Positions 1-64,000 of a stretch of 64,000 nt of DNA are shown here, one piece after another; position 1 is the first letter of the stretch; every line of letters starts with the position of its first letter. Under the pieces are notes generated by a model. That model saw nothing but the letters and a program-made list of their open reading frames with translations. It did no database searches and was not told the DNA's origin. The position numbers and the translations under genes are program-made. Where the stretch lies: IMG/VR virus record IMGVR_UViG_3300044675_005311, positions 1 through 64,000 of that record; one strand, given 5' to 3'. This stretch comes from a virus.

Positions 1-267
1 ACCATTGCGTGAGGCGGTTTCGTACGTTACAACTTCAAAATGATTGCCGAAGCGATACTCCAACCATACTATGTTTAATCCCCAACGCTTATCGCACTCA
101 TTGATAAAATCAAGTGTTTGTGGCATTTCTTTGCCCGTGTTTTGAAAGGTTACTATGTAGTTTTCGATACCTTCATCTATCAAACGCTTGGTTAGATACG
201 CGGAGGTTCTACCACCGCTAAAATTTATGACATTTACATAGTTGGTGATTTTGGTTTGTTTTTCCAT
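1..267 (-). CDS. PAPS-reductase (phosphoadenosine phosphosulfate reductase) family protein, 3' part outside window
   Basis: Manual translation from ATG at 267: MEKQTKITNYVNVINFSGGRTSAYLTK...VTFQNTGKEMPQTLDFINEC; PP-loop SGGxTS plus NTGxE motif. Confidence 0.8.
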   Translation of the reverse strand, partial: MEKQTKITNYVNVINFSGGRTSAYLTKRLIDEGIENYIVTFQNTGKEMPQTLDFINECDKRWGLNIVWLEYRFGNHFEVVTYETASRNG

Positions 268-303
268 TATTCTCATTCAATATTAGGTAATTTAAAAGGA
301 AGA

Positions 304-336
304 CTAGTCGCAAAAGTTTACAAGGTTTGCGACTAG
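304..336. repeat. Perfect 11-bp inverted repeat (possible terminator/processing hairpin)
   Basis: CTAGTCGCAAA-N11-TTTGCGACTAG, intergenic. Confidence 0.7.
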
Positions 337-342
337 CGAGGA

Positions 343-558
343 TTAGAGTTTAAGGGCTTTGGCTATTTGGTACGCCCCCCAAAATGGTTCGGGGTACTTG
401 GTAGGGTAAACATCATAGTTCTCTTCCTCAATCGCGTCTATGAGAGCGCGTTGTTCGTCGGTTTCTCCTTCGGGTAAATACTTGGTTAGGATTTCCCATA
501 CTTCTACCCAATATAGTATTGGGTGTAGGGTTGGCTTGTTATTTTCTTCGTTATTCAT
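343..558 (-). CDS. hypothetical protein
   Basis: 71-aa ORF, ATG with A-rich leader, same strand as neighbours. Confidence 0.6.
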   Translation of the reverse strand: MNNEENNKPTLHPILYWVEVWEILTKYLPEGETDEQRALIDAIEEENYDVYPTKYPEPFWGAYQIAKALKL

Positions 559-928
559 ATTTTTATTTTTTATAATTTATTTGTTTGATTTAATTTAAGG
601 TTACTAAAATTTACTCATCATTATCAACTATCATAACACCCTCGTGTCAAAAAGGTAAAAAACGTGCTTGCAAGTCGGCCATTTTTGACCCCGAAAAACC
701 ACCCAATTTTGGCCTTTTTTTGCACACTTTCGCACACTTTTTTGTTCATTTTTATTTGGCTTTGAATTGTACATAAGGTCAATGTTTTCTAAGGGTGACG
801 CAATTTTCATATTTTCACTTTTCGACAAGTCGTGCAAGTTGCAAAAACGTGAAAAAAAAGGCTATTTTTATTTGTTGTAACAAATGTCGTTGTGTTAATA
901 ACTATGGGTAATTGTGGATAAACCCGAT

Positions 929-1138
929 TTATCCATTTGAACTCACCTCATTTTTTAATTGCTCATTTTGAATTAAAGTTTTGTTGGGTTTGGATTTTTT
1001 AATTTCCCAACCATCATTGGTGGTTGCCCATTGGATTGACATTTCTTGAGAGCGTAGCAATTTCCAACGACATTCTTTTTCCGTCCCTTGGAATTTCACA
1101 ACACCATTGTGTAGTAGGTCAAAAATATCGTTTGCCAT
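929..1138 (-). CDS. hypothetical protein
   Basis: 69-aa ORF coupled (TAATG) to the upstream gene. Confidence 0.65.
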   Translation of the reverse strand: MANDIFDLLHNGVVKFQGTEKECRWKLLRSQEMSIQWATTNDGWEIKKSKPNKTLIQNEQLKNEVSSNG

Positions 1139-1362
1139 TATCTTAATTCTAAATTATGATTATTGAGCATCTCGTGAAGTTTGTCACGCAAATCACAATA
1201 TGCTTGGTATTTTTCGGGTGGTGTAGAGTCGGGTGCATATTTGGTTTCGTTCCGCAAGTGTTGGTCTAGTTCCCAAACTAGCAATGACCACTTCCATCCA
1301 TTTGAAGCATCTTCAAATTGTTCTTGGTCTTCGGGTAGGTTAAATTCAAGGATTGCTTTCAT
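1138..1362 (-). CDS. small phage protein (MKAILEFNLPED-type)
   Basis: 74-aa ORF in a tightly packed leftward operon. Confidence 0.7.
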   Translation of the reverse strand: MKAILEFNLPEDQEQFEDASNGWKWSLLVWELDQHLRNETKYAPDSTPPEKYQAYCDLRDKLHEMLNNHNLELR

Positions 1363-1606
1363 CGTTTATCATTTTGTTGGCTTCACCGATATGTTCTTGT
1401 GACATTCCACTAATGTAGTTTTTAATGTACCACTCTACCATTTCCAACGCTCTTTTATAACCCTCCGCATAACCATCGTCATAACTCATTTCCTTTCCAA
1501 TCGCTTCCATTTCTTTGGCTTGTTTCCAATCTTCAACGGTTAATTCTCTATTATATGCAATTTCCCATAACCACTCTACTGCCGTTTGTTGTTTATTGTT
1601 TGTCAT
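1346..1606 (-). CDS. small phage protein (KQTAVEWL-type)
   Basis: 86-aa ORF, ATGA overlap with upstream gene. Confidence 0.7.
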   Translation of the reverse strand: MTNNKQQTAVEWLWEIAYNRELTVEDWKQAKEMEAIGKEMSYDDGYAEGYKRALEMVEWYIKNYISGMSQEHIGEANKMINDESNP

Positions 1607-1953
1607 TGCTCACCTCCTTGTATTTTGTTACGCATCCAAGTTGCACCACCTAAATATGATACATCGTAAGGGTCAAATTCATCAAACTCCATACCATCCA
1701 ACTCCATCATTTTTTTAATCTCCTCATCACTTGGTAGTTGGATGTTTTGTCTACCTATTTTAATTATGCAATCCATACATACATTGTGAGTAGATTTTGA
1801 CTCATCACAATTTATACATAACGAATCACTTGGTAGTTCGATAGGCAAATGATTTTTAATTTCTTCTTCTACATCAGTTTCCCTTCTTGCAATACCATCA
1901 AATTTTCCAAGTTGATAAAACAATTTCAGATGTTCTTCTGTGTATAGTTTCAT
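1603..1953 (-). CDS. hypothetical protein with internal I(E/Q)LPSD repeat and CxxC pairs
   Basis: IELPSD...CINC...CMDC...IQLPSDEE; ATGA overlaps on both sides. Confidence 0.7.
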   Translation of the reverse strand: MKLYTEEHLKLFYQLGKFDGIARRETDVEEEIKNHLPIELPSDSLCINCDESKSTHNVCMDCIIKIGRQNIQLPSDEEIKKMMELDGMEFDEFDPYDVSYLGGATWMRNKIQGGEQ

Positions 1954-2189
1954 TGCTCACCTCCTTTATGTATTGGGTTTTTGCAGTTGCCTTTGTGACA
2001 TAGAATATTACCCTTGTAATTCTTACAAATGAAGTATTCACATCCTTCAATTACACATACTTTAATCGGGTCTGATGCTAAACTACCTTCACTTGCTATT
2101 GTGTAGTTGGTAGTTTTTGATGATACTGTTGGTTCCGTGCAACCACTTATTATTCCGATAAGTAATGTTGCTAATAATAGTTTTTTCAT
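1950..2189 (-). CDS. putative small lipoprotein
   Basis: MKKLLLATLLIGIISG-C lipobox-type signal; Cys/His-rich C-terminus (HKGNCKNPIH). Confidence 0.65.
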   Translation of the reverse strand: MKKLLLATLLIGIISGCTEPTVSSKTTNYTIASEGSLASDPIKVCVIEGCEYFICKNYKGNILCHKGNCKNPIHKGGEQ

Positions 2190-2237
2190 TTTGTCGTTAA
2201 TATTTTCCATTTTTTGATTTTCAAAGTTGTTTGATGT

Positions 2238-2552
2238 TTATTTATGATTGCCAAGTGCGTTTAAGTTGGAAACCACCGAAGATTGACGCTTGTGACGCTC
2301 TTGGTATTTCAATCCCCTTAGTTCGGGATAGGACTCTTGTAGTTTAGCACGTACCCGTCGTATAGATTCAAAGTTGGTAAGTTTACCATCCTTGATTAAC
2401 TCGAATACCTCGAACGCGGTGTTCTTTTCATTTAACTTGGATTCCAAGGCCCAAAATTGCGCAACAAGAACCATATCGTTATCGCGGGTTAAAGGCCATT
2501 TTTGCAAAATGTACTCTACCTTATTCGCAATGTCATTACTTATCTTAGTCAT
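2238..2552 (-). CDS. hypothetical phage protein
   Basis: 104-aa ORF with TRDND...ESIRRVRAKLQ motif. Confidence 0.7.
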   Translation of the reverse strand: MTKISNDIANKVEYILQKWPLTRDNDMVLVAQFWALESKLNEKNTAFEVFELIKDGKLTNFESIRRVRAKLQESYPELRGLKYQERHKRQSSVVSNLNALGNHK

Positions 2553-2557
2553 CGGTT

Positions 2558-2884
2558 TTATTTGTTTTCGTTAGATTCGGGTGTTGCAATAAAAAAATCG
2601 TCAACGTAGCAATATGTTTCCTTGTCCAACAATCCTACGGGATGGTTCTTATCGATACCTAGAAGTATTCCTTTTTGAAATGCGTTGTTTAAATAAATTT
2701 CTTCCCATCCATCAAGTATTCTAAGCGATGCTCGAATTGCTTGAATGGTGTGTGTGTCAAAGGGTGGGGTTTCTTTAGTCTTGTTAACCTTTTCAAATTC
2801 ATCAAGTACATTATGTACCAACGATAAAATCAAAGGGTGTTTGTTTTGGTCTTCGGGGCGGAAACTTATCTTGTTGTCTTTCAT
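2558..2884 (-). CDS. hypothetical protein, first gene of the leftward operon
   Basis: ATG at 2884, 17 nt downstream of a minus-strand TACTTTTG element. Confidence 0.65.
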   Translation of the reverse strand: MKDNKISFRPEDQNKHPLILSLVHNVLDEFEKVNKTKETPPFDTHTIQAIRASLRILDGWEEIYLNNAFQKGILLGIDKNHPVGLLDKETYCYVDDFFIATPESNENK

Positions 2885-2901
2885 ATCTTTCAATTACATA
2901 A

Positions 2902-2929
2902 CAAAAGTAAAATTATTTCTCAAAATAAC
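2902..2929 (-). promoter_or_regulatory. Bacteroidota-type promoter (-7 TACTTTTG) with palindromic operator
   Basis: Minus strand reads GTTATTTTGAGAAATAAT-TT-TACTTTTG. Confidence 0.7.
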
Positions 2930-2992
2930 AATACTTAATGTGTTACTTCTTAGTAATCAATCACTTTTCTTTGTGAATGGACAAAGTCAAAA

Positions 2993-3029
2993 TTTATTTT
3001 TCAAAATAACCAAACACACCTTATCTTTG
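2993..3029 (+). promoter_or_regulatory. Bacteroidota-type promoter (-7 TATCTTTG) with palindromic operator
   Basis: TTTATTTTTCAAAATAAC (2993-3010), TATCTTTG (3022-3029), ATG at 3035. Confidence 0.7.
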
Positions 3030-3034
3030 CCACT

Positions 3035-3424
3035 ATGAAAAAGAAATGCGTAGTAAGGGTAATAGGCCCAACTACAATGGATGTACGGAATGCGTGGGAA
3101 AGCGAAGAAGAAGCGGTACGGAAAACGACATACTATTCCATATACGACCCCGAAAAAGACGTTGAAATAGCGTGGGGTAAACAAATAGCATTAACACCTT
3201 GCATAGATAAATACACCACGGGTGGTTCGGATGTAAAAGGCTACCGATGTGTGTCGCCAACCGAAATGCAACAAATAATTGATGCGAACATTATGGTTGA
3301 TGTAGAATATCACGTAGTGCGTTGCGATAATCCGTGTGGTATGTGCGATGAATTTGGTTGTTTAGGGAATGACTACCCCGTTACGTTAATGAATAAAGTA
3401 ATAATAGAATGGAAGACATCATAA
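3035..3424 (+). CDS. hypothetical Cys-containing protein
   Basis: 129-aa ORF directly after the promoter; CxxxCxxC-x3-C cluster. Confidence 0.7.
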   Translation: MKKKCVVRVIGPTTMDVRNAWESEEEAVRKTTYYSIYDPEKDVEIAWGKQIALTPCIDKYTTGGSDVKGYRCVSPTEMQQIIDANIMVDVEYHVVRCDNPCGMCDEFGCLGNDYPVTLMNKVIIEWKTS

Positions 3425-3606
3425 ATTTTATCCAATTCGCGGTGGAAGAAAGTACCATCCATCACGATATTGACGAGAACCCAAGTATCAATGCCGAGCG
3501 TTTGACGGAAATAATGGTTGAATACATTACCAAGCGCGAAAACAAATTGAAGAAGCAAATCGTAACGGAGGCGAAACAAGCAATTCAAAACATATTACTA
3601 AAATGA
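3409..3606 (+). CDS. hypothetical protein
   Basis: 65-aa ORF overlapping both neighbours. Confidence 0.6.
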   Translation: MEDIINFIQFAVEESTIHHDIDENPSINAERLTEIMVEYITKRENKLKKQIVTEAKQAIQNILLK

Positions 3607-3953
3607 TAAAATTACATTTATTCACGCACCTTGCCCTAGCGACTTTTGTTCTTATTGGAATATTGATTGCTATTCACGACAAAATCAAATCACTCACTTG
3701 GGTGTATTTTGAAAAGACCAATTCCTACAATGCAAAAGCACGGACAATTTATCGCATTATAATAGCGTTGTGTTTCGTTGGTGTAACGCTTATGACCTTA
3801 AATCCAATAGTAACAACACACGAAATTATTGGAAAGTCAAATTTCAACAACAATATGCTAGTGGGCGCATTGAACTTTATGGTTGTTGTTATGAACTTGG
3901 TACTTGGTGTTTACATTGGAAACAAGATTTCTAAAATATTTTCTAACCCTTGA
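3603..3953 (+). CDS. membrane protein (about 3 TM)
   Basis: Three hydrophobic segments in 116 aa. Confidence 0.7.
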   Translation: MIKLHLFTHLALATFVLIGILIAIHDKIKSLTWVYFEKTNSYNAKARTIYRIIIALCFVGVTLMTLNPIVTTHEIIGKSNFNNNMLVGALNFMVVVMNLVLGVYIGNKISKIFSNP

Positions 3954-3955
3954 TT

Positions 3956-3984
3956 GTTATTTTCAAAAATAATCCTAACCTTTG
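3956..3984 (+). promoter_or_regulatory. Operator plus near-consensus -7 element
   Basis: GTTATTTTCAAAAATAAT then AACCTTTG; ATG at 3992. Confidence 0.6.
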
Positions 3985-3991
3985 CTAAACT

Positions 3992-4153
3992 ATGACAACA
4001 CATAACTTAATTAACGACGAAGAGAATCACAACTTGATTCAACCCTACGATGGTTCTCACGACCCAACTCACTTTGAAGACGAAAATGAAGCGTCCATTC
4101 AAGAAGAAGACGAAGATGTTACACCCGAAAAAATGGAGGAAGAGTACTTATGA
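3992..4153 (+). CDS. 53-aa highly acidic protein (not in ORF track)
   Basis: MTTHNLINDEENHNLIQPYDGSHDPTHFEDENEASIQEEDEDVTPEKMEEEYL; own promoter; ATGA overlap with next gene. Confidence 0.7.
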   Translation: MTTHNLINDEENHNLIQPYDGSHDPTHFEDENEASIQEEDEDVTPEKMEEEYL

Positions 4154-4533
4154 TTTTTCTAAAGTTTTTTATTGGTTTTCTTGCCGTAGGATTGGTGTAT
4201 GTGATTTTGCGTACAATTAAACTTGCGATGACGGAATCGCCAAATTTTCCCGTGGAAGAAGAAGAAGAGCATTTGTTTGCGGAACGACCCTATCCTCACG
4301 AAAGAGAAATGGTAGAGTTGGAAATGAAGGAAACAAAAAAAGCCTCGCAAAAAGATGTAGTTATTGCTCATTTGATGGTTCACGGGACGATTTCAAAAGC
4401 GGAGGCCAAATCTATGGGTATTTTTAGATTGCCGATGATTATTCTAAGATTGCGTAAACTTTACAAGATTGACAACGTAATCGTTGATGGCAAATTTGCC
4501 CATTACAAATTGATTGAATACAAGGGCAAGTAA
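4150..4533 (+). CDS. membrane-anchored protein with C-terminal winged-HTH-like domain
   Basis: N-terminal TM; SQKDVVIAHLMVHGTISKAEA...GIFRLPMIILRLRK. Confidence 0.6.
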   Translation: MIFLKFFIGFLAVGLVYVILRTIKLAMTESPNFPVEEEEEHLFAERPYPHEREMVELEMKETKKASQKDVVIAHLMVHGTISKAEAKSMGIFRLPMIILRLRKLYKIDNVIVDGKFAHYKLIEYKGK

Positions 4534-4589
4534 TTGCCTATCCCCTCCATAGTTGGGTAATGTCGGTGCAAGACCGATATGGGGAACAA

Positions 4590-4784
4590 ATGAGAATTTT
4601 AAAAAGAAACCCGAACGCAAGTGTTGTTTCAACAATTAATCTTTGGCTTATTCCAATGTTGGCTTATCTATTTGAAAAAGTAGCGGGTATGACTTTTAAC
4701 GAGTATGAATTTATTTGGTGGATTGCTATACCTATTTTTTTTATTTCTTGGTTGATTATTAATTTTAAAATTGTAAAGGAATGA
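4590..4784 (+). CDS. small 2-TM membrane protein
   Basis: ATG at 4590; two hydrophobic segments. Confidence 0.55.
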   Translation: MRILKRNPNASVVSTINLWLIPMLAYLFEKVAGMTFNEYEFIWWIAIPIFFISWLIINFKIVKE

Positions 4785-4972
4785 CACCGAAAGAAAAAGC
4801 CAAAGAACTGGTTGATAAATTCACAGTGGTTGGATTGCAACAAAGAAACGAAGGGATTCAATGTGCATTAATTGCAGTTGATGAAATAATAAATGTAACG
4901 GCAGGATTAAAAGGTTGGATAGATGGTTTTCAATATTGGGAAGTGGTAAAACAAGAAATACAAAAACTATGA
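4781..4972 (+). CDS. small phage protein (MTPKEKAKEL-type), paralogue 1
   Basis: PKEKAKEL...CALIAVDEII...YWEVVKQEI. Confidence 0.75.
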   Translation: MTPKEKAKELVDKFTVVGLQQRNEGIQCALIAVDEIINVTAGLKGWIDGFQYWEVVKQEIQKL

Positions 4973-5205
4973 CAATACCACCAAAGGAAAAGGCAAAGCA
5001 ACTTAAAGAGCGATTTGAAGATGGCTTGACCTTAAAAGATTGTGCTAAGATTGCCGTCAAGGAAATAATAGAAAGTCGTAAGGATGACCGAAGATTTGAT
5101 GATAGGTTGATACAAGGTAGTTCGGGCTACGCATCATTGCATCCAATGGGTTTGTCATATTGGCTTGAAGTAGAAAAAGAATTGAATAAAAATGAGCAAC
5201 GATAA
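4969..5205 (+). CDS. small phage protein (MTPKEKAKEL-type), paralogue 2
   Basis: PKEKAKQL...CAKIAVKEII...YWLEVEKEL; ATG at 4969. Confidence 0.75.
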   Translation: MTIPPKEKAKQLKERFEDGLTLKDCAKIAVKEIIESRKDDRRFDDRLIQGSSGYASLHPMGLSYWLEVEKELNKNEQR

Positions 5206-5413
5206 AAAAACAAAAATCGCCCAAATACTTATTAGACGCGGTATTTCGCAAACGGATTTGATTGATAGAATACGGGAAACCCAAGGTGTCAATATTGAGA
5301 AATACCGAATGTCCAAAATAGTAAGTGGCCAAATAACCAACTACTTCACTAGCACCGCGCGTGCTATATCCAATGCCTTGAATCTTCCCATAGAAGACAT
5401 TCTTGAAAACTAA
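5192..5413 (+). CDS. XRE/Cro-type helix-turn-helix regulator
   Basis: RRGISQTDL...RMSKIVSG...ARAISNALNLPIEDIL. Confidence 0.75.
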   Translation: MSNDKKTKIAQILIRRGISQTDLIDRIRETQGVNIEKYRMSKIVSGQITNYFTSTARAISNALNLPIEDILEN

Positions 5414-5999
5414 GCCATTCTATAAAGCCTTATCTAGCCGACCAACGATGTATGGTGCGGTTTGGCTATATATTTTGGGAAAGGTAGGCGAGGAAGTGAC
5501 CTACACGGAAATTTCAAAACATTGCGGTGGCTCATCCAAATCATACCTCTCCGAAATTGTACAATGGGGATTGAAGAAAATGCGGTTACACCAAATTGAC
5601 TTTGAATACTCAAAAAGCAATAGAGGGATAGTATTCTCCTTTAGCGTGTACAAGGTTGTCGTTGCCAAAGACGAATCCTTGGTCAATGAAATAGTGAACT
5701 ACCTTAACGAAAAAAGCGGTAAGAATTTCACCACCACCTCTAAGGAAACCATCAAAGTTATTGAAGCAAGATTGAAAGAAGGAAATACCATAGATGACTT
5801 CAAAAAGGTAATAGATACCAAATGCGCAAAATGGTTGCGTAGCGAGTTTGAAGATTACATTAGACCCATAACATTATTCGGAAACAAATTCAATTCATAC
5901 CTAAATGAAAACCCAACCATCAAAAGAGTTAGCAACATCGAAAAAACCATTGTCACCGCAATTGAAACCTCAAACGTCGATTGGGGCTTGGATAAATAG
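5403..5999 (+). CDS. putative replication initiator (N-terminal HTH plus conserved phage C-terminal Phg_2220_C-like domain)
   Basis: IVNYLNEKSGKNF...IEARLKEG.TIDDFKKVID.K...W...YIRPITLFGNKFNSYLNE; start (TTG 5403 vs ATG 5448) uncertain. Confidence 0.75.
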   Translation: MKTKPFYKALSSRPTMYGAVWLYILGKVGEEVTYTEISKHCGGSSKSYLSEIVQWGLKKMRLHQIDFEYSKSNRGIVFSFSVYKVVVAKDESLVNEIVNYLNEKSGKNFTTTSKETIKVIEARLKEGNTIDDFKKVIDTKCAKWLRSEFEDYIRPITLFGNKFNSYLNENPTIKRVSNIEKTIVTAIETSNVDWGLDK

Positions 6000-6774
6000 T
6001 GATACGGAAAAAGAGTTGTACTTAGCGCAATATGAGAAAAAGATTGCCCACTTTCAAACCAACGACGAAGTAAACAACTTGCTAAAGGTTGTAACCACTT
6101 GGCGCATATACCTTGGTATTAGAGAGGAAGCATCCAAGGAAGAGAATGTGCTTAATGTCAACTTCATCCGTGAAAATTATAAGAACTTCACTTTAGCGGA
6201 TATTGAACTAGCGTACAAATATGCATTGACGGGCAAGTTGGAAGTGGATGCCGAGGCTTACGGCAAATTTTCTCCGTTGTACATTTCAAAAATTTTAAAC
6301 GCTTACGGATTTTATTGTGAAAAGATGATGACGGAAATATTGAAGCGTAAACGCGAACACGAAAGTCGTATGAGGCAATTACCCGTTCACGAATCGTATG
6401 AAGAACGCGTAGACAACCGAAAAAAGTCAATCGTGTGGTACTACCACCAATTGAGGAGTTCGTACAAGTATGTGGGTGATTATGGTAGTGTGGTGTGGAC
6501 TTTCTTGACCCGAAACAATATCCTCAATGCGCAAAACATAGATTTTGAAATAGCCAAAGAAGAAGCCAAGAAAATGCGTATGGCTCATACCTTAAACGTA
6601 TTTGCAAGGGTGTTGGAAAAAATGACAACCGAAGAACGCCAAAAGGAATACGACACACTAGACGAAATGTATGGCAAGTATTTCGTGATGCAACAATATT
6701 TTGGCAAAGTAGACAATATCGATGAATGGCTAAAGCAATTCACGGACGAACAATTTATACCTAAGAAAAAATGA
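5905..6774 (+). CDS. hypothetical protein, possible helicase-loader-like partner of the initiator
   Basis: 289-aa helical ORF overlapping the initiator; function inferred from position only. Confidence 0.5.
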   Translation: MKTQPSKELATSKKPLSPQLKPQTSIGAWINSDTEKELYLAQYEKKIAHFQTNDEVNNLLKVVTTWRIYLGIREEASKEENVLNVNFIRENYKNFTLADIELAYKYALTGKLEVDAEAYGKFSPLYISKILNAYGFYCEKMMTEILKRKREHESRMRQLPVHESYEERVDNRKKSIVWYYHQLRSSYKYVGDYGSVVWTFLTRNNILNAQNIDFEIAKEEAKKMRMAHTLNVFARVLEKMTTEERQKEYDTLDEMYGKYFVMQQYFGKVDNIDEWLKQFTDEQFIPKKK

Positions 6775-7010
6775 AATTAATACTTGATGAAGATATGGTC
6801 AAATCTATGACCTCCGAATGCGCGGAAGCGATGACCCTACATTTGTTGAATGCAACGAATCCCGAAAACGATAATGACGATTGTGGTTGCTTAACTTGTT
6901 TGGCGCGTTTATGTGTAGAGATTGTCTTGGAACGAATCCACGAGGAGGGTGAGGCAATAATTGCCCAACAAAAACACAATCAAAAAATTGATAGAAGGAA
7001 CATAAATTGA
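6771..7010 (+). CDS. hypothetical protein
   Basis: 79-aa ORF with ATGA overlap. Confidence 0.6.
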   Translation: MKLILDEDMVKSMTSECAEAMTLHLLNATNPENDNDDCGCLTCLARLCVEIVLERIHEEGEAIIAQQKHNQKIDRRNIN

Positions 7011-7020
7011 TAAAATTAAT

Positions 7021-7028
7021 TATCTTTG
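7021..7028 (+). promoter_or_regulatory. -7 promoter element
   Basis: TATCTTTG 13 nt before ATG 7042. Confidence 0.5.
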
Positions 7029-7041
7029 AAAATAATAAATT

Positions 7042-7668
7042 ATGGCAATGATAGCACTTGGAATCCCAACCATAAATAGGGCCGACTTATTACAAGAAGC
7101 ATTGGATGTTTACAAGGAAACTTGGTATGGTAGACACGTCTACATAGTAGATAACGGACACCAACAAATAACGACCACCGCGAGTAATCAAAAGGTATTA
7201 ACGATGCCACACAACTTGGGGGTAAGCGGTTCTTGGAATTTGCTTTGTCAATCGTTATTTGCCAAAGGTTATACCCACGTTGCTTTATTGAATGACGATG
7301 TTATTTGGCGTAAGACCGCCGATGAAATTGAAGAGTACATTGATGCTAACCCGAACGATTTTTATTTGGGACTTGGCACTTGGTGTTTGTTTATAATTCC
7401 GTTGACCACTTGGGAAAAGGTTGGCAAATTTGATGAGCAATTTTTCCCCGCGTATTTTGAGGATAATGATTATTGCTTGCGGATGCGTAACGAGGGATTG
7501 AAGCGTGATATGTCACCTTTCTTTAGCCCCGACGTATTTCGTAATTCACAAACCATTGCTAAAGACCCAACCTTGAATGGAAACTTTGACCGCAATCGTC
7601 AATTGTTTATGGATAAATGGGGCGGTTCGCCTGGCAATGAAACCTACAAAACGCCCTACAACAAATGA
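7042..7668 (+). CDS. glycosyltransferase family 2 (GT-A)
   Basis: GIPTINR, IVDNG, NLGVSGSWN, LLNDD, FDEQFFPAYFEDNDYC. Confidence 0.9.
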   Translation: MAMIALGIPTINRADLLQEALDVYKETWYGRHVYIVDNGHQQITTTASNQKVLTMPHNLGVSGSWNLLCQSLFAKGYTHVALLNDDVIWRKTADEIEEYIDANPNDFYLGLGTWCLFIIPLTTWEKVGKFDEQFFPAYFEDNDYCLRMRNEGLKRDMSPFFSPDVFRNSQTIAKDPTLNGNFDRNRQLFMDKWGGSPGNETYKTPYNK

Positions 7669-7874
7669 AAAACATACGGCTACTTTTCGTCGGATTGGCT
7701 TTGCCCATAATTCTAACCGCTTACGTTATTTGGATGGCTTGGTTTCAAATTAAATTTGAACGAGTGCCAAACGAACGCGATGAGGTTTACTTTATAGACA
7801 AGCACGTTGACAAACTTTTAGTCGTTTACTATTCAATAATTTCCGCTTGGTTATGTATTTCGATATTAATGTAA
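7665..7874 (+). CDS. small 2-TM membrane protein
   Basis: Two hydrophobic segments. Confidence 0.6.
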   Translation: MKNIRLLFVGLALPIILTAYVIWMAWFQIKFERVPNERDEVYFIDKHVDKLLVVYYSIISAWLCISILM

Positions 7875-7946
7875 CCCACGACAAGATTTTATTTGTCACC
7901 AACACCACAAACAAACAACGAATCAAGTTTATATATATTCAAAAAT

Positions 7947-8162
7947 ATGAAGACCGCATTTCAAGCGTACTTAGAGGAACTCGAAAAAAACCCGAATGAA
8001 ATTTTGACCAAGGCGAATGTTATTCACCACGCCAAAGGTTTTTTAGAGGTGGAGAAAGACCAAATCGTAGATATGGGAAACCGCTATCACGAGAAACTCA
8101 AAACTATGGGTATAGTGACCCAATCCGCGCTTGAAGTGTTCAATAAAATATACAATAAATAG
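7947..8162 (+). CDS. small phage protein (MKTA...EKDQI type)
   Basis: ATG 7947 after A-rich leader. Confidence 0.65.
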   Translation: MKTAFQAYLEELEKNPNEILTKANVIHHAKGFLEVEKDQIVDMGNRYHEKLKTMGIVTQSALEVFNKIYNK

Positions 8163-8168
8163 AAAAAT

Positions 8169-8438
8169 ATGAAAACCCCTAAAATCTTTATTCTCAAAAT
8201 CAATTCCCGTCCGCCGTGGGAAGTTCAAGAACCCAAGTTGAATTATGTTTCGGACTATGAATATACAACGAGGACTTACGATGTGTGTGACTTTGACTAT
8301 GGCGCACAAAAGTTCACTTTAGAAGAAGCAAGTAAAATCGCTGCCACCCTAAACAAAATTCACCTCAATTACACCGAAGTAACTATACCAAAAGAATATG
8401 GAAGCACAACACTACCAAGCAAAGGGATTAAATTATAA
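8169..8438 (+). CDS. hypothetical protein
   Basis: 89-aa ORF in operon. Confidence 0.6.
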   Translation: MKTPKIFILKINSRPPWEVQEPKLNYVSDYEYTTRTYDVCDFDYGAQKFTLEEASKIAATLNKIHLNYTEVTIPKEYGSTTLPSKGIKL

Positions 8439-9069
8439 ACGCGCATTTTATGTCGCCGTCGGTGTCGTAATTGCATTGTTGGTGTTATACTTAAAAAATG
8501 GCGATGGCGACTTTGACCTACAAAATCAAAACACCTATTTCAAAAGTACCATTGATAAAAATGGTAGAGAAATAGTAGAGCAACGACAACAAATAATGAG
8601 TTTGAAAGTTGCGCTCAAGAATAACCTTTTGGAAAAGGAAAAGTATATGAAGTCAATTTCTAGCCAAACCAAGGTGGGTACAAAAACCATTATTGAGAAA
8701 GTGTTTGTGCCTTACGAAGTTGAAAAGAAAATCTATGTAGATAGCAATACTTTTGATACGACATACTATGTGAAAACACCAATTCCCGTGAGTTGGAAAG
8801 ACTCTTGGAATTTCTTTGGCGGTGTAGTTAAACACGATGGTTTTCACATTGATAGTTTTGGCTCGGAGAACAAAATGCGAATTACGATTGGAGAGAAAAA
8901 ACGCGGGATATTCCGCAAGGCCGAACCGATTGTAGAAATCAAAAATGAGAACCCAAAAACACGGGTGACGGCGATGACTAACATCACCATAAAACAAAAA
9001 CCGCCCTTTTATCAAAGGTGGTGGTTCGTTGGTAGTTTGGCTTTAATGATAGGAAAAATTTTATTATGA
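8398..9069 (+). CDS. membrane-anchored coiled-coil protein (possibly spanin-like)
   Basis: N-terminal TM, coiled coil, C-terminal FYQRWWF plus hydrophobic tail. Confidence 0.55.
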   Translation: MEAQHYQAKGLNYKRAFYVAVGVVIALLVLYLKNGDGDFDLQNQNTYFKSTIDKNGREIVEQRQQIMSLKVALKNNLLEKEKYMKSISSQTKVGTKTIIEKVFVPYEVEKKIYVDSNTFDTTYYVKTPIPVSWKDSWNFFGGVVKHDGFHIDSFGSENKMRITIGEKKRGIFRKAEPIVEIKNENPKTRVTAMTNITIKQKPPFYQRWWFVGSLALMIGKILL

Positions 9070-9338
9070 TACACGAACCACATAACCGAGTTGATGTCAC
9101 CACACCCCAAGGGGATGGTGTAATTTGGCTAGTTACGGAGTACGGACACGAAACCGATACGATGTACACAATCATTTTGAACAATGGTGAAATTTGGCAA
9201 TTCACCCATAAGGACATTCGCGTTAAAGACAATGTAACCTTTAACCGAGTGTTTACAAAAACCGAAAAGCCTAAAGTTGGTACGGCGGTGTTGAATAAAT
9301 ATTTTTCATCCGAAAATCCCGCTAGTGGAACTAGGTAA
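9066..9338 (+). CDS. hypothetical phage protein
   Basis: VTTPQGDG...YG...NGEIW; ATGA overlap. Confidence 0.65.
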   Translation: MIHEPHNRVDVTTPQGDGVIWLVTEYGHETDTMYTIILNNGEIWQFTHKDIRVKDNVTFNRVFTKTEKPKVGTAVLNKYFSSENPASGTR

Positions 9339-9341
9339 ATT

Positions 9342-10259
9342 ATGAAGACGGCAATAGTTATTGGTGCGAGTGGTATGGACGGCTCATTAATGAGTGAGTT
9401 ATTGCTTCGCAAAGGGTATATGGTTCACGGAACTTACAATACCAACAAGCGTTGGGTGGAGAACTTGTTTCACCCGAATTTCACTTTGCATCATTTTGAC
9501 CTAGGACGGCAAGAGTTATTCCACCAATTTGTATTGAACATCAAGCCCGATGAAATTTACAACTTTGGAGGTGTTACATTTTCACCCGATAGTGAGCGAT
9601 TGCCCGACTACACCAAGGAGGTGAATTACAATGCCGTAATGAAGATTATGGAGGTTTGCTTTCACAACGACATCAAGTTTTTCCAAGCATCGTCGAGCGA
9701 AGTTTTTGGCAACATCAAGAATATGGAGTTGAACGAGCAAAGTGCAAAATTTGCACATACCCCATACGCCCAAGCCAAAAAGAATGTGGATTCGTATATG
9801 GCTTATATGAGAGAACAAGGTGCTAAATTCTACAATGCTATTTCATTCAACCACGAGTGTGAACGAAGAGGTAAGCATTTCGTCACCGCTAAAATTTGCA
9901 ACTTCGTCAAGGAGTTACGACACGGGGGTTCGCCCAACTTTTTGAAACTAGGGAGTCTTGATTCAAAACGCGATTGGGGTTACGCACCCGACTTTGTAGA
10001 AGGGTTCTATGCGCAAATGCAAGGAGAACCTACCGACTTGGTATTCGCTACGGGTATAGTCCATAGCGTACAAGACATATTGGAGTGCGCCTTTGCCCCG
10101 CACGGATATAAGTGGCAAGATTACGTCACCATCGATAGCACTTTCATTCGTAATGATGAGAGAAACAATATTTGGGGTGATTATTCCAAAGCCAAAGAAA
10201 CAATTGGGTGGCAACCAACAACTAAATTTGAAGACTTTATATACAAAATGACACTATGA
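9342..10259 (+). CDS. gmd: GDP-mannose 4,6-dehydratase
   Basis: IGASGMDGS, PDEIYNF, FFQASSSEVFG, PYAQAK, FNHE..RRG..FVT.KI, LGSLDSKRDWGYAPDFV. Confidence 0.9.
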   Translation: MKTAIVIGASGMDGSLMSELLLRKGYMVHGTYNTNKRWVENLFHPNFTLHHFDLGRQELFHQFVLNIKPDEIYNFGGVTFSPDSERLPDYTKEVNYNAVMKIMEVCFHNDIKFFQASSSEVFGNIKNMELNEQSAKFAHTPYAQAKKNVDSYMAYMREQGAKFYNAISFNHECERRGKHFVTAKICNFVKELRHGGSPNFLKLGSLDSKRDWGYAPDFVEGFYAQMQGEPTDLVFATGIVHSVQDILECAFAPHGYKWQDYVTIDSTFIRNDERNNIWGDYSKAKETIGWQPTTKFEDFIYKMTL

Positions 10260-10870
10260 GCATACATTCCTATTCCCAATTTGGCGAAGACGCATTCATC
10301 GCCCAACACTTTGACCCCGAATACAAAGGTATTTGCATTGACATTGGCGCAACCGATGGAATTGGAATGTCCAACACTTACCACTTTGAGCAACACGGGT
10401 GGAAGGCGATTTGCGTAGAGGCCAACCCCGCTATGATTCCGTCGCTTACTCAAACACGAGCCAATGCCGTACATTGCGCGGTTGGGCAATACAACAACAA
10501 AGAGGTGGAGTTCAAAGTAGTCACGCTAGAAGGCGGAAACCAAACGGCAATTAGTGGATTAGAACTAGACCACCGATTGATGGAGAGCCACGCGTTCTTA
10601 AATCCACAAGTGAGCATCGTGAAAGTTCCCGAAAGAACCCTAGATAGCATTATTGAGGATTTTGATTGGGTTACTCACATCGACTTTGTATCGATTGACA
10701 CGGAGGGTACGGAATTGGATGTCCTAAAAGGATTTGATATTCCCAAATGGAACGTGAAGATGTTTTGCATCGAGAACAATTTTAACGACCCCGAAATTGA
10801 ACAATACCTAGCAATGTTTGGTTATCGCAAAGTAAGGCGACACGAAGTAAACGACTTTTATACATTATGA
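10256..10870 (+). CDS. FkbM-family methyltransferase
   Basis: YSQFGED, IDIGATDG..SNT, VEANP, IDFVSIDTEGTELDVLKG. Confidence 0.9.
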   Translation: MSIHSYSQFGEDAFIAQHFDPEYKGICIDIGATDGIGMSNTYHFEQHGWKAICVEANPAMIPSLTQTRANAVHCAVGQYNNKEVEFKVVTLEGGNQTAISGLELDHRLMESHAFLNPQVSIVKVPERTLDSIIEDFDWVTHIDFVSIDTEGTELDVLKGFDIPKWNVKMFCIENNFNDPEIEQYLAMFGYRKVRRHEVNDFYTL

Positions 10871-12210
10871 GCAACAATTCAATAGACAAAGGAACACAAG
10901 GATATTTAAATTCTATGAGCCAAAAGGCGATGGAAGAATATGTAAATCCCACAATGAATAATATGAGCCACAAATTAATAAATCTAGGAAGTATGTACAC
11001 TTCCGACTTTATCGAGAATCCAAGCGAAGCGAATGGTCGTAAAACATATTCACTTGATTTGGTTTGGAACGAAAAGTTAGGATGCCCAACTTTGACCGAG
11101 CAACCGAGCGGTGAAGAAATGTGGGGTAAATATTGGTATAAGAGCGGTACAAATAGGTCAATGAAAATTGCTCTTTCGGATGTTGTTGAAGGTGTCTTAT
11201 CGCACAAGAATATGAAACACTATTTGCTTGACAAAAAGAAAGTTTGGCTTGATATTGCTTGTAACGATGGCACTCTTTTATCTTATGTAGATAGCAAAGC
11301 GTTTTTTCTTGTTGGAATTGACCCAATTGAAGATAAATACATAGACGAGGCTAAAAAATATGCGGATAGCGTAGTTCAAGATTATTTCACCTACGACGCT
11401 TGGGGAAGAGCCAACTCACCAAAGAAGGCCGACGTGGTTACGAGTATTGCGATGTTCTACGATTTGCAAGACCCATTCACTTTTGCACAAGACGTGGAGA
11501 AAGTGTTGGATGACTATGGTATTTGGGTGTTACAACTTTCGTACACTCCGCTTATGATTAAGCAACTTGCCTTTGATAATATTTGCCACGAACATTGGGC
11601 TTACCACAACCTTTCTAGCGTTCAAAGAATCCTTGCTACGGCGAATATGAAGGTATTAAATGCCGAGTTAAACGATGTCAACGGCGGGTCAATTCGTATT
11701 TACGCGGTCAAGAACAATGCGAATATGAATCTTTTTGGTAGTGCGCCCAAGCGCGACGTATGGGCGATGAATGTCCAAGCGTTGTTTAATAACGAGCATC
11801 ATTATGAGAATTTACCAACGTGGCTAGATTTTGCCAACAATGTTTCAATCTTGAGAATGAAAACTACCGACTTTATTGATAGGGCGAATCGTGAGGGTAA
11901 AAGCATTTGGGGTTATGGCGCAAGTACAAAAGGGAATACTTTGTTGCAATACTTTGATTTGGATAATACCAAAATAGAGGCCATAGCCGAACGCAATCCC
12001 GACAAATGGGGATTGCACACGATTGGAACGAACATAGTCATTAAAAGCGAAGAGGATATGCGTGAAGCACAACCCGACTATGTGTTGGTATTACCTTGGC
12101 ACTTTATTTCGGAGTTTTTAGTGCGCGAAAGTGAGTATTTGCAAAAGGGCGGTGCGTTCATCGTTCCTTGTCCAAACTTTAAAGTTTACACTAAGGAGGA
12201 TTTGAAATGA
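10867..12210 (+). CDS. NDP-hexose C-methyltransferase-like protein
   Basis: YWYKSG, LDIACNDGTLL, FDNICHEH, NGGSIR, GYGASTKGNTLL, PDYVLVLPWHF. Confidence 0.85.
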   Translation: MSNNSIDKGTQGYLNSMSQKAMEEYVNPTMNNMSHKLINLGSMYTSDFIENPSEANGRKTYSLDLVWNEKLGCPTLTEQPSGEEMWGKYWYKSGTNRSMKIALSDVVEGVLSHKNMKHYLLDKKKVWLDIACNDGTLLSYVDSKAFFLVGIDPIEDKYIDEAKKYADSVVQDYFTYDAWGRANSPKKADVVTSIAMFYDLQDPFTFAQDVEKVLDDYGIWVLQLSYTPLMIKQLAFDNICHEHWAYHNLSSVQRILATANMKVLNAELNDVNGGSIRIYAVKNNANMNLFGSAPKRDVWAMNVQALFNNEHHYENLPTWLDFANNVSILRMKTTDFIDRANREGKSIWGYGASTKGNTLLQYFDLDNTKIEAIAERNPDKWGLHTIGTNIVIKSEEDMREAQPDYVLVLPWHFISEFLVRESEYLQKGGAFIVPCPNFKVYTKEDLK

Positions 12211-12458
12211 AAGTAACCATAGGAAACTTGATTGACCAATTGAGCATCGTCAACATAAAGATTTGGATGGCGGAGGATGTGAAACGCGACCCCAATGCAA
12301 CGGATGCCGACATTGCCAAGGCCACGCGAACGACCAACATTGCCAACCAACAACGCAACGACTTGATTCAAGCCATTGATGAAGGTATGAATGCAATAGC
12401 CAAAGGAGAAACCCAAAAACTTTACAAGCAAGGGGAGAGCAAGATGTATGGCAAGTAG
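12207..12458 (+). CDS. DUF4254-like helical protein
   Basis: TIGNLIDQLSIVNIKIW..ED..R...NQQRNDLIQAIDE. Confidence 0.65.
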   Translation: MKVTIGNLIDQLSIVNIKIWMAEDVKRDPNATDADIAKATRTTNIANQQRNDLIQAIDEGMNAIAKGETQKLYKQGESKMYGK

Positions 12459-13164
12459 CATATTGGTAAGTGGCAAGTTGGGTGATTTGATTCATTCGAT
12501 GTATGTTTCAAAGCACCTCATAGAGCGACACAACATCCGTACTAAAATATACATTACGGAAACCATAGAGCCGTTTGAAAACGGGGTGCATAACACAAGG
12601 GCGGAACTACGCCCCATAATCCGACAACAAAGAGGTAATGATGGTTTTGAAATATGGGAAGGGCAACCGATTGAATACAACACAACGCTATTTCGCAATA
12701 GCCCACTTTTGTATCGTCGGTGTTGGACGGAAATAATGTGCAATTTATTTTTCCCAAACGAAGAGCCAATAAGCGGTGGATGGATGACTTACAATGAAGT
12801 TCGTAATTGGGATTCTACACTAGTCATTAATCGTCGCTACAAAAATCCAATGAGCGACCATATTCGGGATTCGTACTTATTGCAAATTCAACAACACGAA
12901 AATAGAATTTTTTTAGGAAGCCAAGCGGACTATGAAGCGTTCCCGTTAAAGGAGTATTGCAATTTGGTTATACCCGCAAATATGGAGGATTGGTTTACTT
13001 ACATTGCCAAGTGTTCAAAGTTTATGGGAAATCAAAGCGCACCGCTTGCAATAGCAAGTGCTTTAAACACACCAAGGGTGGCGGAATTGCTACCTACACA
13101 ATACCCCGATTGGGTGCATTATTGGGGTGAAGAAAAGTATGGTGACATTTATTTTGTGCAATAG
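12448..13164 (+). CDS. GT-B glycosyltransferase (GT9-like)
   Basis: SGKLGDLIHS N-terminal motif; FMGNQSAPLAIASAL C-terminal motif. Confidence 0.7.
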   Translation: MASSILVSGKLGDLIHSMYVSKHLIERHNIRTKIYITETIEPFENGVHNTRAELRPIIRQQRGNDGFEIWEGQPIEYNTTLFRNSPLLYRRCWTEIMCNLFFPNEEPISGGWMTYNEVRNWDSTLVINRRYKNPMSDHIRDSYLLQIQQHENRIFLGSQADYEAFPLKEYCNLVIPANMEDWFTYIAKCSKFMGNQSAPLAIASALNTPRVAELLPTQYPDWVHYWGEEKYGDIYFVQ

Positions 13165-13167
13165 TTT

Positions 13168-13194
13168 GTTATTTTCTAAAATAACCTATATTTG
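13168..13194 (+). promoter_or_regulatory. Perfect operator palindrome plus -7 element
   Basis: GTTATTTT-CT-AAAATAAC-C-TATATTTG, ATG at 13200. Confidence 0.8.
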
Positions 13195-13199
13195 CACCT

Positions 13200-13502
13200 A
13201 TGTCAACCAAATTAGAGTTTATACATAAGTATTCACTAGCGGAATATTCTACCATCAAAGGTGGTAAAATGTTATTGAAAGATGGTCAACCTTGTAAGTG
13301 TCACAAGGTTGGCCCTAACATCCTACCCAACAATTTGTCGGGTGATTTAGTACCCGTTTATGAGCATTGCACTACACATTGCACGAGGGCGTTATTGGCA
13401 CTTGAAGAAGGTGTGATAATGTACATTCAAACGTGCGAAGTGCAAGCGCAAAAGTTTCCAATGGAAAATGCGGAAGCAAAATCCAAGATTGAAAAATTGT
13501 AA
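13200..13502 (+). CDS. hypothetical Cys/His-containing protein
   Basis: 100-aa ORF after promoter; CKCH, CTTHC. Confidence 0.7.
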   Translation: MSTKLEFIHKYSLAEYSTIKGGKMLLKDGQPCKCHKVGPNILPNNLSGDLVPVYEHCTTHCTRALLALEEGVIMYIQTCEVQAQKFPMENAEAKSKIEKL

Positions 13503-13521
13503 AAAACCACCTCCCTAAAAT

Positions 13522-13935
13522 ATGAAACAAATGAACTTATTCGGGTCATTGTTTGCGCCCAACAACGAAGAAAAAAAGTATTCTTCTAAAATTGAAGCAC
13601 CCGTGTACGAACCAAAAAATGCAAAACCGCATATTTTAGAATTGGTCAACAAAGAGAAAACTCATAGGTTGATGCGAGAAATAGAAAACTCCAATTTACC
13701 CATAGAAGAAAAGACTTTTTTGATTGATTCGGCGAGAAGGCACAACGTATTTAATTATGCAAAAATCGCGGACTATTACGCACAAGCGTCACCCGAAATG
13801 CAACACTTGATGGAACGAAGTGCCTTGGTAATTATTGATTTTGAAAAAGCGGTGGAATATGGGTATGTGAAATTGTGTGATGAAATACGAACACAATATT
13901 TGGAGGAATACGGAGAAACCGATAATGGAGAATAA
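13522..13935 (+). CDS. conserved phage protein typically adjacent to TAGT-like glycosyltransferases
   Basis: KIEAPVYEP...EEKTFL...RRHNVFNYAKIADYYA...LMERSALVIIDF. Confidence 0.65.
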   Translation: MKQMNLFGSLFAPNNEEKKYSSKIEAPVYEPKNAKPHILELVNKEKTHRLMREIENSNLPIEEKTFLIDSARRHNVFNYAKIADYYAQASPEMQHLMERSALVIIDFEKAVEYGYVKLCDEIRTQYLEEYGETDNGE

Positions 13936-14755
13936 AGATTTTGCGGTTTTTATTATGGTGTATGGTAGACCCGAAAAAAATTGGACTTACGATACCTTAA
14001 AAAAATGCGGGTATAGTGGTAAAATTTATCTTGTAGGGGACAACACCGATAGCACTATTGATGCGTATAAATTAAAGTATGGGGAGGAGTTGTTGGTGTT
14101 TGATAAAAAAGAAGTAGCCAAAAAATATGATGCGGGTGATAATAGCGGTGATTTGCGGAGTACGATGTATAGTGCCAACACAATATTTGAACTAGCGAAG
14201 GAAAACGGGGTCAAGTATTTTTGTTTGATGTGTGACGATTATTATTACTTTGGGTATCGTTACGATACGGGTGCAAGGATTATTAAAAACTTGGATGCGG
14301 TATTTGATAGTATGGTTGAATTTTACAAAAGCACCAATATAAAAACTATTGCGTTTTCGCAAGGTGGCGACCACATCGGCGGATTCAATAGTACTTTCCG
14401 TAGAAAGGCTATGAACTCTTTTTTTTGTTCGACGGATAGACCTTTTGAATTTATGGGTAGACTTAATGAGGATGTAACCACCTACGTTAATTTAGGTGGT
14501 AAAGGGGATATTTTTTGCACTTTCCCATTTTTACAATTAGACCAAAAAGACACGCAAAAGTCAAAGAGTGGATTGACCGATGTTTACCTAGACAATGGTA
14601 CTTACGTAAAGTCGTTTTTTTCGGTGATGTACAATCCCTCTTGCGTTAAAGTTTCGGTGATGAATGCAAACAATAAACGGATTCACCACTCGATAAAATG
14701 GGTTAATACAACCCCAATGATAGTGAGCGATAAATACAAGAAAAAACAAATATGA
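13925..14755 (+). CDS. TET-associated/GREB1-like glycosyltransferase (candidate DNA modification)
   Basis: VFIMVYGRP, MCDDY, QGGD, RKAMNSFFC, GRLNEDV, YLDNGTYVKSF, RIHH; ATG 13925. Confidence 0.7.
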   Translation: MENKDFAVFIMVYGRPEKNWTYDTLKKCGYSGKIYLVGDNTDSTIDAYKLKYGEELLVFDKKEVAKKYDAGDNSGDLRSTMYSANTIFELAKENGVKYFCLMCDDYYYFGYRYDTGARIIKNLDAVFDSMVEFYKSTNIKTIAFSQGGDHIGGFNSTFRRKAMNSFFCSTDRPFEFMGRLNEDVTTYVNLGGKGDIFCTFPFLQLDQKDTQKSKSGLTDVYLDNGTYVKSFFSVMYNPSCVKVSVMNANNKRIHHSIKWVNTTPMIVSDKYKKKQI

Positions 14756-16014
14756 CAAAGAAAATATTAGCCTATATGGACTTTATGTGTCCCACGGGTT
14801 TCGGAACTGTTTCCCACAACGTAATGGATAGATTAACCCCTTGGTTCAAGCGGGTTGGTATTGAAGTTGATGTGGCTTGTTTGAATTATGGCAATCGTCA
14901 AACCGAACAATATAATGACCAAATTATGGCCGTCAATCCAAAGATGTTCGCTCGGAATGAAGAGGACTATTACTATCGTGATGGTATTCTCAAGATGTTG
15001 CAAGTGGGTGACTATGATTTGCTATGGTGTATGAATGATGTACCCGTGCTAGGGCCTATGTCACCAATTCTTCGCCACCTCCGTCAACAAAAGCAATTCC
15101 AAAAACAAAAGGAGTTCAAGATGCTAATGTACACCCCGATTGATAGCGTTCCATTTGCGCGTTACTTTAAGGATTTAGATGTATGGGACGAAGTGTACAC
15201 CTACACCGATTATGGTCGTAGAGAGGCGGAGAAAGCCTTTCAAAAGGTCAATAAGCGCAAAATGAAGGTGGGCATTATTCCGCACGGAATGAATAGGTAC
15301 GAATTTCAACCTTTGTTTGACAAGGAGTCATTGCGCGTCAAGTACGACATACCACAAGGTATGTTTTTATTTGGAAATGTAAATAAGAACCAACCGCGTA
15401 AAGATATTGGAACTACCTTGTTAGCGTTCGCCGAATTTAAGAAGTGGTTTGAAGCCCAACCGCCTAATCCAAACTTGCCTAGCAAAGTAGGTTTGTATTT
15501 GCATTGTTACCACTCGGACAAAACGGGTATAAAATTGCACGTTGCTTGCGAACGCCTAGATTTGATTATGGGCAAAGATGTGTTTTTGCCAATCGAGGAT
15601 AAATACAACAACAATTCGTATTCGACCCAAGAAATCAATGAGGTGTATAATTGCTTAGATGCGTTTGTGAGTACGACGACCGCCGAAGGGTGGGGATTGA
15701 CCATCACGGAGGCTATGAGCGTTGGTTTGCCCATTATTTGTGGCAATCATACTTCGCTTACCGAAATGACCGATAATGGAGAATTGGTGTACATCGTGAA
15801 CGACTTAATTCCTCACTTTCAAATTGAAGATGCGGAAAATGTGCGGATGGTGTTAAATCCAAAAGCCGTTACCGAACAAATGATAAACGTCTTTAATGAT
15901 GCGCCGTTAAAAAAATGGTCGGTGAAAAACTACCAACACAAGTTTGAAGAATACAATTGGGATAAAATTGCCGACCAATGGAAAATTTCACTCAAAAGAT
16001 TATTGAAGATATGA
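14752..16014 (+). CDS. glycosyltransferase family 4 (GT-B)
   Basis: PTGFGTV, IPHG, NKNQPRKD, YNCLDAFVSTTTAEGWGLTITEAM. Confidence 0.9.
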   Translation: MTKKILAYMDFMCPTGFGTVSHNVMDRLTPWFKRVGIEVDVACLNYGNRQTEQYNDQIMAVNPKMFARNEEDYYYRDGILKMLQVGDYDLLWCMNDVPVLGPMSPILRHLRQQKQFQKQKEFKMLMYTPIDSVPFARYFKDLDVWDEVYTYTDYGRREAEKAFQKVNKRKMKVGIIPHGMNRYEFQPLFDKESLRVKYDIPQGMFLFGNVNKNQPRKDIGTTLLAFAEFKKWFEAQPPNPNLPSKVGLYLHCYHSDKTGIKLHVACERLDLIMGKDVFLPIEDKYNNNSYSTQEINEVYNCLDAFVSTTTAEGWGLTITEAMSVGLPIICGNHTSLTEMTDNGELVYIVNDLIPHFQIEDAENVRMVLNPKAVTEQMINVFNDAPLKKWSVKNYQHKFEEYNWDKIADQWKISLKRLLKI

Positions 16015-16154
16015 ATTACTTCTTAATCGGGTGTGGGATTGACAAAAGCAATCACTTGGTGCTAGTAAAAGCGGACACCTACGAAGAAGCGTGTGCCAAA
16101 ATAAAAGCAAAATGTGCCGACTACGAAGTGTTCGTGAACGCTACGATAGAATAA
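16011..16154 (+). CDS. 47-aa hypothetical protein (not in ORF track)
   Basis: MNYFLIGCGIDKSNHLVLVKADTYEEACAKIK...; ATGA overlap. Confidence 0.55.
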   Translation: MNYFLIGCGIDKSNHLVLVKADTYEEACAKIKAKCADYEVFVNATIE

Positions 16155-16170
16155 TTTTTTGCAAAAGTTT

Positions 16171-16198
16171 GTTATTTTAGAAAATAACCATAAATTTG
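16171..16198 (+). promoter_or_regulatory. Perfect operator palindrome plus -7 element
   Basis: GTTATTTT-AG-AAAATAAC-CA-TAAATTTG. Confidence 0.8.
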
Positions 16199-16220
16199 AA
16201 TTGTCAAATAAATATTAAAT

Positions 16221-16988
16221 ATGTTCAATACTAAACAAGCACCAATGGAAACGGAAGTAAACCAAGTGCGCGATGTTGTGGCAAACCAAGTTTACCGCAC
16301 GACCAAGTACGAGAGGTTCTCGTTTTTAGACGGAAACCGCAACCTTAACCCAATGCACTTCGAGAGATTGAAGACCGCAATTGCGACGATGGACTTAACC
16401 GAGTCTAATCCGATTCTAGTCAATGATGATTTTGAAATCATTGATGGCCAACACCGATTCGAGGTGTGTAAATATTTGAAAAAGCCAATTTACTATTTGC
16501 AAAAAAAAGGCTATGGATTGAGAGAGGTGCAAATGCTTAACGCCAATATGAAAAATTGGAGGTTAGAAGATTATGTAGAGGGATATTGCGATTTGGGTAA
16601 TGAGGAATATTTGTATTTGCGTTCTTTCCTTGCACAACACAAATTGGGTATGATGTCGTCCGTAACTATTCTTTCGTCTATGGGTGGCGGAAAGGCTTTG
16701 AGTATTACCGATGGAACACTACTACTACCAAACAAGGAACGTGGTGAAACTATTGCAAAGTGGGTACAACAACTTGAGCCTTTGTATGCGGGTTGTAGAA
16801 GGAAGTCTTTTCTACTTGCGTTGGTAAAGATTTACTCAATTAGGCAATTTGACTTTAGTCAATTGATGGCTAAACTTTCGTACCAACAAACCAAATTAGT
16901 GGATTGTACCGATATGAAAGGTTATTTAACTTTGCTAGAAGAAATTTACAACTTTAAGGAAAGAGGCACTAAGTTGCGTTTTTTCTAA
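16221..16988 (+). CDS. ParB-like N-terminal domain protein
   Basis: GNRNLN...NPILVNDDFEIIDGQHRFEVCK. Confidence 0.8.
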   Translation: MFNTKQAPMETEVNQVRDVVANQVYRTTKYERFSFLDGNRNLNPMHFERLKTAIATMDLTESNPILVNDDFEIIDGQHRFEVCKYLKKPIYYLQKKGYGLREVQMLNANMKNWRLEDYVEGYCDLGNEEYLYLRSFLAQHKLGMMSSVTILSSMGGGKALSITDGTLLLPNKERGETIAKWVQQLEPLYAGCRRKSFLLALVKIYSIRQFDFSQLMAKLSYQQTKLVDCTDMKGYLTLLEEIYNFKERGTKLRFF

Positions 16989-16995
16989 AATAGAG

Positions 16996-17069
16996 TGCGG
17001 GGTGGTGTAGCGGTAGCATAGGTGGCTCATAACCACTTGGTCGCAAGTTCAAATCTTGCCCCCGCACCA
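16996..17069 (+). tRNA. tRNA with CAU anticodon (Met or Ile2)
   Basis: Cloverleaf: TGCGGGG/CCCCGCA acceptor, GGTGG-CTCATAA-CCACT anticodon arm, GCAAG-TTCAAAT-CTTGC T arm. Confidence 0.85.
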
Positions 17070-17152
17070 AAGGCTATCCAATAGTGGCCCAAACACGAAA
17101 GGTGTTTAAACGGATGTAAATTATTTATCATAATGATTAATTTTAGAAGGGG

Positions 17153-17846
17153 GGGGTATTGGACTCCCTTTTTGATTTAATGGGAAGATATTCATCGGAA
17201 GTATAACAACGTAAAAAGAGTAGTTATGAGATTATGTGAATTTGATTGTTCAACGGGTTTGATTAATGTTTTGTATCACGATAAAATAAAAGATATATCC
17301 GTTAGAACATCAACGATTGCGGATATGTTATTAATTGACAAACTGCAAAAAGAAAATAGTAAAGCCGTTGGATTTATTCAATCAACTATATGGGATAAAT
17401 ATGTGTTTGGTGGTGAACGGAATTTTGTTGTTTTAATATGCGAGGCAAACAATGATGCCGTTGGTTATGTATTAATCACACCAGGTATATCATCATATCG
17501 GTATGCGAAAATTCAGCAAATATGTGTGCGTGACGACGCAAGAAGATTGCATTACGGAACGGCATTGTTAGATGTGTGTAGACAATTTTGCGTTAAGTTC
17601 CATCGTCTTGGATTTACTTTAAGATGTCGTGTTGACCTCGATTCAAATAATTTTTGGAGGTCGTTGGGATTTACCAATTATGCAACTTGGGAAAAGGGCA
17701 AAATCAATCACGTTGGATTCAAAGCGTCAAACGACATTAATCTTTGGAAAATTGAATTAAATAATAACATAATGCAACTACTATGAACTATCATTAATAA
17801 GTCAAAGATGTCAACAAATTAATTTGGGGTATTGGAATCCTTTTTT
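17153..17846. repeat. 21-bp imperfect direct repeats (terminator-like) flanking the GNAT gene
   Basis: GGGGTATTGGACTCCCTTTTT (17153-17173) and GGGGTATTGGAATCCTTTTTT (17826-17846). Confidence 0.7.
17226..17786 (+). CDS. GNAT-family N-acetyltransferase
   Basis: IQQICVRDDARRLHYGTALL (motif A); SNNFWRSLGF (motif B). Confidence 0.85.
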   Translation: MRLCEFDCSTGLINVLYHDKIKDISVRTSTIADMLLIDKLQKENSKAVGFIQSTIWDKYVFGGERNFVVLICEANNDAVGYVLITPGISSYRYAKIQQICVRDDARRLHYGTALLDVCRQFCVKFHRLGFTLRCRVDLDSNNFWRSLGFTNYATWEKGKINHVGFKASNDINLWKIELNNNIMQLL

Positions 17847-17852
17847 TTATAT

Positions 17853-17884
17853 AAAAGAAAAGGGCGATACATTCCGCATCGCCC
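17853..17884 (-). terminator. Rho-independent terminator
   Basis: Minus strand GGGCGATGC-GGAAT-GTATCGCCC followed by TTTTCTTTT. Confidence 0.75.
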
Positions 17885-17929
17885 GACTTCCCAATCTTGG
17901 GTTTGCACAGACAAACATCCCAACAAGAA

Positions 17930-18034
17930 TTACTTCTTGTAGATGATGTAGCCGAGCAATCCGATAATTACAAGAGAGTGTACGTTAGAACCTCCCAAGA
18001 ATTTGTCCGATTTGATGTCCAAAAAACCTGTCAT
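17930..18034 (-). CDS. 34-aa single-pass membrane protein (not in ORF track)
   Basis: MTGFLDIKSDKFLGGSNVHSLVIIGLLGYIIYKK; followed by hairpin and terminator. Confidence 0.7.
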   Translation of the reverse strand: MTGFLDIKSDKFLGGSNVHSLVIIGLLGYIIYKK

Positions 18035-18237
18035 ATTATTTCGTGTCAAATGATTTATATTTGACATACAAATATGGTCAAACACAAATACAAATACGGC
18101 CACATTTTACGATATTATCATATAACTTAATGTTGATAAATTGCTAATCGTACTATGTGATTGATATTCAAGAGAATTGTGATGTTGATAAACATATATA
18201 AGTGAAAACAAAAAATCGTAAAATCAACTAAAATCCA

Positions 18238-21200
18238 ATGGTTAAAAAATATTTAAAGGGTGGCAAAAGCGAGGGTATGTCGCTAAGTGAAGTTGCAAAA
18301 GTTCACAATATGAATGCCGAGCAATTAAGACCCCAACTTCAAAAGGGAATTAAGCACGAACTTGAACACACGGACAAGATAACCGATGCACGAAGAATTG
18401 CCCTAGACCATTTGGTAGAGTTCCCCGATTATTACGACCGCTTGGATAAGATTGAAAAGATGCACTTGGGCGGTGATATGTCAAAACACTTAGCACCCAA
18501 CGGGAAACCTAGTAACCTTACACACGAGCAATGGCACTTGGTACGCACACCCGAATTTAAGAATTGGTTTGGGGATTGGGAAAACGACCCAAAGAACGCG
18601 AGTAAGGTTGTAGATGATAATGGTGAGCCGTTAGTGGTTTATAGAGGGGATAATGCCAATGCTAAAAAAGGATTTGTTTTCAAAACGGGTTTCAATAGAA
18701 TGGGATTTATTAATAAAGATAGATTGCCTAATCAATATTTCCATTATTTTGTAAACAACTATGATGTGGCTTTAGGTTATGGGCAAAATCAAATAGAAAG
18801 CCATAACGAAAAAGTTGAGGAAACGGGGAAAGGTAAATTGTGGGAAGCAAAAGTGACACCTTACTTTTTAAATATTCGGAATCTAATAGATATTACGCCT
18901 AATAATCCATCATTTCCCACTTTTAAAGAATTTGAGAATGAATTAAAAAATGAAATGGGGGAAGAGTGGTTTCAACATTGGAAATATCAACACCCTTATA
19001 ATTATGGAACACGAATAAGCAATAGTTATTTGAATAAATTGTTTGAAGACAAGTTGGGTAAAGATTATTTAGAAGATAGGTACATTTCTAAATGGCAAAA
19101 GGAAGGATTCGCAAATAATAAAACAAATAAAGATTCATATGAATTTTTTATTGAATTTAAAAATAGGAGTTCTTCTAGCGATATTCTTAATAAAGTAGTT
19201 CGTAGTATGTTAGAAAAGAATGTTGATGGTCTTGTGTTTTTGGAATTAACTCATTGGGATGGTGGATTTTGGGGCAATTATAAAAAATATGAATCGGGGG
19301 AATTAAAATATGATTACAAAAGATGGATAGAAAAGCCAAAAGTGTTTGCGACTTTAAATTCCAATCAAATCAAGTTAGCCGATGGCACGAACACTACATT
19401 CGATGGTGAGAACCTCGATATTAGATATAAGCGTGGTGGACGCACAATATCGCAAACACCCGCACCCAAGTCGGATAGAGTCGTTGGTAGCAAAACAAAC
19501 CCAAAAGGGAGTGCTAGTGATAGTAAACTAGGGAAATCAATTAAGTTCAACGATAGCCTAGAAAAAGCCATCCAAAACAAAGTGGATGCGTATAACGAAA
19601 AGCATTCGAGCGACAAAGTGAGTTTGTCAACGGCTAAAGCGATTGTAAGGCGCGGTATGGGTGCATATTCGACATCACATAGACCAACCATAAGCGGAGG
19701 TGCGCCTAATAGTCGCCAAGCGTGGGGATTGGCTAGATTGAATAAGTTCTTGCTAAAAAAGGCGGGAGTGAAAGTGAAAAGTGCTTATATTCAAGATGAT
19801 GATTTGTTGAAGTACGCCAATGGTGGCGAAGTAGTCGCAAAAAATGAGGATATTCGTAGTAATTTTAATACAATGGACAAAGAAGTAAAACACACTATGG
19901 GAAAAGCGGGTGGCTATTTAGTTGGTCGTCGTCACACCGAAGGCGGTATAAAGGCAATGAACAAAGCAACGGGACAACCTTTGGAAATGGAGGGCGGTGA
20001 AGTTGTAATCACGCGCAATGCCGTGTCGGATTCAAAGACGAGAGAGTTTGAAGGGCAAATGCTAACAAACCGCGAAATTTTGTCAAAAATCAACGAGAGT
20101 GGTGGTGGTGTTTCTTTTGAAGACGGCGGTGAGGTGATGGTATGTGGCAACCAATACAACTATGGGGGTACTCTTATGTCCGACCACGATATATTGCATC
20201 AAATGGCCGTTGGTGGCGAATTAGATGATATGAATGAAATGGAGTTTGAGTATGGCGGTGATGTATCGGATTTCAAACTAAAGAATAAGATTGTATTTCC
20301 AATCAACGATGTAGATAGCGCATATTATGTAAACATTTTTGAAGACCCTATGGACTTACAAATATTTAAGGTTGATGTAAGCGTTAGAGGTAGTGGAAGA
20401 CCTATTTTTAAGGGATTTACAAAATGGTCAAAAGATGAGTTCGTATCGAAGAGAAGTTATCAATTCTACAACCGAAAAGATTTTTTGACTCTCATTGAAC
20501 CGCAGGCGCAGACTTATGGGGTGATAACTCCAAGACCATTTACCCAAATACCAAAAAAATCTATGCTTATACCTAGGATGCCAAATACGAGGGCTATGTA
20601 TGATAGGTTTACTTCAATTTTGGACGTTGGGATGCAAAATGTGCCATCTCAATATAATACCGACGCTAAAACTAAATTTAATTGGCTTCTTGGTAATCCT
20701 ACTTTCCAAGAGAATATTATCGAGTTTTTTGATGAGTGGGCAATACAAGAGCCGAACTTTATTTATGAAGAGGGTGTCAAAAAGAAAGTTGTCCGCGCTA
20801 AAAAAGAAGATAAGTTCCAATATGGTATTGAGTCTATAAAGTTTGGTAAAAGTTGGGAGGATGAATTGAAGCCTTACAACAATAAACTTGTAAAGAATGA
20901 TGGTCAAAATTCATTGGTAAATTTACTTACAAAAGTAATTAAAGAATTTTATCTAACCGATTTAACTAATCCTAATTTAAAATTATATGAAGATAGGACG
21001 ATGGAAATACCCGTAAAAGAATTATCATTAATTCAAAAAAATGGGGGTGTTAAAATGGATTATGGTATAACGGCGGTTGGTTTGCGTAATATAGAAATGA
21101 GAACCACCGACCCCACAAGAAATAAATTACTTAATAAAAAATCGGGTTACAATATTAAATTAGTCATAGATAATATTGAAGATTTAGGTGGCGCAAATAT

Positions 21201-22908
21201 TTATTACTACCTATTTGATAAAATGGGTTATCAATATGGTAGCGGGGAATCTACTTGGCAACAATGGTTTAAAAATGACAATATTGATTTTAACATAAAA
21301 CTTTCTTTGGATGACTATTGTAGGGTGGTTGGGTATCTTTTGGCTAGATATTGTTATGAAAATGATTTACCCTCTATAAGACCAATATACAATATATCCG
21401 AAGAGCCTTTGATGATTGAGGATGTAAAAAATGTATTGGAATTTGATGACACGGATTTAAACGTATATCAAGGGAGTCAATTTGGAGCGTGGCTTGCCAT
21501 TTGTGTGCTTTATTATAGAGCCAATTATGTGAGCCAAACATCAAAGGCTAAAACGAGCGCGGATGTCCGTATTGCCCAAAGTTTGAAAGTTGGTGATAAG
21601 GTTGAAATTTCCGAGCAAGAAATGAATGCAATTGGTTTTGATGGATTAGATGAGAATGGCGAATTGTTGAAAGGAGAGGTAATTGGAATCCGTTCCGTAC
21701 CCGCAATGATGCGACCCGTAAATCCCGAAGGCAAAATGTACACGATTCGGTATTATGTACAAGACCCCAATGGGACTCTTAAAAACGATTGGGAGGGCAA
21801 AGATTTGGTATTGCTAGAGCCTAGTGATGTTGTACAATTGGAAGGAGAGCCAACGAGTACTAAAAAACAACCCGTTGGTAAAAACAAAAAAGCCTTGGGT
21901 AACTTGAGTGAGTTGGATAAAAATATTTACGACTTGCAATATCTTATTTCAATGACTTCGGATTTTGACTTTGAGGTAAAGTTACAATTACGTCAACAAT
22001 TGACCGAGTTCCAAAAGTTGAAAGATATTATGTATGCTTCCGAAAATTCCGAACAATTGATGAAGACTACAAGTCCTAATTATGACGGCAAATACGCGGT
22101 CGCCATTATTGAAACGATGTTTAATGCCGATAGTATCACGCTAGATGAAAGACCCAACTATTCACTTCCTAAAGCGGATGGATTTCAACCCAATGGCAAC
22201 GAAACTTTATTGAATCAAACCAACTTCAATCTTATTCAAACACCAATGTTCAAAGAGTGGTTCGGTGATTATTTGAATGCGTATGATTTCAAAGGATTGA
22301 GCGGTTATGATAATATCATTCCCGTAAGTAAAACATTGACGGATGGGTATGAGCCATTGGTCGTTTATCAAGGATTAGGGAGGGTGTTTGAAAGACAAAG
22401 GTTTGACTCTTTCCCAACTTCTTATTTTGCGGTGAATCCCAATTATGCGGAATGGTTTGCAACTACAAAAGGACAACGCACTCAAACCGATGGGTATGTG
22501 CTACCTTTCTTTTTGAATGTTAGAAACCCTTTAGATTTTACCTATTTTGGAATTGACAAAGTAGCACCGAAAGACTTCTTTGATTACCTATTTGTCAAGA
22601 CGGGTCAAACACCCGAACAACTAGGATTTGATGCTAGGTTCTTGCAACCAAATGTGCCACCGATGGAAATATGGGCATATATTAGAAACTCCCCAAATGC
22701 AATTACGGCTATTGCAAAGCAAGGTATTTACGATGGATTTCATTTTTATGAAAATAACCCACAAGCGAGTGGCAATCAATATCAAACCGAAGTATGGACT
22801 ACGTTCTTTTCAAATCAAGCAAAACTTGCAAGTGACCAACGAAGCAAAATGTTATATTCCGCCAACCAAGGTTTCTTAATGGCTAAAGGAGGCTTAGTAA
22901 AAAAATAA
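18238..22908 (+). CDS. 1556-aa polyvalent protein: DUF5661-like, ART-PolyVal x2, DUF5824-like and other modules separated by xxxGG linkers
   Basis: GIKHELEHT..IALDHL..PDYY; PNG...FKNWFGDW...SKVVDDNGEPLVVYRG and PNG...FKEWFGDY...EPLVVYQG; RRGMGAY..SHRP...WGLARLNKF; GRRHTEGGI...EMEGGE. Confidence 0.8.
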   Translation: MVKKYLKGGKSEGMSLSEVAKVHNMNAEQLRPQLQKGIKHELEHTDKITDARRIALDHLVEFPDYYDRLDKIEKMHLGGDMSKHLAPNGKPSNLTHEQWHLVRTPEFKNWFGDWENDPKNASKVVDDNGEPLVVYRGDNANAKKGFVFKTGFNRMGFINKDRLPNQYFHYFVNNYDVALGYGQNQIESHNEKVEETGKGKLWEAKVTPYFLNIRNLIDITPNNPSFPTFKEFENELKNEMGEEWFQHWKYQHPYNYGTRISNSYLNKLFEDKLGKDYLEDRYISKWQKEGFANNKTNKDSYEFFIEFKNRSSSSDILNKVVRSMLEKNVDGLVFLELTHWDGGFWGNYKKYESGELKYDYKRWIEKPKVFATLNSNQIKLADGTNTTFDGENLDIRYKRGGRTISQTPAPKSDRVVGSKTNPKGSASDSKLGKSIKFNDSLEKAIQNKVDAYNEKHSSDKVSLSTAKAIVRRGMGAYSTSHRPTISGGAPNSRQAWGLARLNKFLLKKAGVKVKSAYIQDDDLLKYANGGEVVAKNEDIRSNFNTMDKEVKHTMGKAGGYLVGRRHTEGGIKAMNKATGQPLEMEGGEVVITRNAVSDSKTREFEGQMLTNREILSKINESGGGVSFEDGGEVMVCGNQYNYGGTLMSDHDILHQMAVGGELDDMNEMEFEYGGDVSDFKLKNKIVFPINDVDSAYYVNIFEDPMDLQIFKVDVSVRGSGRPIFKGFTKWSKDEFVSKRSYQFYNRKDFLTLIEPQAQTYGVITPRPFTQIPKKSMLIPRMPNTRAMYDRFTSILDVGMQNVPSQYNTDAKTKFNWLLGNPTFQENIIEFFDEWAIQEPNFIYEEGVKKKVVRAKKEDKFQYGIESIKFGKSWEDELKPYNNKLVKNDGQNSLVNLLTKVIKEFYLTDLTNPNLKLYEDRTMEIPVKELSLIQKNGGVKMDYGITAVGLRNIEMRTTDPTRNKLLNKKSGYNIKLVIDNIEDLGGANIYYYLFDKMGYQYGSGESTWQQWFKNDNIDFNIKLSLDDYCRVVGYLLARYCYENDLPSIRPIYNISEEPLMIEDVKNVLEFDDTDLNVYQGSQFGAWLAICVLYYRANYVSQTSKAKTSADVRIAQSLKVGDKVEISEQEMNAIGFDGLDENGELLKGEVIGIRSVPAMMRPVNPEGKMYTIRYYVQDPNGTLKNDWEGKDLVLLEPSDVVQLEGEPTSTKKQPVGKNKKALGNLSELDKNIYDLQYLISMTSDFDFEVKLQLRQQLTEFQKLKDIMYASENSEQLMKTTSPNYDGKYAVAIIETMFNADSITLDERPNYSLPKADGFQPNGNETLLNQTNFNLIQTPMFKEWFGDYLNAYDFKGLSGYDNIIPVSKTLTDGYEPLVVYQGLGRVFERQRFDSFPTSYFAVNPNYAEWFATTKGQRTQTDGYVLPFFLNVRNPLDFTYFGIDKVAPKDFFDYLFVKTGQTPEQLGFDARFLQPNVPPMEIWAYIRNSPNAITAIAKQGIYDGFHFYENNPQASGNQYQTEVWTTFFSNQAKLASDQRSKMLYSANQGFLMAKGGLVKK

Positions 22909-22911
22909 ATT

Positions 22912-25308
22912 ATGTTACTAGATAAAAACAATATCGAGTCGGCTATCGTATCGTACACCCTTGATGGGTTTTCAATGACGGCGAAAGTATGGACTTATGA
23001 CAACAAGGCTACAATTTTTGTTCTTGACAAAGACGCAAAGTATAATCAAGACTTTTACTATGTCCTCAAGGGCGGTGCGCCCGATGCGGGAACTAGCGTT
23101 GAATCACTAAATGCCGAGGTATTTAGCAATCCATTTGATGCGTATAATAGGTTTCAAGATTTATTGAATGAGCAAGATTCTCAAACGCCACCACCGCCAC
23201 CACCACCCGAAGACCAAAAGATACCAATTATCTTAAAGACCAAAAAGACCAACGAATTTGAAATTCGCGAAGTTAATGGTTTAATGGAGGTCGGTGATGA
23301 TGTCTTGGGTAATGGATTTATTCAAGAAGACAAAAAAATAAATTTCAAAAGTGAAGATGTTTTTGAAACTCAAATTTTTATTGCGGGGGAATCTACGGAG
23401 GCGATATTAATTAAAGCACCTCAATTAGATACTAATGGTAAGGATGCTTATTTTCTTATCCCAAAACAACCACAACCGCCCGAACCACAAACAATACTTC
23501 TTAAAAACCCTACTACGAACGAAGTTCAACTTAGAGAGGTGAATGAGAGTGGCGTTGTCGGTACTCAAAATATGGGTAATGGTTTCATTGTTGACCCTAC
23601 CCTAATTAACCTTGCTAGTGAGGACACGTTTACAACTCAATTGTACGTTGGGGGACAACCTATGGATGTTACGTTGATTAGAAATGCGTCGATGGACACA
23701 AATGGTATGGATGCTTATGTGATGTCACAATCACCACCACCACCACCACCACCGCCAAAACAAACTATTGTATTAAAGAATCCTACTACCAACGAAGTTC
23801 AACTTAGAGAGGTTGATGAAAATGGTGTAGTGGAAAGTCAAAATATGGGTAATGCTTTCATTGTTCAACCAATGAGGATGGACTTAGCAAGTGAGGACAC
23901 GTTTACTACTCAATTATATTTTGCGGGACAACCGATGGATGTTAATTTAGTTAGAAACGCATCATTTGACACGGATGGTATGGATGCCTATATGATGTCC
24001 GAAACACCACCACCCGAAGAGAAAAATGTAATTCTAAAAAACCCTCTTACAAATGAAGTTCAAATTCGTGAGGTCGATGATAACAATGTCGTAAGTAACC
24101 AAATCAAAGCAAACGGATTTTTACTAGCACCAAGTCGCGTTAATTTAAGTAGCGACCCCACTTTTCAAACTCAATTGTATGTAAATGGACAACCAAGCGA
24201 TGTAGAATTGGTTAGAACGCCATCGTTCGACACCGATGGTATGGATGCTTATTCAATATCCGCAACTCCTCCACCCGAAGAGAAAAATGTAATTCTAAAA
24301 AACCCATTATCAAATCAAGTCCAAATTCGCGAGGTAGATGATAACAATGTCGTTAGCAATCAAATCAAAGCAAACGGATTTATCGTTCAAAATGGAGTTA
24401 TGAGATTGGCTAGCGAGAATCAATTTGACACTCAATTGTATATCAATTCACAATCCAATGATGTCAAGTTGGAAAGAACGCCATCGCTTGACACCGATGG
24501 TATGGATGCCTATCTTGTAGCAAGCAATGAAAAAACTAGCATTATCTTAAAAAATCCCGCCACTAATGAAGTTCAAATTAGGGAAGTTGATGAAGATGGT
24601 AATGTTACAAATGAAATTTTGGGTAATGGATTTATCGTACAACCAATGAGAACACCGCTTGTTAGTGAAGATGAATTTGACACCCAATTATATATCAATG
24701 GTCAATCTAGTGATGTAAAATTGATTAAATCTTCGTCGTTTGATACCGATGGTTTGGATGCTTATCTTATCGAAGGTGATGGTGAGCCGAAAGAGAAAAA
24801 GCGTACAATTTTATTGAAAGATAAAACAACGAATGAGGGTCAATTTAGGGAATTACAAGAAGATGGCGAGATAGGTAATGATATTTTAGCACAAGCATTT
24901 ATTACCCAACCAAACCGAATGAATCTTGCAAGTGAAGACCGATTTGAAACGCAATTGTATGTGCAAGGTGAAACTTTGGAAGCGGTTTTAATCAAAAATA
25001 CACTTTACGACAAAGATGGTATGGATGGTTATTCGGTTATGGTAGAGGGAGATAAAAAAGACCCTACGGGGAAAAGTGGAGGCCCTCCACCCGATATTGA
25101 AAATGAAATTTTAAGCGATAGGGTTCGTATTATAAGTGAAGTAAGTGGTATTGACCAAGATATAGTAAAAAATAACTTTAGAAATGTTAATTTAGCGGTG
25201 AATTTCTTATCGGGAATAAATTTCAAAGAATTGCAAAATCGTTTGAACACCGACAAGACCGCATACCAATTAGCGCAAGAGGTTGCACAAGAAATAAGAA
25301 ATTCGTAA
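22912..25308 (+). CDS. 798-aa protein with 7 tandem ~85-90-aa beta-rich repeats and Pro linkers
   Basis: Repeat consensus IILKNPxTNEVQIREVDx...NGFI...L.SED.F.TQLY..GQ...V.L.R..S.DTDGMDAY. Confidence 0.85.
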   Translation: MLLDKNNIESAIVSYTLDGFSMTAKVWTYDNKATIFVLDKDAKYNQDFYYVLKGGAPDAGTSVESLNAEVFSNPFDAYNRFQDLLNEQDSQTPPPPPPPEDQKIPIILKTKKTNEFEIREVNGLMEVGDDVLGNGFIQEDKKINFKSEDVFETQIFIAGESTEAILIKAPQLDTNGKDAYFLIPKQPQPPEPQTILLKNPTTNEVQLREVNESGVVGTQNMGNGFIVDPTLINLASEDTFTTQLYVGGQPMDVTLIRNASMDTNGMDAYVMSQSPPPPPPPPKQTIVLKNPTTNEVQLREVDENGVVESQNMGNAFIVQPMRMDLASEDTFTTQLYFAGQPMDVNLVRNASFDTDGMDAYMMSETPPPEEKNVILKNPLTNEVQIREVDDNNVVSNQIKANGFLLAPSRVNLSSDPTFQTQLYVNGQPSDVELVRTPSFDTDGMDAYSISATPPPEEKNVILKNPLSNQVQIREVDDNNVVSNQIKANGFIVQNGVMRLASENQFDTQLYINSQSNDVKLERTPSLDTDGMDAYLVASNEKTSIILKNPATNEVQIREVDEDGNVTNEILGNGFIVQPMRTPLVSEDEFDTQLYINGQSSDVKLIKSSSFDTDGLDAYLIEGDGEPKEKKRTILLKDKTTNEGQFRELQEDGEIGNDILAQAFITQPNRMNLASEDRFETQLYVQGETLEAVLIKNTLYDKDGMDGYSVMVEGDKKDPTGKSGGPPPDIENEILSDRVRIISEVSGIDQDIVKNNFRNVNLAVNFLSGINFKELQNRLNTDKTAYQLAQEVAQEIRNS

Positions 25309-25325
25309 AAAGTAAAAAAACACAA

Positions 25326-26717
25326 ATGGATAATCAATCAAACATAGCGAGATTAGAGGATTTGGCAAAAAATTCTCCCGTTCCTTTAGTTCGTGAACAA
25401 GCACAAAAAGAATTAGACAAACTTGCCTCCATAGGTAGCGTTCAAGTTCAATCCGTAAATGCGGGTGTAACGGGTTTAGACCCCGATGTACAAGCCGTTT
25501 TGGATGCCTTGAATATGGCCGTGCAAGGGGGTGGAGTAGCCAACATCAATGATATTCGCCAAGTCGTAATAGATGAGTTAGCAAAACGAAAAATCAATTT
25601 CAATGATTTGTCCGATAGCCTTAAAGCATTGCTTAATTCTACTCGTAAAGTAGAATTGACCATTCGTAATATTGCCTCGGTTCAAACTACCACAACGACA
25701 AGTAATGATTTCTTGACGCGTCCTATCATTCAAAAGATTTTGAGTGATATGCAAGCGGAGAACAACGTGTATTTGTATGGTGGCGCGGGTACGGGAAAGA
25801 CATTTAGTGCGGGGGGTATTGCCAAATTGTTGGGTTGGTCAATCATTACAATCAATTGTAACCAATTTACATCGCCAATTGATATTATCGGTGGTCAAAC
25901 CATTGATGGTTATCAAGAGGGTAAATTCACTATGGCGTGGTCGAATGAAATTATTGACGACAACGGCAATATGAAAAAAGTAGATGGTTGCGTATTGCTA
26001 TTGGATGAGTTGCCAAAAATTGACCCCAACACGGCGGGTTTGTTGAACGAAGGTTTAGCCAAAATCAAAGAATACGACTATGACCCGAATACGGGTACAC
26101 GAATTCCTCCAAGCATTTTGAATGGTAGGGGCGAGAGAAAATACTTGGGTAATTGTTTCATAATGGCTGCGGGTAACGTACCACTAAATACCATTGACCC
26201 CGATTACGAAGCCAACTTTAAGCAAGATTTGTCTTTGCAAGATAGATTCATCGGTAGTACATATAAAGTGTTTGTGGATTACTCTTATGAGTTTAGTTCA
26301 ATTATGAAAGGTTATGCGTTCATTTGGATTTTTGGCACAAAACTTCGTGAGGCTATCATTCGTTTGAATGCAACAAACCAAGCGTTTGTTTCTATTCGTT
26401 TGATGCAAAACTTAAAGGCTACTTATGATGTTTATCGTATTGAAAAAGAGAAAAATGATAAGGGTATGGCGACGACAATTACAAGCCCGAAAACAATCAT
26501 AGACTCTCTTAATACTTTCTTTGAATTGTTCAAACCATCCACCCGTTCCGCACTATTAGCCGAATTGGATATTGACGGATTTAAGCGCGTTGTAGCCGAA
26601 AAAGATAAAATGCCGTTTGACAAAAAAGCACCTGACTTTAACACCCCATCGGAGGTGCAAGAGGCACAACAAATGATTTCCAATTACGAAGCGACACAAC
26701 TTTCTAGAGTTATCTAA
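25326..26717 (+). CDS. MoxR/CobS-like AAA+ ATPase
   Basis: Walker A GGAGTGKT, Walker B LLLDELPK, sensor AAGN, R-finger QDRF. Confidence 0.85.
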   Translation: MDNQSNIARLEDLAKNSPVPLVREQAQKELDKLASIGSVQVQSVNAGVTGLDPDVQAVLDALNMAVQGGGVANINDIRQVVIDELAKRKINFNDLSDSLKALLNSTRKVELTIRNIASVQTTTTTSNDFLTRPIIQKILSDMQAENNVYLYGGAGTGKTFSAGGIAKLLGWSIITINCNQFTSPIDIIGGQTIDGYQEGKFTMAWSNEIIDDNGNMKKVDGCVLLLDELPKIDPNTAGLLNEGLAKIKEYDYDPNTGTRIPPSILNGRGERKYLGNCFIMAAGNVPLNTIDPDYEANFKQDLSLQDRFIGSTYKVFVDYSYEFSSIMKGYAFIWIFGTKLREAIIRLNATNQAFVSIRLMQNLKATYDVYRIEKEKNDKGMATTITSPKTIIDSLNTFFELFKPSTRSALLAELDIDGFKRVVAEKDKMPFDKKAPDFNTPSEVQEAQQMISNYEATQLSRVI

Positions 26718-28366
26718 TGGGATTTTTTAGTAGTTGGAGAGGCTTGCCCGTATTTTGTTGGGCGTATGACACGCCCGAAGCGTGGCAAGATGCGTTTGGC
26801 AAAGATTTGTATAAAGATAGAATAAAGGATTACTCTAAAGTTTATGATGCCGAAATAGCACCTATTCTTTTTGAAATGGGAATGAAGTTTAACTTGGGTG
26901 GTGAGCAAGACAAAAGTCGTCTTGAAACAACATCAAGGCCCATAGGTGTATTTGATTTTTCGTTGGCGAGTAAAGGACTATATCGTGTTCAAGAATATTA
27001 CTCTCAAGAACTTGCCATAGACCATCCCAATTTATTTGATACATTTGAATTGCCGTCGGGAATTGTGCCACCCAATTTAGTCGACAATATTACGATAGGC
27101 GGTGTTAAGAATTTTGTTTATAACCACAATGGTAAAATGTATGTTCTTGACAAAAGGCAAAAAGGCACAACCGCTATCAATGATGGAGAAAAAGATGCTA
27201 AATTAAAATTTGCCACATCTACTAAAGACGTTTATTTGAAATTTAAACGTGTTGGTGGTAAAGTAAAGTATGCGGAAATTTATTCTTTATTTTACTATAC
27301 AAGCCTTGATGGTAATGATGAATTTGCTATAAGACACCTACCCGCATTGATGACGGCCGAATACTTTGAAAGTATGGGTATTAAGACACGTGTTTATATG
27401 ACAAGATTTTGCAACCCCGAAGAAACGGGTACATTACGTCAAAATGATTTGCTAACAAATGCCGAGTTACCTATGTACACTCAACAAGTAAATTATAGTG
27501 GCTCGTCGCGATTTGACGACGAGATTATTTTCGCACCGATTATAGTTAAAGATTTTGGTCAAGAACTCGATTGGAAGTCTTGTTTAGTGGTTAGTCAAAA
27601 TGACTCGCACGCAATTTACGATGGCGTAGTAAAGAATATGTTGAGGAACGAAATTGATGGTAGAATTATTTCACCTTATGGTAGCCCCGACCAAACTCAA
27701 GAAAGATATCTAGAAGCATTTGCAAGGTACAAGGAGAAATACCAATTGTATGTAAAAGCGGGGATTTGGAAGAGTAAAGAAATTCAAGAGGACTCTCAAT
27801 TATTGTTTCACTCACAAAGTATTAGACGACATTTGTCGGATGTTAGGGATAGTATGCAACGCGCATACTCCAATAATAATAAAAATCAAGTACGAAGGTG
27901 GAAAGACATTCTTGAAGGAAGCGTAGTTGCAAGAACTTTTTTTGAATGGTGGATGAAAACCGCTGCGGGTCGTTGTCGTGACACCCTTATGATTATGAAT
28001 GCAAAAGAGCCACGCAAAGAAATGCAAAAGGTCATTGATGAATTAAAGGCTAGAATTGATGACATTAATTCTTATTTGCTAATTGTTGTTCCTCAAACCT
28101 ATGCAACTAATAATGCGAAAAATGATTTAGAGAAAGAAATTGCTAGAATAATAGTCCAAAATGATTTCGTTAAAGAAATTCTTCAAAGTGAGGGATTGAT
28201 GATGGATTTTAATGGAGAATACAAATATGAAACCTATTTGAACCGAATTATTACCGACGCTACTACCTATGCGAGTAACCCTTTGTTTGCAACCGATGAT
28301 GATACGATAGAGCGATTGAATGAAAGAGCGGATTTATTGTATAACGACATTAAGTTAAGGAGTTAA
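26717..28366 (+). CDS. hypothetical protein, probable partner of the AAA+ ATPase (possibly degenerate VWA/CobT-like)
   Basis: 549-aa ORF coupled by TAATG; no clear DxSxS MIDAS seen. Confidence 0.5.
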   Translation: MGFFSSWRGLPVFCWAYDTPEAWQDAFGKDLYKDRIKDYSKVYDAEIAPILFEMGMKFNLGGEQDKSRLETTSRPIGVFDFSLASKGLYRVQEYYSQELAIDHPNLFDTFELPSGIVPPNLVDNITIGGVKNFVYNHNGKMYVLDKRQKGTTAINDGEKDAKLKFATSTKDVYLKFKRVGGKVKYAEIYSLFYYTSLDGNDEFAIRHLPALMTAEYFESMGIKTRVYMTRFCNPEETGTLRQNDLLTNAELPMYTQQVNYSGSSRFDDEIIFAPIIVKDFGQELDWKSCLVVSQNDSHAIYDGVVKNMLRNEIDGRIISPYGSPDQTQERYLEAFARYKEKYQLYVKAGIWKSKEIQEDSQLLFHSQSIRRHLSDVRDSMQRAYSNNNKNQVRRWKDILEGSVVARTFFEWWMKTAAGRCRDTLMIMNAKEPRKEMQKVIDELKARIDDINSYLLIVVPQTYATNNAKNDLEKEIARIIVQNDFVKEILQSEGLMMDFNGEYKYETYLNRIITDATTYASNPLFATDDDTIERLNERADLLYNDIKLRS

Positions 28367-28384
28367 AAAATATAATTAAACACT

Positions 28385-28696
28385 ATGGAAATTACCCAAG
28401 TACAAGAATTAGGATTAAAAAAGTTGATGGCAAATATTGCCACATTTTCTAATCTATATGGTAGCATTACCAATTTGATGATAATGACCAACCCAAGTTT
28501 TTCCACATCAATTTTTGTGAAATATGATAAGCAATTTGGATTGGTAAAAGATAGAAGGCTAGAAATAAACATTGTCGAAATAAACGATAGGGGTGAAATT
28601 GTGGTTTTGAACGATGTATTTAAAGGGATATATGAGCGGTACACATTCTTAGGTGAGTGCTTACCGATTGAAGCAAACGAACTAATTGTAATGTAA
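28385..28696 (+). CDS. hypothetical protein
   Basis: 103-aa ORF coupled to the next gene. Confidence 0.7.
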   Translation: MEITQVQELGLKKLMANIATFSNLYGSITNLMIMTNPSFSTSIFVKYDKQFGLVKDRRLEINIVEINDRGEIVVLNDVFKGIYERYTFLGECLPIEANELIVM

Positions 28697-30480
28697 TGGA
28701 CGTAATAGAAGCATTGGGAGGTTGGAGAAATGTCAACCAAGAAAAACTAGAACAAATCAAGGTGGATAACCCACCCTTGTATAATGCCATTACAAAAGCA
28801 ATTAACTTGTTGGCAAAAAAGTATGGGGGCGAAGATATTGTAATTGAAAAACCAATGGAGGTAGTTGAGGAAAAGGCAACTACTATTGAAAGCGAAGTGG
28901 AATCCGATTATGCCTTTCTTAAAAGAATGGAAATATTAAATTTAACCAAAGGAGAATATATTTTTAGGAGTGATATTGTCGACTCTATGATGAGAGAGAT
29001 TAATGTAGATTTTATTTCCGTTAGAGAAAAGTATGAATCATCCGTGCAACAAAAACTTGACGATTTAGATGCGCGGGGTTTAGTATCAGAATTATCACTT
29101 GACATATATAAAATTAGTAATGCGGGTAAAGCATTGATTGATAGTTTTGAATTGAAAAACAAACAACTTGAGGAATTAGGGCCGAGTGACGAAGACCTCA
29201 AATTGGAAATATTGCAACGGATGGCGGATTATTATGATGGTAATGAATTTCAATCATTAAGCCAAGATGATATAATTACAAACGCCGTAAAACACCAATT
29301 TGATATTCCATCAAATAAATATTTTGGTATTGTCGTAAAATTATTACGAGATGGATTTGTTGAAAAAGACCCAAATGGGCCAACGGATTCTATTAGCCTT
29401 ACAATGGAAGGGTATGATAAATCACAAGGTTGGTTTGAAGTAAATCCAAACGAAGAAGAACCAAGTGAAAATTTGGATGTCCCATACTTGCGAATGATTC
29501 AAAAATTGAAAGAGAGAAAAGGTGATTGGGTAACTATTGAAGATATTGTAGCGGAAAAGGGTGTTCCCAATATGCTTACAAGACAAGAATATATCGATGC
29601 TCAAAAGACTATATTGGATGATTTAGAGAAAAGAGATTTGGTAAATAGAGTAGCGAACGAATATATTTTAAGTTATAATGGTCAAAAATTATTAGCCTTA
29701 AACCCCGAAATAGAAACCCCAATAGAAGAACCTGCTCAAGCGCAATTAAGCGATTTACTAATAAGCATTTTAGAAGCGGTGCAAGAAGTGAGTGCAATAA
29801 AACGTGGGGGTGGTTTTGTTTCAATAAAAGAAATTTGGCCATACAATATGGGAATAATGCCTATAAATTATGCGGTTTATCAAATGGATTTGACTACCCC
29901 AAGTTTACAACAAGATTTGGCAATTTTATATTTGGGAGGATATTTGGAACAAACAAATTATGGAGGGACTAATGAACCAAAAAATTATAGGTATCGTTTG
30001 AGCCAAAAAGGTAAGGACTTTTTGAACTTTGTAAATGTTTTGAAAAAAACACAACCAACACCGCCAACAACCACAACCAATTTACGACCATCGCCTACCG
30101 ATAGCGCAACTATGTACCCTACGGGAAGAATTAAAGTCGGTAACGATGCAAATCTATGGAAAGTTACGGAGAACAAGAATGGTGTGAAGCGTTGGGTAAA
30201 GGTTGGTGGTATTCCGAGTGAATTACCCGACCCAACGAATGTAGATTTAGGTACTTACACAATGGACAAAGCGGGTCAAACTTATAGAGTTTCGCTTGTT
30301 AAAGGCAATAAAAAAGAATGGGTAGAAGTTGACTCAATTGCCAACCCTACACCCGTAGAAACACCCATTTCCGAAATTGACGAAGATGAAGTAGATTTGG
30401 ATATTTTAGAACAACAATTAAATGACGACTCTTTGGAGTTTGATTTAACCGACGAAGACTTAGACAATTTAGAATTTTAA
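28696..30480 (+). CDS. protein with about 4 winged-helix-like repeats, RPSP..SAT..GND..W module and acidic tail
   Basis: Four L..RGLV/GFV...Y.(I/L)S..G motifs; RPSPTDSATMYPTGRIKVGNDANLWKVTENKNGVKRWVKV; D/E-rich C-terminus. Confidence 0.7.
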   Translation: MDVIEALGGWRNVNQEKLEQIKVDNPPLYNAITKAINLLAKKYGGEDIVIEKPMEVVEEKATTIESEVESDYAFLKRMEILNLTKGEYIFRSDIVDSMMREINVDFISVREKYESSVQQKLDDLDARGLVSELSLDIYKISNAGKALIDSFELKNKQLEELGPSDEDLKLEILQRMADYYDGNEFQSLSQDDIITNAVKHQFDIPSNKYFGIVVKLLRDGFVEKDPNGPTDSISLTMEGYDKSQGWFEVNPNEEEPSENLDVPYLRMIQKLKERKGDWVTIEDIVAEKGVPNMLTRQEYIDAQKTILDDLEKRDLVNRVANEYILSYNGQKLLALNPEIETPIEEPAQAQLSDLLISILEAVQEVSAIKRGGGFVSIKEIWPYNMGIMPINYAVYQMDLTTPSLQQDLAILYLGGYLEQTNYGGTNEPKNYRYRLSQKGKDFLNFVNVLKKTQPTPPTTTTNLRPSPTDSATMYPTGRIKVGNDANLWKVTENKNGVKRWVKVGGIPSELPDPTNVDLGTYTMDKAGQTYRVSLVKGNKKEWVEVDSIANPTPVETPISEIDEDEVDLDILEQQLNDDSLEFDLTDEDLDNLEF

Positions 30481-30484
30481 ACCG

Positions 30485-33400
30485 ATGAAAGAATCAATAA
30501 AAAAGAAGTTCGACTCTATCGACAAATCAAAAATAAAGGTAGAATCAACAAAAGAATTTTTAGGAAAACTTGAGAAAGGACTCAATAGTAAAACACAAGA
30601 AAATGCTGACAAGGCGGAAGCATTGCTAGACAAATTCATTGCCCAAGCAAAGGCAAAGAACGCGGATATTTTCGTATCTAATAAGCCCGCACCTACACTT
30701 ACACCTACCGCTAAGAAAAAGGCCAACCAAGTCGTTAAAAGCAAATTGGATTCCCTTATGGACACCATTGCTAATGACCCGTTGTTGAAGGACTTTAACA
30801 ACTCGCGTAGGACAAAAGGCGGTGGAAAGAGCGACCCATTGATTGATAGCGAAAGAAAGGCTATTCAAAGTGGCCCTAGGATATCTAAGCAAGGTTGGAA
30901 GAACCAATATGGTAAAAGCACGGGTGGTCGTAAGTACTACGAGTACCGCGAAAACCGCATTGATAGAAAAGCACCAAATTACGGAAGTAGGCCGTGGCTA
31001 AAAGAGGGCGGATTCATTCACCCTAGCGATGCCAATGCCGACAAATACGTCGTGGTTGAAATCAAAGCGGATGGTTCAAGAAGAGAACACAACCATTTCG
31101 GTGATTTGGAAACGGCTAGGATGTTTGCGTCATTGAAGCGTGAGTTTTTACCAAAGGGTAGCCAATTGATGATTGAGGACAAAAACGGAAAGAATTTGTA
31201 TCGTAGTTTCAAGAGTGGTGGCTATATGGCCGATGGTGGAATGATGGCTAAAGGTGGTGTAATTGAGGAGGGTGATGATGTTTTTGTAAAACCCGAAAAA
31301 TTGAATGCGGAAGTAGTTCGTATTACGGGGGAAAATGTTGTAGTAGAATTTTATAATAGAAGACCCGAAGGTGGTGAGAAGAGAGGGAATTATAAAATTA
31401 AAGACCTTAAAAAGATGGCCAATGGTGGTATGATGGCAAAGGGTGGAAAGGCTTATTATTTAAAGCCTCAGGAGAATATTGACAAGTTGTTTGAGCGTCA
31501 GAAAAAACGACTCGCTGATATGAAACGAAATGATGACCAATTGATGTTGTTGCAAGGCATAAATTACTTAAATAAAAAAAATGATGAAGATGAAGAAAAG
31601 TATGTCATTTTGTTTTTTGAGTCTGAAACACCATTTACTCGATTTGATTTAGAGTATCATAGAGAAAAATTAATCAAATTAGGGTATTTAGCAGATATAG
31701 ATGAAACATATTTGGTAACACCGAAAGGTGAAGAGTATTTAAAACAACATAATGAAAAAGAGTTGGCGAGAAAAATGGCCAATGGTGGAATGATGGCCAA
31801 AGGTGGTGTAATTGAGGAGGGTGATGATGTTTTTGTAAAACCCGAAAAATTGAATGCGGAAGTAGTTCGTATTACGGGGGAAAATGTTGTAGTAGAATTT
31901 TACGATAGAAGACCCGAAGGTGGTGAGAAGAGAGGAAATTATAAAATTAAAGACCTAAAGAAATTGGCCAATGGTGGTATGATGGCCGATGGTGGCAAAG
32001 TTAGATGGCAAGATGTTTATGTTGGTGACAACGCATTGGTGATAGCCGAAAACAAGATGGGTATGGTAGTGAAGCCTTATGGCCGTAGATTCCATTTGAA
32101 GTTCCCCGATGGTTCGGAAAAAACCTATTCGGCGGAAGAGTTGGAGTTTTTCAAGGATGAGGAATTTGCCAAAGGTGGTTATACCAACAAACGAAATGTA
32201 CTTAGTTTGGTTGTCAAAAACCCAAATAAGAATGGGATTAAAAAATATTTGTCTATTAATCCAAAAGACTTTTTAGATGGATTGCACGAATATGCCAAAG
32301 GTGGTAAATTAACCGATGATTATACTTACATCAAGCGTAGCGAAGTTGAACACGTCATATATCGCGATAGCAATGGTAAAGAGCAATTAGATTTCAAACC
32401 CAAGAATGGATTTTGGGTAAGCAAAAAGGCACTTGTTGATGCGGGTATGAATGAAACAAAAGCCAAGTTTGATGCTAAAGAGGTTGCCAACGAATTAACT
32501 GCTTTATCCAACAAAGCGTGGGACACTTTATCAATTCAAAGCGGAAGTGAAATTTATGCCTCCGACGATTTGCAAGAGAATTTAGCCGATGAATATCGAA
32601 AAGTAGGTATTGATAAAATTTACGGACAACTTACCCAACCCGAACGCAAAAAAGTAAGCGCGGTACTTACCGATGAGAACGAGCATAGTTTGAGAAACTA
32701 CCTTGCGTTACGCGGTTATAATGGCGAAGCGGAATTTAAGAATTATGCAAAAATGTACGACGAGTCATTTGCAAAATTTGGATATAGGTCAAATTGGAAT
32801 CCCAAAAATGTAGATTTAAAACTTGGGTCATTTGCCAAAGGTGGTATGATGACCGATGATGAAGGAAATTCAATTAATTTAAAAGTTGGAGATAAAGTTG
32901 TTGAATACAAAAGACCAAGTTCGGATAAACCGAAAAAACAATATGGTGGTCAAGGTGAGATAATTTCAATTAATGGCGCAATGGCTAAAGTATTTTTTGA
33001 TTCAACGAACTATGAAAAATTTTATCCTTTGAAAGACCTTAAAAAGATGGCTAATGGTGGAATGATGGCCAAAGGCGGGACTATTGCCGATGGAGAAAAA
33101 CTACCCGAAGATATGGGTAGGTACTTTATCAAGACTAGCAAGACCAAAGTGGTGAATATGTCCGATTTGATTCCGTTGCGCAAACGTGCTACGGGTATCG
33201 CTAATGCCGAGAAAAATATGAAGATGGCTTACGATGGAGAAATGGATAAGCGTAAGCCTATCACTATCTACAAGAGCCAACGCAAGTATCGCATAATGGA
33301 TGGTAACTCTACCTATGCGGTTGCAAAAGCAAACGGATGGGAAACCATTTGGGCCGAGATTGTCAAGAACCCCAATATGAAAAACGGACTTAAACGCACC

Positions 33401-33487
33401 GATGATATTTTTTCAAGAGCAAAATCAATTCGTAAAGAAGGAGAGGCTTGGAAAGATGCGTTACAACGTGCAAAAGCAATGAAATAA
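30485..33487 (+). CDS. 1000-aa modular polyprotein (SH3/KOW-like, ParB-like and other modules) punctuated by MA(K/N/D)GG linkers
   Basis: About 15 hydrophobic-x-x-GG motifs; GD.V...G.V modules; RKPITI...YRIMDGNSTY ParB-like module. Confidence 0.8.
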   Translation: MKESIKKKFDSIDKSKIKVESTKEFLGKLEKGLNSKTQENADKAEALLDKFIAQAKAKNADIFVSNKPAPTLTPTAKKKANQVVKSKLDSLMDTIANDPLLKDFNNSRRTKGGGKSDPLIDSERKAIQSGPRISKQGWKNQYGKSTGGRKYYEYRENRIDRKAPNYGSRPWLKEGGFIHPSDANADKYVVVEIKADGSRREHNHFGDLETARMFASLKREFLPKGSQLMIEDKNGKNLYRSFKSGGYMADGGMMAKGGVIEEGDDVFVKPEKLNAEVVRITGENVVVEFYNRRPEGGEKRGNYKIKDLKKMANGGMMAKGGKAYYLKPQENIDKLFERQKKRLADMKRNDDQLMLLQGINYLNKKNDEDEEKYVILFFESETPFTRFDLEYHREKLIKLGYLADIDETYLVTPKGEEYLKQHNEKELARKMANGGMMAKGGVIEEGDDVFVKPEKLNAEVVRITGENVVVEFYDRRPEGGEKRGNYKIKDLKKLANGGMMADGGKVRWQDVYVGDNALVIAENKMGMVVKPYGRRFHLKFPDGSEKTYSAEELEFFKDEEFAKGGYTNKRNVLSLVVKNPNKNGIKKYLSINPKDFLDGLHEYAKGGKLTDDYTYIKRSEVEHVIYRDSNGKEQLDFKPKNGFWVSKKALVDAGMNETKAKFDAKEVANELTALSNKAWDTLSIQSGSEIYASDDLQENLADEYRKVGIDKIYGQLTQPERKKVSAVLTDENEHSLRNYLALRGYNGEAEFKNYAKMYDESFAKFGYRSNWNPKNVDLKLGSFAKGGMMTDDEGNSINLKVGDKVVEYKRPSSDKPKKQYGGQGEIISINGAMAKVFFDSTNYEKFYPLKDLKKMANGGMMAKGGTIADGEKLPEDMGRYFIKTSKTKVVNMSDLIPLRKRATGIANAEKNMKMAYDGEMDKRKPITIYKSQRKYRIMDGNSTYAVAKANGWETIWAEIVKNPNMKNGLKRTDDIFSRAKSIRKEGEAWKDALQRAKAMK
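31226..31986 (+). repeat. Near-identical 212-bp direct repeat (31226-31437, 31775-31986) within the polyprotein gene
   Basis: Offset 549 bp; both copies encode MAxGGMMAKGGVIEEGDDVFVKPEKLNAEVVRITGENVVVEFY.RRPEGGEKRGNYKIKDLKK.ANGGMMA. Confidence 0.95.
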
Positions 33488-34602
33488 TGAAACTATTTAC
33501 TAAAGCCGACCAAACACTACTACAAAGCCAATGGGGTTTCGGAAGTGACCTTAAATCCCAAATGGTGTTTGTTAAAATATTCGAGCCTATGCGTAGGGTG
33601 TTTTACTATGTAGTGAACCAAGACCCGAACGACCCCGAAAAGATATTCGCGCTAGAAAAAAGCAATAAGGATGTCAAGTTGGGTTTCTTTCGCAAGAGTG
33701 CTATCGAGAATGCCAAATTACCGCCTTACGGATTGCGATTTGAACGCGATATGTATTTCAAGCCCGTTTCCGCCCAAGAGTTGTTGGACGGCTTGATAGA
33801 GGGTAAGTATTACGCTAAGGGCGGTGAAATCGTTGTGGACATAAACGAAAAGGTGTACGACAAAGGAAATTACAAAGCAATATTCGGTGACTTCGATAAG
33901 GATGGTGTTCCTAACGTAGATGACCCAAACCCGTATAGAAGCGGGGATGAAAAGTCAATCGAGCAAGTTAGGTTTAGCAAAGTTTTCGCCAAGGTGTTAG
34001 ACACCAAGATGCAAATGGATAGGCCAATGTATGACATTGTTGAAAAACTAAAAACAATAGCGCCCAAGGGTTCTAAAATTATCGCTAGGACAAAAACACC
34101 TTTTAGCATATTGAATAAGTTGGTCAACAAAAAAATGAATAACATCGAGCCTAGTATAGCGGGTGACGTGGATGGTTTGACCGACCTAGTGGGAACTACA
34201 ATCCTAGTAAGCAATTTCCGTTCACTTGACTCTTTGAAGAACAAAATTCTCAAAGGCGCAATAGGGCAAATATTGGAGTTCAAAGATTATTACGCACATC
34301 CAAAAGCGGGGTATATGGCTTACCACTTTATTACTCTTTTCGAGGGCGTGGCGATAGAAGTTCAAATTAAGACCAAGCGTATGAAACTTTTGAACCAAGC
34401 GTCACACTTTGCCTACAAGGAAGAAACATTGGATGCAAAGAAGTTGTTGTACTACTCTCAAGTGATGGATAGAGCCGATAAAGGTGATAGAGAAGCCATT
34501 CAAGAAGCGAACGATATATTAAGGGATAGGGACAAACTTGCGTATGATTTTTTCATAAACAAGGCGGAGTATAACCCAAAGAAGCATATTTTTGAAGATT
34601 AA
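33487..34602 (+). CDS. DUF2958-like domain + YAKGG linker + RelA/SpoT-type nucleotidyltransferase (small alarmone synthetase-like)
   Basis: KLGFF...GLRFERDMYF; RTKTPFSILNK, TDLVG, KDYYAHPKAGYMAYH, EVQIKT; ATG 33487 via TAATG. Confidence 0.8.
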   Translation: MKLFTKADQTLLQSQWGFGSDLKSQMVFVKIFEPMRRVFYYVVNQDPNDPEKIFALEKSNKDVKLGFFRKSAIENAKLPPYGLRFERDMYFKPVSAQELLDGLIEGKYYAKGGEIVVDINEKVYDKGNYKAIFGDFDKDGVPNVDDPNPYRSGDEKSIEQVRFSKVFAKVLDTKMQMDRPMYDIVEKLKTIAPKGSKIIARTKTPFSILNKLVNKKMNNIEPSIAGDVDGLTDLVGTTILVSNFRSLDSLKNKILKGAIGQILEFKDYYAHPKAGYMAYHFITLFEGVAIEVQIKTKRMKLLNQASHFAYKEETLDAKKLLYYSQVMDRADKGDREAIQEANDILRDRDKLAYDFFINKAEYNPKKHIFED

Positions 34603-34619
34603 TTATAAAAAAAGACAAT

Positions 34620-35054
34620 ATGAAACGGATTAACGAAACATTGGCTAAAATCGGGTGTGGCATCACCGATTTGCCCGAACAAATTCAAGAGCGCATCACT
34701 TCAATTGAAAAATTGAAAGTGCAAATTGACGAAGCACAAAAAGAGTATGACGAAAACCCAACCGAAGAGGTGAAAGCCAAATTGGATGATGTTTCCGATT
34801 ACTACGAAGATTACATTCTAGAAACGTGCGAAACCATTGAAGAGTGGAACGAATGGATGATTACTAAAAAGGAAGAAGCCAAAGCGAAAGCAAAAGCCGA
34901 TGCCGAGCGTAAACAAGCACCCGCACCCGCACCCGTGGTTACCCCCGTCCCCGAACCCGTTAAGAAAAAAGGAATCGGATTGGGTGGAATCATTATTGGA
35001 GTAGCGGTACTTGCCATCACCTTGGGGGCGGTAAATGTAATGAAAGATAAATAA
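34620..35054 (+). CDS. coiled-coil protein with C-terminal TM (putative virion membrane protein)
   Basis: Pro-rich linker then GIGLGGIIIGVAVLAITLGAV. Confidence 0.7.
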   Translation: MKRINETLAKIGCGITDLPEQIQERITSIEKLKVQIDEAQKEYDENPTEEVKAKLDDVSDYYEDYILETCETIEEWNEWMITKKEEAKAKAKADAERKQAPAPAPVVTPVPEPVKKKGIGLGGIIIGVAVLAITLGAVNVMKDK

Positions 35055-35260
35055 TGGAAGTAACGGCTAATCAAGTATATCACATTTTTGACCCGCAACC
35101 TATAAGGTTGTTGGATGTGGTATTTGTTGGCCCACTTATGATTTATGCGGGTGTGGAAGGAAACTTTCACCCCACAATAAAATTATCACTTATTGTCGTT
35201 GGATTTGCAACAATATATTACAACGGAGTCAATTATCACAAGAACTACAATGGCATATAG
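35054..35260 (+). CDS. small 2-TM membrane protein
   Basis: IRLLDVVFVGPLMIYAG...GFATIYYNGVNY. Confidence 0.7.
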   Translation: MEVTANQVYHIFDPQPIRLLDVVFVGPLMIYAGVEGNFHPTIKLSLIVVGFATIYYNGVNYHKNYNGI

Positions 35261-35543
35261 GATAACAAATTATACAAAGGCTCAAGCCAAGAAACTCGGA
35301 GTTAGTGTTCGAGCATCGTCGGTTAAAGGCAAGAAAATAGATGTTGTCAAGGACGGCAAAAAAGTAGCATCCGTTGGTGCAATTGGGTACAACGACTTTC
35401 CAACTTTTAAGCGATTAGAAGAAAGAGGTCAAGTACCCAAAGGAACGGCGGATAAGCGAAGAGCATTGTATAAAAATAGACACGACAAAGACCGAAAAAA
35501 GGTTGGTAGTCGTGGTTATTATGCTGACAAATTGCTTTGGTAA
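35250..35543 (+). CDS. basic DUF5754-like protein
   Basis: KKIDV...VGAIGYNDFPTF...RRALYKNRH...GYYADKLLW; ATG 35250. Confidence 0.65.
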   Translation: MAYRITNYTKAQAKKLGVSVRASSVKGKKIDVVKDGKKVASVGAIGYNDFPTFKRLEERGQVPKGTADKRRALYKNRHDKDRKKVGSRGYYADKLLW

Positions 35544-35555
35544 ACAAACAAGAAT

Positions 35556-36134
35556 ATGAATTTTAGCAACGATAAAATTGGAAAAGCCGTCAAGTTAAAA
35601 GGGTATGCCTTTTTCGAGGACGGAGAATTTAATGTTAACATCGTCGGTGTACGCAATAGCGCAACGGGTAAAAGAGTGACTAACGCATTCGACGATTGGA
35701 TGACTTTGAGTTACAAAAAAGACGGAGTATGGAAATACCACGAGTGGCCTTGTACGACGGACAATGGCGCGGGTACGGCCCGTGTTGTAGAAGGTCAATA
35801 TCGCGGTTCTCATATCATTCGTAAACATCAAGGAAAGTACGACGCGGTGTGCCAAGATAGGCCCATCAAAGTTTATCGCGACTATGTAGCGGACGGAGTC
35901 TATGATGAATCAAAAATTCAAGAGGGTGTATTCGGTATCAACATTCACAAAGCGGGTGCGGATAGCATTCAAGTAAATGATTGGTCACACGGATGCCAAG
36001 TGTTCAAGCGTGAAAAGGACTTTAACGAGTTCTTGGAAATTTGCAAAAAAGCGATGGCAATTCACGGAAACCGATTTACCTATACTTTGATTAATAGCAA
36101 TGACATCGCTATCGCCAACCCACCTATGGTATGA
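35556..36134 (+). CDS. putative peptidoglycan hydrolase, L,D-transpeptidase (YkuD)-like fold
   Basis: NIVGVRN, FDD, GINIHKAG...WSHGCQVF (H...S.GC). Confidence 0.7.
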   Translation: MNFSNDKIGKAVKLKGYAFFEDGEFNVNIVGVRNSATGKRVTNAFDDWMTLSYKKDGVWKYHEWPCTTDNGAGTARVVEGQYRGSHIIRKHQGKYDAVCQDRPIKVYRDYVADGVYDESKIQEGVFGINIHKAGADSIQVNDWSHGCQVFKREKDFNEFLEICKKAMAIHGNRFTYTLINSNDIAIANPPMV

Positions 36135-36283
36135 CCACAAATCAAAAAACCATAGCACTTGTATCGTTCGTCATTTTGGTGGCGGGTGGTTTTGCATATT
36201 TTTATTTTCGTAAAGTATCAGTTCCATTGGAGGGCGTGGATAAAAAGGACATTGAGGAATTAAAACAAATTAGAATGGTATGA
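36131..36283 (+). CDS. 50-aa single-pass membrane protein (not in ORF track)
   Basis: MTTNQKTIALVSFVILVAGGFAYFYFRK...; ATGA overlaps on both sides. Confidence 0.7.
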   Translation: MTTNQKTIALVSFVILVAGGFAYFYFRKVSVPLEGVDKKDIEELKQIRMV

Positions 36284-37038
36284 GTTACGACATAAAAATT
36301 CCCGCAATTAATAAAGAACATAAAGTTCCTAGCAATCAGCCCTCGTGGAAAGACCAAGCCATTTCCATAGTGAAAAAATACAAAGGTTTGTATGGTAAGC
36401 AATTTCAAGATGCTAGTAACTTAACGGGTATTCCCGTGTGGATGTTAGTAGGATTTGCTAGTGTTGAAGGTATGGGTGCAAAGAATGAAACTTTGACAAA
36501 CGCAACGCCATCAATTATGCAAATGAATCCACGAACCGCGTGGCAAACAATGAAAGACCAACTTGCTAAAACAAGCGTTACGATTGGAGATTTTTATCCT
36601 TTGTATTCCTTGTTACCTACTATTTTTGTGGTTAAAAGAGCAATACCAAAGAATTTTTGGGATAGTTCTAATATTAATGTTCGTCAAAATTCGGCTCAAA
36701 GTTATCTAGATATAAAGCCCGAAGAAACATCAATTGCATTGATAAGGGCTAAAATGTTGAGCGATGTGTATTTTGCAATCTTATTAGGTGGAACGCACTT
36801 AGCGCAGTTGGGCGCAAAAACAATTAAAGAATCGGGTAAGTTTAGATTAGACCATATCATCATTCAATATAATGCGGGTACGGGTAGATTTAAAAGTGCG
36901 GTGACGAATAGGAATTTAATTAACGCAGATACTACAAGCCTAGTCAATCAATTAGGTATTCCCGTTAGTGAAGCCTACATTATCAAACTAATGGGTACAA
37001 ATGGCTTTCTAGACGTACAAAAAAAACAATTAGCATAA
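36280..37038 (+). CDS. lysozyme-like/lytic transglycosylase domain protein
   Basis: ASNLTGIPVWMLVGFASVE (catalytic E position), IMQM, YNAG. Confidence 0.65.
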   Translation: MSYDIKIPAINKEHKVPSNQPSWKDQAISIVKKYKGLYGKQFQDASNLTGIPVWMLVGFASVEGMGAKNETLTNATPSIMQMNPRTAWQTMKDQLAKTSVTIGDFYPLYSLLPTIFVVKRAIPKNFWDSSNINVRQNSAQSYLDIKPEETSIALIRAKMLSDVYFAILLGGTHLAQLGAKTIKESGKFRLDHIIIQYNAGTGRFKSAVTNRNLINADTTSLVNQLGIPVSEAYIIKLMGTNGFLDVQKKQLA

Positions 37039-37039
37039 T

Positions 37040-37324
37040 ATGACCGCCGTAAAAAAACCATCAACAAATCCACTGCCAATTTCGTTTGAACAATTCCGCA
37101 AGAACCCCGTAGCGGGCGTGGCGTTTCTCGCATTAGTGGGCGTATCTTATTTGTACTATGATGTAAAATCAAGTTATACGGAACAACTTGAAAATAGCAA
37201 CAAAAAAATAGATGCGTTGGATTTGAAAATTGACAAATTAGGGTATGCTTTGAAAAAGTCGGATTCCGCCCTTTCAAGTGCAATTACCGAACTTCGTATC
37301 ATTAACACAATGAAAAAATTATGA
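37040..37324 (+). CDS. TM plus coiled-coil protein (lysis-associated?)
   Basis: FEQFRKNPVAGVAFLALVGVSYLYYD then coiled coil. Confidence 0.65.
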   Translation: MTAVKKPSTNPLPISFEQFRKNPVAGVAFLALVGVSYLYYDVKSSYTEQLENSNKKIDALDLKIDKLGYALKKSDSALSSAITELRIINTMKKL

Positions 37325-37743
37325 AACACATTCTATTAGTATTCGTTACAATATTGTTGTGTATTGAAATATTTACCCCGTTGCGCGCGGTAAATCAACC
37401 GCCCGTGGATGAAATTGAAACAATGCTTAAAAAAGTAGAGGGTAACTTGAAAATGGCTTCCGCCGTAACATCAGTGGCTAAAGCACAAGGAGAGGCACTT
37501 GTAGAAAGTAAAATTGAAGAGAAAAAAGAACTACAAGAAACTTTAGCGAAAGCCACCGATGAGTTGAAAGTCGCCACCGAAAAGGTAGAGGTATTTTCAA
37601 CCCGTATGGCGGAGGTTGGCTTAGATACATCAACAACAAGTGATGTGGCTAGGTTAAGTGGCCCACTATATGAAGAATGGTTAGCATACAAAAAGAACGG
37701 CGGAGAGTCGGATTTTGAGTACTATCGCCTATATAAAAAGTAA
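37321..37743 (+). CDS. signal/TM plus coiled-coil protein
   Basis: N-terminal hydrophobic helix; ATGA overlap. Confidence 0.65.
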   Translation: MKHILLVFVTILLCIEIFTPLRAVNQPPVDEIETMLKKVEGNLKMASAVTSVAKAQGEALVESKIEEKKELQETLAKATDELKVATEKVEVFSTRMAEVGLDTSTTSDVARLSGPLYEEWLAYKKNGGESDFEYYRLYKK

Positions 37744-37759
37744 TTGTATATTTGTAATT

Positions 37760-38041
37760 ATGACTACTAATCAAAAAATATTAATGTACACGGGAATTAC
37801 CGCCGTCGTGCTATTCGTCGGATATAAATTATTGAAGAAACCCAACGCAAATGTTGTGGACGATAGACCCCGCAAACCCGATGGAACGCTTGTAGAAGAA
37901 ATTCCGCAATCTTTGATTGACCAAGGTTTAGCGAAGGCTAACGAGAGGTTGCAAACGAAAAAGGCAAAGTACGAAGCCTTATGGAAAAAGTCGGGTAGCA
38001 AACTTTCTTTCAAAGAGTGGTATATCGAAAACGCGGATTAA
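37760..38041 (+). CDS. single-pass membrane protein
   Basis: TATATTTG at 37747, ATG 37760; MTTNQKILMYTGITAVVLFVGYKLLKK. Confidence 0.7.
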   Translation: MTTNQKILMYTGITAVVLFVGYKLLKKPNANVVDDRPRKPDGTLVEEIPQSLIDQGLAKANERLQTKKAKYEALWKKSGSKLSFKEWYIENAD

Positions 38042-38051
38042 AAAAAGAACT

Positions 38052-38276
38052 ATGAAATTTCTAGAACTACTAACCAAATACTCAACCCCCATTATAGCAT
38101 TCTTAACATTGTTTTTGGGGTTTGCAATCCTATTCTCAATTATATTTTGGGATTTCCCAAGTGACCAAAAAGACATCTATTATTCCATTAGTGGAGGCGT
38201 AGTGTCAATCATAATTATGATTGTGTCTTACTATTTTGGCGCAAGTAAAACCGACACCCCTAACACGGATAAATAA
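38052..38276 (+). CDS. 2-TM holin-like protein
   Basis: Two TMs ending IVSYYFGASK. Confidence 0.6.
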   Translation: MKFLELLTKYSTPIIAFLTLFLGFAILFSIIFWDFPSDQKDIYYSISGGVVSIIIMIVSYYFGASKTDTPNTDK

Positions 38277-38277
38277 T

Positions 38278-38451
38278 ATGCCATACAAAGTAAAAGTTGG
38301 AAAGACCGATATGTTTGATGAAACATTCAAAACGGAAGGTGAAGCAAAGACCGCCAAGTATTATGCAATACTAGGGGCTAAGACAAACCGAAGTGCATTC
38401 AAGACTATGGATGCGAAAATTGTGAAAGTAGCAAAAACTAAAAAGAAATAA
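38278..38451 (+). CDS. small basic protein
   Basis: MPYKVKVGK...AKTKKK from ATG 38278. Confidence 0.55.
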   Translation: MPYKVKVGKTDMFDETFKTEGEAKTAKYYAILGAKTNRSAFKTMDAKIVKVAKTKKK

Positions 38452-38452
38452 T

Positions 38453-38566
38453 ATGGAAACTAACGGAAAATTTAATTTGCCAATGGCATTACTCGGCGTT
38501 GCGTTGAGTTTAGGTGCAATCTACGTTACCTTTTATGTAGCGGGAAAAGCGTGGAAGAAGTCTTAA
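38453..38566 (+). CDS. 37-aa single-pass membrane protein (not in ORF track)
   Basis: METNGKFNLPMALLGVALSLGAIYVTFYVAGKAWKKS. Confidence 0.7.
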   Translation: METNGKFNLPMALLGVALSLGAIYVTFYVAGKAWKKS

Positions 38567-39061
38567 ATGCACAAGATATTCCAAGACATATCGAACGCAT
38601 CGGAAGGTAGATATTCCAATGGCTTACTCTATGCGGGTGCGGTAGGACTTATATTGTCCGATATTATACCGACCCCCGCCGACGCACTTTACTTTCATAG
38701 CGAAAAGCGATTGAGGGATAAGTGGAAAGCGGGAGAGATAACATCCAAGCAATATTGGGAGAGAACATCAATGGCCTACTACTTATACAACCCTATTTGG
38801 TGGACGTTGGTACTAGGTGCGATGTACTACACTAAAGGCGATGTGAAGCAAAAAGCAAAAGTTGGTGTCGCTATAATTGGTGTTGGTGCGGTGATAGGAG
38901 TTATCTATCGGAACTACACACTAGACATCAAAGGAATCAAAAGAGAAATTATCGCCGAAAACGAACCCAAGGTAAACTTTGAGGGTAACAAAAAACCCGT
39001 AAAGCCTAATCAATATCGTGGAGTTTTTCGTAGAGGCAACACAATCAAATTCGTAGCATAA
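38567..39061 (+). CDS. multi-pass membrane protein
   Basis: Three hydrophobic segments in 164 aa. Confidence 0.7.
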   Translation: MHKIFQDISNASEGRYSNGLLYAGAVGLILSDIIPTPADALYFHSEKRLRDKWKAGEITSKQYWERTSMAYYLYNPIWWTLVLGAMYYTKGDVKQKAKVGVAIIGVGAVIGVIYRNYTLDIKGIKREIIAENEPKVNFEGNKKPVKPNQYRGVFRRGNTIKFVA

Positions 39062-39432
39062 TGGAAGCACAAGCACAAGCACAACCGACGGGTCAAGCAC
39101 CCGCACAATCAAGCGGAATGGGAGAGGCGGTTAACGCATCCACTATCGCATCACCTATGAATGTAGTTTCACCCGTACCAAACGCCAATGAAATGGCAAG
39201 TGGTGGAGAAACCGCGCCCGAAACAAACAATGATGCAAGTCACGATTTTGGCCAATGGGTAGCAATAGGCATTATTGGATTGACGATTGTTTCGTTGGTG
39301 ATGAATATTTATTACAACCGAAAGGCTATGCTCAAGTTGGATAAAGATGATGCCGACGCAAGAAGGGACATCAACGAATTGAAGTTGAACCTCAAAAAGC
39401 AAATGGGCGACAAGTATGAGTCCTTGGCTTAA
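39061..39432 (+). CDS. single-pass membrane protein with MASGG motif
   Basis: Low-complexity N-terminus, EMASGG, WVAIGIIGLTIVSLVMNIYYNRK. Confidence 0.7.
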   Translation: MEAQAQAQPTGQAPAQSSGMGEAVNASTIASPMNVVSPVPNANEMASGGETAPETNNDASHDFGQWVAIGIIGLTIVSLVMNIYYNRKAMLKLDKDDADARRDINELKLNLKKQMGDKYESLA

Positions 39433-40063
39433 TAACGTAACTTACGGAAACCCCGTCGATGAAATTTTGCCGTACCTTAAAGCGGGTGCTTACGAATCCG
39501 TATACGAGCAACTCAAAGACAATCCATTTCCACCCAACGATAGCGAAGCCACGCAAGATGAATTGCGGGAGTTAATTGCTTATCAAAATTTACCCGAACA
39601 AAAAGATGAAAAAATCATTTCACGTTATATGGGGTATAACCAAGATTTAGTCACAATTTTCAAAAAATATGTGACGGACAAGATTGGTGAAAACCTAGAT
39701 AGCGAAATAGATGGATTGATTGAAGATTCAAAGTTTTTATTAATGAAGTTGAAGTTCTTTTACCAAAGACCTCGCCCATATCAAGTGGCTCAATATTACA
39801 AGGCGAAGTTGTTTCCGTTTAAGAGTGGAAGCGCGATTAGTCCGTCTTATCCAAGTGGACATTCTTTTCAAGCGCGATTACTCACGGAATTAATTGGTAA
39901 CAAGTACCCCGAACATTATGAGTTCCTTAAAAGTTTGACACACGATATTTCAATGAGTAGAATGTTTTTAGGATTACACTTTGCAAGCGATATTGATTTT
40001 GCGGTGTATTGCGCGAAAGCGGTTGCTCAATCGAAAGAATTTACGAGCAAATATGGAATATGA
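39416..40063 (+). CDS. PAP2/haloperoxidase-superfamily phosphatase
   Basis: K..YQRPRP, PSYPSGHS, SR..LGLHFASD. Confidence 0.85.
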   Translation: MSPWLNNVTYGNPVDEILPYLKAGAYESVYEQLKDNPFPPNDSEATQDELRELIAYQNLPEQKDEKIISRYMGYNQDLVTIFKKYVTDKIGENLDSEIDGLIEDSKFLLMKLKFFYQRPRPYQVAQYYKAKLFPFKSGSAISPSYPSGHSFQARLLTELIGNKYPEHYEFLKSLTHDISMSRMFLGLHFASDIDFAVYCAKAVAQSKEFTSKYGI

Positions 40064-40451
40064 ATTTGGAGTGACCCCAATGGGGAAACCTAGAATGACC
40101 CAACGGGATAAGTGGCTTAATCCACCTAGAGTTCCCATTACCAAGTATCGTTTAGTGAAGCAAGGAATCGAGGCTTATGCTTTGATGCACAAATTTGTTT
40201 TGAAAGACGAAGTAAATGTTATATTTGTAATGCCAATGCCGAGTTCTTGGTCAAACAAAAAGCGTTTGACGATGAATGGAAAGCCACATCAAGTAAAACC
40301 CGACATAGACAATATGTTAAAAGCGGTGTTTGACGTGTTGTGTCCGCAAGGCGACCAATCGATTCACTCCGTAGTGGCAAAAAAAATATGGGGCGAAGAG
40401 GGAAAAATAATTTTTATTGACGATGACAACGAGCAAAAATCGGGAGATTGA
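40053..40451 (+). CDS. rusA: RusA-family Holliday junction resolvase
   Basis: PMGKPR, KPDIDNMLKAVFD, D..I...KKIWG; ATG 40053. Confidence 0.85.
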   Translation: MEYEFGVTPMGKPRMTQRDKWLNPPRVPITKYRLVKQGIEAYALMHKFVLKDEVNVIFVMPMPSSWSNKKRLTMNGKPHQVKPDIDNMLKAVFDVLCPQGDQSIHSVVAKKIWGEEGKIIFIDDDNEQKSGD

Positions 40452-40872
40452 AAATCTATTTAGCGCAATTAGTGACACCCTTGCCGAAGTAGGCTTGGTT
40501 CAAACTATATCAATCCTTAAAAAAGGAAGCCAAGGAGTCTTATGGAAAAGTGATTTAGCCGTGGCTGCGAAAGCCGTTTGCGAAGCCTACGACATACCGA
40601 CCGAAGTACTTTTTGGTAAAAGCCGAAAATACCCTCGCAAGTATGCGTTCGCGTGTTGGGTTTACATATCCTACATTGACTTGAATTATGGGTTGTCGGA
40701 TTTAAGTGCCTACACTCACGCTTCGATGTCTACCATATCTAAGGCGAAACAACTCATTGAAGATTACCCGAACGAAACTACTTTTGACAAAAAGATTCAC
40801 GAAAAACTTATGTTTAGTAGAACCAATTTGAACAAGCACCTAGAAAAAATTCCCGAAAATATTCAATCTTAA
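40423..40872 (+). CDS. DNA-binding protein with DnaA C-terminal-like HTH
   Basis: VCEAYDI...LFGKSRK...YI......GLSDLSAY..A..STI. Confidence 0.55.
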   Translation: MTTSKNREIENLFSAISDTLAEVGLVQTISILKKGSQGVLWKSDLAVAAKAVCEAYDIPTEVLFGKSRKYPRKYAFACWVYISYIDLNYGLSDLSAYTHASMSTISKAKQLIEDYPNETTFDKKIHEKLMFSRTNLNKHLEKIPENIQS

Positions 40873-40883
40873 AAAATACATAT

Positions 40884-41894
40884 ATGGACAATACAATATC
40901 CTTTGACAACCAACCCGCGTTGGATGCGGACTACAATCCGTTACAAGAGAATGTAAAGCAAAGACCTTACACAAGACCTAATGTAGAAGTTACCGATGCT
41001 ACACCAATAGCCGAACCCGTGTTCACACCCCCATCGTTTGATGAATTACAAAATGGGTTTGAGGCGGATATGAATGGTAGTGGTGCAAAGACGGACGATA
41101 GGACGGCTTGGGGTTTGAACGATGATGATGTTTCAAGCGCGAACCCGTATGTAGAGAATTTGGATAAGAAAGACCAACGCGCAGCCTCCGCTGCGTTAAC
41201 CGATGCCGTGCTTGATGGCTACTCGCAACTAAACGGATTCGGAAACAAGTTGGTTCAATTCGACCCCGCTAAGTTTGAAGAAATGATGCGTAAAGGGGAA
41301 ATTGACCCCAACATCGCGTTGCCCGTTAATGGCCAAGAAATAGGGATTCTTGATTACATCAATGAGTACAATTCGCAAACGGCGGAAGTAATTAGCGTTT
41401 CCCAAGAATTTAAGGACAAAGTTCGTCCCGTAATGATTCGGGTAATGATGAAGCGCGGTATCGGTATGACCGATGAGCAATTACTCGCTTACTATTTCGG
41501 TGTCGATATGTTAACCAAGGGTGCTATGATTTACGGATTGCGTAAACAAAACGCCTCGTTGATTGAAACACTTAAAGAAATGAGTAGCGGTTATACCCGA
41601 CCAAGTACTCCCCCGCCCGCGCGTGAAAGTCAACCCACCCAACCTACATACGAAGAACCCGCGCCACAACCCCGTCAAGAAGCGAAGTCCGAGCGTCAAT
41701 ATGTAGAACCCGAAGAGGTGCAAGTGATTAAAGAAGAACCCGTACAAGATGCGGTAGTCGTTGATGAGTCAATTAGAAAAGCCCGTCAAAGACGACCCGC
41801 GCCACAATTCGGCGATACCGCTATTTTGTCGCAAATGGAAGATATTGCAAGTGGTAAAGTCAAAGGCGCACGAGGACGGAGGAAGAAAGAATGA
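40884..41894 (+). CDS. hypothetical protein coupled to the packaging ATPase
   Basis: 336-aa ORF with Pro-rich and basic C-terminus; ATGA overlap with the ATPase. Confidence 0.7.
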   Translation: MDNTISFDNQPALDADYNPLQENVKQRPYTRPNVEVTDATPIAEPVFTPPSFDELQNGFEADMNGSGAKTDDRTAWGLNDDDVSSANPYVENLDKKDQRAASAALTDAVLDGYSQLNGFGNKLVQFDPAKFEEMMRKGEIDPNIALPVNGQEIGILDYINEYNSQTAEVISVSQEFKDKVRPVMIRVMMKRGIGMTDEQLLAYYFGVDMLTKGAMIYGLRKQNASLIETLKEMSSGYTRPSTPPPARESQPTQPTYEEPAPQPRQEAKSERQYVEPEEVQVIKEEPVQDAVVVDESIRKARQRRPAPQFGDTAILSQMEDIASGKVKGARGRRKKE

Positions 41895-42703
41895 GAGAAC
41901 CGCTATTAGGGGTTGCGGTTGGCCGTAAGGGCGTGGGCAAGTCTTGGACTACCGACAAACTTATTGCCAATTATGTGTCGGGAAACCCCGCTAGTGGTAT
42001 CTTAGGGCGTAAAGCGTTAATACTAGATGTTAACGATGAATATACCCACATTAAGGGTATAGCAATTAAAGACTTGATTCGTTTTTCCGTACACCCAATG
42101 GTGGAGGCTAGAAGGGTGCGACCTTTTCATCCTAACGGAAAAAAGATGACTTTGGATGACCTCGCCACTACGTTAAATATAATTCTAGACACATTTAGTG
42201 GTGGGTTGTTATTGATTGAAGATATTAACCGATTTGTAAGCGATATGATGCCTCAAGATTTAATGGGTGCTATCGCAACAAACCGACATAGGGATTTGGA
42301 CATTATTCTCCACTATCAAGGTATTGGTCGTATAGGGCCGAAGGTGTGGCAAAACATCAATTGGTTGCGTTTCCATAAAATTACGGAAAGTTCCAAAAGA
42401 CACCAACGTAAATATGAAGACAAATATGAGTTAATTCGTATTACCGAAATAATGGTCGACACTCAATATTTTGGTGGCAATGAAAGATTCTACCAATATG
42501 TAGATTGTGAGAATATGAAGTTGCAAGGAAAGGTGGATGATAAAATGTTTAGCGACGCTTGTAAAGCGTATTTGAATGAGAATTATCGACGAACTATTAC
42601 TCCAATGTTACAATTACGCGGTGTTGGTGGTAAAAAGCAATATACACACGATTCCGCAATCACTCACGAGTTGGGTAGATTGAAGAAAATGTACTTAAAA
42701 TAA
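41891..42703 (+). CDS. FtsK/HerA-superfamily genome packaging ATPase (A32/P9-like)
   Basis: N-terminal Walker A GRKGVGKS, hhhD (ILDVN), Walker B LLLIED, NRHRDLDIILHYQ (RH finger plus Q sensor); 270 aa with no nuclease domain. Confidence 0.8.
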   Translation: MREPLLGVAVGRKGVGKSWTTDKLIANYVSGNPASGILGRKALILDVNDEYTHIKGIAIKDLIRFSVHPMVEARRVRPFHPNGKKMTLDDLATTLNIILDTFSGGLLLIEDINRFVSDMMPQDLMGAIATNRHRDLDIILHYQGIGRIGPKVWQNINWLRFHKITESSKRHQRKYEDKYELIRITEIMVDTQYFGGNERFYQYVDCENMKLQGKVDDKMFSDACKAYLNENYRRTITPMLQLRGVGGKKQYTHDSAITHELGRLKKMYLK

Positions 42704-42816
42704 AAGTACTTACACCCTATATTCTCATAGGGATAACTATGTTAAGTGAAATTAAATTACATAGTTTCATTTTCGTTTATTGATTTCCGATACCATTACT
42801 ACTAATTTATAGTAAA

Positions 42817-42862
42817 TAAATTTGCTATCGACTTGCGAATGGTCTGTGCTATTTAATGCAAG
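42817..42862 (+). promoter_or_regulatory. -7 promoter element and 5' leader hairpin of the capsid operon
   Basis: TAAATTTG 42817-42824; CTTGC-G-AATGG-TCTGTG-CTATT-TAAT-GCAAG. Confidence 0.6.
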
Positions 42863-42878
42863 GAAAAAGAACAATAAA

Positions 42879-43001
42879 ATGAAAACCGAATTAATCAAAG
42901 GAATTTTGTACGGAGTTACAATTACTATCGTGGGTGTGTTAGTCGCCAATCAAATTCAAAAGGCAATCGACAAAGCCCGTGTATCTACACCAAATCCATA
43001 A
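42879..43001 (+). CDS. 40-aa single-pass membrane protein (not in ORF track)
   Basis: MKTELIKGILYGVTITIVGVLVANQIQKAIDKARVSTPNP. Confidence 0.7.
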   Translation: MKTELIKGILYGVTITIVGVLVANQIQKAIDKARVSTPNP

Positions 43002-43038
43002 TTTTCACAAACACAACTAAAAACTAAAAAATAAAACT

Positions 43039-43740
43039 ATGAGTATTCGCAAGTATCTCGCAGACGCACAAAGAAGTGCGCACGAGGGTTTCGTAAATGC
43101 CGACGGGTTCTTTGACGATGATTTGTCATTCACCGCAGGCGAAGATTTTATGTCCGCTAATGGCGGTGATGGGGCAATGAGTCCTATGGCCCCAACTTCT
43201 CAACCTTACATCATCACTGTAACCAACACGGGTTCGGCGGTAAGTAACTTTGACATCCTTGGTTCTTATGAGTATATCAACTCGGCTAACTTTAACTCAA
43301 GTGGTAATTACGTAACGGGTGCTTTGACGATTTCGTCTTCTATCCCTAACGTAACTTACCAACAAGCGTTAAACCAATTTATGATTCAACCTTTTAGCGT
43401 AGGTTTGACTTATATTCAGTCTTCTTCACAGACTCAATTGTTGCAAACTTTAAGCGTTCAAACTAAAGACGCGAATGGTAATTTGGCTCAAAAGCCCCTC
43501 ATCCCAACAATCGATCCGTACCAGCAACAGACGGGCGTTTTAGCGATGCGGTATGGGTATAGAATTGATGGTTACACAAAAATTATCATCAACTCTATCT
43601 TGGCTTCTACCACTGTTAACTTCTACTTGTACCCAAGTGATAACATCAACTTGAGTCGTGGATTAGCGGGTAAGGCGGTATCTCGTGACTTCGCTTCCCC
43701 TGGAATCGTGCGTTCACAGCCCGTTAAATTGGTAGGTTAA
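43039..43740 (+). CDS. candidate major capsid protein (beta-rich, single jelly-roll-like)
   Basis: Near packaging ATPase, own promoter, long A-rich leader, strong terminator; alternating beta-strand pattern; acidic N-terminal arm; paralogues at 58883 and 63330. Confidence 0.6.
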   Translation: MSIRKYLADAQRSAHEGFVNADGFFDDDLSFTAGEDFMSANGGDGAMSPMAPTSQPYIITVTNTGSAVSNFDILGSYEYINSANFNSSGNYVTGALTISSSIPNVTYQQALNQFMIQPFSVGLTYIQSSSQTQLLQTLSVQTKDANGNLAQKPLIPTIDPYQQQTGVLAMRYGYRIDGYTKIIINSILASTTVNFYLYPSDNINLSRGLAGKAVSRDFASPGIVRSQPVKLVG

Positions 43741-43760
43741 TCCAACCAACTTTTAAATCC

Positions 43761-43796
43761 AAAAAAGGGTGGGTGTATTTCGCCCACCCTTTTTTT
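43761..43796 (+). terminator. Strong (bidirectional-type) Rho-independent terminator
   Basis: AAAAAAGGGTGGG-TGTATTTCG-CCCACCCTTTTTTT. Confidence 0.9.
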
Positions 43797-43818
43797 ATTA
43801 AAACCGAAAAAAGAAACA

Positions 43819-44217
43819 ATGAATTTTTACGAATATATCGCAAAGACCAACCCTAGCGGGTCTAAAAAGGTCATCAACGAGTTCGGCTATCGTGTCGTAG
43901 ATGGTAGACGAATGGGCGAAAATCTTCGTATGTTGGTAGCACAAGAAGGCGAACCCGCATTACGAGCAATTGCCGAAATGCACCCCGATAAAGAATTACT
44001 ACTAGAAGTATTCGCACCCAAGGATGGGGAATGCGGATGCAAAAAGAAAGGTGAGTCGTTTATGGGCGCGGATGGAGTTCTTTCAAGTGCCGTTTTGAGT
44101 AACAATCAACAGCAACAAGTGCAAAGCGATAGTACGAAACTCGCTATGCAAACGAATGCAATGTTAATCGCGGCGACGATAATTATCGCCGCAGCAATAA
44201 TCGTAAATAAGAAATGA
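43819..44217 (+). CDS. putative virion membrane protein, C-terminal TM
   Basis: ESFMGADG motif; MLIAATIIIAAAIIVNKK. Confidence 0.7.
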   Translation: MNFYEYIAKTNPSGSKKVINEFGYRVVDGRRMGENLRMLVAQEGEPALRAIAEMHPDKELLLEVFAPKDGECGCKKKGESFMGADGVLSSAVLSNNQQQQVQSDSTKLAMQTNAMLIAATIIIAAAIIVNKK

Positions 44218-44834
44218 CAAACAATATAGCACCGAATGATGTCTATGCAATTACGGCATTGACTATTGATAGCCGTCCCAACGATGTGGTGGCTATTATT
44301 CGTAAACACGGGGTAATGTTACCAAACAACCCAAGCACTAAGCAAATTGAAACCGCATTTGGTTCTTTATTGACAAAGAGTGAAGGATTCCGTAAAGACT
44401 TTGGGGTTTTGGCTTCGGAGGTTGCAAGTGAGGGGTATTCCAATCTTGTTGATGATTTGCCATCGGGTAAGGGAATTGCGACTACGCCATCGAACCAATT
44501 GACATTAAATAATATCCCAACGAACATCACTTCTACGGGGCGTGCTTCTACCACGGGTGATGAGGGACGTACAAGAGGGAGATTCGGTTCGTTTTTATCA
44601 AGCGTATTCACCGCCGACACAATTCAAAACTTGATTAACACGGGTTTGAATGTATGGTCGGTCAAGCAAACGGGTCAACCCGCTAACTTGGTGAGTGGCG
44701 ACTTGAATACGGGTCGTGACCAATTGAACCAACCACCACCAACTAAAGGTACGAGTACCACAACGATGGTATTAATCGGTGTGGGTGCGCTTGTATTAAT
44801 TGGTGTTGCCGTTTACTTCTATAAAAAGAAATAA
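44214..44834 (+). CDS. putative virion membrane protein, C-terminal TM
   Basis: MVLIGVGALVLIGVAVYFYKKK. Confidence 0.7.
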   Translation: MTNNIAPNDVYAITALTIDSRPNDVVAIIRKHGVMLPNNPSTKQIETAFGSLLTKSEGFRKDFGVLASEVASEGYSNLVDDLPSGKGIATTPSNQLTLNNIPTNITSTGRASTTGDEGRTRGRFGSFLSSVFTADTIQNLINTGLNVWSVKQTGQPANLVSGDLNTGRDQLNQPPPTKGTSTTTMVLIGVGALVLIGVAVYFYKKK

Positions 44835-45217
44835 TGAGTCAGAGAGCGGGTCAAGGTGAGTTCGTAAATTCAATAGATATAATTGAAGCCTTGAAAAATA
44901 AAAATCCATCGCCACGCAATAGTATGAAAGCGCGGTTACTCAAAGATTTTGGAACTAAAGGAATGCTTGGTGGTTTTGGTGGTTCTAAAGGCGATATTAT
45001 CGATGTCGATGTACTCGATGGGGGCAATAAAGTCTATACCTTTAACACAAGTACGGGAAAAAAAGATTTGGCATTAACTATTGGTACGGATGTGGAATTG
45101 ATTTTAGATGAACCTAAAAAAGAAATAGTGACCAAAGAACAAAAAGGCGGTGTGTTGTTTTATGGCGCACTTGCCGTATTGGGTTACATCGTATATAGAG
45201 TTTTAACAACAAAATAA
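44834..45217 (+). CDS. putative virion membrane protein, C-terminal TM
   Basis: VLFYGALAVLGYIVYRVLTTK. Confidence 0.7.
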   Translation: MSQRAGQGEFVNSIDIIEALKNKNPSPRNSMKARLLKDFGTKGMLGGFGGSKGDIIDVDVLDGGNKVYTFNTSTGKKDLALTIGTDVELILDEPKKEIVTKEQKGGVLFYGALAVLGYIVYRVLTTK

Positions 45218-45441
45218 TGAGCGAGTTCCAAGATGCACTAGACAATGTCAAGACTTTAAAAAGTCAAGACACGCACGACACTTTCATCCAAAAGAGTAGG
45301 TCTACTATTAAAGGTAGCGCGGTTGGATTGATAGTGGGTTTAATGTATGGTTGGTATGCAAAAAAGAACCTTTATGTAAGTGGCATTTTGGGTGCTATTG
45401 GTGGGGGTGCGGTAAACTATTTTATATTTCAAAGAAATTGA
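45217..45441 (+). CDS. 2-TM glycine-zipper membrane protein
   Basis: GSAVGLIVGLMYG; GILGAIGGGAV. Confidence 0.7.
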   Translation: MSEFQDALDNVKTLKSQDTHDTFIQKSRSTIKGSAVGLIVGLMYGWYAKKNLYVSGILGAIGGGAVNYFIFQRN

Positions 45442-45442
45442 T

Positions 45443-45661
45443 ATGACTATTAAAAAAGAGTATATGATTGGCGGATTAGTATTGGTGGGTATCGCCATAT
45501 ACTTAATTTCCCAAAAGGATGGTGTGCTATCAAGCGCAACTATTAACGGCGATACATCGTTTAGCGATTTTTCGGGTGAAGATGATTCATACGCGGATAT
45601 GGCGGATGCGAATGTATTTCCAACAACAAGAACATTGAACTTAAACAATCTAACAAAATAA
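45443..45661 (+). CDS. single-pass membrane protein
   Basis: YMIGGLVLVGIAIYLIS; SFSDFSG. Confidence 0.7.
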   Translation: MTIKKEYMIGGLVLVGIAIYLISQKDGVLSSATINGDTSFSDFSGEDDSYADMADANVFPTTRTLNLNNLTK

Positions 45662-45665
45662 AACT

Positions 45666-45755
45666 ATGAACAAAACCACTAAAACTGTATTGACCCTTGC
45701 CGTTGTTGCGGGTGTACTTTACTTCGTTTTCAAGAAGCCGAAAACCGACGCTTAA
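45666..45755 (+). CDS. 29-aa single-pass membrane protein (not in ORF track)
   Basis: MNKTTKTVLTLAVVAGVLYFVFKKPKTDA. Confidence 0.65.
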   Translation: MNKTTKTVLTLAVVAGVLYFVFKKPKTDA

Positions 45756-45772
45756 TTGAACGAAAAGCCGTG

Positions 45773-45805
45773 AATTAGGGTGGGTTTCGACCCATCCTAA
45801 TTTTT
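45773..45805 (+). terminator. Rho-independent terminator
   Basis: AATTAGGGTGGG-TTTCGA-CCCATCCTAATTTTT. Confidence 0.8.
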
Positions 45806-45831
45806 CATTAAAAAACACTAATTTTGAAAAG

Positions 45832-46290
45832 ATGACAAATAATAATTTATTGATGTATGGTGCGGTTGCCGTTGGTGCAATCTACTTGTATAATCGCTAT
45901 ACTAAAAAAGAAAAACCACTAGGTGAAGAGCCACAAGGCGGTGGCGGTGGTGGTGGCGGAGGATTTTTCCCTCCTATGCCTCCAACTCCAAACCCTAATT
46001 TAGTCATTCAAGATATACCACGTGGCGGTATTGTGACACCAACTACTCCAACGAATCCCGTTGTTTTATCGGGTTTGGGTGGTGCAAAGCCCGTTGTAAC
46101 GGCTAGTACTTCATCCACGGGTGTAGGTGCTACTACGAATGCACCCTCTAACACGGGTATCACGGGTATTGGTACTCCTACATCAAGTACAACTACGCAA
46201 GGTGGAAATATATTCAAGCCTTTTGATGGTTACAATTTCAATGGTGGTTTGAGTTTAGACCAAATCCGTCGTTCTTGGAATCGTCCTTAA
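45832..46290 (+). CDS. single-pass membrane protein with Gly/Pro/Thr-rich region
   Basis: LLMYGAVAVGAIYLY; poly-Gly; T/S/P-rich stretch. Confidence 0.7.
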   Translation: MTNNNLLMYGAVAVGAIYLYNRYTKKEKPLGEEPQGGGGGGGGGFFPPMPPTPNPNLVIQDIPRGGIVTPTTPTNPVVLSGLGGAKPVVTASTSSTGVGATTNAPSNTGITGIGTPTSSTTTQGGNIFKPFDGYNFNGGLSLDQIRRSWNRP

Positions 46291-46294
46291 TAAA

Positions 46295-46579
46295 ATGAGT
46301 ATGGTAAGTGCAAATCGTCTATGGAAACAAAGTGGCTCTAATTTGCCATTTAAAGATTGGTTGGAACGCGAAAAAGCCAAGGGAGAGTTTATTCCTAACA
46401 TCCAAGCGCAAGAAGAATACAACAACGCGGATGGTGACAACACCACCAACGGGGATTCTAGCGACTTCTTTAAGGACAAACTACAAACGGGTAGCATTTT
46501 CGGTAAGAACCTATTAATCATTGGCGCATTAGCAATTGGCGTTTATTTTATTTACAAGACATACAAAAAAAATGCTTAA
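46295..46579 (+). CDS. putative virion membrane protein, C-terminal TM
   Basis: EEYNNADG; LLIIGALAIGVYFIYKTYKK. Confidence 0.7.
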   Translation: MSMVSANRLWKQSGSNLPFKDWLEREKAKGEFIPNIQAQEEYNNADGDNTTNGDSSDFFKDKLQTGSIFGKNLLIIGALAIGVYFIYKTYKKNA

Positions 46580-46781
46580 AAAGAAGGACATAGTGACCCT
46601 ATTAGCCGTAACGGCCGTTTTGATAGTTATCTATTCAAATAGGGGAACTTTGAACCCTAGTAAAGCACCCTTGGATGCCGATAAAGGAACGGACGATGCA
46701 ATTACCCGCGCATTGAACAAATTAAAAGTTGGTGGTGTGGATGTTAAAGAAACACCCGAAGAGGTAAAACAAGCCGTATGA
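46572..46781 (+). CDS. single-pass membrane protein
   Basis: MLKKKDIVTLLAVTAVLIVIYS from ATG 46572. Confidence 0.65.
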   Translation: MLKKKDIVTLLAVTAVLIVIYSNRGTLNPSKAPLDADKGTDDAITRALNKLKVGGVDVKETPEEVKQAV

Positions 46782-47566
46782 AATACAAAGTAACCACGGA
46801 CTATGCCCCCCTCACACTTTTAGTGAAAATCACTACGCCAAAAGCGGAGAAGATTCATTTGCGGGTATATGATGCCTCAAACCCCGAACGTAAATTTACC
46901 GAAAGGTGGAAAACCATTACGGGCGAAGAAACTTTTCATATTCGTATGCCACTTACACCCGAAATTGCGGTTGTAGAGGCTTATAGCGATAGAATGGGGC
47001 AAGGTGTAAAGAAAGATGCGGAAACGTCTTTTAGCATAACCTCCGTGTCTAAAGCACCACTAGAGCGAAGGATTGACCTTGGCGATATTGGAAATGCACA
47101 AATAAGAAATTTCGTTGACTTTGCTCAAAAGTTTTGTTTCAATGCGGGTACACTTGCAACGGACACAACGTATCAAAGTGACGATGGCAATTATTTTATC
47201 AACTACGTGAAAAACATCGTTGGTAACAATGGCCAAATATTAACCACCCCCGCCCGTATCGGACGGAAGAGTGGAATGATTCAAGTAGCAAAAACTTCGT
47301 TTGACAAATTCACTATCCCTATGCGGATGGCAATTTTATTACACGAGTTCTCGCATTTTTACTTGAACGAGAAAATTGATGATGAAATGGAAGCGGACTT
47401 GAACGGCTTATTGATTTACCTAGGACTTGGTTATCCAAGGATTGAGGCTTATCAAGCGTTCCTAGAAACTTTCAAAGAGAAACCAACCCAACAAAACAAA
47501 GCGCGTTACGACTTGATTAACAAGTTTATAAACGACTTTGAAAAAATGAACATCGTAATACAATAA
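46778..47566 (+). CDS. zincin-like metalloprotease (candidate maturation protease)
   Basis: AILLHEFSH...EMEAD (HExxH plus downstream ExxAD). Confidence 0.75.
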   Translation: MKYKVTTDYAPLTLLVKITTPKAEKIHLRVYDASNPERKFTERWKTITGEETFHIRMPLTPEIAVVEAYSDRMGQGVKKDAETSFSITSVSKAPLERRIDLGDIGNAQIRNFVDFAQKFCFNAGTLATDTTYQSDDGNYFINYVKNIVGNNGQILTTPARIGRKSGMIQVAKTSFDKFTIPMRMAILLHEFSHFYLNEKIDDEMEADLNGLLIYLGLGYPRIEAYQAFLETFKEKPTQQNKARYDLINKFINDFEKMNIVIQ

Positions 47567-47568
47567 CA

Positions 47569-48030
47569 ATGGCGGTAACAACTTGGAATATAGCACCCGA
47601 CTACGACCAATGGGGTAGTGACACTTGGTGGAAATGTGACGAATGGATAGCGTGGCACAAACGCTTGAAAGAACATTTTGGCTCGGAAAGGGCTAAACTT
47701 ATTTTTAACTATGCTTACGCCCAAGGTTCGGAATTTTCGGGTCATCGTGATTGTAGAACTTTCAATAGTGCATTTCGTAAATACGCGAGAGAAGAAGGTT
47801 TAGACACTTACGCGAGTGTTACGATTCCTATTTTACCACAAATATTGAATCTTACGGGTAGTGGTCTTGAATTGCTTGATGACACATCAAATGTTGTATC
47901 GGGTATTGGTGAGAGTATTGGGAGTATATTCGGTGGCAATGGCAAAACATTGAAAGTAATTATTTTTGGCGCATTGGGTTTGTCGGTTGGATATTTAATG
48001 TATCGTGGTTATAAATTGGTAAACAAATGA
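47569..48030 (+). CDS. putative virion membrane protein, C-terminal TM
   Basis: Trp-rich N-terminus; VIIFGALGLSVGYLMYRGYK. Confidence 0.7.
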   Translation: MAVTTWNIAPDYDQWGSDTWWKCDEWIAWHKRLKEHFGSERAKLIFNYAYAQGSEFSGHRDCRTFNSAFRKYAREEGLDTYASVTIPILPQILNLTGSGLELLDDTSNVVSGIGESIGSIFGGNGKTLKVIIFGALGLSVGYLMYRGYKLVNK

Positions 48031-48212
48031 ACGAGAATACAAAAACAATATTGACTTATGTTTCGCTTGGATTAGTAGTAGGTATTGGCGGTGCGGTTTT
48101 GTATCGTAGATATAAAATCAAAAAAGGACAATATCAATCAAACGCAAGTACTAACAAGTTGGATGCGGAAATGGAAGCGTTGTTCAAAAAAATTGAGGAG
48201 GTTAAAAAATGA
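48027..48212 (+). CDS. single-pass membrane protein
   Basis: ILTYVSLGLVVGIGGAVLYRRYK. Confidence 0.7.
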   Translation: MNENTKTILTYVSLGLVVGIGGAVLYRRYKIKKGQYQSNASTNKLDAEMEALFKKIEEVKK

Positions 48213-48724
48213 AAATCAATAAGAAGTACATATACCCTTTAATCGCCGTCGCTATTGCGGGTGGCATTTTTTTGTTGGTGACTAAAAAGAAACCCAAAAG
48301 TGGTGGCAATGGTAGTACACCGCCCGAACCCCCACAAGATGCTAGTGAAATTAGTGCGGAACAAAAGAAAATTGATGCGCCTTTAAACACAATATTGGCT
48401 AATAAAAATGCCAATGTGCTTATCAAAAACAAAAAGATATTGTCTAAAATTCCAAATGCAAAGGGTAGATATTCACCTTATGTGAATGATGGTTTTGTAG
48501 AGAACATATATGCGAGTGTGGCCAATGCAAATACATTGATAGGTACGGCGGTTGGTGCGGTGAACGATAAGGGTTCAACAATCAATCCAAGTACAAATAG
48601 ACCTTTTGTATGGGTGCAAGTTAAATTGTCAAAAGCGGTGTTTGACGCGTTTCAAGAACAAAGAAGTTTTTACGAACGCGCCGATGAAACCGCATATTTT
48701 AGAGAGGACGTAATCAAATTATAA
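48209..48724 (+). CDS. membrane-anchored protein
   Basis: YIYPLIAVAIAGGIFLLVTKKK. Confidence 0.7.
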   Translation: MKINKKYIYPLIAVAIAGGIFLLVTKKKPKSGGNGSTPPEPPQDASEISAEQKKIDAPLNTILANKNANVLIKNKKILSKIPNAKGRYSPYVNDGFVENIYASVANANTLIGTAVGAVNDKGSTINPSTNRPFVWVQVKLSKAVFDAFQEQRSFYERADETAYFREDVIKL

Positions 48725-48725
48725 T

Positions 48726-49400
48726 ATGAAAATTGATAAAAACATAAAATACGCTTTGTATTTCGGTGGTGCATTACTTGCAACTTATGTAGTAATAAAA
48801 CTAGTACAAAATGCCAAAGGTGGTGATGGTGATGCCGATGCTACACCCACGCCCGAAACACCAACTACACCTAAAAAGATGGGATTAACCCCATTACAAA
48901 TCAAACAAGAAGAGTTACAATCTTTGTTGGGTTTTGTAGGGGCGGACGTTGACCACATTATTGGGAAAAACACCATTTCGGCTTATAACAAGTTGAACTT
49001 GGGATTGGGAATTACCCTTTCTCAAACTACGCCTATATCCGATTTGCAAAAAATCATCGACACTATCGTTGCCAAAAATAGAAGCGCAAAAGCAAATGCA
49101 ACGGGAACGGCTTTAAGACAACGCTCGGCGGATATGGTACAAGCGTGGTCAAAGAACCCAACGGGTGTTTTGAGTGCATTGAGAACAACTAAATTGATTT
49201 TGGTGAACTTGGATAAGACAACGAACAAATACGTTGCCACGGCTCAAGCATACACTTATAGCCCTAGCGATAAATTCACTAGAGCGCAGTTGGGTGTACT
49301 TAGCCAAGCGGTAGGTTTTAACCAACCTTGGTATATCGTATTCAAGAATAGTAACGGAACAACATTGTTAGCAAATCCAAACGATTGGATTATTAAATAA
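48726..49400 (+). CDS. membrane-anchored protein with peptidoglycan-binding-like motif
   Basis: N-terminal TM; ELQSLLG....VDHIIGKNTISAY. Confidence 0.6.
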   Translation: MKIDKNIKYALYFGGALLATYVVIKLVQNAKGGDGDADATPTPETPTTPKKMGLTPLQIKQEELQSLLGFVGADVDHIIGKNTISAYNKLNLGLGITLSQTTPISDLQKIIDTIVAKNRSAKANATGTALRQRSADMVQAWSKNPTGVLSALRTTKLILVNLDKTTNKYVATAQAYTYSPSDKFTRAQLGVLSQAVGFNQPWYIVFKNSNGTTLLANPNDWIIK

Positions 49401-49407
49401 AAACGAA

Positions 49408-49992
49408 ATGGAAATAGATGTATTTTACCAAAACGACGATATGGCCTTTGGCTTTACGGGTGACGAAAAGCCAATGAATGACGATTATGCGTTCGCAAAA
49501 AACGCGATTGACGGATTCGTTGATGTAGACTATTCGTATGCTAATGGTGGGCCATTTAAACAAAGCGGATTCAACGATGTAAGCGATAGCGTTAATGCTA
49601 CGGGTCGTGAAGGAGAAGTTGAAAAGTGGTGGCCATTAACGGATGCCGATAAAAAGGATTGCAAAGTCTTGGAGGGTAAAATGACCGCATTGCAACGCAC
49701 GATTGCCACCGAAGAAAAGAATATGAGTACTTATAAGGCGGGTGATAAGCGTGTTAAGCAAGAATACTTGAACCTTTATAAGAAGCGTTTGGATTTTTTT
49801 AAGACGGCTTACGATAATGCGGGTTGCGAACTTGCAAAGACGGAAGCGGAAAACAAAGAGTTCGATAAGTTATTGAGCCAAGTAACGGGTTCAACCGATA
49901 ATTCTAAAACGGGTACATACGTCCTTGTTATTGGCGGTGTGTTGGTTTTGGGTATCGTAGGATTCCTAATGTATAGAAAGTTTAAAAAATAA
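49408..49992 (+). CDS. putative virion membrane protein, C-terminal TM
   Basis: FGFTG, YSYANGG, SVNATG; YVLVIGGVLVLGIVGFLMYRKFKK. Confidence 0.7.
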   Translation: MEIDVFYQNDDMAFGFTGDEKPMNDDYAFAKNAIDGFVDVDYSYANGGPFKQSGFNDVSDSVNATGREGEVEKWWPLTDADKKDCKVLEGKMTALQRTIATEEKNMSTYKAGDKRVKQEYLNLYKKRLDFFKTAYDNAGCELAKTEAENKEFDKLLSQVTGSTDNSKTGTYVLVIGGVLVLGIVGFLMYRKFKK

Positions 49993-49993
49993 G

Positions 49994-50785
49994 ATGATGA
50001 AATTGACTTGGACAAATACGGAGTGGGACAACTTTAGTGGTGTCGCCTCACAAGATAACTTATTGATGCTTAATGCGGGTAATGACTTTTTAAACGCCAC
50101 GGGTGACAATACAATGTTGGACGACAAGGAAATCAAACGTAGGATTAATAATTTGAATCCGTTGGCTAAAAAAGATACTAAATGGAACATAGTTACCGAC
50201 CCTACCCAAACTCAAATTAATGGTGCAAAAGACTATTATAACGGGATATTAAAGTATGATGCAAAAACGTCTTTGGATGTTTTAAATTCATTGTTGGAAA
50301 AAGCCAACTACGAAAAAGTACAATGGCAAAACCAAGAAAATACGGGTAAAGACGGAATACGATATGCTAACTCGACCGATAAAAGTGAAATTAGCACCAT
50401 TCAAAGCGCGGGTAAGGCTAAAGCGAATATAAAAGCATTGACCGATTATATCATTCCCAATTTAGAAAAGGCTATTGCCCAAGCGGTTGCTCTTAAAGAA
50501 AAGGCCGATGCGTTAAAAGCGAAAGCCGAAGCGGATGCTAAAGCAAAAGCGGAAGCGGATGCTAAAGCAAAAGAAGAGGCGGATGCAAAAGCAAAAATGA
50601 AAGGTTTAACCGACCAATTGCTTACCGCTAAAACGCCCGAAGATAGAGCGCGTATTCAAGCGGAAATTGATGCGTTGGCGGGTAATGTGGCAAAAACAAC
50701 GGGAACGTCTAAATTAGTTATTTATGCGGTTGCGGGACTTGCTATCATTGGAGTTGCTTATATGTTGTTAAAAAGAAAAGCGTAA
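49994..50785 (+). CDS. putative virion membrane protein with AKAKAEAD repeats, C-terminal TM
   Basis: WDNFSG, FLNATG; LVIYAVAGLAIIGVAYMLLKRK. Confidence 0.7.
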   Translation: MMKLTWTNTEWDNFSGVASQDNLLMLNAGNDFLNATGDNTMLDDKEIKRRINNLNPLAKKDTKWNIVTDPTQTQINGAKDYYNGILKYDAKTSLDVLNSLLEKANYEKVQWQNQENTGKDGIRYANSTDKSEISTIQSAGKAKANIKALTDYIIPNLEKAIAQAVALKEKADALKAKAEADAKAKAEADAKAKEEADAKAKMKGLTDQLLTAKTPEDRARIQAEIDALAGNVAKTTGTSKLVIYAVAGLAIIGVAYMLLKRKA

Positions 50786-51051
50786 TGACACAAGATTTTG
50801 AAGCATTTTTTGCAAACACGGGTGTTGACGAAGCGAAATTCGCCAACGATGTAGCCACGGCCAAAACTTTCGGAATGAAGTTTGAAGAAACTTTTAAGCC
50901 CGAAATTTCTAGTCGAATTGAAGAAATCAAACAACGCTCGGAAAGGCTTAACGCCAAAGAACCCGTTGTGTTAGGATTGCCAAATGGTTTTCTTTACACC
51001 CTAATCGGAACGGCTATTGTTTATTTTGCTTGGAAACTAATTTTAGACTAA
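50785..51051 (+). CDS. membrane protein, C-terminal TM
   Basis: FLYTLIGTAIVYFAWKLIL. Confidence 0.65.
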   Translation: MTQDFEAFFANTGVDEAKFANDVATAKTFGMKFEETFKPEISSRIEEIKQRSERLNAKEPVVLGLPNGFLYTLIGTAIVYFAWKLILD

Positions 51052-51551
51052 TGAAAGCGGACAAAGTATTACTAGTAGTCGGTGCGGGACTTGCGGGTGC
51101 TACAATCGTGCGATATATCTATCGTAACGTGTTACTAGCAAACCAATGGGATTATAGCGTTGATGGGTTTGTATTGACCCAAATAGTTCCCCAAGCGCAA
51201 GGTATCGTATATCTTACATTCATCAATAAGAGTAACTTTAAAGCGGTTATCAAAGACATTGATGTAAAGGTGTTCACCAACAATGCGCAAATCGGTTCTA
51301 TTACCGAACCCAATGAAACCACTATCGAACCAAACGGCAAGTCAAGGGTTAAATTAACTTTATCTTTTGACCCAAAGTCGGTATTGAACAATTGGCGTTC
51401 TTTAATAGCAAGTGCATTGACTACCAAGGATGTTCCTTTAGATTTTGTTGGTACGTTCAAGGTTAAGACGTTATTCGGATTCACCGCTATTCCTATTCGT
51501 TTTTCAACAACGGGAAAAGAGTTGAAGTCGCTTTACGATACTTATTATTAA
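51051..51551 (+). CDS. membrane-anchored LEA_2-like beta-sandwich protein
   Basis: N-terminal TM; LTFINKSNF...IG.I.....IEPNGKS.V.L; ATG 51051. Confidence 0.65.
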   Translation: MKADKVLLVVGAGLAGATIVRYIYRNVLLANQWDYSVDGFVLTQIVPQAQGIVYLTFINKSNFKAVIKDIDVKVFTNNAQIGSITEPNETTIEPNGKSRVKLTLSFDPKSVLNNWRSLIASALTTKDVPLDFVGTFKVKTLFGFTAIPIRFSTTGKELKSLYDTYY

Positions 51552-51589
51552 GAGTTTATATTTGTAGTAAATATTTAAAAATATAAGAT

Positions 51590-51991
51590 ATGTTAGGAGA
51601 AATGTTTGGAGGTAAGATTGCAAATGACTTTGTTAAAGGCATCAAGTCAATTGCAAAAACCCACGAAGTAGAGTACACAAATGTTCAAATCCGTTTGACC
51701 TTTAGTGGAAATGAGGAAAGTCCAATCAAGTATGAAAAATGCTTAGAATGGCAACCAAAAGGTGAAGTCACCTACAAGCGCATAATGAATATCAATATGG
51801 ACTTGTTGGGGCAAGAGAATATGGTTACTCCGATTATTCTACAAAGTATGGTTAAGCAAGGCGAAGAGAATGAAATAGACCCAAGTGAATTGAGTGTCTA
51901 TCTTTTTGCAAAGGATGAGAAAATAGGTGTTGCGATATTCAAAGGGTTAACTCACGTTAAAGTATGCCCTATCGCAAAACTATTTGAATAA
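51590..51991 (+). CDS. hypothetical protein
   Basis: 133-aa ORF after TATATTTG (51557-51564). Confidence 0.7.
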   Translation: MLGEMFGGKIANDFVKGIKSIAKTHEVEYTNVQIRLTFSGNEESPIKYEKCLEWQPKGEVTYKRIMNINMDLLGQENMVTPIILQSMVKQGEENEIDPSELSVYLFAKDEKIGVAIFKGLTHVKVCPIAKLFE

Positions 51992-51992
51992 T

Positions 51993-53762
51993 ATGCCACA
52001 AGTAACCAAATCACTATCGGGAAATATCGAGGTACTAAGTGCCAACGGGTTGTCAACTTTTGTAGACGATAACGACGGCCTACTCAAAATCAAAGATACA
52101 AATGGTATCGTTCAACCTATAACCGACTACACGGGCGGTGGGAGTGGTGGAGGTGTTGCGGGTTCATTGAGAACCTATAATTGTTTACCATTGACCTCGT
52201 CGCTAACGTGTATTAGTGATGGTTGTGGGAATATAAGCCCACTTAAATTGTCAACTTGCTTTATGACCAACTATGGTAATGGTGGCGTTACAAGTAATGT
52301 GGTTTTTGGAGATGGCGTTTTACAAGCAAATACAACGGGTAGTGAATTGAGCGCATTCGGTAATGATGCGTTGAAGTGCAATAGTACGGGTACGGCAAAT
52401 AGCGCGTTTGGTAGAGGGGCATTGTTGTCTACTACAAGCGGTTCTTATAACACGGCTTTTGGTGTTGTGGCCTTAGAAAATAATACAACGGGTGCATTAA
52501 ATAATGCGGTCGGAGTTTCTTCATTACGATACAATACAACGGGTAGTTTTAACAATGCTTTTGGTACTTTAGCATTAAGACAAAATACCACGGGTGATAA
52601 CAACAATGCTTTTGGATTAAGTGCATTACAAAACAATGTATCGGGAACTCAAAATGTTGCGATAGGTACACAAAGTTTATTGAGTAACACAACGGGTAGC
52701 AATAATATTGGAGTAGGTACAGCGTCATTGGGTGCAAATCTTGTGGGTAGTGGTAATACCGCCGTTGGTAGGAATGCTCTTAGTAGTAATACTAATTCAA
52801 GCAATAGTGCATTTGGTTTTTGTGCTTTGACAACTAATTCAAGTGGAGGATTTAACACGGCAATAGGCACACAATCCTTATTCTCAAATACTACCGCATC
52901 TTGTAACACCGCTATGGGCTATCAAGCGGGATATTCAAACACAACCGCCGTTAACAACTCATTCTTCGGTTCTAATGCGGGTCGTACAAATACCACGGGT
53001 GGTGGGAACACCGCAATTGGTACTTGTGCCTTTAATTTGAACTCTACGGGAACGGGTAATACGGCATTGGGTTACGTAGCGTTGCAAAACAATACCAACT
53101 CGAATAACACGGGTCTTGGCTATCGCTCTCTTATTTGTAACACAAGCGGTTCTCAAAATACGGGGGTTGGTGTGGATGCTCTTTTTGGCAATACAACCGC
53201 ATCGGGTAGTGTGGCCGTCGGGTATCAAGCGTTAAATTTTAATAACGCGGATTGTAATACCGCCGTAGGTTATCAAGCGGGATTTAACAATAGCACGGGA
53301 AGTATTGTTGCTTTTGGCAATAAAGCGGGATTCTCAAATTGTACGGGAATAAATAATACCGCAATAGGATTTCAATCGTTGTGTGCAAACAGCACGAACA
53401 ACAATAATAGCGCAGTGGGGTATCAAGCATTATTATGCACCACTGGCGCTAATAACACCGCTTTTGGATATCAAGCAGGTTGTGGCAATACGGGAGGGGG
53501 GAGTAATGTTTTTATAGGATTACAAGCGGGGGCTACTAATATGTTGGGGGCAAGTAATTCACTTCTAGGCTATCAGACAGATACAGGCACGTTTAGCGGT
53601 AGTGTTATTTTAGGTCGAAATGCAACAGCAACAGCAAATAACCAATTTGTAGTAGGTAGTGCTGCAATAAACGCAGGTGCAGTTACGACGGAAGTCAATA
53701 CCTCTTCTAAAGTATGGAACGTAGTAATTAACGGAGTAGCACAAAAGATTTTATTAGCATAA
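51993..53762 (+). CDS. fibre/spike protein with 14-aa NTA(F/I/V)G beta-solenoid repeats
   Basis: Many NTTG..NTAxG..AL repeats (YadA-head-like); ATG 51993. Confidence 0.8.
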   Translation: MPQVTKSLSGNIEVLSANGLSTFVDDNDGLLKIKDTNGIVQPITDYTGGGSGGGVAGSLRTYNCLPLTSSLTCISDGCGNISPLKLSTCFMTNYGNGGVTSNVVFGDGVLQANTTGSELSAFGNDALKCNSTGTANSAFGRGALLSTTSGSYNTAFGVVALENNTTGALNNAVGVSSLRYNTTGSFNNAFGTLALRQNTTGDNNNAFGLSALQNNVSGTQNVAIGTQSLLSNTTGSNNIGVGTASLGANLVGSGNTAVGRNALSSNTNSSNSAFGFCALTTNSSGGFNTAIGTQSLFSNTTASCNTAMGYQAGYSNTTAVNNSFFGSNAGRTNTTGGGNTAIGTCAFNLNSTGTGNTALGYVALQNNTNSNNTGLGYRSLICNTSGSQNTGVGVDALFGNTTASGSVAVGYQALNFNNADCNTAVGYQAGFNNSTGSIVAFGNKAGFSNCTGINNTAIGFQSLCANSTNNNNSAVGYQALLCTTGANNTAFGYQAGCGNTGGGSNVFIGLQAGATNMLGASNSLLGYQTDTGTFSGSVILGRNATATANNQFVVGSAAINAGAVTTEVNTSSKVWNVVINGVAQKILLA

Positions 53763-53785
53763 AAAAAACAAATTAACTTAGCAAT

Positions 53786-54112
53786 ATGACAAATTATACT
53801 TGGCTCGTAAACACACTTTGGACACAAACCATTGATGGTGAGCAAAACTATGTAGTAATCGCTTCTTACGATGTAACGGGCGTAGATGGTACTTACACCG
53901 CTTCTTTGGGCAATACCGCTCAATTTTCAACCGCATCCGTGTCGCCTTTCATTCCTTACGAGGACTTGACTAATGACATCGTTGTTGGATGGATTCAACA
54001 AGAGTTGGGTGAAAATGGAATCATTTCCGTTGAAGCGTGTATTCAAGGGCAAATTGATTCTCAAAAGAATCCCCCCGTTTCACCACAAGTGACCCCATTG
54101 CCTTGGGCCTAA
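53786..54112 (+). CDS. fibre-associated small protein
   Basis: YTW...FIPYEDLT...VGWI...LPW; directly after the fibre gene. Confidence 0.65.
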   Translation: MTNYTWLVNTLWTQTIDGEQNYVVIASYDVTGVDGTYTASLGNTAQFSTASVSPFIPYEDLTNDIVVGWIQQELGENGIISVEACIQGQIDSQKNPPVSPQVTPLPWA

Positions 54113-54153
54113 TTGCCCAACAACCGATAAGCCATAGTTATACAAAACGACTT

Positions 54154-54190
54154 GCCCACCTTGTTTAAGACATCGTGGGTTTTGTTGTTT
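54154..54190 (+). terminator. possible Rho-independent terminator
   Basis: GCCCAC...GTGGGT followed by TTTGTTGTTT. Confidence 0.5.
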
Positions 54191-54281
54191 ATATAGTGTC
54201 TATAATATCTTTGGCAATAACGAAATTACTATTGTTTACTTTCTAACTAATTCATAACTTGCGACATCAAATGTTGCATAT

Positions 54282-55157
54282 ATGAATATTATCTTTCAAA
54301 TTGATGGGGGATTGGGTAAGTGCATTATGGCTACCGCCATTTGCGAAACAATCAAAAGACATCACCCCGAAGCACGACTTATCGTCGTTAGCGGTTATCC
54401 CGAAGTGTTTATTAACAACCCTTGGGTTGATAGAACCTACGCTTTCGGCCAACAACAATACTTTTACGAAGAGTTTATCGCCAATCAAGAGGTAAAGGTT
54501 CACGCCCACAACCCTTATTTGGAAACGGCTCACATTCAACGTAGCGAACACTTGCTTAAAACTTGGGCAAAAATGTTTGGCTACCAATACAATGGCGAAT
54601 ACCCGCAACTTTATTTCACCAATCGTGAGAAAGAGTTCTTCGCGCAAAAGTACACGTCGGATAGGCCGATTATGGTGATTCAAACCAATGGTGGTGCGCC
54701 TAACCAAGAAACAAAGTATTCTTGGGCTAGGGATATTCCACAAGCGACGGCTCAAAAGGTAGTTGACCATTTTGCAAAAGACTATCTAGTATGTCACATT
54801 CGTAGGGACGACCAACCCGCATTGAATAATACTATTCAAGTTTCGGACAATTTCCGTTCTATGTGTGTGCTATTGATGGTGAGTAAAAAGAGGTTGTTGA
54901 TTGATTCATTCGCCCAACACGCTTGTGCTTCGCTTCACCTACCATCCGTGGTATGTTGGATAGGGAATAGCGAAGGTTGTTTCGGTTTTGACACTCACGT
55001 CAACATCAAATCAAACCCTTGGACAAAGAAACCCGAATTGCGTAATGCTTACCTTGGGTTGTTCGATATTAGCGGAAATCCACTTGAAATTCCTTACACA
55101 AACGAATCTGAGATATTCGATGCGGATGTTTTAATTGAGGCCGTAGAGAAATTATAA
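54282..55157 (+). CDS. GT9-like glycosyltransferase
   Basis: IDGGLGKCIMAT, YPEVFINNP, IDSFAQHACA. Confidence 0.75.
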   Translation: MNIIFQIDGGLGKCIMATAICETIKRHHPEARLIVVSGYPEVFINNPWVDRTYAFGQQQYFYEEFIANQEVKVHAHNPYLETAHIQRSEHLLKTWAKMFGYQYNGEYPQLYFTNREKEFFAQKYTSDRPIMVIQTNGGAPNQETKYSWARDIPQATAQKVVDHFAKDYLVCHIRRDDQPALNNTIQVSDNFRSMCVLLMVSKKRLLIDSFAQHACASLHLPSVVCWIGNSEGCFGFDTHVNIKSNPWTKKPELRNAYLGLFDISGNPLEIPYTNESEIFDADVLIEAVEKL

Positions 55158-55735
55158 TGGAAAACGAGGTTTGGAAAGACGTTGCCATTGAGCCTTGGGG
55201 TGAATTTTACCAAGTAAGTAATTTAGGTAGGGTTCGTTCAAAACAAAGAAGGGGTGTAAAAAAATATAAAAATGGATTAGAGCAAAAGTTTCTTGTAAAA
55301 TCAAAAATTTTGAAAAATAGATTTTTACTTGGTTATGACCGAGTTAATTTTTATCATAAAAACTATGGTTACAAGCATTATTTTGTACATAGAATCATAT
55401 ATATGACTTTTGTAGGCAATCCAATCAATAATAATATGCAAATCAATCATAAAAATGGAAACAAAAGTGATAATCGGTTGGAAAATTTAGAGTGGGTAAC
55501 TCCGTCGGATAATATTTATCACGCATATAATAATGGTCTCATAAAAAAGAGATTTGGTAAAGACAACTATGCGTCAAAAAGAGTTCAACAACTATCTATT
55601 GATGGGCAATTGATACAAGAATTTGACGCAATTAACGATATAAAAAGGATTACAAAATTTGATGGTCATTATATTATTAGTGCATTAAAAGGTAGACGGG
55701 CAACCGCTTACGGATTCAAATGGAAATATATTTAA
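55157..55735 (+). CDS. NUMOD4-HNH(-NUMOD1) homing endonuclease
   Basis: EVWKD...YQVSNLGRVRS; VHR...INHKNGNKSDNRLENLEWVT; TAYGFKWKY. Confidence 0.9.
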   Translation: MENEVWKDVAIEPWGEFYQVSNLGRVRSKQRRGVKKYKNGLEQKFLVKSKILKNRFLLGYDRVNFYHKNYGYKHYFVHRIIYMTFVGNPINNNMQINHKNGNKSDNRLENLEWVTPSDNIYHAYNNGLIKKRFGKDNYASKRVQQLSIDGQLIQEFDAINDIKRITKFDGHYIISALKGRRATAYGFKWKYI

Positions 55736-55738
55736 GAT

Positions 55739-56560
55739 ATGGTAGAAGAAATATTTTTTAACTCTAGCCTACCCCGAAGTGGGTCGACTTTGATTCAAAA
55801 CATCCTTGCAACACGCGAGGATATGTACGCCTCCCCAACAGAAGGCCTTTTGGAGTTGTGGTATGGTGCGCGCGCCAACTACACGGAGAGTCCCGAATTT
55901 AAAGCGCAAGATTCCGAAACAATGAAACGAGCGTTTGCAAGTTTTTGTTATGAAGGTTCATTCGGGTTTTATCGTGCAATTACGGACAAGAAGTATGTAA
56001 TAAGCAAAAGTAGAGGGTACGGAATTTATCGACCTTTCATCGAAACCTTTATGGAAAACCCCAAGGTCATTTGTATGGTTCGTGACCTACGCGACGTATT
56101 TAATTCGTATGAGAAAATTTATCGCCGTAGCCCCGAACGACACGATGGAATTGTTAACCACGCGCAAATGACGGGAACGACGACACCAAAACGGATTGAT
56201 GTATGGGCAAATAGCCAACCTATCGGCCTCGCTATTGAACGCTTATCGGAAATCATACGCCAAGGGTACGATAGTAAAATATTGTTTGTTAAATACGAGG
56301 ATTTATGTTTACATCCCGAAAATGAATTATTCCGCATTGAAGAGTACCTAGGTATTCCACACGCTAAATATGATTTTGACAATATCCCACAATTAACGAA
56401 GGAAGAGGATGGCGCGTTCGGCATAGAAGGTTTGCACACTATTAGACAAAAGGTCGAGCCGTTAATTAGCGATGCTAAACAAGTGTTGGGTCGCGATGTA
56501 ACGAATTGGATTTTCGATAATTACAAATGGTTTTACGATTACTTTAGATATTCAAAATGA
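55739..56560 (+). CDS. sulfotransferase family protein
   Basis: SSLPRSGSTL (PAPS loop), MVRDLRDVFNS, VKYEDL. Confidence 0.85.
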   Translation: MVEEIFFNSSLPRSGSTLIQNILATREDMYASPTEGLLELWYGARANYTESPEFKAQDSETMKRAFASFCYEGSFGFYRAITDKKYVISKSRGYGIYRPFIETFMENPKVICMVRDLRDVFNSYEKIYRRSPERHDGIVNHAQMTGTTTPKRIDVWANSQPIGLAIERLSEIIRQGYDSKILFVKYEDLCLHPENELFRIEEYLGIPHAKYDFDNIPQLTKEEDGAFGIEGLHTIRQKVEPLISDAKQVLGRDVTNWIFDNYKWFYDYFRYSK

Positions 56561-56922
56561 TAACACTAGGAAACAAAGTGGTGATGGTTCGTTTCAATAC
56601 GGACTATCCCGAAAATTCGCCAAAGAAATGGCGCGTATTGGTCGGAGAAGTAATCTTTGACGAAGAACTAAAAGTTGAAAGACTTCTTGAAGGTGAAGCG
56701 TATTTGGTTGACCACGTTAAATCAATTTGCGAAATGACTACTTGGAGTGGAATTGTACCGAGCGGGGCGTTCAAACACCATTTATTGCTTATGGGCGAAC
56801 ACTTTGATGTTAGAGAAGATGAGCAAGGGCAATTGATGGCTATCGTTGGTACTATCAAGCAAGAAGAGGCCAAAGAAGAACCTACGCCCGTAAATCCCGA
56901 ACTAGAACTAGACGCGGAATGA
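56557..56922 (+). CDS. hypothetical protein
   Basis: 121-aa ORF, ATGA overlaps; RFNT...WRV...KHH. Confidence 0.65.
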   Translation: MITLGNKVVMVRFNTDYPENSPKKWRVLVGEVIFDEELKVERLLEGEAYLVDHVKSICEMTTWSGIVPSGAFKHHLLLMGEHFDVREDEQGQLMAIVGTIKQEEAKEEPTPVNPELELDAE

Positions 56923-57404
56923 TTTTAGCGTTCATCGGACAACCTACGAGTGGCAAAACCACGTTGTGCAAAGCATTTTTCGCTTGGATTAAAACCAAGG
57001 GTAATTTCCCCGTGCGTACTCATTACATTGACGGCGACAAACTTCGTTTGATTTTCCAAAACAAAAATTACACACGCGAGGGTAGGATGCAAAACCTTAC
57101 CCTTGCTTCTAATATCGCCAAATACGAAAAGTCTTTGAATGACATAGTAATAATGGCGTTGGTGTACCCATACAAAGAGGCTAGAGAGCATTTGCGGTCG
57201 TTGGGTGAACACGTTGTAACTATTTACTTGGAGTACGATAAGAACGAAAATAGAGGCCGTGAATCGTTTTGGGTAGAGGACTTTGAATCACCATTAGGCG
57301 AAGAGAATGTTTACACGATTAACACGAGTGAAAATAATGAGAGTGAAGCCTTGCAAGAGGTAATTAACATTTACAAATTACATATTAGACATATAAAAAG
57401 ATGA
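56919..57404 (+). CDS. cysC: adenylyl-sulfate (APS) kinase-like protein
   Basis: GQPTSGKTT, IDGDKLR, YTREGR..N, LVYPY...R, FESP. Confidence 0.8.
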   Translation: MILAFIGQPTSGKTTLCKAFFAWIKTKGNFPVRTHYIDGDKLRLIFQNKNYTREGRMQNLTLASNIAKYEKSLNDIVIMALVYPYKEAREHLRSLGEHVVTIYLEYDKNENRGRESFWVEDFESPLGEENVYTINTSENNESEALQEVINIYKLHIRHIKR

Positions 57405-57745
57405 ATAAAAGATACGCATTGTTCGTAGGAAGATACCAAATGCCCCATAAGGGACATCGGTATTTGTTTGAAACTAAAATTAACCAAGGAATCCCCGTTT
57501 TGATAGCCATTCGGGATGTACCAACGGATGAAAAAAACCCATTCACCGCCGAAGAGGTGGAACGAATGCTACACAAAGAGTTTTTTGACCATTTAATTTC
57601 GGGAATGATGAAAATCATTGTTATTCCCGACATCATAGCAATATGCTATGGTAGAGAGGTTGGCTACTCAATTGAACACATTGAAGCACCCGAAGAAATT
57701 AAAGCCATTAGTGCCACCCAATTACGCAAAGAAGCGGGATTGTGA
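57401..57745 (+). CDS. HxGH nucleotidyltransferase (cytidylyltransferase-like; candidate minimal ATP sulfurylase)
   Basis: FVGRYQMPHKGH, KNPF, YGREVGY, ISATQLR. Confidence 0.75.
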   Translation: MNKRYALFVGRYQMPHKGHRYLFETKINQGIPVLIAIRDVPTDEKNPFTAEEVERMLHKEFFDHLISGMMKIIVIPDIIAICYGREVGYSIEHIEAPEEIKAISATQLRKEAGL

Positions 57746-57930
57746 AACGCGCCATATTCAAAACAATAACCTACCGAATTTTTGGTAGTATTAGCACCTT
57801 TGCGATTACCTATCTTTTTACGGGTGAAATGCGAACTAGTGCAATTGTTGGGGTTTCCGAATTGCTATGGAAACCCATTTTATACTTAGCACACGAACTC
57901 GTTTGGGAAAAACTACCCGAAAAACGATAG
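57742..57930 (+). CDS. DUF2061-like small membrane protein
   Basis: KTITYRI...K..LY..HE.VW. Confidence 0.75.
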   Translation: MKRAIFKTITYRIFGSISTFAITYLFTGEMRTSAIVGVSELLWKPILYLAHELVWEKLPEKR

Positions 57931-57972
57931 TATTGTTTAATCAATAGAATAGTATATTTTTGCAATGACCTT

Positions 57973-58254
57973 ATGTTATTGCTTAGTAGAACTATGTCTA
58001 TTCAAAAAGAGAACGAATTTACCACCTCCGCGTTATGGACGTGGTTTTTAAGAATCACGATGGGCGTGGTTTCTTTTTTAATTGTAGAGTTATATCAAGA
58101 CTTAAAGACTTTGATGGTGTCGGTGAACGATATGAAAATTATGGTAGCCGAACAAAAGAAGGATATTGAGTACTTGAAAGACAATTATCAAGACTTTAGG
58201 GAAGATTCTAGAGCAACAAAGGTCACACTAACTAAAATGGAGGAAACAAAATGA
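57973..58254 (+). CDS. TM plus coiled-coil protein
   Basis: One TM then heptad pattern; start may be 57994. Confidence 0.6.
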   Translation: MLLLSRTMSIQKENEFTTSALWTWFLRITMGVVSFLIVELYQDLKTLMVSVNDMKIMVAEQKKDIEYLKDNYQDFREDSRATKVTLTKMEETK

Positions 58255-58556
58255 TAGACCCTATAACACTAACCGCACTACTAAAAACTGTCGGCGACAC
58301 GGGAGTTGGAATTTATAACGCTAAACAACAAGCCAAAATACAAGAAAAGTTGGGTTTGTTGACTTTGGAGGAACAAGCGAAACTAAACGCCCAACTACTT
58401 AAAACCCAAGACAAGAATGCGAAACTTGCATTGATTGAAAATACTATCAAAGAGAAGGAGAGAACTAAAAGGCTACCCTTGTACATTGGTATCGGTGTTT
58501 TCGTATTGGTGTTAGGTGTAGCGACTTTCGTATTGCTACGTCGTAAAAAGGCTTAA
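58251..58556 (+). CDS. putative virion membrane protein, C-terminal TM
   Basis: LYIGIGVFVLVLGVATFVLLRRKK. Confidence 0.7.
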   Translation: MIDPITLTALLKTVGDTGVGIYNAKQQAKIQEKLGLLTLEEQAKLNAQLLKTQDKNAKLALIENTIKEKERTKRLPLYIGIGVFVLVLGVATFVLLRRKKA

Positions 58557-58562
58557 CCACAA

Positions 58563-58883
58563 ATGACTATCCCACAAAACATAAAAGAGGGTTTGATTAT
58601 CGTCGGCATAGTTGTCGTCGGTCTTTGGATTTTATTGCCCAAAGCCAAAAAAGGAATCAACTCACCTAAAGTTGCGGATGACAAAAAGTTAAAAGACATC
58701 GACAACGCGAAAGTGGTGTTGGATGCTTACTTGAATGCGGTTGAAGCGGGAGAGCGTAAATCCGAATTAGACAAATTAAACTCAATCTTTGCCGATGAAT
58801 ATGGGTTGCGTGTTTTCCGTACAAAAGACGGAAAGTATGTAGCGCGTACATCTAGCGGTAAGGATGTATTAATGACGAAGTAA
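58563..58883 (+). CDS. single-pass membrane protein
   Basis: GLIIVGIVVVGLWILLPKAKK. Confidence 0.7.
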   Translation: MTIPQNIKEGLIIVGIVVVGLWILLPKAKKGINSPKVADDKKLKDIDNAKVVLDAYLNAVEAGERKSELDKLNSIFADEYGLRVFRTKDGKYVARTSSGKDVLMTK

Positions 58884-59332
58884 TGGCAACCACTATTGCA
58901 CCTATAATTAACGTGGCCACGTCGCCTATTGTAAGCGTTACGGGGGCAAGTGGTGTTTCATACGATAGCATTAACAATTCTATTGGTATGTCGATGTTCT
59001 ATAAGGTCAATTCTATTTACCAATACGCGACTAACCTACAACAATTGCTATCGCCCGTTGTATTAAAGAAGTTTGACAAAGTAGGTAATAGACAAAATAC
59101 GACCTTGCAAATGACGATTGACCCGTATCAAGACCAAGCATCGTTGACACAAGAAATGTTGGGTTACAATTACGCGTTTGATAGTAACAATGCTTTCTTT
59201 CCTTTTATCTTGGCAAATACGACTGTGAATTACCAAATCAAAGTAACGGAACTCACGGCAAGTCAATTTTTATCGGGTGCTAGTAACTTCGATAACATCG
59301 AGTTTCTACAAGATTACATTAATGATTTTTAA
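58883..59332 (+). CDS. paralogue of the C-terminal two-thirds of the capsid candidate (minor capsid/penton-like)
   Basis: Shares V(S/T)Y, QLL, D..GN, TIDPYQ.Q, Y.Y..D, ILA.TTVN with 43039..43740. Confidence 0.75.
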   Translation: MATTIAPIINVATSPIVSVTGASGVSYDSINNSIGMSMFYKVNSIYQYATNLQQLLSPVVLKKFDKVGNRQNTTLQMTIDPYQDQASLTQEMLGYNYAFDSNNAFFPFILANTTVNYQIKVTELTASQFLSGASNFDNIEFLQDYINDF

Positions 59333-59377
59333 TTATATTTGAACAAACAATTAAACTAAAACAAAAACTATACTATT

Positions 59378-59689
59378 ATGGCAATTCAAATTGACAAAAC
59401 ATTAACTACGCAAGAAGGTTTCGTAGTTGACCAATGCTTCGGCTTTCTTTCTATCTATCTTTTAGATAGTTCTTGGGTGAACATCGCTTACTACAAGAGC
59501 GAAGCGGACTTTGAAGCGGGTAAGCAATCCTTGAACATTCAAGAATTACCCTCACGTTGCGGTTTAACTTTAAGCGCACAACAATTTTGGGGTAACGCTT
59601 TGGCTTCGGACATCACCAACCAATGTATCGCTCAAATCGAAGCGGTTATCGGTGCGGGTACTTGCACAATCATCACTTTAGAGCCTTAA
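59378..59689 (+). CDS. hypothetical structural/fibre-associated protein
   Basis: 103-aa ORF after TATATTTG (59334-59341). Confidence 0.65.
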   Translation: MAIQIDKTLTTQEGFVVDQCFGFLSIYLLDSSWVNIAYYKSEADFEAGKQSLNIQELPSRCGLTLSAQQFWGNALASDITNQCIAQIEAVIGAGTCTIITLEP

Positions 59690-59693
59690 TCTA

Positions 59694-59960
59694 ATGCCGA
59701 CTAACACATTTCAAGGATTCAACGCTTCGGATGTAACGCCAAGCGATTCAACGAACATTACTCTCGGTGGTACAATCATCGATGGACTTGACAATGGTGT
59801 TTGTTTGTATGTTGGTTCGGGCGGTGACATCAAAGTCACAATGATAGGCGGTCAAACAGTGACTTTTGCAAACGTACCAAATGGTTCTTTTTTACCCATT
59901 CAAGTAAACAAGGTATTTGCAACGGGAACGGGTGCTAGTGACATATTAGCACTATATTGA
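59694..59960 (+). CDS. head/vertex spike base protein (RcGTA Rcc01079-like)
   Basis: VTPSD...LYVGSGGDIKV.M.GG..VTF.NVP.GS.LPIQV.KV.ATGT.AS.I.AL. Confidence 0.75.
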   Translation: MPTNTFQGFNASDVTPSDSTNITLGGTIIDGLDNGVCLYVGSGGDIKVTMIGGQTVTFANVPNGSFLPIQVNKVFATGTGASDILALY

Positions 59961-59961
59961 T

Positions 59962-60114
59962 ATGCCTATCGTAATAGGAATGGGAAACGCTATTGGGTGG
60001 ACATCCGTTGATGCGGATGCCCCCTTAGAGTTTAGTTTCCTTTTATGGCAAGAAACCGCCGATTTTCTCCTCATTGATAGTGGGGGAGGAAGGATATTGC
60101 TATTTAACCCATAA
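59962..60114 (+). CDS. 50-aa putative spike adaptor (not in ORF track)
   Basis: MPIVIGMGNAIGW...FLLWQETADFLLIDSGGGRILLFNP, between spike base and fibre. Confidence 0.6.
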   Translation: MPIVIGMGNAIGWTSVDADAPLEFSFLLWQETADFLLIDSGGGRILLFNP

Positions 60115-60140
60115 TACTATCGCTTAATTAAGAAAAGAAA

Positions 60141-63100
60141 ATGAGTACTAACAAAACCATTGGTGGACTTTCCGTCCTATCAAGTGCTAATATAAAAGGA
60201 TGCTATTCGTTACCCGTATGGAATAGTGATGCGGAAACTACACAAAGCGCGTGTATTACGGATATTCTAGCGGGTGTATCTTCAATTTATACATTAGGAA
60301 GCGGGACTTGTTCTTCGCTTCGTTGTGGGGTAAGCAACACCGCAAGTGGTAATTACTCGGCATCGTTAGGAGGTCGTTTGAATTGCGCTACGGGAGTATT
60401 CTCTTCGGTTGTTGGTGGTTGTGCAAACAAGTCAATAGGTTACGGCTCTTCTATTGGAGGTGGTGTAAATAATTGTGTTTCACTTGCTTGTTATTCAACA
60501 ATTGGTGGAGGAGTAAATAATTTTATAAATATTCCATATGGAACTTCTACGGGGTCATTTATTGGGGCGGGTTCGGGAAATACCATTTGTTCAAATTGTG
60601 CTTTTATTGGCGGGGGGTCGGGAAATGTAGTAACAGGTAATGATGGTTTTCAAGTCATTACGGGGGGGCAAAATAATAATATTAACGCAGCGGGATATTC
60701 TTTTATTGGTAATGGATTGTCTAATAGCATTGCGGGTGGCGGATTAGGATTTAATGTTATTGGAGGGGGAAGAACTAATACCGCAAGTGGTGGGTATGCC
60801 CTAATTACTGGTGGTTTATCAAATACCGCCACGGGAATTTCGTCCGCTATTTTAGGAGGAGGAAGTAACACCGCAAGTGGTGCTTGTTCAATCGTTGGTG
60901 GTGGTAATATTAACTGTGCTACATCAAATTGGTCATCAGTAGTAGGAGGGGAAAATAACAGGGCTACGAATTCATTATCTTCTGTTGTAGGCGGATTTGG
61001 AAATATTGCATCAGGTTATGCAAGTTCAATAAGTGGTGGAGTAAGTAATAATACAACTTGTCATAATTCTTTTATTGGTAATGGTAAATTAAATACTGCA
61101 AGTAATTATTATGCAGCAGTAGTAGGAGGATGCGGTAATATAGCATCGGGTAATAGTTCAATAATTGCAGGTGGTCGTTGTAACGTAACTACGGGGTCAT
61201 TTTCGGGAATTTTAGCGGGTCAATTAAATTGCGCCACAAATTCTTGGTCATCGGTTTTAGGTGGTTGTAACAATTGCGCCACGGGAGTATTCTCATCGGT
61301 AGTTGGCGGTTGTGGAAACCAAGCCACGGGTTATGGTAGTTTTGTTGGGGGTGGTATAAGTAACTGCGCCACGGGTCAATGTTCAACTGTATTGGGTGGT
61401 TTTTGCTCTAAAGCCACGGGAGATTGTTCTACGGCATTAGGAGTTCAATCTTGTGCTACAAGTCTTAGTAATGCCTTTGGTATTCAAGCAAGGGCAACGG
61501 GATTTAATTCATTGGCAATAGGAACTTCTGCTAGTGCTACAAGTACGGGTGGTGTTGCTTTAGGTATTAATGTTCAGACCGCAAGTGGCATAGCAATAGG
61601 GTCTAGTGCGTTATCAAGCGGTTTGGGTTCAATTGCAATAGGTGAATCAACAGCATCAGGGGGTTGTGCGGTTGCAATAGGTGCTTTCAACTGTGCAACT
61701 GGACTAGGTGCATTAGTTATTGGAGGTAATTGCAACAAAGCCCTTGGTTCTCCATATAGTTCCGTAACGGGCGGTTTTTCAAATTGCGCGGTTGGTTGTT
61801 TGTCTTTCATTGGCGGTGGTCGTAACAATTTAGCGTGTGGCGTTTGTTCTTTCATAGGAGGTGGTCACGATAATACGACTACGGGTCGTGATAGCGGTGT
61901 GGCGTTTGGTCATACTAACATTGCGGGTGGATGTTGTTCGGCGGTTTTAGGAGGTAATAACAATTGCGCGTGTGGAATTAGGTCAATCGTTGTAGGAGGA
62001 TTTTCAAACGCTTCTACTTGTGATGATTCGGTTGTTGTTGGCGGTTATGATAATTTATCAAGTGGGGCGGAAAGTTTTGTAGGCGGTGGTTGTGTAAACC
62101 AAGCAACAAACAATTGGTCATCCGTTTTAGGCGGTTGTGTTAACTGCGCCACGGGAGTATTCTCATCGGTAGTAGGTGGTTGTGGGAATAGAGTAAGCCA
62201 ATATGGTGGATTTGTTGGAGGAGGTATTGGAAATAATGTGTGCCTTGTTTATACTGCTGATTTAGGACTAGGTAATCAAGGCGTAATTGTCGGTGGTAAC
62301 AATAATACAGTTTGTAGATTTGGAGGAATCCTTACGGGGAATACTAATAGTGTATATAACGGAGGTGTTGTTTTACAAGGTTCAAATAATTTTGCACAAA
62401 ATGGTGGAACAGTGTTAAGCGGGTATTCAAGTTGTGCAAATGGAGGTAATAGCATCGCAAATGGTCAATGTGTTTGTGCATTGGGAGGTTTTAGCATTGC
62501 AAATGGTTTATTGTCAACCGCAAGTTGTAATTATTCTTTTGCTTGGGGTAGAAATCAATCGGCAAGTTGTAAATCAATGGCTTTTGGTGGATTTAATACC
62601 GCGAGTGGTTGTTATTCTATTGCCTTAGGAGGCGCATTTTCACAAGGACATCAAGTAACGGGAAATTATAGTAATGTAGTTGGGGGTCAAAATAATTGCA
62701 CTACAAATACATATACATCGGTATTAGGTGGATGTGGTAATACGGCATCGGCATACGCTTCAAGTGTATTGGGTGGATATGGAAATATCGCTTGTGGTTG
62801 TTTTTCATCAACGATAGGTTCAAATTCTTTGGCTTACTTATATGGTCAAAACGCTTTGGCAAGTGGTCAATTTAGTGCTAGGGGTGATGCTCAATCTTCT
62901 ACATTGATAAGTCGTAGGTCGGCGGGTTCTTTAACAAGTGGTGCGACTATGACACTTTCGTTGGATGGAACGGGTACTACCAACTTAATTATTCCACCAA
63001 CGGGTAAAACTTGGGCGGTAAAAATTCAATATGCATCGAGAGTAGTAGGTGTTTCGGGTTCGGCTACGGGTGTTACCAACAACGATAGTAAAACACAAAC

Positions 63101-63326
63101 ACAAGAAATTGGTGTTAAAAACATCGGTGGCGTGACTACAATCCTTTCGGGTTCTCCTAACAATGGTATAGCCCTTGAAGACCCAAGTATGAACACGGCA
63201 TCTATGAGTTATAGCGTAGGCGGAAGTAATGAAATAGTAATGACGTTCACCGCCCCAATATTTGCGGGTGGCGGAAGTTTGACTATAAAAGCGGTTGCAA
63301 CATTAAGTATCACGGAGGTTCTATAA
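60141..63326 (+). CDS. 1061-aa Gly/Cys-rich fibre/spike protein (beta-solenoid repeats)
   Basis: Dozens of ~15-aa S.(V/I).GG..N.A.G repeats, Cys-rich; globular C-terminal domain. Confidence 0.8.
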   Translation: MSTNKTIGGLSVLSSANIKGCYSLPVWNSDAETTQSACITDILAGVSSIYTLGSGTCSSLRCGVSNTASGNYSASLGGRLNCATGVFSSVVGGCANKSIGYGSSIGGGVNNCVSLACYSTIGGGVNNFINIPYGTSTGSFIGAGSGNTICSNCAFIGGGSGNVVTGNDGFQVITGGQNNNINAAGYSFIGNGLSNSIAGGGLGFNVIGGGRTNTASGGYALITGGLSNTATGISSAILGGGSNTASGACSIVGGGNINCATSNWSSVVGGENNRATNSLSSVVGGFGNIASGYASSISGGVSNNTTCHNSFIGNGKLNTASNYYAAVVGGCGNIASGNSSIIAGGRCNVTTGSFSGILAGQLNCATNSWSSVLGGCNNCATGVFSSVVGGCGNQATGYGSFVGGGISNCATGQCSTVLGGFCSKATGDCSTALGVQSCATSLSNAFGIQARATGFNSLAIGTSASATSTGGVALGINVQTASGIAIGSSALSSGLGSIAIGESTASGGCAVAIGAFNCATGLGALVIGGNCNKALGSPYSSVTGGFSNCAVGCLSFIGGGRNNLACGVCSFIGGGHDNTTTGRDSGVAFGHTNIAGGCCSAVLGGNNNCACGIRSIVVGGFSNASTCDDSVVVGGYDNLSSGAESFVGGGCVNQATNNWSSVLGGCVNCATGVFSSVVGGCGNRVSQYGGFVGGGIGNNVCLVYTADLGLGNQGVIVGGNNNTVCRFGGILTGNTNSVYNGGVVLQGSNNFAQNGGTVLSGYSSCANGGNSIANGQCVCALGGFSIANGLLSTASCNYSFAWGRNQSASCKSMAFGGFNTASGCYSIALGGAFSQGHQVTGNYSNVVGGQNNCTTNTYTSVLGGCGNTASAYASSVLGGYGNIACGCFSSTIGSNSLAYLYGQNALASGQFSARGDAQSSTLISRRSAGSLTSGATMTLSLDGTGTTNLIIPPTGKTWAVKIQYASRVVGVSGSATGVTNNDSKTQTQEIGVKNIGGVTTILSGSPNNGIALEDPSMNTASMSYSVGGSNEIVMTFTAPIFAGGGSLTIKAVATLSITEVL

Positions 63327-63329
63327 TAT

Positions 63330-63686
63330 ATGCCCACCAAGGAAATAAATATAAGTGTCACCAACACCCAAGCGTACACAACGCAAATTTCTATCTTTGG
63401 TGGGCCACAAGACCCGAATAAAAATAGTGTCAATGCGTTCACGTCTTACACTTGGGACACCAACTTAGTAAACTTTTCGGCAAACTATTCATTTACAATT
63501 GAATCTAAGCGTTCTTTTGAGCCAACATTCACAATCATAGAGGGAACTATGAGAAACTCTTTCCTAGGACTTGTGTATGGCTTAAATCAATTAAATATTG
63601 GTATGTTTTGGTACGACACGGCTAGTAGTACAATATATGCTAGTTCGGATGCGTTCGTATTTGGCAATTTGGTATTCCCCGTGTAA
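63330..63686 (+). CDS. beta-rich structural protein; N-terminus similar to the first strands of the capsid candidate
   Basis: INISVTNTQAYTTQISIFGG vs YIITVTNTGSAVSNFDILGS. Confidence 0.6.
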   Translation: MPTKEINISVTNTQAYTTQISIFGGPQDPNKNSVNAFTSYTWDTNLVNFSANYSFTIESKRSFEPTFTIIEGTMRNSFLGLVYGLNQLNIGMFWYDTASSTIYASSDAFVFGNLVFPV

Positions 63687-63692
63687 AAAAAT

Positions 63693-63719
63693 AAAACCAC
63701 CTTTTTTAAGGGTGGTTTT
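63693..63719. terminator. bidirectional terminator between convergent operons
   Basis: AAAACCACC...GGTGGTTTT. Confidence 0.7.
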
Positions 63720-63807
63720 GAAGAAGGAACAGTCACTTCAAAAAAGAAAGTGAATAAATCAAACATAGTAGTTTTATTACTTCACTATCGGAATCTACAT
63801 CACAAAT

Positions 63808-64000
63808 TTACATCGTATCTATTAGATTATCATATATTGAGGCGACTTTTTGTTCCTCAACAACGATTTGGTTATCCTCATCCAACGATAGGATTTTACC
63901 GCCCTCAACCGCATCGTCATACTTAACCGCCATCTTACCTACATAGTCCTTGGGGAGTAGTTTTGCCAATTGCTTCAACACAATCTTTTTAACCATCCAC
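63808..64000 (-). CDS. recT: RecT/Bet-family single-strand annealing protein, C-terminal part
   Basis: WMVKKIVLKQLAKLLPK matches the RecT M..KT.....K.LP motif; reading frame open to the window edge. Confidence 0.65.
   Translation of the reverse strand, partial: WMVKKIVLKQLAKLLPKDYVGKMAVKYDDAVEGGKILSLDEDNQIVVEEQKVASIYDNLIDTM

Follow-up and report, generated by a model that had tools for sequence, protein, structure and literature searches.

Loss of CAG and CTG from the genome of a lake-water virus is consistent with restriction-type selection on a three-base-pair core

Why should a virus genome be almost free of the trinucleotides CAG and CTG? The question is raised by the first 64 kb (positions 1 to 64,000, referred to here as the window) of the 72,652-bp record of an uncultured bacterial virus from lake water. 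CAG and CTG are treated together as CWG, a word that covers both strands. The window contains 59 CAG and 44 CTG, against expectations of 803 and 664 from base composition and of 597 and 496 under a first-order Markov model, and the combined count of 103 compares with 1092 ± 28 (minimum 1028) in 100 dinucleotide-preserving shuffles. When codons were permuted 200 times, with the proteins and the codon usage of the genome preserved, 525 ± 17 CAG and 362 ± 15 CTG were obtained where 62 and 40 are observed, corresponding to 102 CWG in coding DNA against about 887. The genome-wide avoidance of CAG and CTG claimed in the original prediction thus persists in dinucleotide shuffles and codon permutations alike, and the depletion is confirmed as real under every null tried. 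Glutamine is encoded by 838 CAA and 18 CAG codons, in keeping with the near-exclusive use of CAA that had been described. The segment 22921-24000, which had been singled out as free of either word, contains no site and is included in the second-longest CWG-free run (20509-26166, 5,658 bp); the longest (8341-14806, 6,466 bp) covers a sugar-modification gene cluster.

All 16 strand-merged NCWGN classes are depleted (observed/expected ratio (O/E) 0.00-0.157), and therefore one or two longer motifs cannot account for the loss of CWG. Other words are missing as well. AGCT, CATG, CCGG and GATC, which had also been named as avoided, occur 0, 0, 0 and 1 times in the window, compared with 117, 238, 152 and 153 times in dinucleotide shuffles and 156, 150, 83 and 177 times under codon permutation, the sole GATC being at position 43513. 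The list of avoided words was correct in what it named but incomplete: it missed ACSGT (1 observed, 100 expected), GCSGC (2, 41), GGWCC (0, 64), GTCTC (1, 102) and GGAGC (2, 66), which are purged on both strands of the whole window (1-64000) together with CWG and the four tetranucleotides. Two words said to be common did not prove so, TCGA being about two-fold depleted (97 versus 185-201) and GGCC mildly low (72 versus 109-135). ACGT is also about two-fold depleted (104 versus 203-258), and at least 15 distinct words are avoided by the genome. AGCT, CATG, CCGG, GATC, GGWCC and GTCTC presumably fit known Type II specificities.

Codon choice reveals how the sites were lost. NCN codons that precede a G end in A or T in 72 of 1017 cases (7%), versus 2323 of 3557 (65%) elsewhere, and end in C or G in 945 of 1017 (93%), so that the bending of codon pairs away from CAG and CTG suspected at the outset is evident. 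Likewise, NNY codons before AG or TG end in C in 8 of 704 cases, versus 39.5% otherwise, and frame-1 CWG, which can be removed synonymously only by W-to-S change, has an O/E of 0.123. On the sense strand CAG (O/E 0.069) and CTG (0.055) are equally depleted, the flank bias of CWG is symmetric (of 102 sites, 32 are preceded by G and 30 are followed by C), genes of both strands are equally purged, and non-coding DNA holds 4 CWG where 72 are expected. Strand symmetry, the inclusion of non-coding DNA and a codon choice conditioned on the following codon support the earlier claim that the loss acts on DNA, and the purge is selection on double-stranded DNA, not deamination or mutation pressure. In about 1,700 codons the third base is set by the codon that comes next, apparently under defence pressure. 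CpG depletion by methylation and deamination is similar in that a very short word is lost genome-wide and its transition products are in excess (here CAA and CTA, the most over-represented trinucleotides), but differs from the present case in the W-to-S changes at synonymous sites, the 43-fold loss outside patches of residual sites and the codon-context specificity; methylation-driven decay of the CpG kind was rejected, as the frame-1 value and the C/G-ending NCN codons contradict loss by transitions only.

The family comparison drew on 17 viral-contig loci and 44 metagenomic loci. AGCT, CCGG and GATC are absent from all 17 viral-contig loci, among which CATG, GGCC, CTAG, CGCG/GCGC and ACGT are avoided in a lineage-variable manner. 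CWG has an O/E of 0.07-0.14 only in the seven closest genomes of this set (G000 and six loci), which form a single clade with support of 100/100, and all nine further loci of the clade recovered from metagenomes are purged of CWG. Differences that create CWG are rare within it, with 4 relative to L001 (35.9 ± 6.2 expected), 18 relative to L003 (256 ± 16) and 10 relative to L056 (175 ± 13). These comparisons support the purge as a derived trait of one clade in which selection is continuing, and its resemblance to restriction-site avoidance is supported by an avoided-word set that varies between related viruses. The restriction-type interpretation first offered is upheld in part, gaining from the restriction-like behaviour of relatives and losing by TCGA and the words that were missed.

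Related clades also differ in how much of the word is avoided. CCWGG is low nearly family-wide, and three loci (L004, L005 and L161) have purged CCWGH/DCWGG (O/E 0.06-0.09) and retained other CWG (0.64-0.70); all CWG contexts are lost in the purged clade, whereas other clades have lost only CCWGG or CCWG. Because the tree leaves the branching order of the five clades unsettled, CCWGG, CCWG and CWG are nested states with no demonstrated sequence of events. Some relatives also avoid words resembling ACNGT or GCNGC. Relative to unpurged relatives, the asymmetric CWG flank classes are all 10- to 100-fold purged, and in seven non-palindromic or TCWGA flank classes the ratio is 0.01-0.08. The most depleted contexts are CCWG, and the least purged are the palindromic GCWGC and ACWGT, which match known enzyme types; compared with relatives that are not purged, GCWGC is spared only about 3- to 4-fold, on small counts.

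A second purged lineage was found in the unrelated phages L070 and L071 (GC 30-32%), where CWG has an O/E of about 0.12-0.15, GCWGC is the least affected CWG context and AGCT is not avoided. Within the loci compared, these phages share with the genome only one 38%-identical ORF, a small partner gene and the gene for a TET-associated glycosyltransferase (TAGT; PF20691, E 7.1e-26, 91.9 bits with a cut-off of 27.5), and the TAGT genes of the two purged lineages are 73% identical. In a survey of TAGT loci, of which 80 were retained out of 354, a CWG O/E below 0.45 was seen only in L070, L071, L072 and L077, most of the 80 lying at 0.8-1.6.

The best reading of these observations, and on balance a probable one, is restriction-type selection exerted by a nuclease of the host with a CWG core as its target. 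A number of short words in double-stranded DNA are under continuing counter-selection, the virus presumably escaping host restriction-type nucleases by offering them nothing to cut, and the 3-bp core CWG, the most extreme of these words, may be the target of one host DNA reader of very short specificity. The sites are lost by synonymous choices, with CAA taking the place of CAG, the CTG codon being dispensed with, NNT replacing NNC before AG or TG, and NCC or NCG replacing NCA or NCT before G. We infer that the agent is a nuclease, that it is host-encoded and that it is a single reader. The simplest candidate would be a relative or relaxed form of the CCWGG-reading enzymes in which the outer-base contacts are lost, and which works less well on a core flanked by G...C. 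CCWGG is read by EcoRII, MvaI/BstNI, PspGI and the Dcm methylase, and the known CCWGG enzymes require both outer C/G pairs. The C-W-G core with its ambiguous central pair is common to these systems and the present word, and the near family-wide avoidance of CCWGG and the purging of the intermediate CCWG in sister clades add to the likeness; the difference is that here every outer pair is purged, G...C least.

More tentatively, and in our judgement with somewhat less chance of being right than wrong, freshwater bacteria may carry a DNA-targeting defence with an effective site of 3 bp, CWG, that is weaker on GCWGC and is the end point of a shortening from CCWGG through CCWG to CWG, forced, in an arms race, by viruses that rid themselves of each longer word. 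If true, it would have a shorter recognition site than any cellular restriction-type system known. Restriction enzymes are generally considered to require no fewer than four specified base pairs; with a shorter site, a cell would have to shield a vast number of positions in its own DNA, and the host of a 3-bp system would have to guard about one site in every 40 bp, which speaks against such a system. That about a thousand positions have been rewritten and a 3-bp word is still kept out is indirect but strong evidence of a reader. The computable fingerprint of CWG purged, GCWGC partly spared and nested CCWG/CCWGG states in sister clades could direct a search of long-read metagenomes, by way of methylation motifs, for this reader among lake bacteria, and could help host prediction for uncultured viruses. 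Bacteroidota are a candidate host, suggested only by absent Shine-Dalgarno sites, enrichment of TANNTTTG and the lake-water runs that hold the DNA; 24 lake or freshwater runs contain at least 61% of the words sampled from the genome, which indicates that its DNA is real.

The closest precedent is restriction-site avoidance in virulent dsDNA phages, which, as surveyed by Rusinov et al. (2018, PMC6286503), likewise concerns short and mostly palindromic words, affects both strands, proceeds by synonymous choice and varies in its avoided set among related phages, a pattern to which the complete elimination of four 4-mers here corresponds. It differs in that the main word here specifies only three base pairs, the central one of them degenerate, fits no enzyme found in literature searches and has lost about 94% of roughly 1,100-1,700 expected sites, not tens. 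The same searches found no prokaryotic CWG-specific enzyme or methylase.

The original prediction had left a choice between a very short CWG site and many overlapping RM sites. In the latter case no single CWG reader would exist, and independent sites that contain CAG or CTG (CCWGG, GCWGC, ACNGT, CTGCAG, CAGCTG, Type IIS/IIG) would sum to the observed loss. At least 15 avoided words indicate that the hosts clearly carry many systems, and the CCWGG, ACNGT- and GCNGC-like words avoided among relatives and the strong depletion of CCWG contexts would suit such a sum. We nevertheless consider it unlikely, and the very short site fits better: twelve or more asymmetric 5-mer contexts are all purged 10- to 100-fold with palindromic GCWGC and ACWGT the least affected, and the purge shows up as a unit in a single clade and a second time in L070/L071. 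Moreover, according to PMC6286503, site avoidance is directed chiefly against orthodox Type II enzymes, is absent for Type I/IIG sites and is rare or lacking in phages for Type I, IIG and III sites, which makes it harder to see the loss as numerous asymmetric sites added together.

The nuclease could instead be encoded by the virus: a frequent cutter or nickase would attack CWG in the DNA of the host, and the virus would be safe from it because hardly any sites remain in its own genome. The chlorella-virus nickases Nt.CviPII (^CCD) and Nt.CviQII (R^AG), natural DNA enzymes with matching methylases (PMC3017599), resemble the present case in specifying about three bases, but they are encoded by eukaryotic viruses, are aimed at host DNA and have non-palindromic sites, and a homologue was not identified in this genome. 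Pfam was searched with 86 of 120 ORFs, and PHROGs only with 5 more; many ORFs lack a recognisable family, and an HNH_3+NUMOD4 gene is present at 55157-55735. Proteins of that kind are, however, homing-type enzymes with long targets (I-HmuI); the sole other nuclease match among the 86 Pfam-scanned ORFs is the PD-(D/E)XK partner of RecT, none of the 86 matched a restriction-enzyme family, and the genes shared with L070/L071 are limited, within the loci compared, to the TAGT gene, its small partner and the 38%-identical ORF. A nuclease of the virus's own is quite improbable.

Marginally less probable again is a single-strand reader, either a MazF-type three-base toxin endoribonuclease acting on CWG in mRNA or the host primase. 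Three-base RNA readers are well known, the start trinucleotide of E. coli primase is CTG, and because CWG is self-complementary, loss of CAG and CUG from the sense strand would mimic double-stranded loss. Against this, the sense-strand flank bias is symmetric, genes of both strands are equally purged, and the purge accompanies classical palindromic restriction words and the nested CCWGG series. As no polymerase or primase gene was found in the family scans of the ORFs, the virus probably depends on the host replisome, and avoidance of primase start sites would then be harmful.

It is very doubtful that the purge is a by-product of the virus's own DNA modification, with the TAGT cluster marking bases in or near CWG and modified sites being costly or mutagenic. 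The TAGT-type glycosyltransferase does lie in a sugar-tailoring cluster with a ParB-like gene, similar TAGT genes occur in both purged lineages, and NTG is preferred by a ParB-dependent phage thymine dioxygenase (PMC13229309); ORF 12448-13164 is GT9-like at most. Only 4 of the 80 retained TAGT loci are low in CWG, however, and of a post-replicative DNA hypermodification cluster (5mYOX/TET, methylase and glycosyltransferase) the glycosyltransferase is present, but neither a TET/JBP dioxygenase nor, for the 5hmC route, a C5 cytosine methylase was found in the 86 Pfam-scanned ORFs, although divergent dioxygenases can go undetected by Pfam (PMC13229309). In addition, a GpC-directed protective mark leaves the purge of AGCT and GCSGC unexplained, and the W-to-S pattern is impossible by deamination. 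Least probable of all are avoidance of a CRISPR PAM (CAG or CTG), for which either-strand reading would yield symmetric loss but 94% removal still leaves 106 targets and, by our reasoning, the per-site benefit would be tiny, and methylation-driven C-to-T decay, which predicts the excess of CAA and CTA but by itself explains neither the 93% of C/G-ending NCN codons nor the total absence of 4-mers.

Of the 106 CWG that remain genome-wide, 69 fall in nine patches that make up 4.9% of the genome, and outside these the O/E is 0.023. A classical cutter should cleave the residual sites, including those in dense patches, which is a point against the nuclease reading; they would be tolerable if the per-site cost is small, if several sites are needed or if the patches are recent. 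Six CWG lie at 1875-2126 (23.6 per kb over 254 bp) within two small ORFs of the minus strand, four at 4808-4902 (97 bp) in ORF 4781-4972, three at 17343-17514 (174 bp) in the acetyltransferase-like ORF 17226-17786, five at 31469-31692 (226 bp) within the 1000-aa ORF 30485-33487 and three at 36805-37073 (271 bp). The patch at 42844-43717 has 11 CWG over 876 bp, most of them in a highly conserved ORF of 233 aa (43039-43740), and contains the genome's sole GATC. L003 and L056, two members of the clade, have this patch too, and conservation of some of its CAG codons extends across the family. Twelve CWG at 53390-53680 (293 bp) are in Gly-rich repeats at the C terminus of ORF 51984-53762, which is tail-fibre-like, and the last two patches, 60634-61699 (20 CWG) and 62144-62410 (5 CWG), sit in ORF 60141-63326 (1061 aa), in a repetitive region of the form xxGGxxNxA[ST]G. 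The marker ORF 40884-41894, in which clade relatives retain one or two CWG, has as its only CWG the two GCWGC at 41181 and 41190 (41181-41194), an example of the partial sparing of this context.

In the window, CAG and CTG (together CWG) were counted 59 and 44 times, whereas the expectation is 803 and 664 by base composition or 597 and 496 under a first-order Markov model, and dinucleotide-preserving shuffles (n = 100) contained 1092 ± 28 of the two words together, with a minimum of 1028. AGCT, CATG and CCGG were absent and GATC was found once, at 43513, against 117, 238, 152 and 153 in the shuffles, so that both parts of the original prediction, the avoidance of CAG/CTG and that of these four palindromes, are borne out. 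The stretch offered as its example (22921–24000) indeed holds no CWG site; TCGA, which had been called common, proved to be about two-fold low, and ACGT is similarly low. The depletion also persisted under a codon null, in which 200 synonymous permutations left all proteins unchanged and preserved codon usage as it is in this genome, where CAG and CTG codons are themselves nearly missing. In coding DNA there are 62 CAG and 40 CTG versus 525 ± 17 and 362 ± 15 in the permutations, which also give expectations of 156, 150, 83 and 177 for AGCT, CATG, CCGG and GATC. The two longest CWG-free runs measure 6.5 and 5.7 kb. The purge of CWG from the window is confirmed.

One or two longer motifs, an outcome that would have undone the prediction, fail to explain the loss, as depletion extends to every one of the 16 strand-merged NCWGN classes (observed/expected ratio, O/E, 0.00–0.157). 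An unbiased word scan, for which words containing known purged words had been set aside beforehand, returned several 6-mers and five further purged 5-mers, namely ACSGT (1 observed versus 100 expected), GCSGC (2 versus 41), GGWCC (0 versus 64), GTCTC (1 versus 102) and GGAGC (2 versus 66). More than a dozen words are avoided by the virus, none of which explains the loss of CWG in every context. Across the clade formed by this genome and its six closest viral-contig loci, CCWG contexts are the most strongly depleted and GCWGC the least, the latter making up 19–26% of surviving CWG versus 5–11% of sites in unpurged relatives.

The cause of the purge is selection on DNA, not mutation bias or an effect on translation. 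Four-fold NCN codons end in A/T in 65% of cases in general (2323 of 3557) and in 7% (72 of 1017) before a codon starting with G; NNY codons take the form NNC in 39.5% of cases, a share that falls to 1.1% (8 of 704) before AG or TG. Codon-spanning N-CW/G-NN sites stand at an O/E of 0.123, and because their synonymous removal requires W to become C or G, this loss does not come from cytosine deamination. Non-coding DNA (3,973 bases) contains 4 CWG versus 72 expected.

A profile of the 336-aa marker protein (40884–41894) recovered 17 viral-contig loci and 44 metagenome loci. AGCT, CCGG and GATC are at zero in all 17 viral-contig loci, and CATG, GGCC, CTAG, CGCG/GCGC and ACGT are lost completely in certain lineages and occur at normal levels elsewhere, a mosaic that is as expected from differing sets of host enzymes. 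An O/E of 0.07–0.14 for CWG is found only in the seven closest genomes, two AT-rich lineages lying at 0.5–0.75 and the remainder at about 1.0–1.2. In a four-protein tree, the seven purged genomes form one clade with 100/100 support; the branching order of the five family clades was not recovered. Metagenomes yielded nine more loci of the clade (marker identity 73–100%), all of them purged. Upkeep was assessed by counting the CWG created by real substitutions and by the same substitutions placed randomly: 4 were created versus 35.9 ± 6.2 at random in a relative at 5.7% divergence, and 18 versus 256 ± 16 and 10 versus 175 ± 13 in two other clade relatives. Judged from these comparisons, the CWG purge is a derived trait of the clade and is still maintained. 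CTAG is wholly absent from several clades (loci L057–L066 and L158–L182; 0 versus 19–71 expected) and normal in the CWG-purged one, and GGCC and GCGC/CGCG are absent from yet other family clades, the set of words differing per clade.

Within the family, CCWGG is low in almost all members, and in two loci (L060/L066) CCWGA is missing too. In three others (L004, L005 and L161) all CCWGH/DCWGG are purged (O/E 0.06–0.09), with other CWG at 0.64–0.70, and in the purged clade CCWGG, CCWGH/DCWGG and other CWG are all depleted. This nested series of CCWGG, CCWG and CWG points to a reader of CWG akin to CCWGG readers. CWG might be read by a dedicated short-site enzyme or, alternatively, be lost because an abundant CCWGG-type enzyme cuts with relaxed specificity, an option that would account for a small cost per site and would make a 3-bp methylase unnecessary. 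Full-text literature searches found no CWG-specific prokaryotic restriction enzyme or methylase, matches to the term being work on CCWGG and on plant CHG methylation, and no paper on CAG/CTG avoidance in phage genomes in connection with restriction-modification. Chlorella viruses are a known source of natural enzymes that specify about three bases (Nt.CviPII, ^CCD, and Nt.CviQII, R^AG; PMC3017599). The mechanism is probably an extreme, still-active form of restriction-type word avoidance, the main target of which has just three specified base pairs.

Among the alternatives, the one that survives best holds that the purge is the sum of many independent restriction sites containing CAG/CTG. It is nevertheless unlikely: Rusinov et al., in their survey, report avoidance of orthodox Type II sites and none of Type I/IIG sites (PMC6286503), which speaks against a sum of asymmetric sites. 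A nuclease carried by the phage itself is a less probable cause again, and a reader of RNA or single strands falls slightly behind it. CAG and CTG are equally depleted on the sense strand (0.069 and 0.055), and the flanks of surviving sites are symmetric, with G before 32 and C after 30 of 102; this is the prediction of a double-stranded-DNA reader.

A tie to the virus's own DNA modification is very unlikely, even though a sugar-tailoring cluster lies at 5.9–17.8 kb (5905–17786). It encodes a TET-associated glycosyltransferase (TAGT; ORF 13877–14755, PF20691, E 7e-26), preceded by a conserved 137-aa partner (13522–13935) that accompanies TAGT at 78 of the 80 retained loci. The other cluster genes are three glycosyltransferase-like genes, an epimerase, a sugar C-methyltransferase, an FkbM-like methyltransferase, a GNAT acetyltransferase and a ParB-like gene (16221–16988), with a tRNA-Met (CAT) gene at 16996–17068 between the ParB-like and acetyltransferase-like genes. 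Comparable neighbourhoods are associated with post-replicative DNA hypermodification in two reports (bioRxiv 10.1101/2023.12.21.572611; PMC13229309), and the DNA of this virus may be glycosylated; no TET/JBP dioxygenase or DNA methylase was recognised in the cluster, nor any dioxygenase or cytosine methylase among the 86 ORFs scanned with Pfam. Only 4 of 80 TAGT loci have a CWG O/E below 0.45, so the purge cannot be put down to the sugar cluster in general. Ten family records, only 3 of them at least 90% complete, gave no TAGT match, a blank that is no evidence of absence. A GpC-directed protective mark made by TAGT was rejected as the source of the GCWGC sparing, because AGCT and GCSGC, which hold GpC, are purged. 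PAM avoidance or mutational decay is the least probable cause of all, decay being contradicted by the loss of codon-spanning sites beyond the reach of deamination.

The residual sites are strongly clustered: 69 of the 106 CWG sites in the genome lie in nine patches covering 3.5 kb (4.9% of the genome), where uniform placement gave a mean of 23 and a maximum of 49 sites in such patches (2000 trials). Density inside the patches is near neutral (O/E 0.85), and the other 69 kb retain 37 sites (O/E 0.023, a 43-fold loss). The frame-1 A/T share is 47% inside versus 2.9% outside, the patches being defined by the sites themselves. Recent import from unpurged relatives is only partly tenable as their origin. 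One patch, located in ORF 43039–43740 (233 aa, conserved), is common to clade members L003 and L056 (9 and 11 sites) and contains CAG codons conserved family-wide; patches at 53.4 kb and 60.6–62.4 kb, located within Gly-rich repeats of fibre-like proteins, still avoid in-frame CAG/CTG; and just 3 of 10 rare exceptions to the other purged words fall within or near patches (p = 0.03). The patches may be tolerated, constrained or recently exchanged. CAA makes up 98% of Gln codons genome-wide, and the CAG codons kept in ORF 43039–43740, the most conserved structural gene, may reflect a non-coding constraint. All family members examined retain those at alignment columns 486, 492 and 664. ORF 60141–63326 has two relatives only, at 40% identity.

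The record is a single contig of 72,652 bases, the initial 64,000 forming the window, and a simple ORF call gave 120 ORFs covering 96% of it, 92 on the plus strand. At least 61% of words sampled from a 9.9-kb stretch were contained in each of 24 lake-water or freshwater sequencing runs (2016–2025), 15 of them without a flag as possible source; this shows that the sequence did not arise as an artefact of a single assembly. No terminal repeats were found at the record ends; the relative G002 has inverted ones. Very large ORFs occupy 18238–34602, with a 1556-aa polyvalent protein (DUF5661 and ART-PolyVal domains) first and a RelA/SpoT-domain protein last; between them come an AAA_5 ATPase and then three family-less ORFs (549–1000 aa). 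The products resemble proteins that are injected or take over the host. Also recognisable are a tail-fibre-like protein and RecT, the latter accompanied by a PD-(D/E)XK nuclease. The majority of structural genes are without any match. A joint scan of 46 late ORFs (38567–59960) revealed no terminase, portal or known capsid family, and gave single matches to sulfotransferase, APS kinase, PAP2, LEA_2 and DUF87 (HerA/FtsK-type ATPase). An HNH_3 and NUMOD4 homing-type endonuclease gene among them (55157–55735) contains no CWG.

Cultured phages gave no match by megablast (24 kb) or by tblastn with the marker protein, of which no relatives were found in species genomes either; nor were relatives of the AAA and polyvalent proteins found in viral contigs. 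A protein atlas returned viral clusters only and no host lead, and PDB sequence searches with four ORFs gave nothing usable. Tail-fibre matches are repeat domains of phages from many hosts, and epimerase relatives (at most 38% identity) are scattered across many phyla. Of the 94 ORFs with a length of 80 aa or more, just 15 are preceded by a Shine-Dalgarno-like word, and 12 of 48 occurrences of TANNTTTG lie in non-coding DNA (5.5% of the genome), features that fit, without proving, a Bacteroidota host.

A low CWG content was also seen in an unrelated, AT-richer phage (L070/L071, counted as one lineage because of a 5.5-kb overlap at 93–95% identity), in which the O/E is about 0.12–0.15 and GCWGC is again least affected. 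AGCT is not avoided by this phage, which has little in common with the present genome beyond the TAGT gene pair. The reverse of the family's nested pattern occurs in a distant family member, a 75-kb metagenome contig with 42% marker identity (L188), where CWG without a C/G outer pair stands at 0.28 versus 0.65 for CCWGH. In L070, CWG density is normal or high at positions 1–2000 (33 and 14 per kb) and, beyond a sharp boundary, about 2 per kb over 13.7 kb, as though the end segment had been imported recently or treated differently.

What the first reader, a model, noticed from the sequence alone, without database searches (positions are those of the whole stretch)
18238..63686. Large tailless, internal-membrane virus of Bacteroidota (Varidnaviria-like architecture, at least 64 kb)
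Seen: the whole rightward morphogenesis region is inside the window, bounded by a convergent RecT-like gene, and no terminase, portal, HK97 capsid, tail tube/sheath or tape measure is recognisable. It contains a stand-alone 270-aa FtsK/HerA ATPase with the RH...Q signature, a beta-rich 233-aa capsid candidate, about 30 single-pass membrane proteins and vertex-type spikes. Established: PRD1/PM2/sphaerolipovirus-type viruses combine an A32/P9-like ATPase, jelly-roll capsid proteins and many small membrane proteins, but their genomes are roughly 10-30 kb. Inference: this is a much larger member of that architectural class, possibly an undescribed lineage.
Basis: partly seen in the sequence, partly recalled or inferred. 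Interest (0 to 1): 0.9.

Follow-up and report, generated by a model that had tools for sequence, protein, structure and literature searches.

The report
Large tailless membrane-type phage lineage
This lake-water virus genome carries the DNA-packaging motor, a jelly-roll coat-protein candidate and the crowd of small membrane proteins that mark tailless, lipid-containing phages such as PRD1, but in a genome several times larger than theirs, and it has many uncultured relatives.

Summary
The core of the finding holds. The window is 64 kb of a 72.6-kb IMG/VR virus contig, about 86% complete. Its relatives run from 75 to 102 kb.

- **Gene order:** a conserved ~40-aa membrane protein follows the ATPase, then the 233-aa protein (43039-43740), then a run of single-pass membrane proteins. 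PRD1 and PM2 have the same order.
- **Tailed-phage hallmarks:** no terminase, portal or HK97 capsid was found on the contig or in four relatives, two of them at least 94% complete.
- **Host:** a distant integrated relative sits in a Flavobacteriales chromosome.

Some details were wrong. Much of 18-64 kb is cargo, lysis or sugar and sulfate genes, not morphogenesis. 63330 is not a detectable paralogue. SSIP-1 (43.8 kb) already exceeds "10-30 kb".

Virion shape and lipid content remain inferred. The scan had noted this reading before only on this same genome, not on other DNA.

The parts
40884..41894 (+). Conserved 336-aa protein. The N-terminal half is acidic and low in complexity and the C-terminus is basic. 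Its stop overlaps the ATPase start. I read it as a candidate packaging or assembly accessory (inferred).
   Evidence: Sequence. No PHROG or Pfam family. Conserved at 30-39% identity in 9 of 15 distant MAG loci and 46-96% in 14 of 14 IMG/VR loci.
41891..42703 (+). Stand-alone FtsK/HerA-superfamily ATPase of the B204/P9 kind. I read it as the candidate genome-packaging motor.
42879..43001 (+). Small (40-aa) single-pass membrane protein between the ATPase and the coat candidate. It holds the position of PRD1 P20 and PM2 P7.
   Evidence: ORF. A 31-54-aa hydrophobic ORF lies at the same place in 13 of 15 loci examined. PRD1 and PM2 gene order.
43039..43740 (+). 233-aa jelly-roll protein with an N-terminal helix and a disordered arm. 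I read it as the major capsid protein candidate.
   Evidence: AF2 pLDDT 82.8, above 90 for residues 55-200. Jelly-roll class matches. 1,697 homologues at E<=0.001 and 599 clusters at 50% identity. 73% identical to the G002 copy, second only to the ATPase.
43767..43785 (+). Terminator-like hairpin with a T run just after the coat candidate.
   Evidence: This is a consensus scan only.
43819..51551 (+). Block of small single-pass membrane proteins, many anchored by a C-terminal helix. I read them as candidate virion membrane and membrane-capsid linker proteins.
   Evidence: 12 of 16 ORFs have one predicted TM. Most are conserved and syntenic in relatives.
46778..47566 (+). Conserved 262-aa protein with an HExxH motif. 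I read it as a candidate metalloprotease, possibly for maturation (inferred).
   Evidence: The HEFSH motif is seen in the sequence. No Pfam or PHROG family. 35-51% identical in 8 of 15 distant loci. 28% identical to the copy in the integrated Parvicellaceae element.
38567..40063 (+). Two conserved membrane proteins and a PAP2-superfamily phosphatase at the head of the conserved block.
   Evidence: TM predictions. PAP2 at 6.8e-10, above the cut-off. Conservation.
51984..53762 (+). 592-aa beta-helix repeat protein, a spike or fibre.
   Evidence: PHROG 'virion structural protein' at 3.9e-63 and 'tail spike protein' at 3.2e-45.
58883..59332 (+). 149-aa paralogue of the C-terminal two thirds of the coat candidate. 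I read it as a candidate vertex (penton) protein or second capsid protein (inferred).
   Evidence: hhalign A1 against this protein: probability 95.7%, E 1e-8. Profile against profile: 96.7%, E 3.9e-10. HMM E 2.3e-11. Conserved in G002.
59694..63326 (+). 88-aa fibre-associated protein and a 1,061-aa repeat-rich spike or fibre.
   Evidence: PHROG 12296 'tail fiber protein' at 1.5e-11. Weak YadA-head repeat match. Sequence.
63330..63686 (+). 118-aa beta-rich protein. In G002 its homologue directly follows the homologue of 58883. Its role is unknown.
   Evidence: for adjacency. No detectable relation to the coat family (probability 0.6%).
35556..38276 (+). Probable lysis cassette: a cell-wall enzyme candidate plus small membrane proteins.
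   Evidence: PHROG 3000 at 2.5e-24. Weak YkuD match at 0.0078. TM predictions. In G002 the homologues sit together at 81.7-83.2 kb.
18238..34602 (+). Large polyvalent or effector-type proteins, probably delivered with the DNA (inferred). They are not capsid genes.
   Evidence: DUF5661 with ART-PolyVal, AAA_5 and RelA_SpoT. PHROG 30335.

Best explanation
The contig is most of the genome of a lytic bacterial virus, most likely of Bacteroidota. Its virion module is of the PRD1/STIV (Varidnaviria-like) type, not the tailed-phage type.

Proposed working:
- Small virus-encoded single-pass proteins load a patch of host cytoplasmic membrane.
- The 233-aa jelly-roll protein, with its N-terminal arm, builds an icosahedral shell around that membrane vesicle.
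- The shorter paralogue (58883) and the beta-helix spikes occupy the vertices.
- The B204-like ATPase docks at one vertex through the small membrane protein encoded beside it and pumps the linear dsDNA into the preformed particle.
- Large polyvalent effector proteins are probably packaged as well.
- Release is by a lysis cassette.

Shown here: the ATPase fold and its nearest structural neighbour; the jelly-roll fold class; the conserved gene order; the membrane-protein density; no detectable terminase, portal or HK97 capsid; the size and spread of the lineage.

Inferred: the capsid role of 43039, the internal membrane, the lack of a tail, the vertex roles and the packaging mechanism.
For: **ATPase**
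- AF2 pLDDT is 90.7.
- B204 packaging NTPase is the top match: Foldseek E 5.3e-9 and TM 0.70 on the target, against 1.8e-5 for the next family.

**Gene order**
- The order ATPase, small TM protein, jelly-roll protein, TM proteins matches PRD1 (P9, P20, P3, P22) and PM2 (P9, P7, P2, P3...).
- The small TM ORF is kept in 13 of 15 loci.

**Coat candidate**
- 43039 has a confident beta-sandwich model with jelly-roll matches that include viral capsid proteins.
- With the ATPase it is the most conserved gene: 73% and 75% identity to G002, and every other gene is 67% or lower.
- The family is large: 1,697 hits and 599 clusters at 50% identity.
- A paralogue lies beside the spike genes.

**Membrane proteins**
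- 34% of ORFs have a TM segment, as in PRD1 (33%) and PM2 (32%). Two tailed phages give 16%.

**No tailed-phage hallmarks**
- 50 ORFs scanned against PHROGs and 7 Pfam hallmark families searched in six frames gave no TerL, portal or HK97 capsid in 0 of 5 records, among them G002 (100% complete) and G003 (94%).
- G002 is collinear with this contig and adds only spike or fibre genes and small ORFs.

**Bacterial virus**
- RecT with a PD-(D/E)XK nuclease, RusA, Phg_2220_C and a lysis cassette are present.
- GATC, AGCT, CATG and CCGG are nearly absent.
- A roughly 50-kb integrated relative carries the ATPase, the coat family, a TM block, the HExxH protein and a tyrosine integrase. It lies between bacterial genes in a 2.27-Mb Parvicellaceae chromosome.
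- SD-like motifs precede only 13 of 111 genes.
Against: - No sequence or profile link ties these proteins to PRD1, PM2 or SSIP-1 beyond the Walker A loop.
- The coat family also occurs as extra paralogues away from the ATPase. One is a tandem two-domain copy next to a glycosyltransferase and a polyvalent protein in a 102-kb relative. The domain is therefore not used only for shells.
- Two genes match PHROG families annotated as tail spike or tail fibre.
- The genome size and the polyvalent proteins are more usual for tailed phages.
- G000 is incomplete. Divergent HK97 capsids can escape HMMs. Only 2 of about 60 proteins in the block were folded.
- The membrane-density control rests on two tailed phages and a crude predictor.
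- There are no virion, lipid or expression data.
Confidence: 0.65

Rival explanations
1. It is a tailed phage (Caudoviricetes) whose terminase, portal and HK97 capsid are too divergent to recognise, or lie on the missing part of the genome. The B204-like ATPase then serves another DNA-pumping role, and the jelly-roll protein is a fibre head or decoration protein.
For: - The genome size of 72-102 kb suits a tailed phage.
- PHROG tail-spike and tail-fibre families match 51984 and 59694.
- Polyvalent proteins are present.
- The jelly-roll matches include C1q/TNF-like and fibre domains.
- G000 is only 86% complete.
Against: - No TerL, portal or HK97 family was found in 0 of 5 records, including records 100% and 94% complete.
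- All 10 ORFs of 400 aa or more on G000 were scanned and none is terminase-like or portal-like.
- G002 adds no candidate.
- No tube, sheath, baseplate or tape-measure hit appeared among the 50 ORFs scanned.
- The ATPase and the jelly-roll protein are the two best-conserved genes and sit in PRD1/PM2 order.
Confidence: 0.13
2. It is a membrane-bearing virus or virus-like element of another shape: pleomorphic, vesicle-like or enveloped, with no icosahedral jelly-roll shell. The ATPase still loads or moves the DNA. The jelly-roll protein is a surface spike or a membrane-associated protein.
For: - The density of single-pass membrane proteins is high.
- Lipid-acting enzymes recur: PAP2 and two GDSL lipases here, and a patatin-like phospholipase in the integrated relative.
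- The jelly-roll fold is not specific to shells.
Against: - The B204-type ATPase is known from icosahedral viruses that package into preformed shells, according to the PDB titles and the PRD1 annotation.
- The coat candidate's conservation, family size and position next to the ATPase fit a shell protein.
- As I recall, known pleomorphic prokaryotic viruses have far smaller genomes. I did not test this here.
Confidence: 0.12
3. It is not a virus but a plasmid-like or conjugative mobile element. The ATPase and the membrane proteins form a DNA-transfer apparatus.
For: - A ParB-like gene is present.
- 28696 has faint Replic_Relax and wHTH hits below the cut-off.
- An integrated relative carries an integrase.
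Against: - The ATPase is a compact 270-aa protein closest to B204. It is not an 800-aa VirB4 or a membrane-anchored coupling protein.
- No relaxase or T4SS family passed a cut-off among the ORFs scanned.
- A lysis cassette and spike proteins with phage virion families are present.
- IMG/VR holds the record as viral.
Confidence: 0.04

Closest known systems
STIV / STIV2 (Turriviridae) genome-packaging NTPase B204
   Different: Sequence searches against PDB chains found no B204 match. This protein has an extra helical C-terminal part (residues 214-270) that falls outside the match. As I recall, STIV infects archaea, has a genome of about 17 kb and uses a double jelly-roll capsid protein. I did not test those points here.
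PRD1 (Tectiviridae) and PM2 (Corticoviridae)
   Same: The gene order is the same: packaging ATPase, small membrane protein, major capsid protein, small membrane proteins. A penton-type small jelly-roll gene lies beside the spike genes. The share of ORFs with a TM segment is similar at 32-34%.
   Different: Their genomes are 14.9 and 10.1 kb, against at least 72.6 kb here. Profile comparison shows nothing beyond the Walker A loop. As I recall, their capsid proteins are double jelly rolls of 395 and 269 aa, whereas this one has a single domain. No protein-primed polymerase was found here.
Sphaerolipoviridae, Simuloviridae and Thermus phage P23-77 (single jelly-roll, two capsid proteins)
   Same: These are tailless icosahedral virions with an internal membrane, built from single jelly-roll capsid proteins. 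I took this from the abstracts of PMC12643093 and PMC12642351 as shown in the listing, and from passages of PMC6356626. This contig likewise has a single-domain jelly-roll candidate plus a shorter paralogue.
   Different: Their genomes are about 16-31 kb, according to the same abstracts. Their two capsid genes are adjacent (recalled), whereas here the paralogue lies 15 kb away beside the spikes. None of their capsid proteins appears among the listed structural matches, which is inconclusive.
[quoted passage not shown]
   Same: It is the largest comparable isolate I could fetch: a tailless, membrane-containing phage of a Bacteroidota-related host, with PRD1-type architecture and two capsid protein types (passages of PMC6356626). 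Its genome is 43,788 bp.
   Different: The coat and ATPase profiles hit nothing in its six-frame ORFs at E<1. Its genome is circular and about half the size. Its TM-ORF share is 23%, against 34% here.

Membership tests
Varidnaviria-type packaging ATPase (FtsK/HerA superfamily; A32 / PRD1 P9 / STIV B204 kind) | P-loop ASCE core with Walker A and Walker B motifs | tested here: met
   GxKGxGK(S/T) and hhhhED are invariant across 47 family members. The model has the matching strand and helix order.
Varidnaviria-type packaging ATPase (FtsK/HerA superfamily; A32 / PRD1 P9 / STIV B204 kind) | Fold closer to a viral packaging ATPase than to cellular or conjugative relatives | tested here: met
Varidnaviria-type packaging ATPase (FtsK/HerA superfamily; A32 / PRD1 P9 / STIV B204 kind) | Sequence-profile membership in a curated family of such ATPases | tested here: inconclusive
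   Pfam gives only generic or neighbouring families. Of 47 members, 44 match AAA_22, 38 match DUF87/HerA and 14 match Zot. The query itself scores 23.0 bits against a DUF87 cut-off of 23.2. hhalign against the single PRD1 and PM2 P9 sequences aligns only the Walker A region.
Varidnaviria-type packaging ATPase (FtsK/HerA superfamily; A32 / PRD1 P9 / STIV B204 kind) | Encoded beside the major capsid protein and small membrane proteins of the packaging vertex | tested here: met
   (13 of 15 loci keep the small TM ORF).
Varidnaviria-type packaging ATPase (FtsK/HerA superfamily; A32 / PRD1 P9 / STIV B204 kind) | ATP-driven DNA translocation into a procapsid | not testable with these tools
   This needs biochemistry.
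Vertical jelly-roll major capsid protein (Varidnaviria) | Eight-stranded jelly-roll beta sandwich | tested here: met
   The AF2 model has pLDDT above 90 over residues 55-200. Matches are to picornavirus VP3, comovirus, STMV, STNV, PBCV-1, FLiP and phiCjT23 capsid chains, and also to CBM and TNF/C1q domains.
Vertical jelly-roll major capsid protein (Varidnaviria) | Specific structural kinship to a known single or double jelly-roll capsid protein of this realm | tested here: inconclusive
Vertical jelly-roll major capsid protein (Varidnaviria) | Two jelly-roll domains in one chain (Bamfordvirae type) | tested here: not met
   43039 has a single domain. Tandem two-domain members exist elsewhere in the family: P0130, P0197 and P0259. 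The one whose context I saw is an extra paralogue, not the gene next to the ATPase.
Vertical jelly-roll major capsid protein (Varidnaviria) | Forms pseudo-hexameric capsomers standing upright on an internal membrane | not testable with these tools
   This needs cryo-EM.
Internal-membrane-containing phage | Many small virus-encoded membrane proteins in the structural module | tested here: met
   24 of 48 ORFs in 34.6-59.7 kb have a TM segment. The whole genome gives 34%, the same as PRD1 and PM2 and twice the share in two tailed phages.
Internal-membrane-containing phage | Lipid bilayer in the virion (chloroform sensitivity, low buoyant density) | not testable with these tools
   This needs particles.
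Caudoviricetes (tailed phages) | Large terminase subunit | tested here: not met
   Terminase_6N, TerL_ATPase, Terminase_3 and Terminase_6C hit 0 of 5 records in six frames, and the controls gave positives. The only PHROG TerL hit is the 270-aa ATPase itself, at E 0.0027. An HMM miss cannot exclude a very divergent form.
Caudoviricetes (tailed phages) | Portal protein and HK97-fold capsid protein | tested here: not met
   Phage_portal, SPP1_portal and Phage_capsid hit 0 of 5 records. None of the 50 ORFs scanned against PHROGs matched. I did not test this at the fold level for most ORFs.
Conjugative type IV secretion element | VirB4-size ATPase, coupling protein and relaxase | tested here: not met
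   The only such ATPase is 270 aa and closest to B204. No relaxase passed a cut-off.

The most novel reading that the evidence does not exclude
This is a family- to class-level, so far undescribed lineage of large (about 50-100 kb) tailless, internal-membrane phages of Bacteroidota. It is common in lakes and oceans.

- Its shell would be built from a single jelly-roll protein unrelated in sequence to any known capsid family.
- The same protein family has independently produced tandem two-domain forms. That would be a living example of the step from a single to a double jelly roll that is proposed for the origin of Bamfordvirae.
- The genomes may be linear with long inverted terminal repeats.
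- They carry large polyvalent effector proteins, so a PRD1-like particle would be delivering a protein cargo. No such virus is known to do that.
Probability: 0.45. Interest if true: 0.9.

Novelty: new variant of a known kind. Interest (0 to 1): 0.78.

Why it matters
Known membrane-containing tailless phages are small. PRD1 is 14.9 kb, PM2 10.1 kb and SSIP-1 43.8 kb. They are thought of as minimal viruses.

If this reading is right, the same architecture carries genomes of 72-102 kb with DNA-modification, sulfation and effector cassettes. The lineage is large: the coat family has 599 clusters at 50% identity. This genome recurs in 22 lake or freshwater runs dated 2016-2025. Relatives occur in Tara ocean data. 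Yet neither hallmark protein matches any of 50,697 GenBank phage records.

That would widen the size range of prokaryotic Varidnaviria-like viruses. It would add a major group of non-tailed phages to aquatic viromes, which marker-based surveys for terminase, HK97 capsids or known double jelly-roll capsids would miss. It would also give a testable system for how jelly-roll capsids scale up and duplicate.

Tried and rejected
**Searches that found nothing**
- Nucleotide search of 40001-48000 against GenBank phages found no match.
- tblastn of the coat candidate and the ATPase against the same collection found no match.
- Sequence searches of the ATPase against PDB chains found nothing with a single sequence. 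With the profile they found only the ClpB P-loop region.
- hhalign of the ATPase profile against PRD1 P9 and PM2 P9 aligned only Walker A.
- HMMs of the coat and ATPase families hit nothing below E 1 in the six-frame ORFs of PRD1, PM2 and SSIP-1.

**Leads that gave little**
- The protein atlas gave unnamed clusters at 0.85 for the coat candidate. For 26717 it gave DUF7192 at 0.91. Both are leads only, and neither suggests a portal.
- I considered 63330 as the N-terminal partner paralogue of the coat protein and rejected it on present evidence (hhalign probability 0.6%).
- I considered 40884 (336 aa) as a double jelly-roll capsid and rejected it. Its sequence is low-complexity, helical and basic at the end.

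**Oligomer test**
- Complex prediction with three copies of the coat domain gave no verdict (score 0.26, mark 0.42). This is no evidence either way.

**Genome ends**
- G000 has no direct or inverted terminal repeat.
- Laying contigs of 4 runs on the right end showed that 3 continue past it. G000 is therefore truncated, and its ends say nothing about topology.
- No RNA holder was listed.

**Host**
- The MAG labels of 15 genome-contig hits span many phyla, including an archaeal bin. I treat most of them as binning noise. I rely only on the hit embedded in a 2.27-Mb chromosome.

**Literature**
- Four full-text searches listed no paper that describes this lineage. I read only listings and abstract starts, plus passages of PMC6356626.
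- I did not ask for supplements. A census table in a supplement, for example of PMC5894146 or PMC9502842, could hold such contigs unseen.


Full report
**What the DNA is**

The window is bases 1-64000 of a single 72,652-bp contig. The tools hold it as an IMG/VR virus record, classed linear, with a CheckV completeness estimate of 86%. It has no terminal repeats. Contigs from 3 of 4 other lake-water runs continue past its right end, so it is truncated. Near-identical sequence is held by 22 lake or freshwater metagenome runs dated 2016-2025 (at least 70% of sampled words).

Relatives in IMG/VR are 74.7, 79.7, 84.4, 84.7 and 102 kb long. I fetched the 84,705-bp relative G002 whole (CheckV 100%). 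It is collinear with this contig from end to end. The main difference is a 23-kb stretch of spike or fibre genes that includes a 5,338-aa ORF.

**Checking the observation**

By one simple hydropathy rule (19-residue window, Kyte-Doolittle mean of 1.6 or more), 24 of 48 plus-strand ORFs between 34.6 and 59.7 kb have a predicted membrane helix. So do 12 of 16 between 43.8 and 51.6 kb, and many of these helices sit at the extreme C-terminus.

I ran the same ORF caller and rule on control genomes:

| Genome | ORFs with at least one TM segment |
|---|---|
| This contig | 34% |
| G002 | 33% |
| PRD1 | 33% |
| PM2 | 32% |
| SSIP-1 | 23% |
| Flavobacterium phage 11b (tailed) | 16% |
| Lambda (tailed) | 16% |

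The enrichment is real. It rests on a crude predictor and only two tailed controls.

The region is not all morphogenesis:
- 18.2-34.6 kb encodes polyvalent or effector-type proteins: DUF5661 with ART-PolyVal, a MoxR-like AAA and a RelA/SpoT protein.
- 35.5-38.3 kb looks like a lysis cassette.
- 39981 is RusA.
- 54.3-57.7 kb carries a sulfotransferase, an APS kinase and an HNH endonuclease.

**The ATPase**

Sequence methods say little:
- The query scores 23.0 bits on Pfam DUF87/HerA, against a cut-off of 23.2.
- Of 47 family members, 38 touch DUF87 and 14 touch Zot.
- PDB sequence searches find nothing useful.

The fold is decisive. An AlphaFold2 model built on 47 homologues has a mean pLDDT of 90.7. 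Its best match is the genome-packaging NTPase B204 of STIV2 and STIV:
- Foldseek gives E 5.3e-9 and TM 0.70 on the target. The next family, SIR2/HerA, is at 1.8e-5 and the Zot N-terminal domain at 3.0e-5.

So the protein belongs to the FtsK/HerA superfamily. Like B204, it is a compact stand-alone enzyme.

**The coat candidate**

The 233-aa protein has 1,697 homologues at E 0.001 or lower in the 90%-identity collection. In the exhaustive search it has 599 clusters at 50% identity, 309 of them at E 1e-10 or lower. None carries a Pfam domain or a name.

A model built on 117 sequences has pLDDT above 90 for residues 55-200. It shows an N-terminal helix, a disordered arm and then a beta sandwich with one interposed helix.

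Structure searches give only class-level matches:
- Foldseek against the PDB finds no match better than E 1.0e-3. The list is led by picornavirus, dicistrovirus, comovirus and STMV coat proteins, mixed with CBM, TNF and C1q domains.
- The second look at Foldseek's own matches is similar.

The fold is therefore a jelly-roll sandwich, as predicted, but the fold alone does not show a capsid role.

The role rests on context:
- With the ATPase it is the best-conserved gene: 73% and 75% identity to G002, with every other gene at 67% or lower. In distant MAG loci it is 39-66% identical where the ATPase is 47-57%.
- It is followed by a terminator-like hairpin.
- It sits in the same order as in PRD1 (P9, P20, P3, P22) and PM2 (P9, P7, P2, P3...).
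- A small hydrophobic ORF of 31-54 aa lies between the ATPase and the coat gene in 13 of 15 loci examined. Here it is at 42879-43001.

**Paralogues**

Within the contig, the family HMM hits only 43039 (1e-98) and 58883 (2e-11). Profile against profile gives 96.7% probability and E 3.9e-10 over 115 columns. 58883 lies beside the spike genes and is conserved in G002. There it is directly followed by the homologue of 63330. 63330 itself shows no detectable relation to the family. A vertex or penton role for 58883 is my inference.

Some family members carry two full domains in tandem: P0130, P0197 and P0259. The one whose context I could see is an extra copy in a 102-kb relative, next to a glycosyltransferase and a polyvalent protein and away from the ATPase. 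This shows that the domain is versatile. It tempers the capsid argument while hinting at how double jelly rolls can arise.

**No tailed-phage hallmarks detected**

I scanned 50 ORFs against PHROGs. Further ORFs went against Pfam. All ten ORFs of 400 aa or more were included.

The only terminase hit is the 270-aa ATPase itself, at E 0.0027. The only tail-labelled hits are a beta-helix spike and an 88-aa fibre-associated protein.

Six-frame searches with Terminase_6N, TerL_ATPase, Terminase_3, Terminase_6C, Phage_portal, SPP1_portal and Phage_capsid found 0 of 5 records. The built-in controls were positive. G002 adds no ORF that could fill the gap. HMM misses cannot exclude extreme divergence, and I could fold only two proteins.

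**Host and lifestyle**

- RecT with a PD-(D/E)XK nuclease, RusA, Phg_2220_C, a ParB-like gene and a lysis cassette mark a bacterial virus.
- SD-like motifs precede only 13 of 111 genes. TAnnTTTG motifs sit just upstream of several operon starts. From my own knowledge, both fit Bacteroidota.
- The genome-contig hits carry MAG labels from many phyla, which I discount.
- One hit is embedded in a 2.27-Mb Parvicellaceae (Flavobacteriales) chromosome. It is a stretch of about 50 kb holding the ATPase (E 7e-79), a coat-family gene (E 3e-48), a run of single-pass membrane proteins, the HExxH protein, a patatin-like phospholipase and a tyrosine integrase. It is flanked by TPR-SpoIIE genes on one side and a cytochrome c assembly gene on the other.

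That ties the wider lineage to Bacteroidota and shows that it has temperate members. The host of this particular contig is still inferred.

**Comparison with what is known**

It works like the PRD1, PM2, STIV and sphaerolipovirus class:
- a B204/P9-type ATPase;
- a jelly-roll coat;
- many virion membrane proteins;
- spikes at the vertices.

It cannot be filed in any of their families:
- There is no sequence or profile link.
- The coat protein has one domain, not two.
- No protein-primed polymerase is present.
- The genome is about 2 to 7 times larger than SSIP-1, PRD1 and PM2.

Neither hallmark protein matches any of 50,697 GenBank phage records. Four literature searches listed no description of the lineage. 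I saw listings only, apart from passages of PMC6356626.

**Verdict**

The remaining doubt concerns the shell protein's identity and the virion's shape and lipid content, which only folding the whole block and looking at particles can settle.

I rate it a new variant of a known kind, at high interest. It would be a large, widespread and uncultured branch of membrane-containing tailless phages.

Noticed in passing
whole contig (window 1-64000 and on to 72652); also G002: Short words are avoided to an extreme degree. Counting both strands, CAG/CTG occurs 106 times against 1,276 expected. GATC occurs 2 times against 395, AGCT 0 against 260, CATG 0 against 465 and CCGG 0 against 330. G002 also lacks the four palindromes entirely but has normal CAG/CTG.
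   Followed up: partly
window 5403-16014: Left arm with Phg_2220_C, several glycosyltransferases including two TET-associated glycosyltransferase (TAGT) matches, a GDP-mannose dehydratase-type epimerase, and FkbM and C-methyltransferases. This could be a DNA hypermodification cassette or a glycan cassette.
   Followed up: no
window 16221-17786: A ParB-like protein (PHROG 12305, 1.8e-33), a tRNA-Met gene at 16996-17068 and a GNAT acetyltransferase.
   Followed up: no
G002 (L017 1-489 and L021 end); G001 right end (L043): The last 50 nt of G002 are the exact reverse complement of its positions 440-489. The right end of G001 matches the reverse complement of G002 393-478 (92% over 86 nt). This looks like a partly assembled inverted terminal repeat of about 490 bp or more, so the genomes may be linear. 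No protein-primed polymerase was found.
   Followed up: partly
window 18238-34602: Seven large proteins of the polyvalent or effector type: DUF5661 with ART-PolyVal (1,556 aa), a MoxR-like AAA, a RelA/SpoT protein, and others with no family. 26717 has a DUF7192 lead.
   Followed up: partly
window 54282-57745: A cassette with a sulfotransferase, an APS kinase, a cytidylyltransferase-like protein and an HNH homing endonuclease sits inside the late region. It may sulfate or glycosylate the virion or the host surface.
   Followed up: no
window 39416-40063; L022 6958-8213 (contig 69958-71213); G007:C2 395615-396760: Lipid-acting enzymes recur in this lineage: a PAP2 phosphatase in the conserved core, two GDSL lipases, and a patatin-like phospholipase in the integrated relative.
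   Followed up: no
P0130, P0197, P0259; L039 10001-11194: Some members of the coat family have two complete jelly-roll domains in tandem. One lies in a 102-kb relative next to a glycosyltransferase and a polyvalent protein.
   Followed up: partly
G002 52323-68339 (L019/L020): A single 5,338-aa ORF lies in the spike region of the 84.7-kb relative.
   Followed up: no
G007:C2 about 345000-398600 (L047-L050); also G007:C1 1378125-1378775: A prophage-like relative in a Parvicellaceae chromosome carries an integrase. Here the ATPase is 37 kb from the coat gene and on the other strand. A second coat-family gene lies on the other chromosome.
   Followed up: partly
window 43039-50785 (N-terminal or central parts of several proteins): By eye, an aromatic-x-N-A-D/x-G motif appears in the coat candidate's N-terminal arm (conserved 'ADG' in the family consensus) and in several neighbouring membrane proteins. 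The family HMM weakly touches 46295 there (E 0.034). It may be a shared processing or assembly signal.
   Followed up: no

What the first reader, a model, noticed from the sequence alone, without database searches (positions are those of the whole stretch)
18238..34602. Cargo polyproteins punctuated by hydrophobic-x-x-GG linkers
Seen: domain boundaries in three large proteins coincide with a [MFYL]-x-x-G-G motif. In 18238: YLKGG, MHLGG, YKRGG, YANGG, FEDGG, YNYGG, MAVGG, FEYGG and a terminal MAKGG. In 30485: about 15 copies (LKEGG, FKSGG, MADGG, MAKGG, MANGG, FAKGG, YAKGG). In 33487: one YAKGG exactly between the DUF2958-like and RelA/SpoT regions. It also occurs in membrane proteins 39061 (MASGG) and 49408 (YANGG). 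Established: adenovirus and ASFV proteases cut virion precursors after Gly-Gly motifs. Inference: these are packaged polyproteins cut at, or targeted to the particle by, xxxGG sites to deliver a set of effector domains at infection, a eukaryotic-virus-style strategy in a bacterial virus.
Basis: partly seen in the sequence, partly recalled or inferred. Interest (0 to 1): 0.85.

Follow-up and report, generated by a model that had tools for sequence, protein, structure and literature searches.

The report
Junction tag in viral multi-effector proteins
Three large proteins of an uncultured, apparently tailless bacterial virus are strings of small modules, each ending in the same short peptide (hydrophobic-Ala-Lys-Gly-Gly), which is probably a signal for cutting or loading these proteins, though neither has been shown.

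Summary
The tight form [MFYL]-A-x-G-G occurs 17 times in 2,940 aa of the three ORFs against 4 in 19,648 aa elsewhere in the genome.

The full consensus is K-Φ-A-[K/D/N]-G-G-x-[I/V/L/T/M]. It sits in low-confidence linkers between folded modules. It marks where modules are exchanged among more than 120 homologues.

It is not just a linker:
- It is conserved as a C-terminal tag, followed by two residues and the stop codon, on two unrelated protein families in 5 of 5 related genomes.
- It is conserved in a small membrane protein.
- Polyvalent proteins of other phages lack it.

Cutting and packaging are not shown. No adenain-like protease was found. The only protease lead is an HExxH protein at 46778-47566, conserved in 5 of 5 genomes and supported by that motif alone.

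Best reading: a lineage-specific signal read in trans, most likely a processing site. Docking without cutting is the main rival. Unchecked notes from this scan report analogous junction peptides, with other sequences, on other phage DNA.

The parts
18238..22908 (+). Polyvalent protein A (1556 aa). Modules: DUF5661, ART-PolyVal, a DUF5824-like module, a conserved H-x-x-GG-I module, a long motif-free middle, and a C-terminal ART-like module. It ends in the tag MAKGG-LVKK-stop. The nine motifs lie at nt 18250-18264, 18460-18474, 19426-19440, 19813-19827, 20116-20130, 20155-20169, 20203-20217, 20245-20259 and 22879-22893.
   Evidence: Pfam: DUF5661 54.9 bits (cut-off 27); ART-PolyVal 46.1 bits (cut-off 31.2).
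30485..33487 (+). Polyvalent protein B (1000 aa). It has ten modules of 37-175 aa separated by 15 motifs (single, double and one triple), and the C-terminal module has a ParB/Srx fold. Motifs lie at nt 30998-31012, 31208-31258 (triple), 31415-31447, 31775-31807, 31964-31996, 32165-32179, 32291-32305, 32831-32845 and 33047-33079.
33487..34602 (+). Polyvalent protein C (371 aa from the ATG at 33487; a TTG at 33448 is also open). It has a DUF2958-like module, then YAKGG at nt 33811-33825, then a RelA/SpoT nucleotidyltransferase module.
   Evidence: RelA_SpoT scores 50.7 bits (cut-off 27). In loci L017 and L018 the RelA/SpoT module is embedded between two motifs.
39061..39432 (+). Small membrane protein (123 aa): an Ala/Pro/Gln-rich N-terminus, MASGG at nt 39193-39207, then a transmembrane helix. 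M-A-x-G-G is kept at this place in 4 of 5 distinct relatives.
   Evidence: L003 has MAHGG plus MIEGG; L005/L007 (identical sequences, one relative) MAQGG plus MAEGG; L006 MAQGG plus MVEGG; G003 MADGG; L019 only YGDGG.
25326..28366 (+). Conserved gene pair that lies between the A-type and B-type genes in all 11 relatives reaching that far: an AAA+ ATPase (CobS/MoxR-like, 25326-26717) and an unknown 549-aa protein (26717-28366) with an invariant K-[L/F]-x-L-G-G near residue 60. Any link to the motif is unproven.
46778..47566 (+). Candidate zinc metallopeptidase (262 aa) in the particle-gene block. The stretch A-I-L-[L/C]-H-E-F-S-H-F-Y has every residue but one invariant. E203, E205 and D207 downstream are invariant in the four-genome alignment. 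It is the only HExxH present in all five genomes. This is motif-level evidence only.
   Evidence: No Pfam or PDB-sequence support.

Best explanation
A, B and C are polyvalent (multi-effector) proteins of an uncultured virus lineage of about 66-85 kb that appears to be tailless. Each module ends in one heptapeptide, K-Φ-A-[K/D/N]-G-G-x-Φ.

Shown: the peptide lies in flexible linkers. It is the point at which modules are exchanged between genomes. It is also kept as a C-terminal tag on two otherwise unrelated protein families and inside a small membrane protein, and it is confined to this lineage.

Inferred: it is a signal read in trans. Most likely it is the recognition site of a virus-encoded endopeptidase that cuts the strings into separate modules, and trims the tagged proteins, during particle maturation or after entry. 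The best candidate enzyme is the conserved HExxH protein at 46778-47566. The position of the cut, after G-G or before the hydrophobic residue, is unknown. Recombination at the conserved joint then supplies the variety of module combinations.
For: 1. Enrichment and specificity. The tight motif is 17 in 2,940 aa versus 4 in 19,648 aa. In 16 distinct related loci found with patterns that do not contain the motif, it is concentrated in 0-3 ORFs per locus. Six of those loci, four of them holding only a ParB-like match, have none.

2. Linker position. All 15 motifs of B fall in or at the edge of pLDDT<50 stretches between confident modules.

3. Module borders. Cutting 123 proteins at the motif gives 214 segments of 0-1 aa (tandem motifs) and otherwise domain-sized pieces, median 61 aa. 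Of the BLAST pairs between segments, 41,157 cover at least 75% of both partners and 17,444 do not. Of 40,261 HSP ends, 55% lie within 5 aa of a motif, against 16% for random positions. Identity to B jumps from module to module, for example P0007 at 97/96/100/67/89/97%.

4. Stronger conservation than a spacer needs. The motif glycines are among the invariant or nearly invariant columns of a 53-protein alignment: G606, G607, A784, G786, G787 and G858.

5. Terminal tags. Of the 150 best hits in an index-free HMMER scan with A's C-terminal module, 124 end in Φ-x-x-G-G plus at most 6 residues, including 80 of the top 80. A second, unrelated family of about 290-366 aa ends K-Φ-x-x-G-G-x-Φ-stop in 5 of 6 genomes. 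In each of 5 genomes, exactly 2 of 90-118 ORFs carry such a tail. In this genome that is 2 observed against 0.15 expected (P=0.012).

6. The motif is conserved in the 39061 membrane-protein family.

7. Lineage restriction. ART-containing proteins of other phages (1,740-1,926 aa) have 0-1 motif, as do the named Bacteroides and Flavobacterium phage homologues.

8. A conserved HExxH protein lies in the particle-gene block of 5 of 5 genomes.
Against: - No cleavage product and no virion content has been observed. Packaging is inferred only from gene position and from the published concept of polyvalent proteins.
- The HExxH protein matches no Pfam family at E<=0.1. One of four members hits Peptidase_M56 at E=0.2. 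There is no PDB sequence match. An HExxH word alone is expected by chance about once per proteome of this size (my estimate).
- A tail of only two residues after G-G makes a cut after G-G look pointless. It fits a docking peptide better.
- Several modules are only 37-65 aa and of SH3/KOW/Tudor type. They may work as an intact string.
- Lys is the commonest residue after G-G (36 of 183). If the E. coli N-end rule (recalled) applies in the unknown host, that would be a destabilising N-terminus.
- No motif was conserved at aligned positions in the other core orthologues compared between G000 and G003. Of the 5 motifs in those orthologues, the 2 conserved ones were the AAA+ P-loop and the L-G-G of 26717. 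So there is no sign of general virion maturation at this motif.
Confidence: 0.42

Rival explanations
1. Docking or cargo-loading tag without cutting. The heptapeptide is a short linear motif bound by a common partner, such as the inner face of the shell, the internal membrane, or the conserved AAA+/26717 pair. This would resemble encapsulin cargo-loading peptides or the T4 capsid-targeting sequence. Modules that once carried the tag at their C-terminus were fused, so the tags now sit at every junction and add avidity.
For: - The tag is kept at the extreme C-terminus, with exactly two further residues in most cases, on two unrelated families.
- Many ART-type proteins carry only this one terminal copy, for example one GG in 489 aa.
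- Tandem copies sit at a fixed spacing of six residues: 200 pairs and 8 triples among 1,432 motifs.
- The motif word follows the upstream module slightly better than the downstream one (same word in 0.25 versus 0.17 of comparisons).
- A membrane protein carries the same motif.
Against: - No receptor has been identified.
- The internal copy in the membrane protein, and tags after modules of 37-56 aa, are not obviously needed for loading.
- A conserved candidate protease exists in the same genomes.
- Docking and cutting are not exclusive. By my recollection, the T4 targeting sequence is both.
Confidence: 0.27
2. Passive flexible linker that doubles as a recombination joint. A glycine hinge with a conserved DNA word (GCT-AAA-GGT-GG) gives microhomology for in-frame module swapping, and nothing reads it in trans.
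For: - Module exchange does occur at the motif.
- Codon use inside the motif is skewed beyond the background of the same genes: Ala GCT 0.62 versus 0.34 (p=2e-13), first Gly GGT 0.73 versus 0.42 (p=7e-14), Lys AAA 0.95 versus 0.78 (p=6e-4).
- AF2 gives the motif no fixed structure.
Against: - It does not explain terminal tags conserved at 27-46% identity, where nothing is linked.
- It does not explain the conserved copy in a small membrane protein.
- It does not explain why junction residues are among the best conserved columns.
- Synonymous codons do vary, so selection acts on the peptide.
- The same genome uses poly-proline linkers in another repeat protein, 22912.
Confidence: 0.13
3. Internal translation starts. 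M-A-K with an A-rich lead would be a good start context, so the modules would be made separately.
For: - The second motif of a tandem pair usually begins with Met: MADGG or MAKGG in each of the 12 commonest pairs.
- GCT and AAA are favoured at the two codons after it.
Against: Only 70 of 183 motifs begin with Met. Phe (52), Tyr (40), Leu (16) and Ile (5) cannot start translation at those codons. Terminal tags are followed by two residues and a stop.
Confidence: 0.03

Closest known systems
Polyvalent proteins of phages and conjugative elements (Iyer, Burroughs, Anand, de Souza, Aravind 2017, PMC5512222; I read the abstract and passages found by term searches)
   Same: Large phage proteins that string many effector and nucleic-acid-binding domains (ART, ParB-like, nucleotide-signalling enzymes) in highly variable orders. 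That paper proposes that they are delivered with the DNA and processed by peptidases, chiefly zincin-like metallopeptidases.
   Different: No peptidase domain lies inside A, B or C. The candidate zincin is a separate gene. A defined junction/terminal heptapeptide is not described there. The words 'linker', 'glycine', 'GG motif', 'boundar', 'disordered' and 'low-complexity' each occur 0 times in the main text. I could not see its supplements, which list architectures.
Adenovirus protease (adenain) and ASFV pS273R sites, (M/I/L)-X-G-G|X and G-G|X (recalled, not from a call)
   Same: A short site with a hydrophobic residue followed by G-G, repeated in precursor proteins of the virion.
   Different: No clan CE cysteine protease was detected. 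Here the hydrophobic residue is three, not two, residues before G-G, with Ala in between, and a hydrophobic residue two positions after G-G is part of the motif. Cutting is not shown.
Prohead-protease consensus sites of T4 (gp21, L/I-x-E) and phiKZ-like phages (S/A/G-x-E), and the T4 capsid-targeting sequence (recalled)
   Same: One short consensus shared by several internal or cargo proteins of one virus, read by a protease encoded among the structural genes. In T4, targeting and cutting are combined.
   Different: The chemistry (G-G) and position (module ends and C-termini rather than N-terminal propeptides) differ. The virus has no detectable HK97-type head genes.
Encapsulin cargo-loading peptides (recalled)
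   Same: A conserved peptide of about 7-10 residues at the extreme C-terminus of unrelated cargo proteins.
   Different: No encapsulin or HK97-fold shell is detectable here. The motif sequence differs, and most copies are internal.
Demarcation motifs of polymorphic toxins (VENN of CdiA, DPxGL of Rhs; recalled)
   Same: A short conserved peptide marks the joint at which variable modules are swapped by recombination. In Rhs it is also a cleavage site.
   Different: The proteins are unrelated. Here there are many joints per protein rather than one, and the setting is viral rather than a bacterial secretion system.

Membership tests
Polyvalent proteins (Iyer et al. 2017) | One polypeptide of a phage or plasmid carrying several (2-15) distinct domains | tested here: met
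   A has DUF5661, two ART-PolyVal stretches and further modules. B has ten motif-delimited segments of 37-175 aa. AF2 models six stretches of B with confidence.
Polyvalent proteins (Iyer et al. 2017) | Domains of the catalogued effector types (ART, ParB-like, nucleotide-signalling enzymes) | tested here: met
   ART-PolyVal scores 46.1 bits against a cut-off of 31.2, and RelA_SpoT 50.7 against 27. The C-terminal module of B matches sulfiredoxin, SbnI and ParB folds at probability 1.0, rmsd 2.2-2.7 over 79-81 columns.
Polyvalent proteins (Iyer et al. 2017) | Extensive variation of domain order among relatives | tested here: met
   The modules fall into 231 clusters. Nearly every homologue has its own architecture within a c1-c4 ... 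c3-c0 frame.
Polyvalent proteins (Iyer et al. 2017) | Built-in peptidase domain (zincin-like MPTase, assemblin-like, LonC) in many members | tested here: not met
   A, B and C hit no peptidase family in Pfam, PHROGs or NCBIfam. A separate HExxH gene exists. This feature is frequent in the family but not obligatory.
Polyvalent proteins (Iyer et al. 2017) | Transfer into the host together with the DNA | not testable with these tools
   There is only positional evidence: the genes lie just upstream of the conserved particle-gene block.
Adenain / pS273R-type G-G maturation | Clan CE cysteine protease encoded by the virus | tested here: not met
   The Peptidase_C5 and Peptidase_C48 models gave 0 candidates in the genome. 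Pfam scans of 78 ORFs of this genome and of 82 ORFs of the complete relative G003 showed no such family. In some searches only the first 25 of 29 and of 67 matched families are visible. The genome is estimated 86% complete.
Adenain / pS273R-type G-G maturation | Site with the hydrophobic residue at P4 and G-G at P2-P1 | tested here: not met
   In 183 instances the hydrophobic residue is at the position that would be P5, and Ala (123 of 183) is at P4. The adenain consensus is recalled from memory.
Adenain / pS273R-type G-G maturation | Demonstrated cleavage products in the particle | not testable with these tools
   No proteomic data exist for this uncultured virus.
Double-glycine leader peptides with C39 peptidase exporters | N-terminal leader ending in G-G, plus a C39 peptidase-ABC transporter | tested here: not met
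   The motifs are internal or C-terminal. No C39 family appears among the visible results of the Pfam scans (in 33 and 80 only the first 25 matched families are shown).
Terminal cargo-loading / targeting peptides (encapsulin CLP, T4 CTS) | The same short terminal peptide on unrelated proteins of one particle | tested here: met
   Two unrelated families end in K-Φ-x-x-G-G-x-Φ-stop in 5 of 5 genomes. So do 124 of the 150 ART-module representatives.
Terminal cargo-loading / targeting peptides (encapsulin CLP, T4 CTS) | Binding of the peptide to the shell, or presence of the tagged proteins in particles | not testable with these tools
   No structure or proteome is available. I did not run a complex prediction because no partner could be named.
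Structural-block protease with a shared site (T4 gp21, phiKZ gp175) | A protease gene conserved among the particle genes | tested here: inconclusive
   46778-47566 has an invariant H-E-F-S-H with downstream acidic residues in 5 of 5 genomes. It has no family or structure match.

The most novel reading that the evidence does not exclude
A lineage of large, tailless, membrane-containing bacterial viruses uses a single heptapeptide code, K-Φ-A-K-G-G-x-Φ, read by its own zinc protease. The code both loads a modular arsenal of effector domains into the particle and cuts that arsenal into separate proteins. That would be a polyprotein strategy like those of adenovirus and ASFV, but evolved with a different enzyme in a prokaryotic virus. 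The same code would give residue-exact boundaries for more than 200 uncharacterised module families.
Probability: 0.25. Interest if true: 0.85.

Novelty: new variant of a known kind. Interest (0 to 1): 0.62.

Why it matters
Polyvalent proteins are thought to be a main way for phages and plasmids to bring anti-defence and takeover enzymes into a cell. Whether and where they are cut has stayed conjecture. Here the joints are marked by a defined peptide that can be searched for, mutated, or followed by mass spectrometry.

The peptide also parses hundreds of metagenomic proteins into 231 module clusters with exact ends. That is a ready-made parts list of small domains, most with no Pfam match, for expression and testing.

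The conserved terminal tags suggest a portable signal that could be tried on reporter proteins. The setting adds interest: a group of 66-85 kb viruses with no detectable tailed-phage genes, of which one 100%-complete relative has inverted terminal repeats.

Unchecked notes from this scan report other phage lineages with their own junction peptides. If those hold, lineage-specific junction codes may be a general property of polyvalent proteins.

Tried and rejected
**Close relatives**
- Searching named phages for B and for the whole region found nothing.
- A gave only short module hits.
- A single-protein scan of viral contigs with B found nothing, and likewise with P0225.
- GTDB genomes hold only distant ParB-domain matches, so there is no host clue.

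**Protease search**
- Peptidase_C48 and C5 models: nothing.
- Pfam, PHROGs and NCBIfam on the genome's ORFs: no peptidase.
- Pfam on the complete relative G003: Peptidase_M15_3, a cell-wall type, is the only peptidase family among the 25 of 67 matched families shown.
- Profiles of 26717, 43039, 40884, the H-x-x-GG-I module of A, ATPase 41891 and the HExxH protein against PDB sequences: nothing significant.
- The ESM Atlas gave only a DUF7192 lead for 26717 and nothing for 43039.

**Coat-protein fold**
- The AF2 model of 43039 was poor (pLDDT 52). Foldseek returned only weak jelly-roll-type hits at E>=0.011. I do not claim the fold.

**Other checks**
- Raw HSP ends against B alone were too noisy to read. 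I replaced this with the module-wise and all-against-all analyses.
- Motifs conserved between G000 and G003 in core orthologues outside the polyvalent and glycine-rich proteins: 2 of 5 motifs examined, the AAA+ P-loop and the L-G-G of 26717.
- The DUF5661 H-E-L-E-H is not a conserved HExxH; relatives read A-E-S-E-H or I-E-S-E-H.

**Literature**
- The strings MAKGG, YAKGG, FAKGG and MADGG gave 16 papers. None appeared relevant from the titles and abstract openings listed.
- 'phage, polyprotein, Gly-Gly, virion' gave 7 papers, none on phages.
- 'ART-PolyVal, DUF5661, polyvalent protein' since 2018 gave 95 papers, of which I saw 20 listed. None was about junction motifs by title or abstract.

I ran no complex prediction, sequencing-run search or read mapping.


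Full report
**Setting.** The window is the first 64 kb of a 72,652-bp virus record. The record is linear and CheckV estimates it 86% complete. The three ORFs of the finding are:
- A: 18238-22908, 1556 aa.
- B: 30485-33487, 1000 aa.
- C: 33448/33487-34602. Homologues begin M-K-L-F-T, which fits the ATG at 33487.

Pfam finds DUF5661 (residues 18-74) and ART-PolyVal (126-388, plus a second stretch) in A. It finds RelA_SpoT (214-326) and a weak DUF2958 in C, and nothing above cut-off in B. ART-PolyVal is the ADP-ribosyltransferase family defined for the 'polyvalent proteins' of Iyer et al. 2017 (PMC5512222).

- Residue shuffles of each protein expect 1.85 copies of the loose pattern in A (9 seen) and 1.41 in B (15 seen). 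The tight form [MFYL]-A-[KNDSV]-G-G is seen 13 times in B against 0.04 expected.
- Against the other ORFs of the same genome, the tight form [MFYL]-A-x-G-G is 17 in 2,940 aa versus 4 in 19,648 aa (odds ratio 28.6, p=3e-12). Twenty-five of 38 G-G dipeptides have a hydrophobic residue three before them, versus 27 of 144 elsewhere.
- Part of B's count is not independent. A 224-nt segment is duplicated at 94% identity and carries four of the copies.
- The loose pattern also has background. By the overlapping-match regex there are eleven hits in the glycine-rich ORF 60141. One search, which counts a GG run once, gives 4 for that ORF.

**Do the motifs sit at domain borders?**
- In A they flank DUF5661 (5-9 and 75-79) and follow the ART domain (397-401).
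- For B, I predicted the structure with a 53-sequence alignment (mean pLDDT 58). Confident modules are 1-100, 186-243, 505-558, 570-600, 609-779 and 871-1000. All 15 motifs lie in, or at the edge of, stretches with pLDDT below 50.
- Two of those stretches (244-460, 784-870) are weakly covered by the alignment and so say little. The seven junctions next to confident modules are informative.
- Foldseek assigns the C-terminal module to the ParB/sulfiredoxin fold and the small β modules to KOW/Tudor/SH3-like folds.
- Not every border is marked. A has an 873-aa stretch (675-1547) without a motif.

**The motif is a family-wide punctuation mark.**
- A search with B returned 215 homologues, 120 of them listed, all metagenomic and with mosaic coverage.
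- They carry on average 11.7 motifs each, and 83% of their G-G dipeptides are in the motif. The commonest words are MAKGG, MADGG, YAKGG and FAKGG.
- That search collects candidates by shared words, which could favour the motif. I therefore repeated the test on 21 viral-contig loci found with peptide patterns that do not include it. After removing duplicates, the motif is concentrated in 0-3 large ORFs per locus. Ten of the 16 distinct loci have such an ORF.
- Cutting 123 proteins at the motif yields 214 segments of 0-1 residues (tandem motifs) and otherwise domain-sized pieces, median 61 aa. Of the BLAST pairs between segments, 41,157 cover at least 75% of both partners and 17,444 do not. The segments fall into 231 clusters.
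- Architectures are beads on a string in almost endless orders, within a frame c1-c4 ... c3-c0.
- Identity to B changes abruptly from module to module, for example 97, 96, 100, 67, 89, 97% in P0007. One module is 92% identical inside proteins of an otherwise different architecture.
- In an all-against-all comparison, 55% of 40,261 HSP ends lie within 5 residues of a motif, against 16% for random positions (medians 4 versus 23).
- The two halves of C occur separately in other proteins, and the break is exactly at YAKGG. Its RelA/SpoT half sits between two motifs in long ORFs of L017 and L018.

**Anatomy of the motif.**
- From 183 instances in the window and the independent loci: Lys (61) before it; then Met 70, Phe 52, Tyr 40, Leu 16; Ala 123; Lys 75 or Asp 22; G-G; any residue; then Ile 46, Val 36, Leu 34, Thr 28, Met 21.
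- The unit is thus K-Φ-A-[K/D/N]-G-G-x-Φ. When it is repeated, the last hydrophobic residue is the first of the next copy. This explains the fixed period of six: 200 pairs and 8 triples among 1,432 motifs.
- Codons inside the motif are skewed relative to the same genes: Ala GCT 0.62 versus 0.34, first Gly GGT 0.73 versus 0.42, Lys AAA 0.95 versus 0.78. Synonymous variants do occur.

**It is more than a linker.** Four results argue that something reads the peptide.

1. The junction glycines are among the invariant or nearly invariant columns of the 53-protein alignment.

2. It is kept at protein ends.
   - A ends MAKGG-LVKK-stop. Orthologues at 27-46% identity end LEKGG-KI, LKSGG-TI, FEKGG-KI, FDLGG-IL or LEVGG-IIF.
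   - An index-free HMMER scan of 1.84 billion representatives with A's last 267 residues gave 612 hits. Of the best 150, 124 end in the motif plus at most six residues, including 80 of the top 80. Many of these have no other copy.
   - A second, unrelated family lies in the replication/recombination block near the genome end: L001:4495-5547(-), that is genome 68194-69246, outside the window. It ends K-FKRGG-EI-stop here, FKRGG-QV in G001, FKRGG-TI in G002 and LRKGG-II in G005. A positional counterpart in G003 ends LKLGG-KI. The G004 match lacks the tag.
   - In each of five genomes, exactly two of 90-118 ORFs end this way. In this genome that is 2 observed against 0.15 expected (P=0.012).

3. 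The small membrane protein 39061 keeps M-A-x-G-G between an Ala/Pro-rich N-terminus and its membrane helix in 4 of 5 distinct relatives. The fifth has Y-G-D-G-G.

4. The motif is confined to this lineage.
   - ART-bearing proteins of other viral contigs (1,740-1,926 aa) have 0-1 copy and none after the ART module.
   - The 3,634-aa protein of Bacteroides phage BF1-TP2 has one tight copy.
   - The Flavobacterium phage homologues have no tight copy, and at most one loose copy in 842 aa.

By contrast, the YANGG of 49408 is not conserved (NATGT or NATGG in homologues). It fits a different word, [FYW]-x-[NGS]-[AF]-[DNT]-G. I found that word in the coat candidate 43039 and in 43819, 46295 and 49994, but never in A, B or C. 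An earlier unchecked note of this scan had drawn attention to it.

**Who could read it?**
- No adenain- or Ulp1-type protease is detectable.
- No peptidase family appears in Pfam, PHROGs or NCBIfam scans of this genome.
- In the 100%-complete relative G003, Peptidase_M15_3 (a cell-wall type) is the only peptidase family among the 25 of 67 matched families shown.
- I screened the 43 ORFs that have homologues in at least three of four related genomes for invariant catalytic residues. This singled out 46778-47566 (262 aa) in the particle-gene block. Its stretch A-I-L-[L/C]-H-E-F-S-H-F-Y has every residue but one invariant. E203, E205 and D207 downstream are invariant in the four-genome alignment.
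- It is the only HExxH shared by all five genomes.
It is a lead, not an identified protease.
- Earlier unchecked notes of this scan on related genomes reached the same gene independently.
- A second lead is 35556-36134, with invariant His131 and S-H-G-C147. By my recollection this resembles the L,D-transpeptidase signature, and it is more likely a cell-wall enzyme.
- The AAA+ ATPase 25326 (CobS/MoxR-like) and the unknown 26717 protein lie between the A-type and B-type genes in all 11 relatives that reach that far. Their role is unknown.

**What kind of virus?**
- No portal, terminase or HK97-type capsid family was found in this genome or in G003.
- The conserved block holds a Walker-A ATPase (41891, about 75% identical in the closest relatives, with a weak HerA/DUF87 hit), a β-rich 233-aa protein (43039) and many small proteins with C-terminal membrane helices.
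- G003 has inverted terminal repeats.
- My model of 43039 was too poor to name its fold.
- Earlier notes of this scan call related genomes large tailless membrane-containing viruses. I agree with the gene content but did not confirm the folds.

**Reading.**
- Shown: the peptide is the universal module-end mark of a lineage-specific family of polyvalent proteins. It lies in linkers, it is the site of module exchange, and it is conserved where nothing is linked.
- Inferred: it is read in trans.
- I favour a processing site (0.42). Regular junction motifs in viral multi-domain proteins usually are cleavage sites, and a conserved candidate protease sits among the particle genes.
- A docking or cargo-loading tag without cutting (0.27) explains the two-residue C-terminal tails better.
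- A passive hinge and recombination joint (0.13) explains the shuffling and the codon skew, but not the terminal and membrane-protein copies.
- The roles are not exclusive. By my recollection, Rhs demarcation motifs and the T4 targeting sequence each combine two of them.

**Comparison and novelty.** These are members of the polyvalent-protein class. The defined heptapeptide, its terminal-tag form and its restriction to one tailless-type lineage are not in the papers I could search. I could not see the supplements of PMC5512222. The resemblance to adenovirus and ASFV is one of principle only, since both enzyme class and register differ. Unchecked notes of this scan report analogous junction peptides with other sequences in other phage lineages. 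That would make this one instance of a possibly general, so far undescribed rule.

Noticed in passing
window 46778-47566 (+): A 262-aa protein in the particle-gene block with an invariant H-E-F-S-H plus downstream acidic residues, present in 5 of 5 related genomes. It is a possible novel zincin and has no family or PDB-sequence match.
   Followed up: partly
window 39416-44834 and relatives G001-G005: The conserved block holds a PAP2-like protein, a Walker-A ATPase (41891), a β-rich 233-aa protein (43039) and many small proteins with C-terminal membrane helices. No portal, terminase or HK97 capsid family occurs anywhere. The 100%-complete relative G003 (72,545 bp) has inverted terminal repeats. 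This looks like a large tailless virus lineage of 66-85 kb. The fold of 43039 is not established (pLDDT 52).
   Followed up: partly
window 43039-43740 (aa 18 and 37), 43819-44217 (aa 81), 46295-46579 (aa 42), 49994-50785 (aa 32): A second short motif, [FYW]-x-[NGS]-[AF]-[DNT]-G, recurs in structural-block proteins and is absent from the polyvalent proteins. The YANGG of 49408 probably belongs to this class.
   Followed up: partly
L001:4495-5547 (-), that is genome 68194-69246, outside the window: A basic 350-aa protein beside the RecT and exonuclease genes, near the genome end, carries the C-terminal tag FKRGG-EI-stop. The tag is conserved in relatives. Because a relative has inverted terminal repeats, a terminal-protein role is conceivable but untested.
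   Followed up: partly
window 22912-25308 (+): A 798-aa protein made of about seven repeats of roughly 100 aa, most of them separated by proline-rich runs. This shows that the genome uses a different linker type outside the polyvalent proteins.
   Followed up: no
window 25326-28366 (+): An AAA+ ATPase (CobS/MoxR-like) and a 549-aa unknown protein (an Atlas lead points to DUF7192) always lie between the two polyvalent genes in relatives. The 549-aa protein has an invariant K-[L/F]-x-L-G-G near residue 60.
   Followed up: partly
window 60141-63326 (+): A 1061-aa glycine-rich protein with 64 G-G dipeptides and a weak YadA-head repeat hit. Three ORFs of G003 match it. It is probably a fibre or spike.
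   Followed up: no
window 35556-36134 (+): A 192-aa protein with invariant His131 and S-H-G-C147 in 4 of 5 genomes. It resembles the L,D-transpeptidase (YkuD) signature as I recall it, and it lies next to 36280-37038, a 252-aa protein with no family match.
   Followed up: no
window 5905-16014 and 16996-17068: A block of sugar-modification genes (glycosyltransferases, a nucleotide-sugar epimerase, a C-methyltransferase), and a tRNA-Met gene.
   Followed up: no
window 19810-20220 (A aa 525-661): A module with invariant G-G-x-x-x-G-x-x-H-x-x-G-G-I-K and E-x-x-G-x-E-V-x-I-T is conserved in A-type proteins of at least seven related loci. It has no family or PDB-sequence match.
   Followed up: partly
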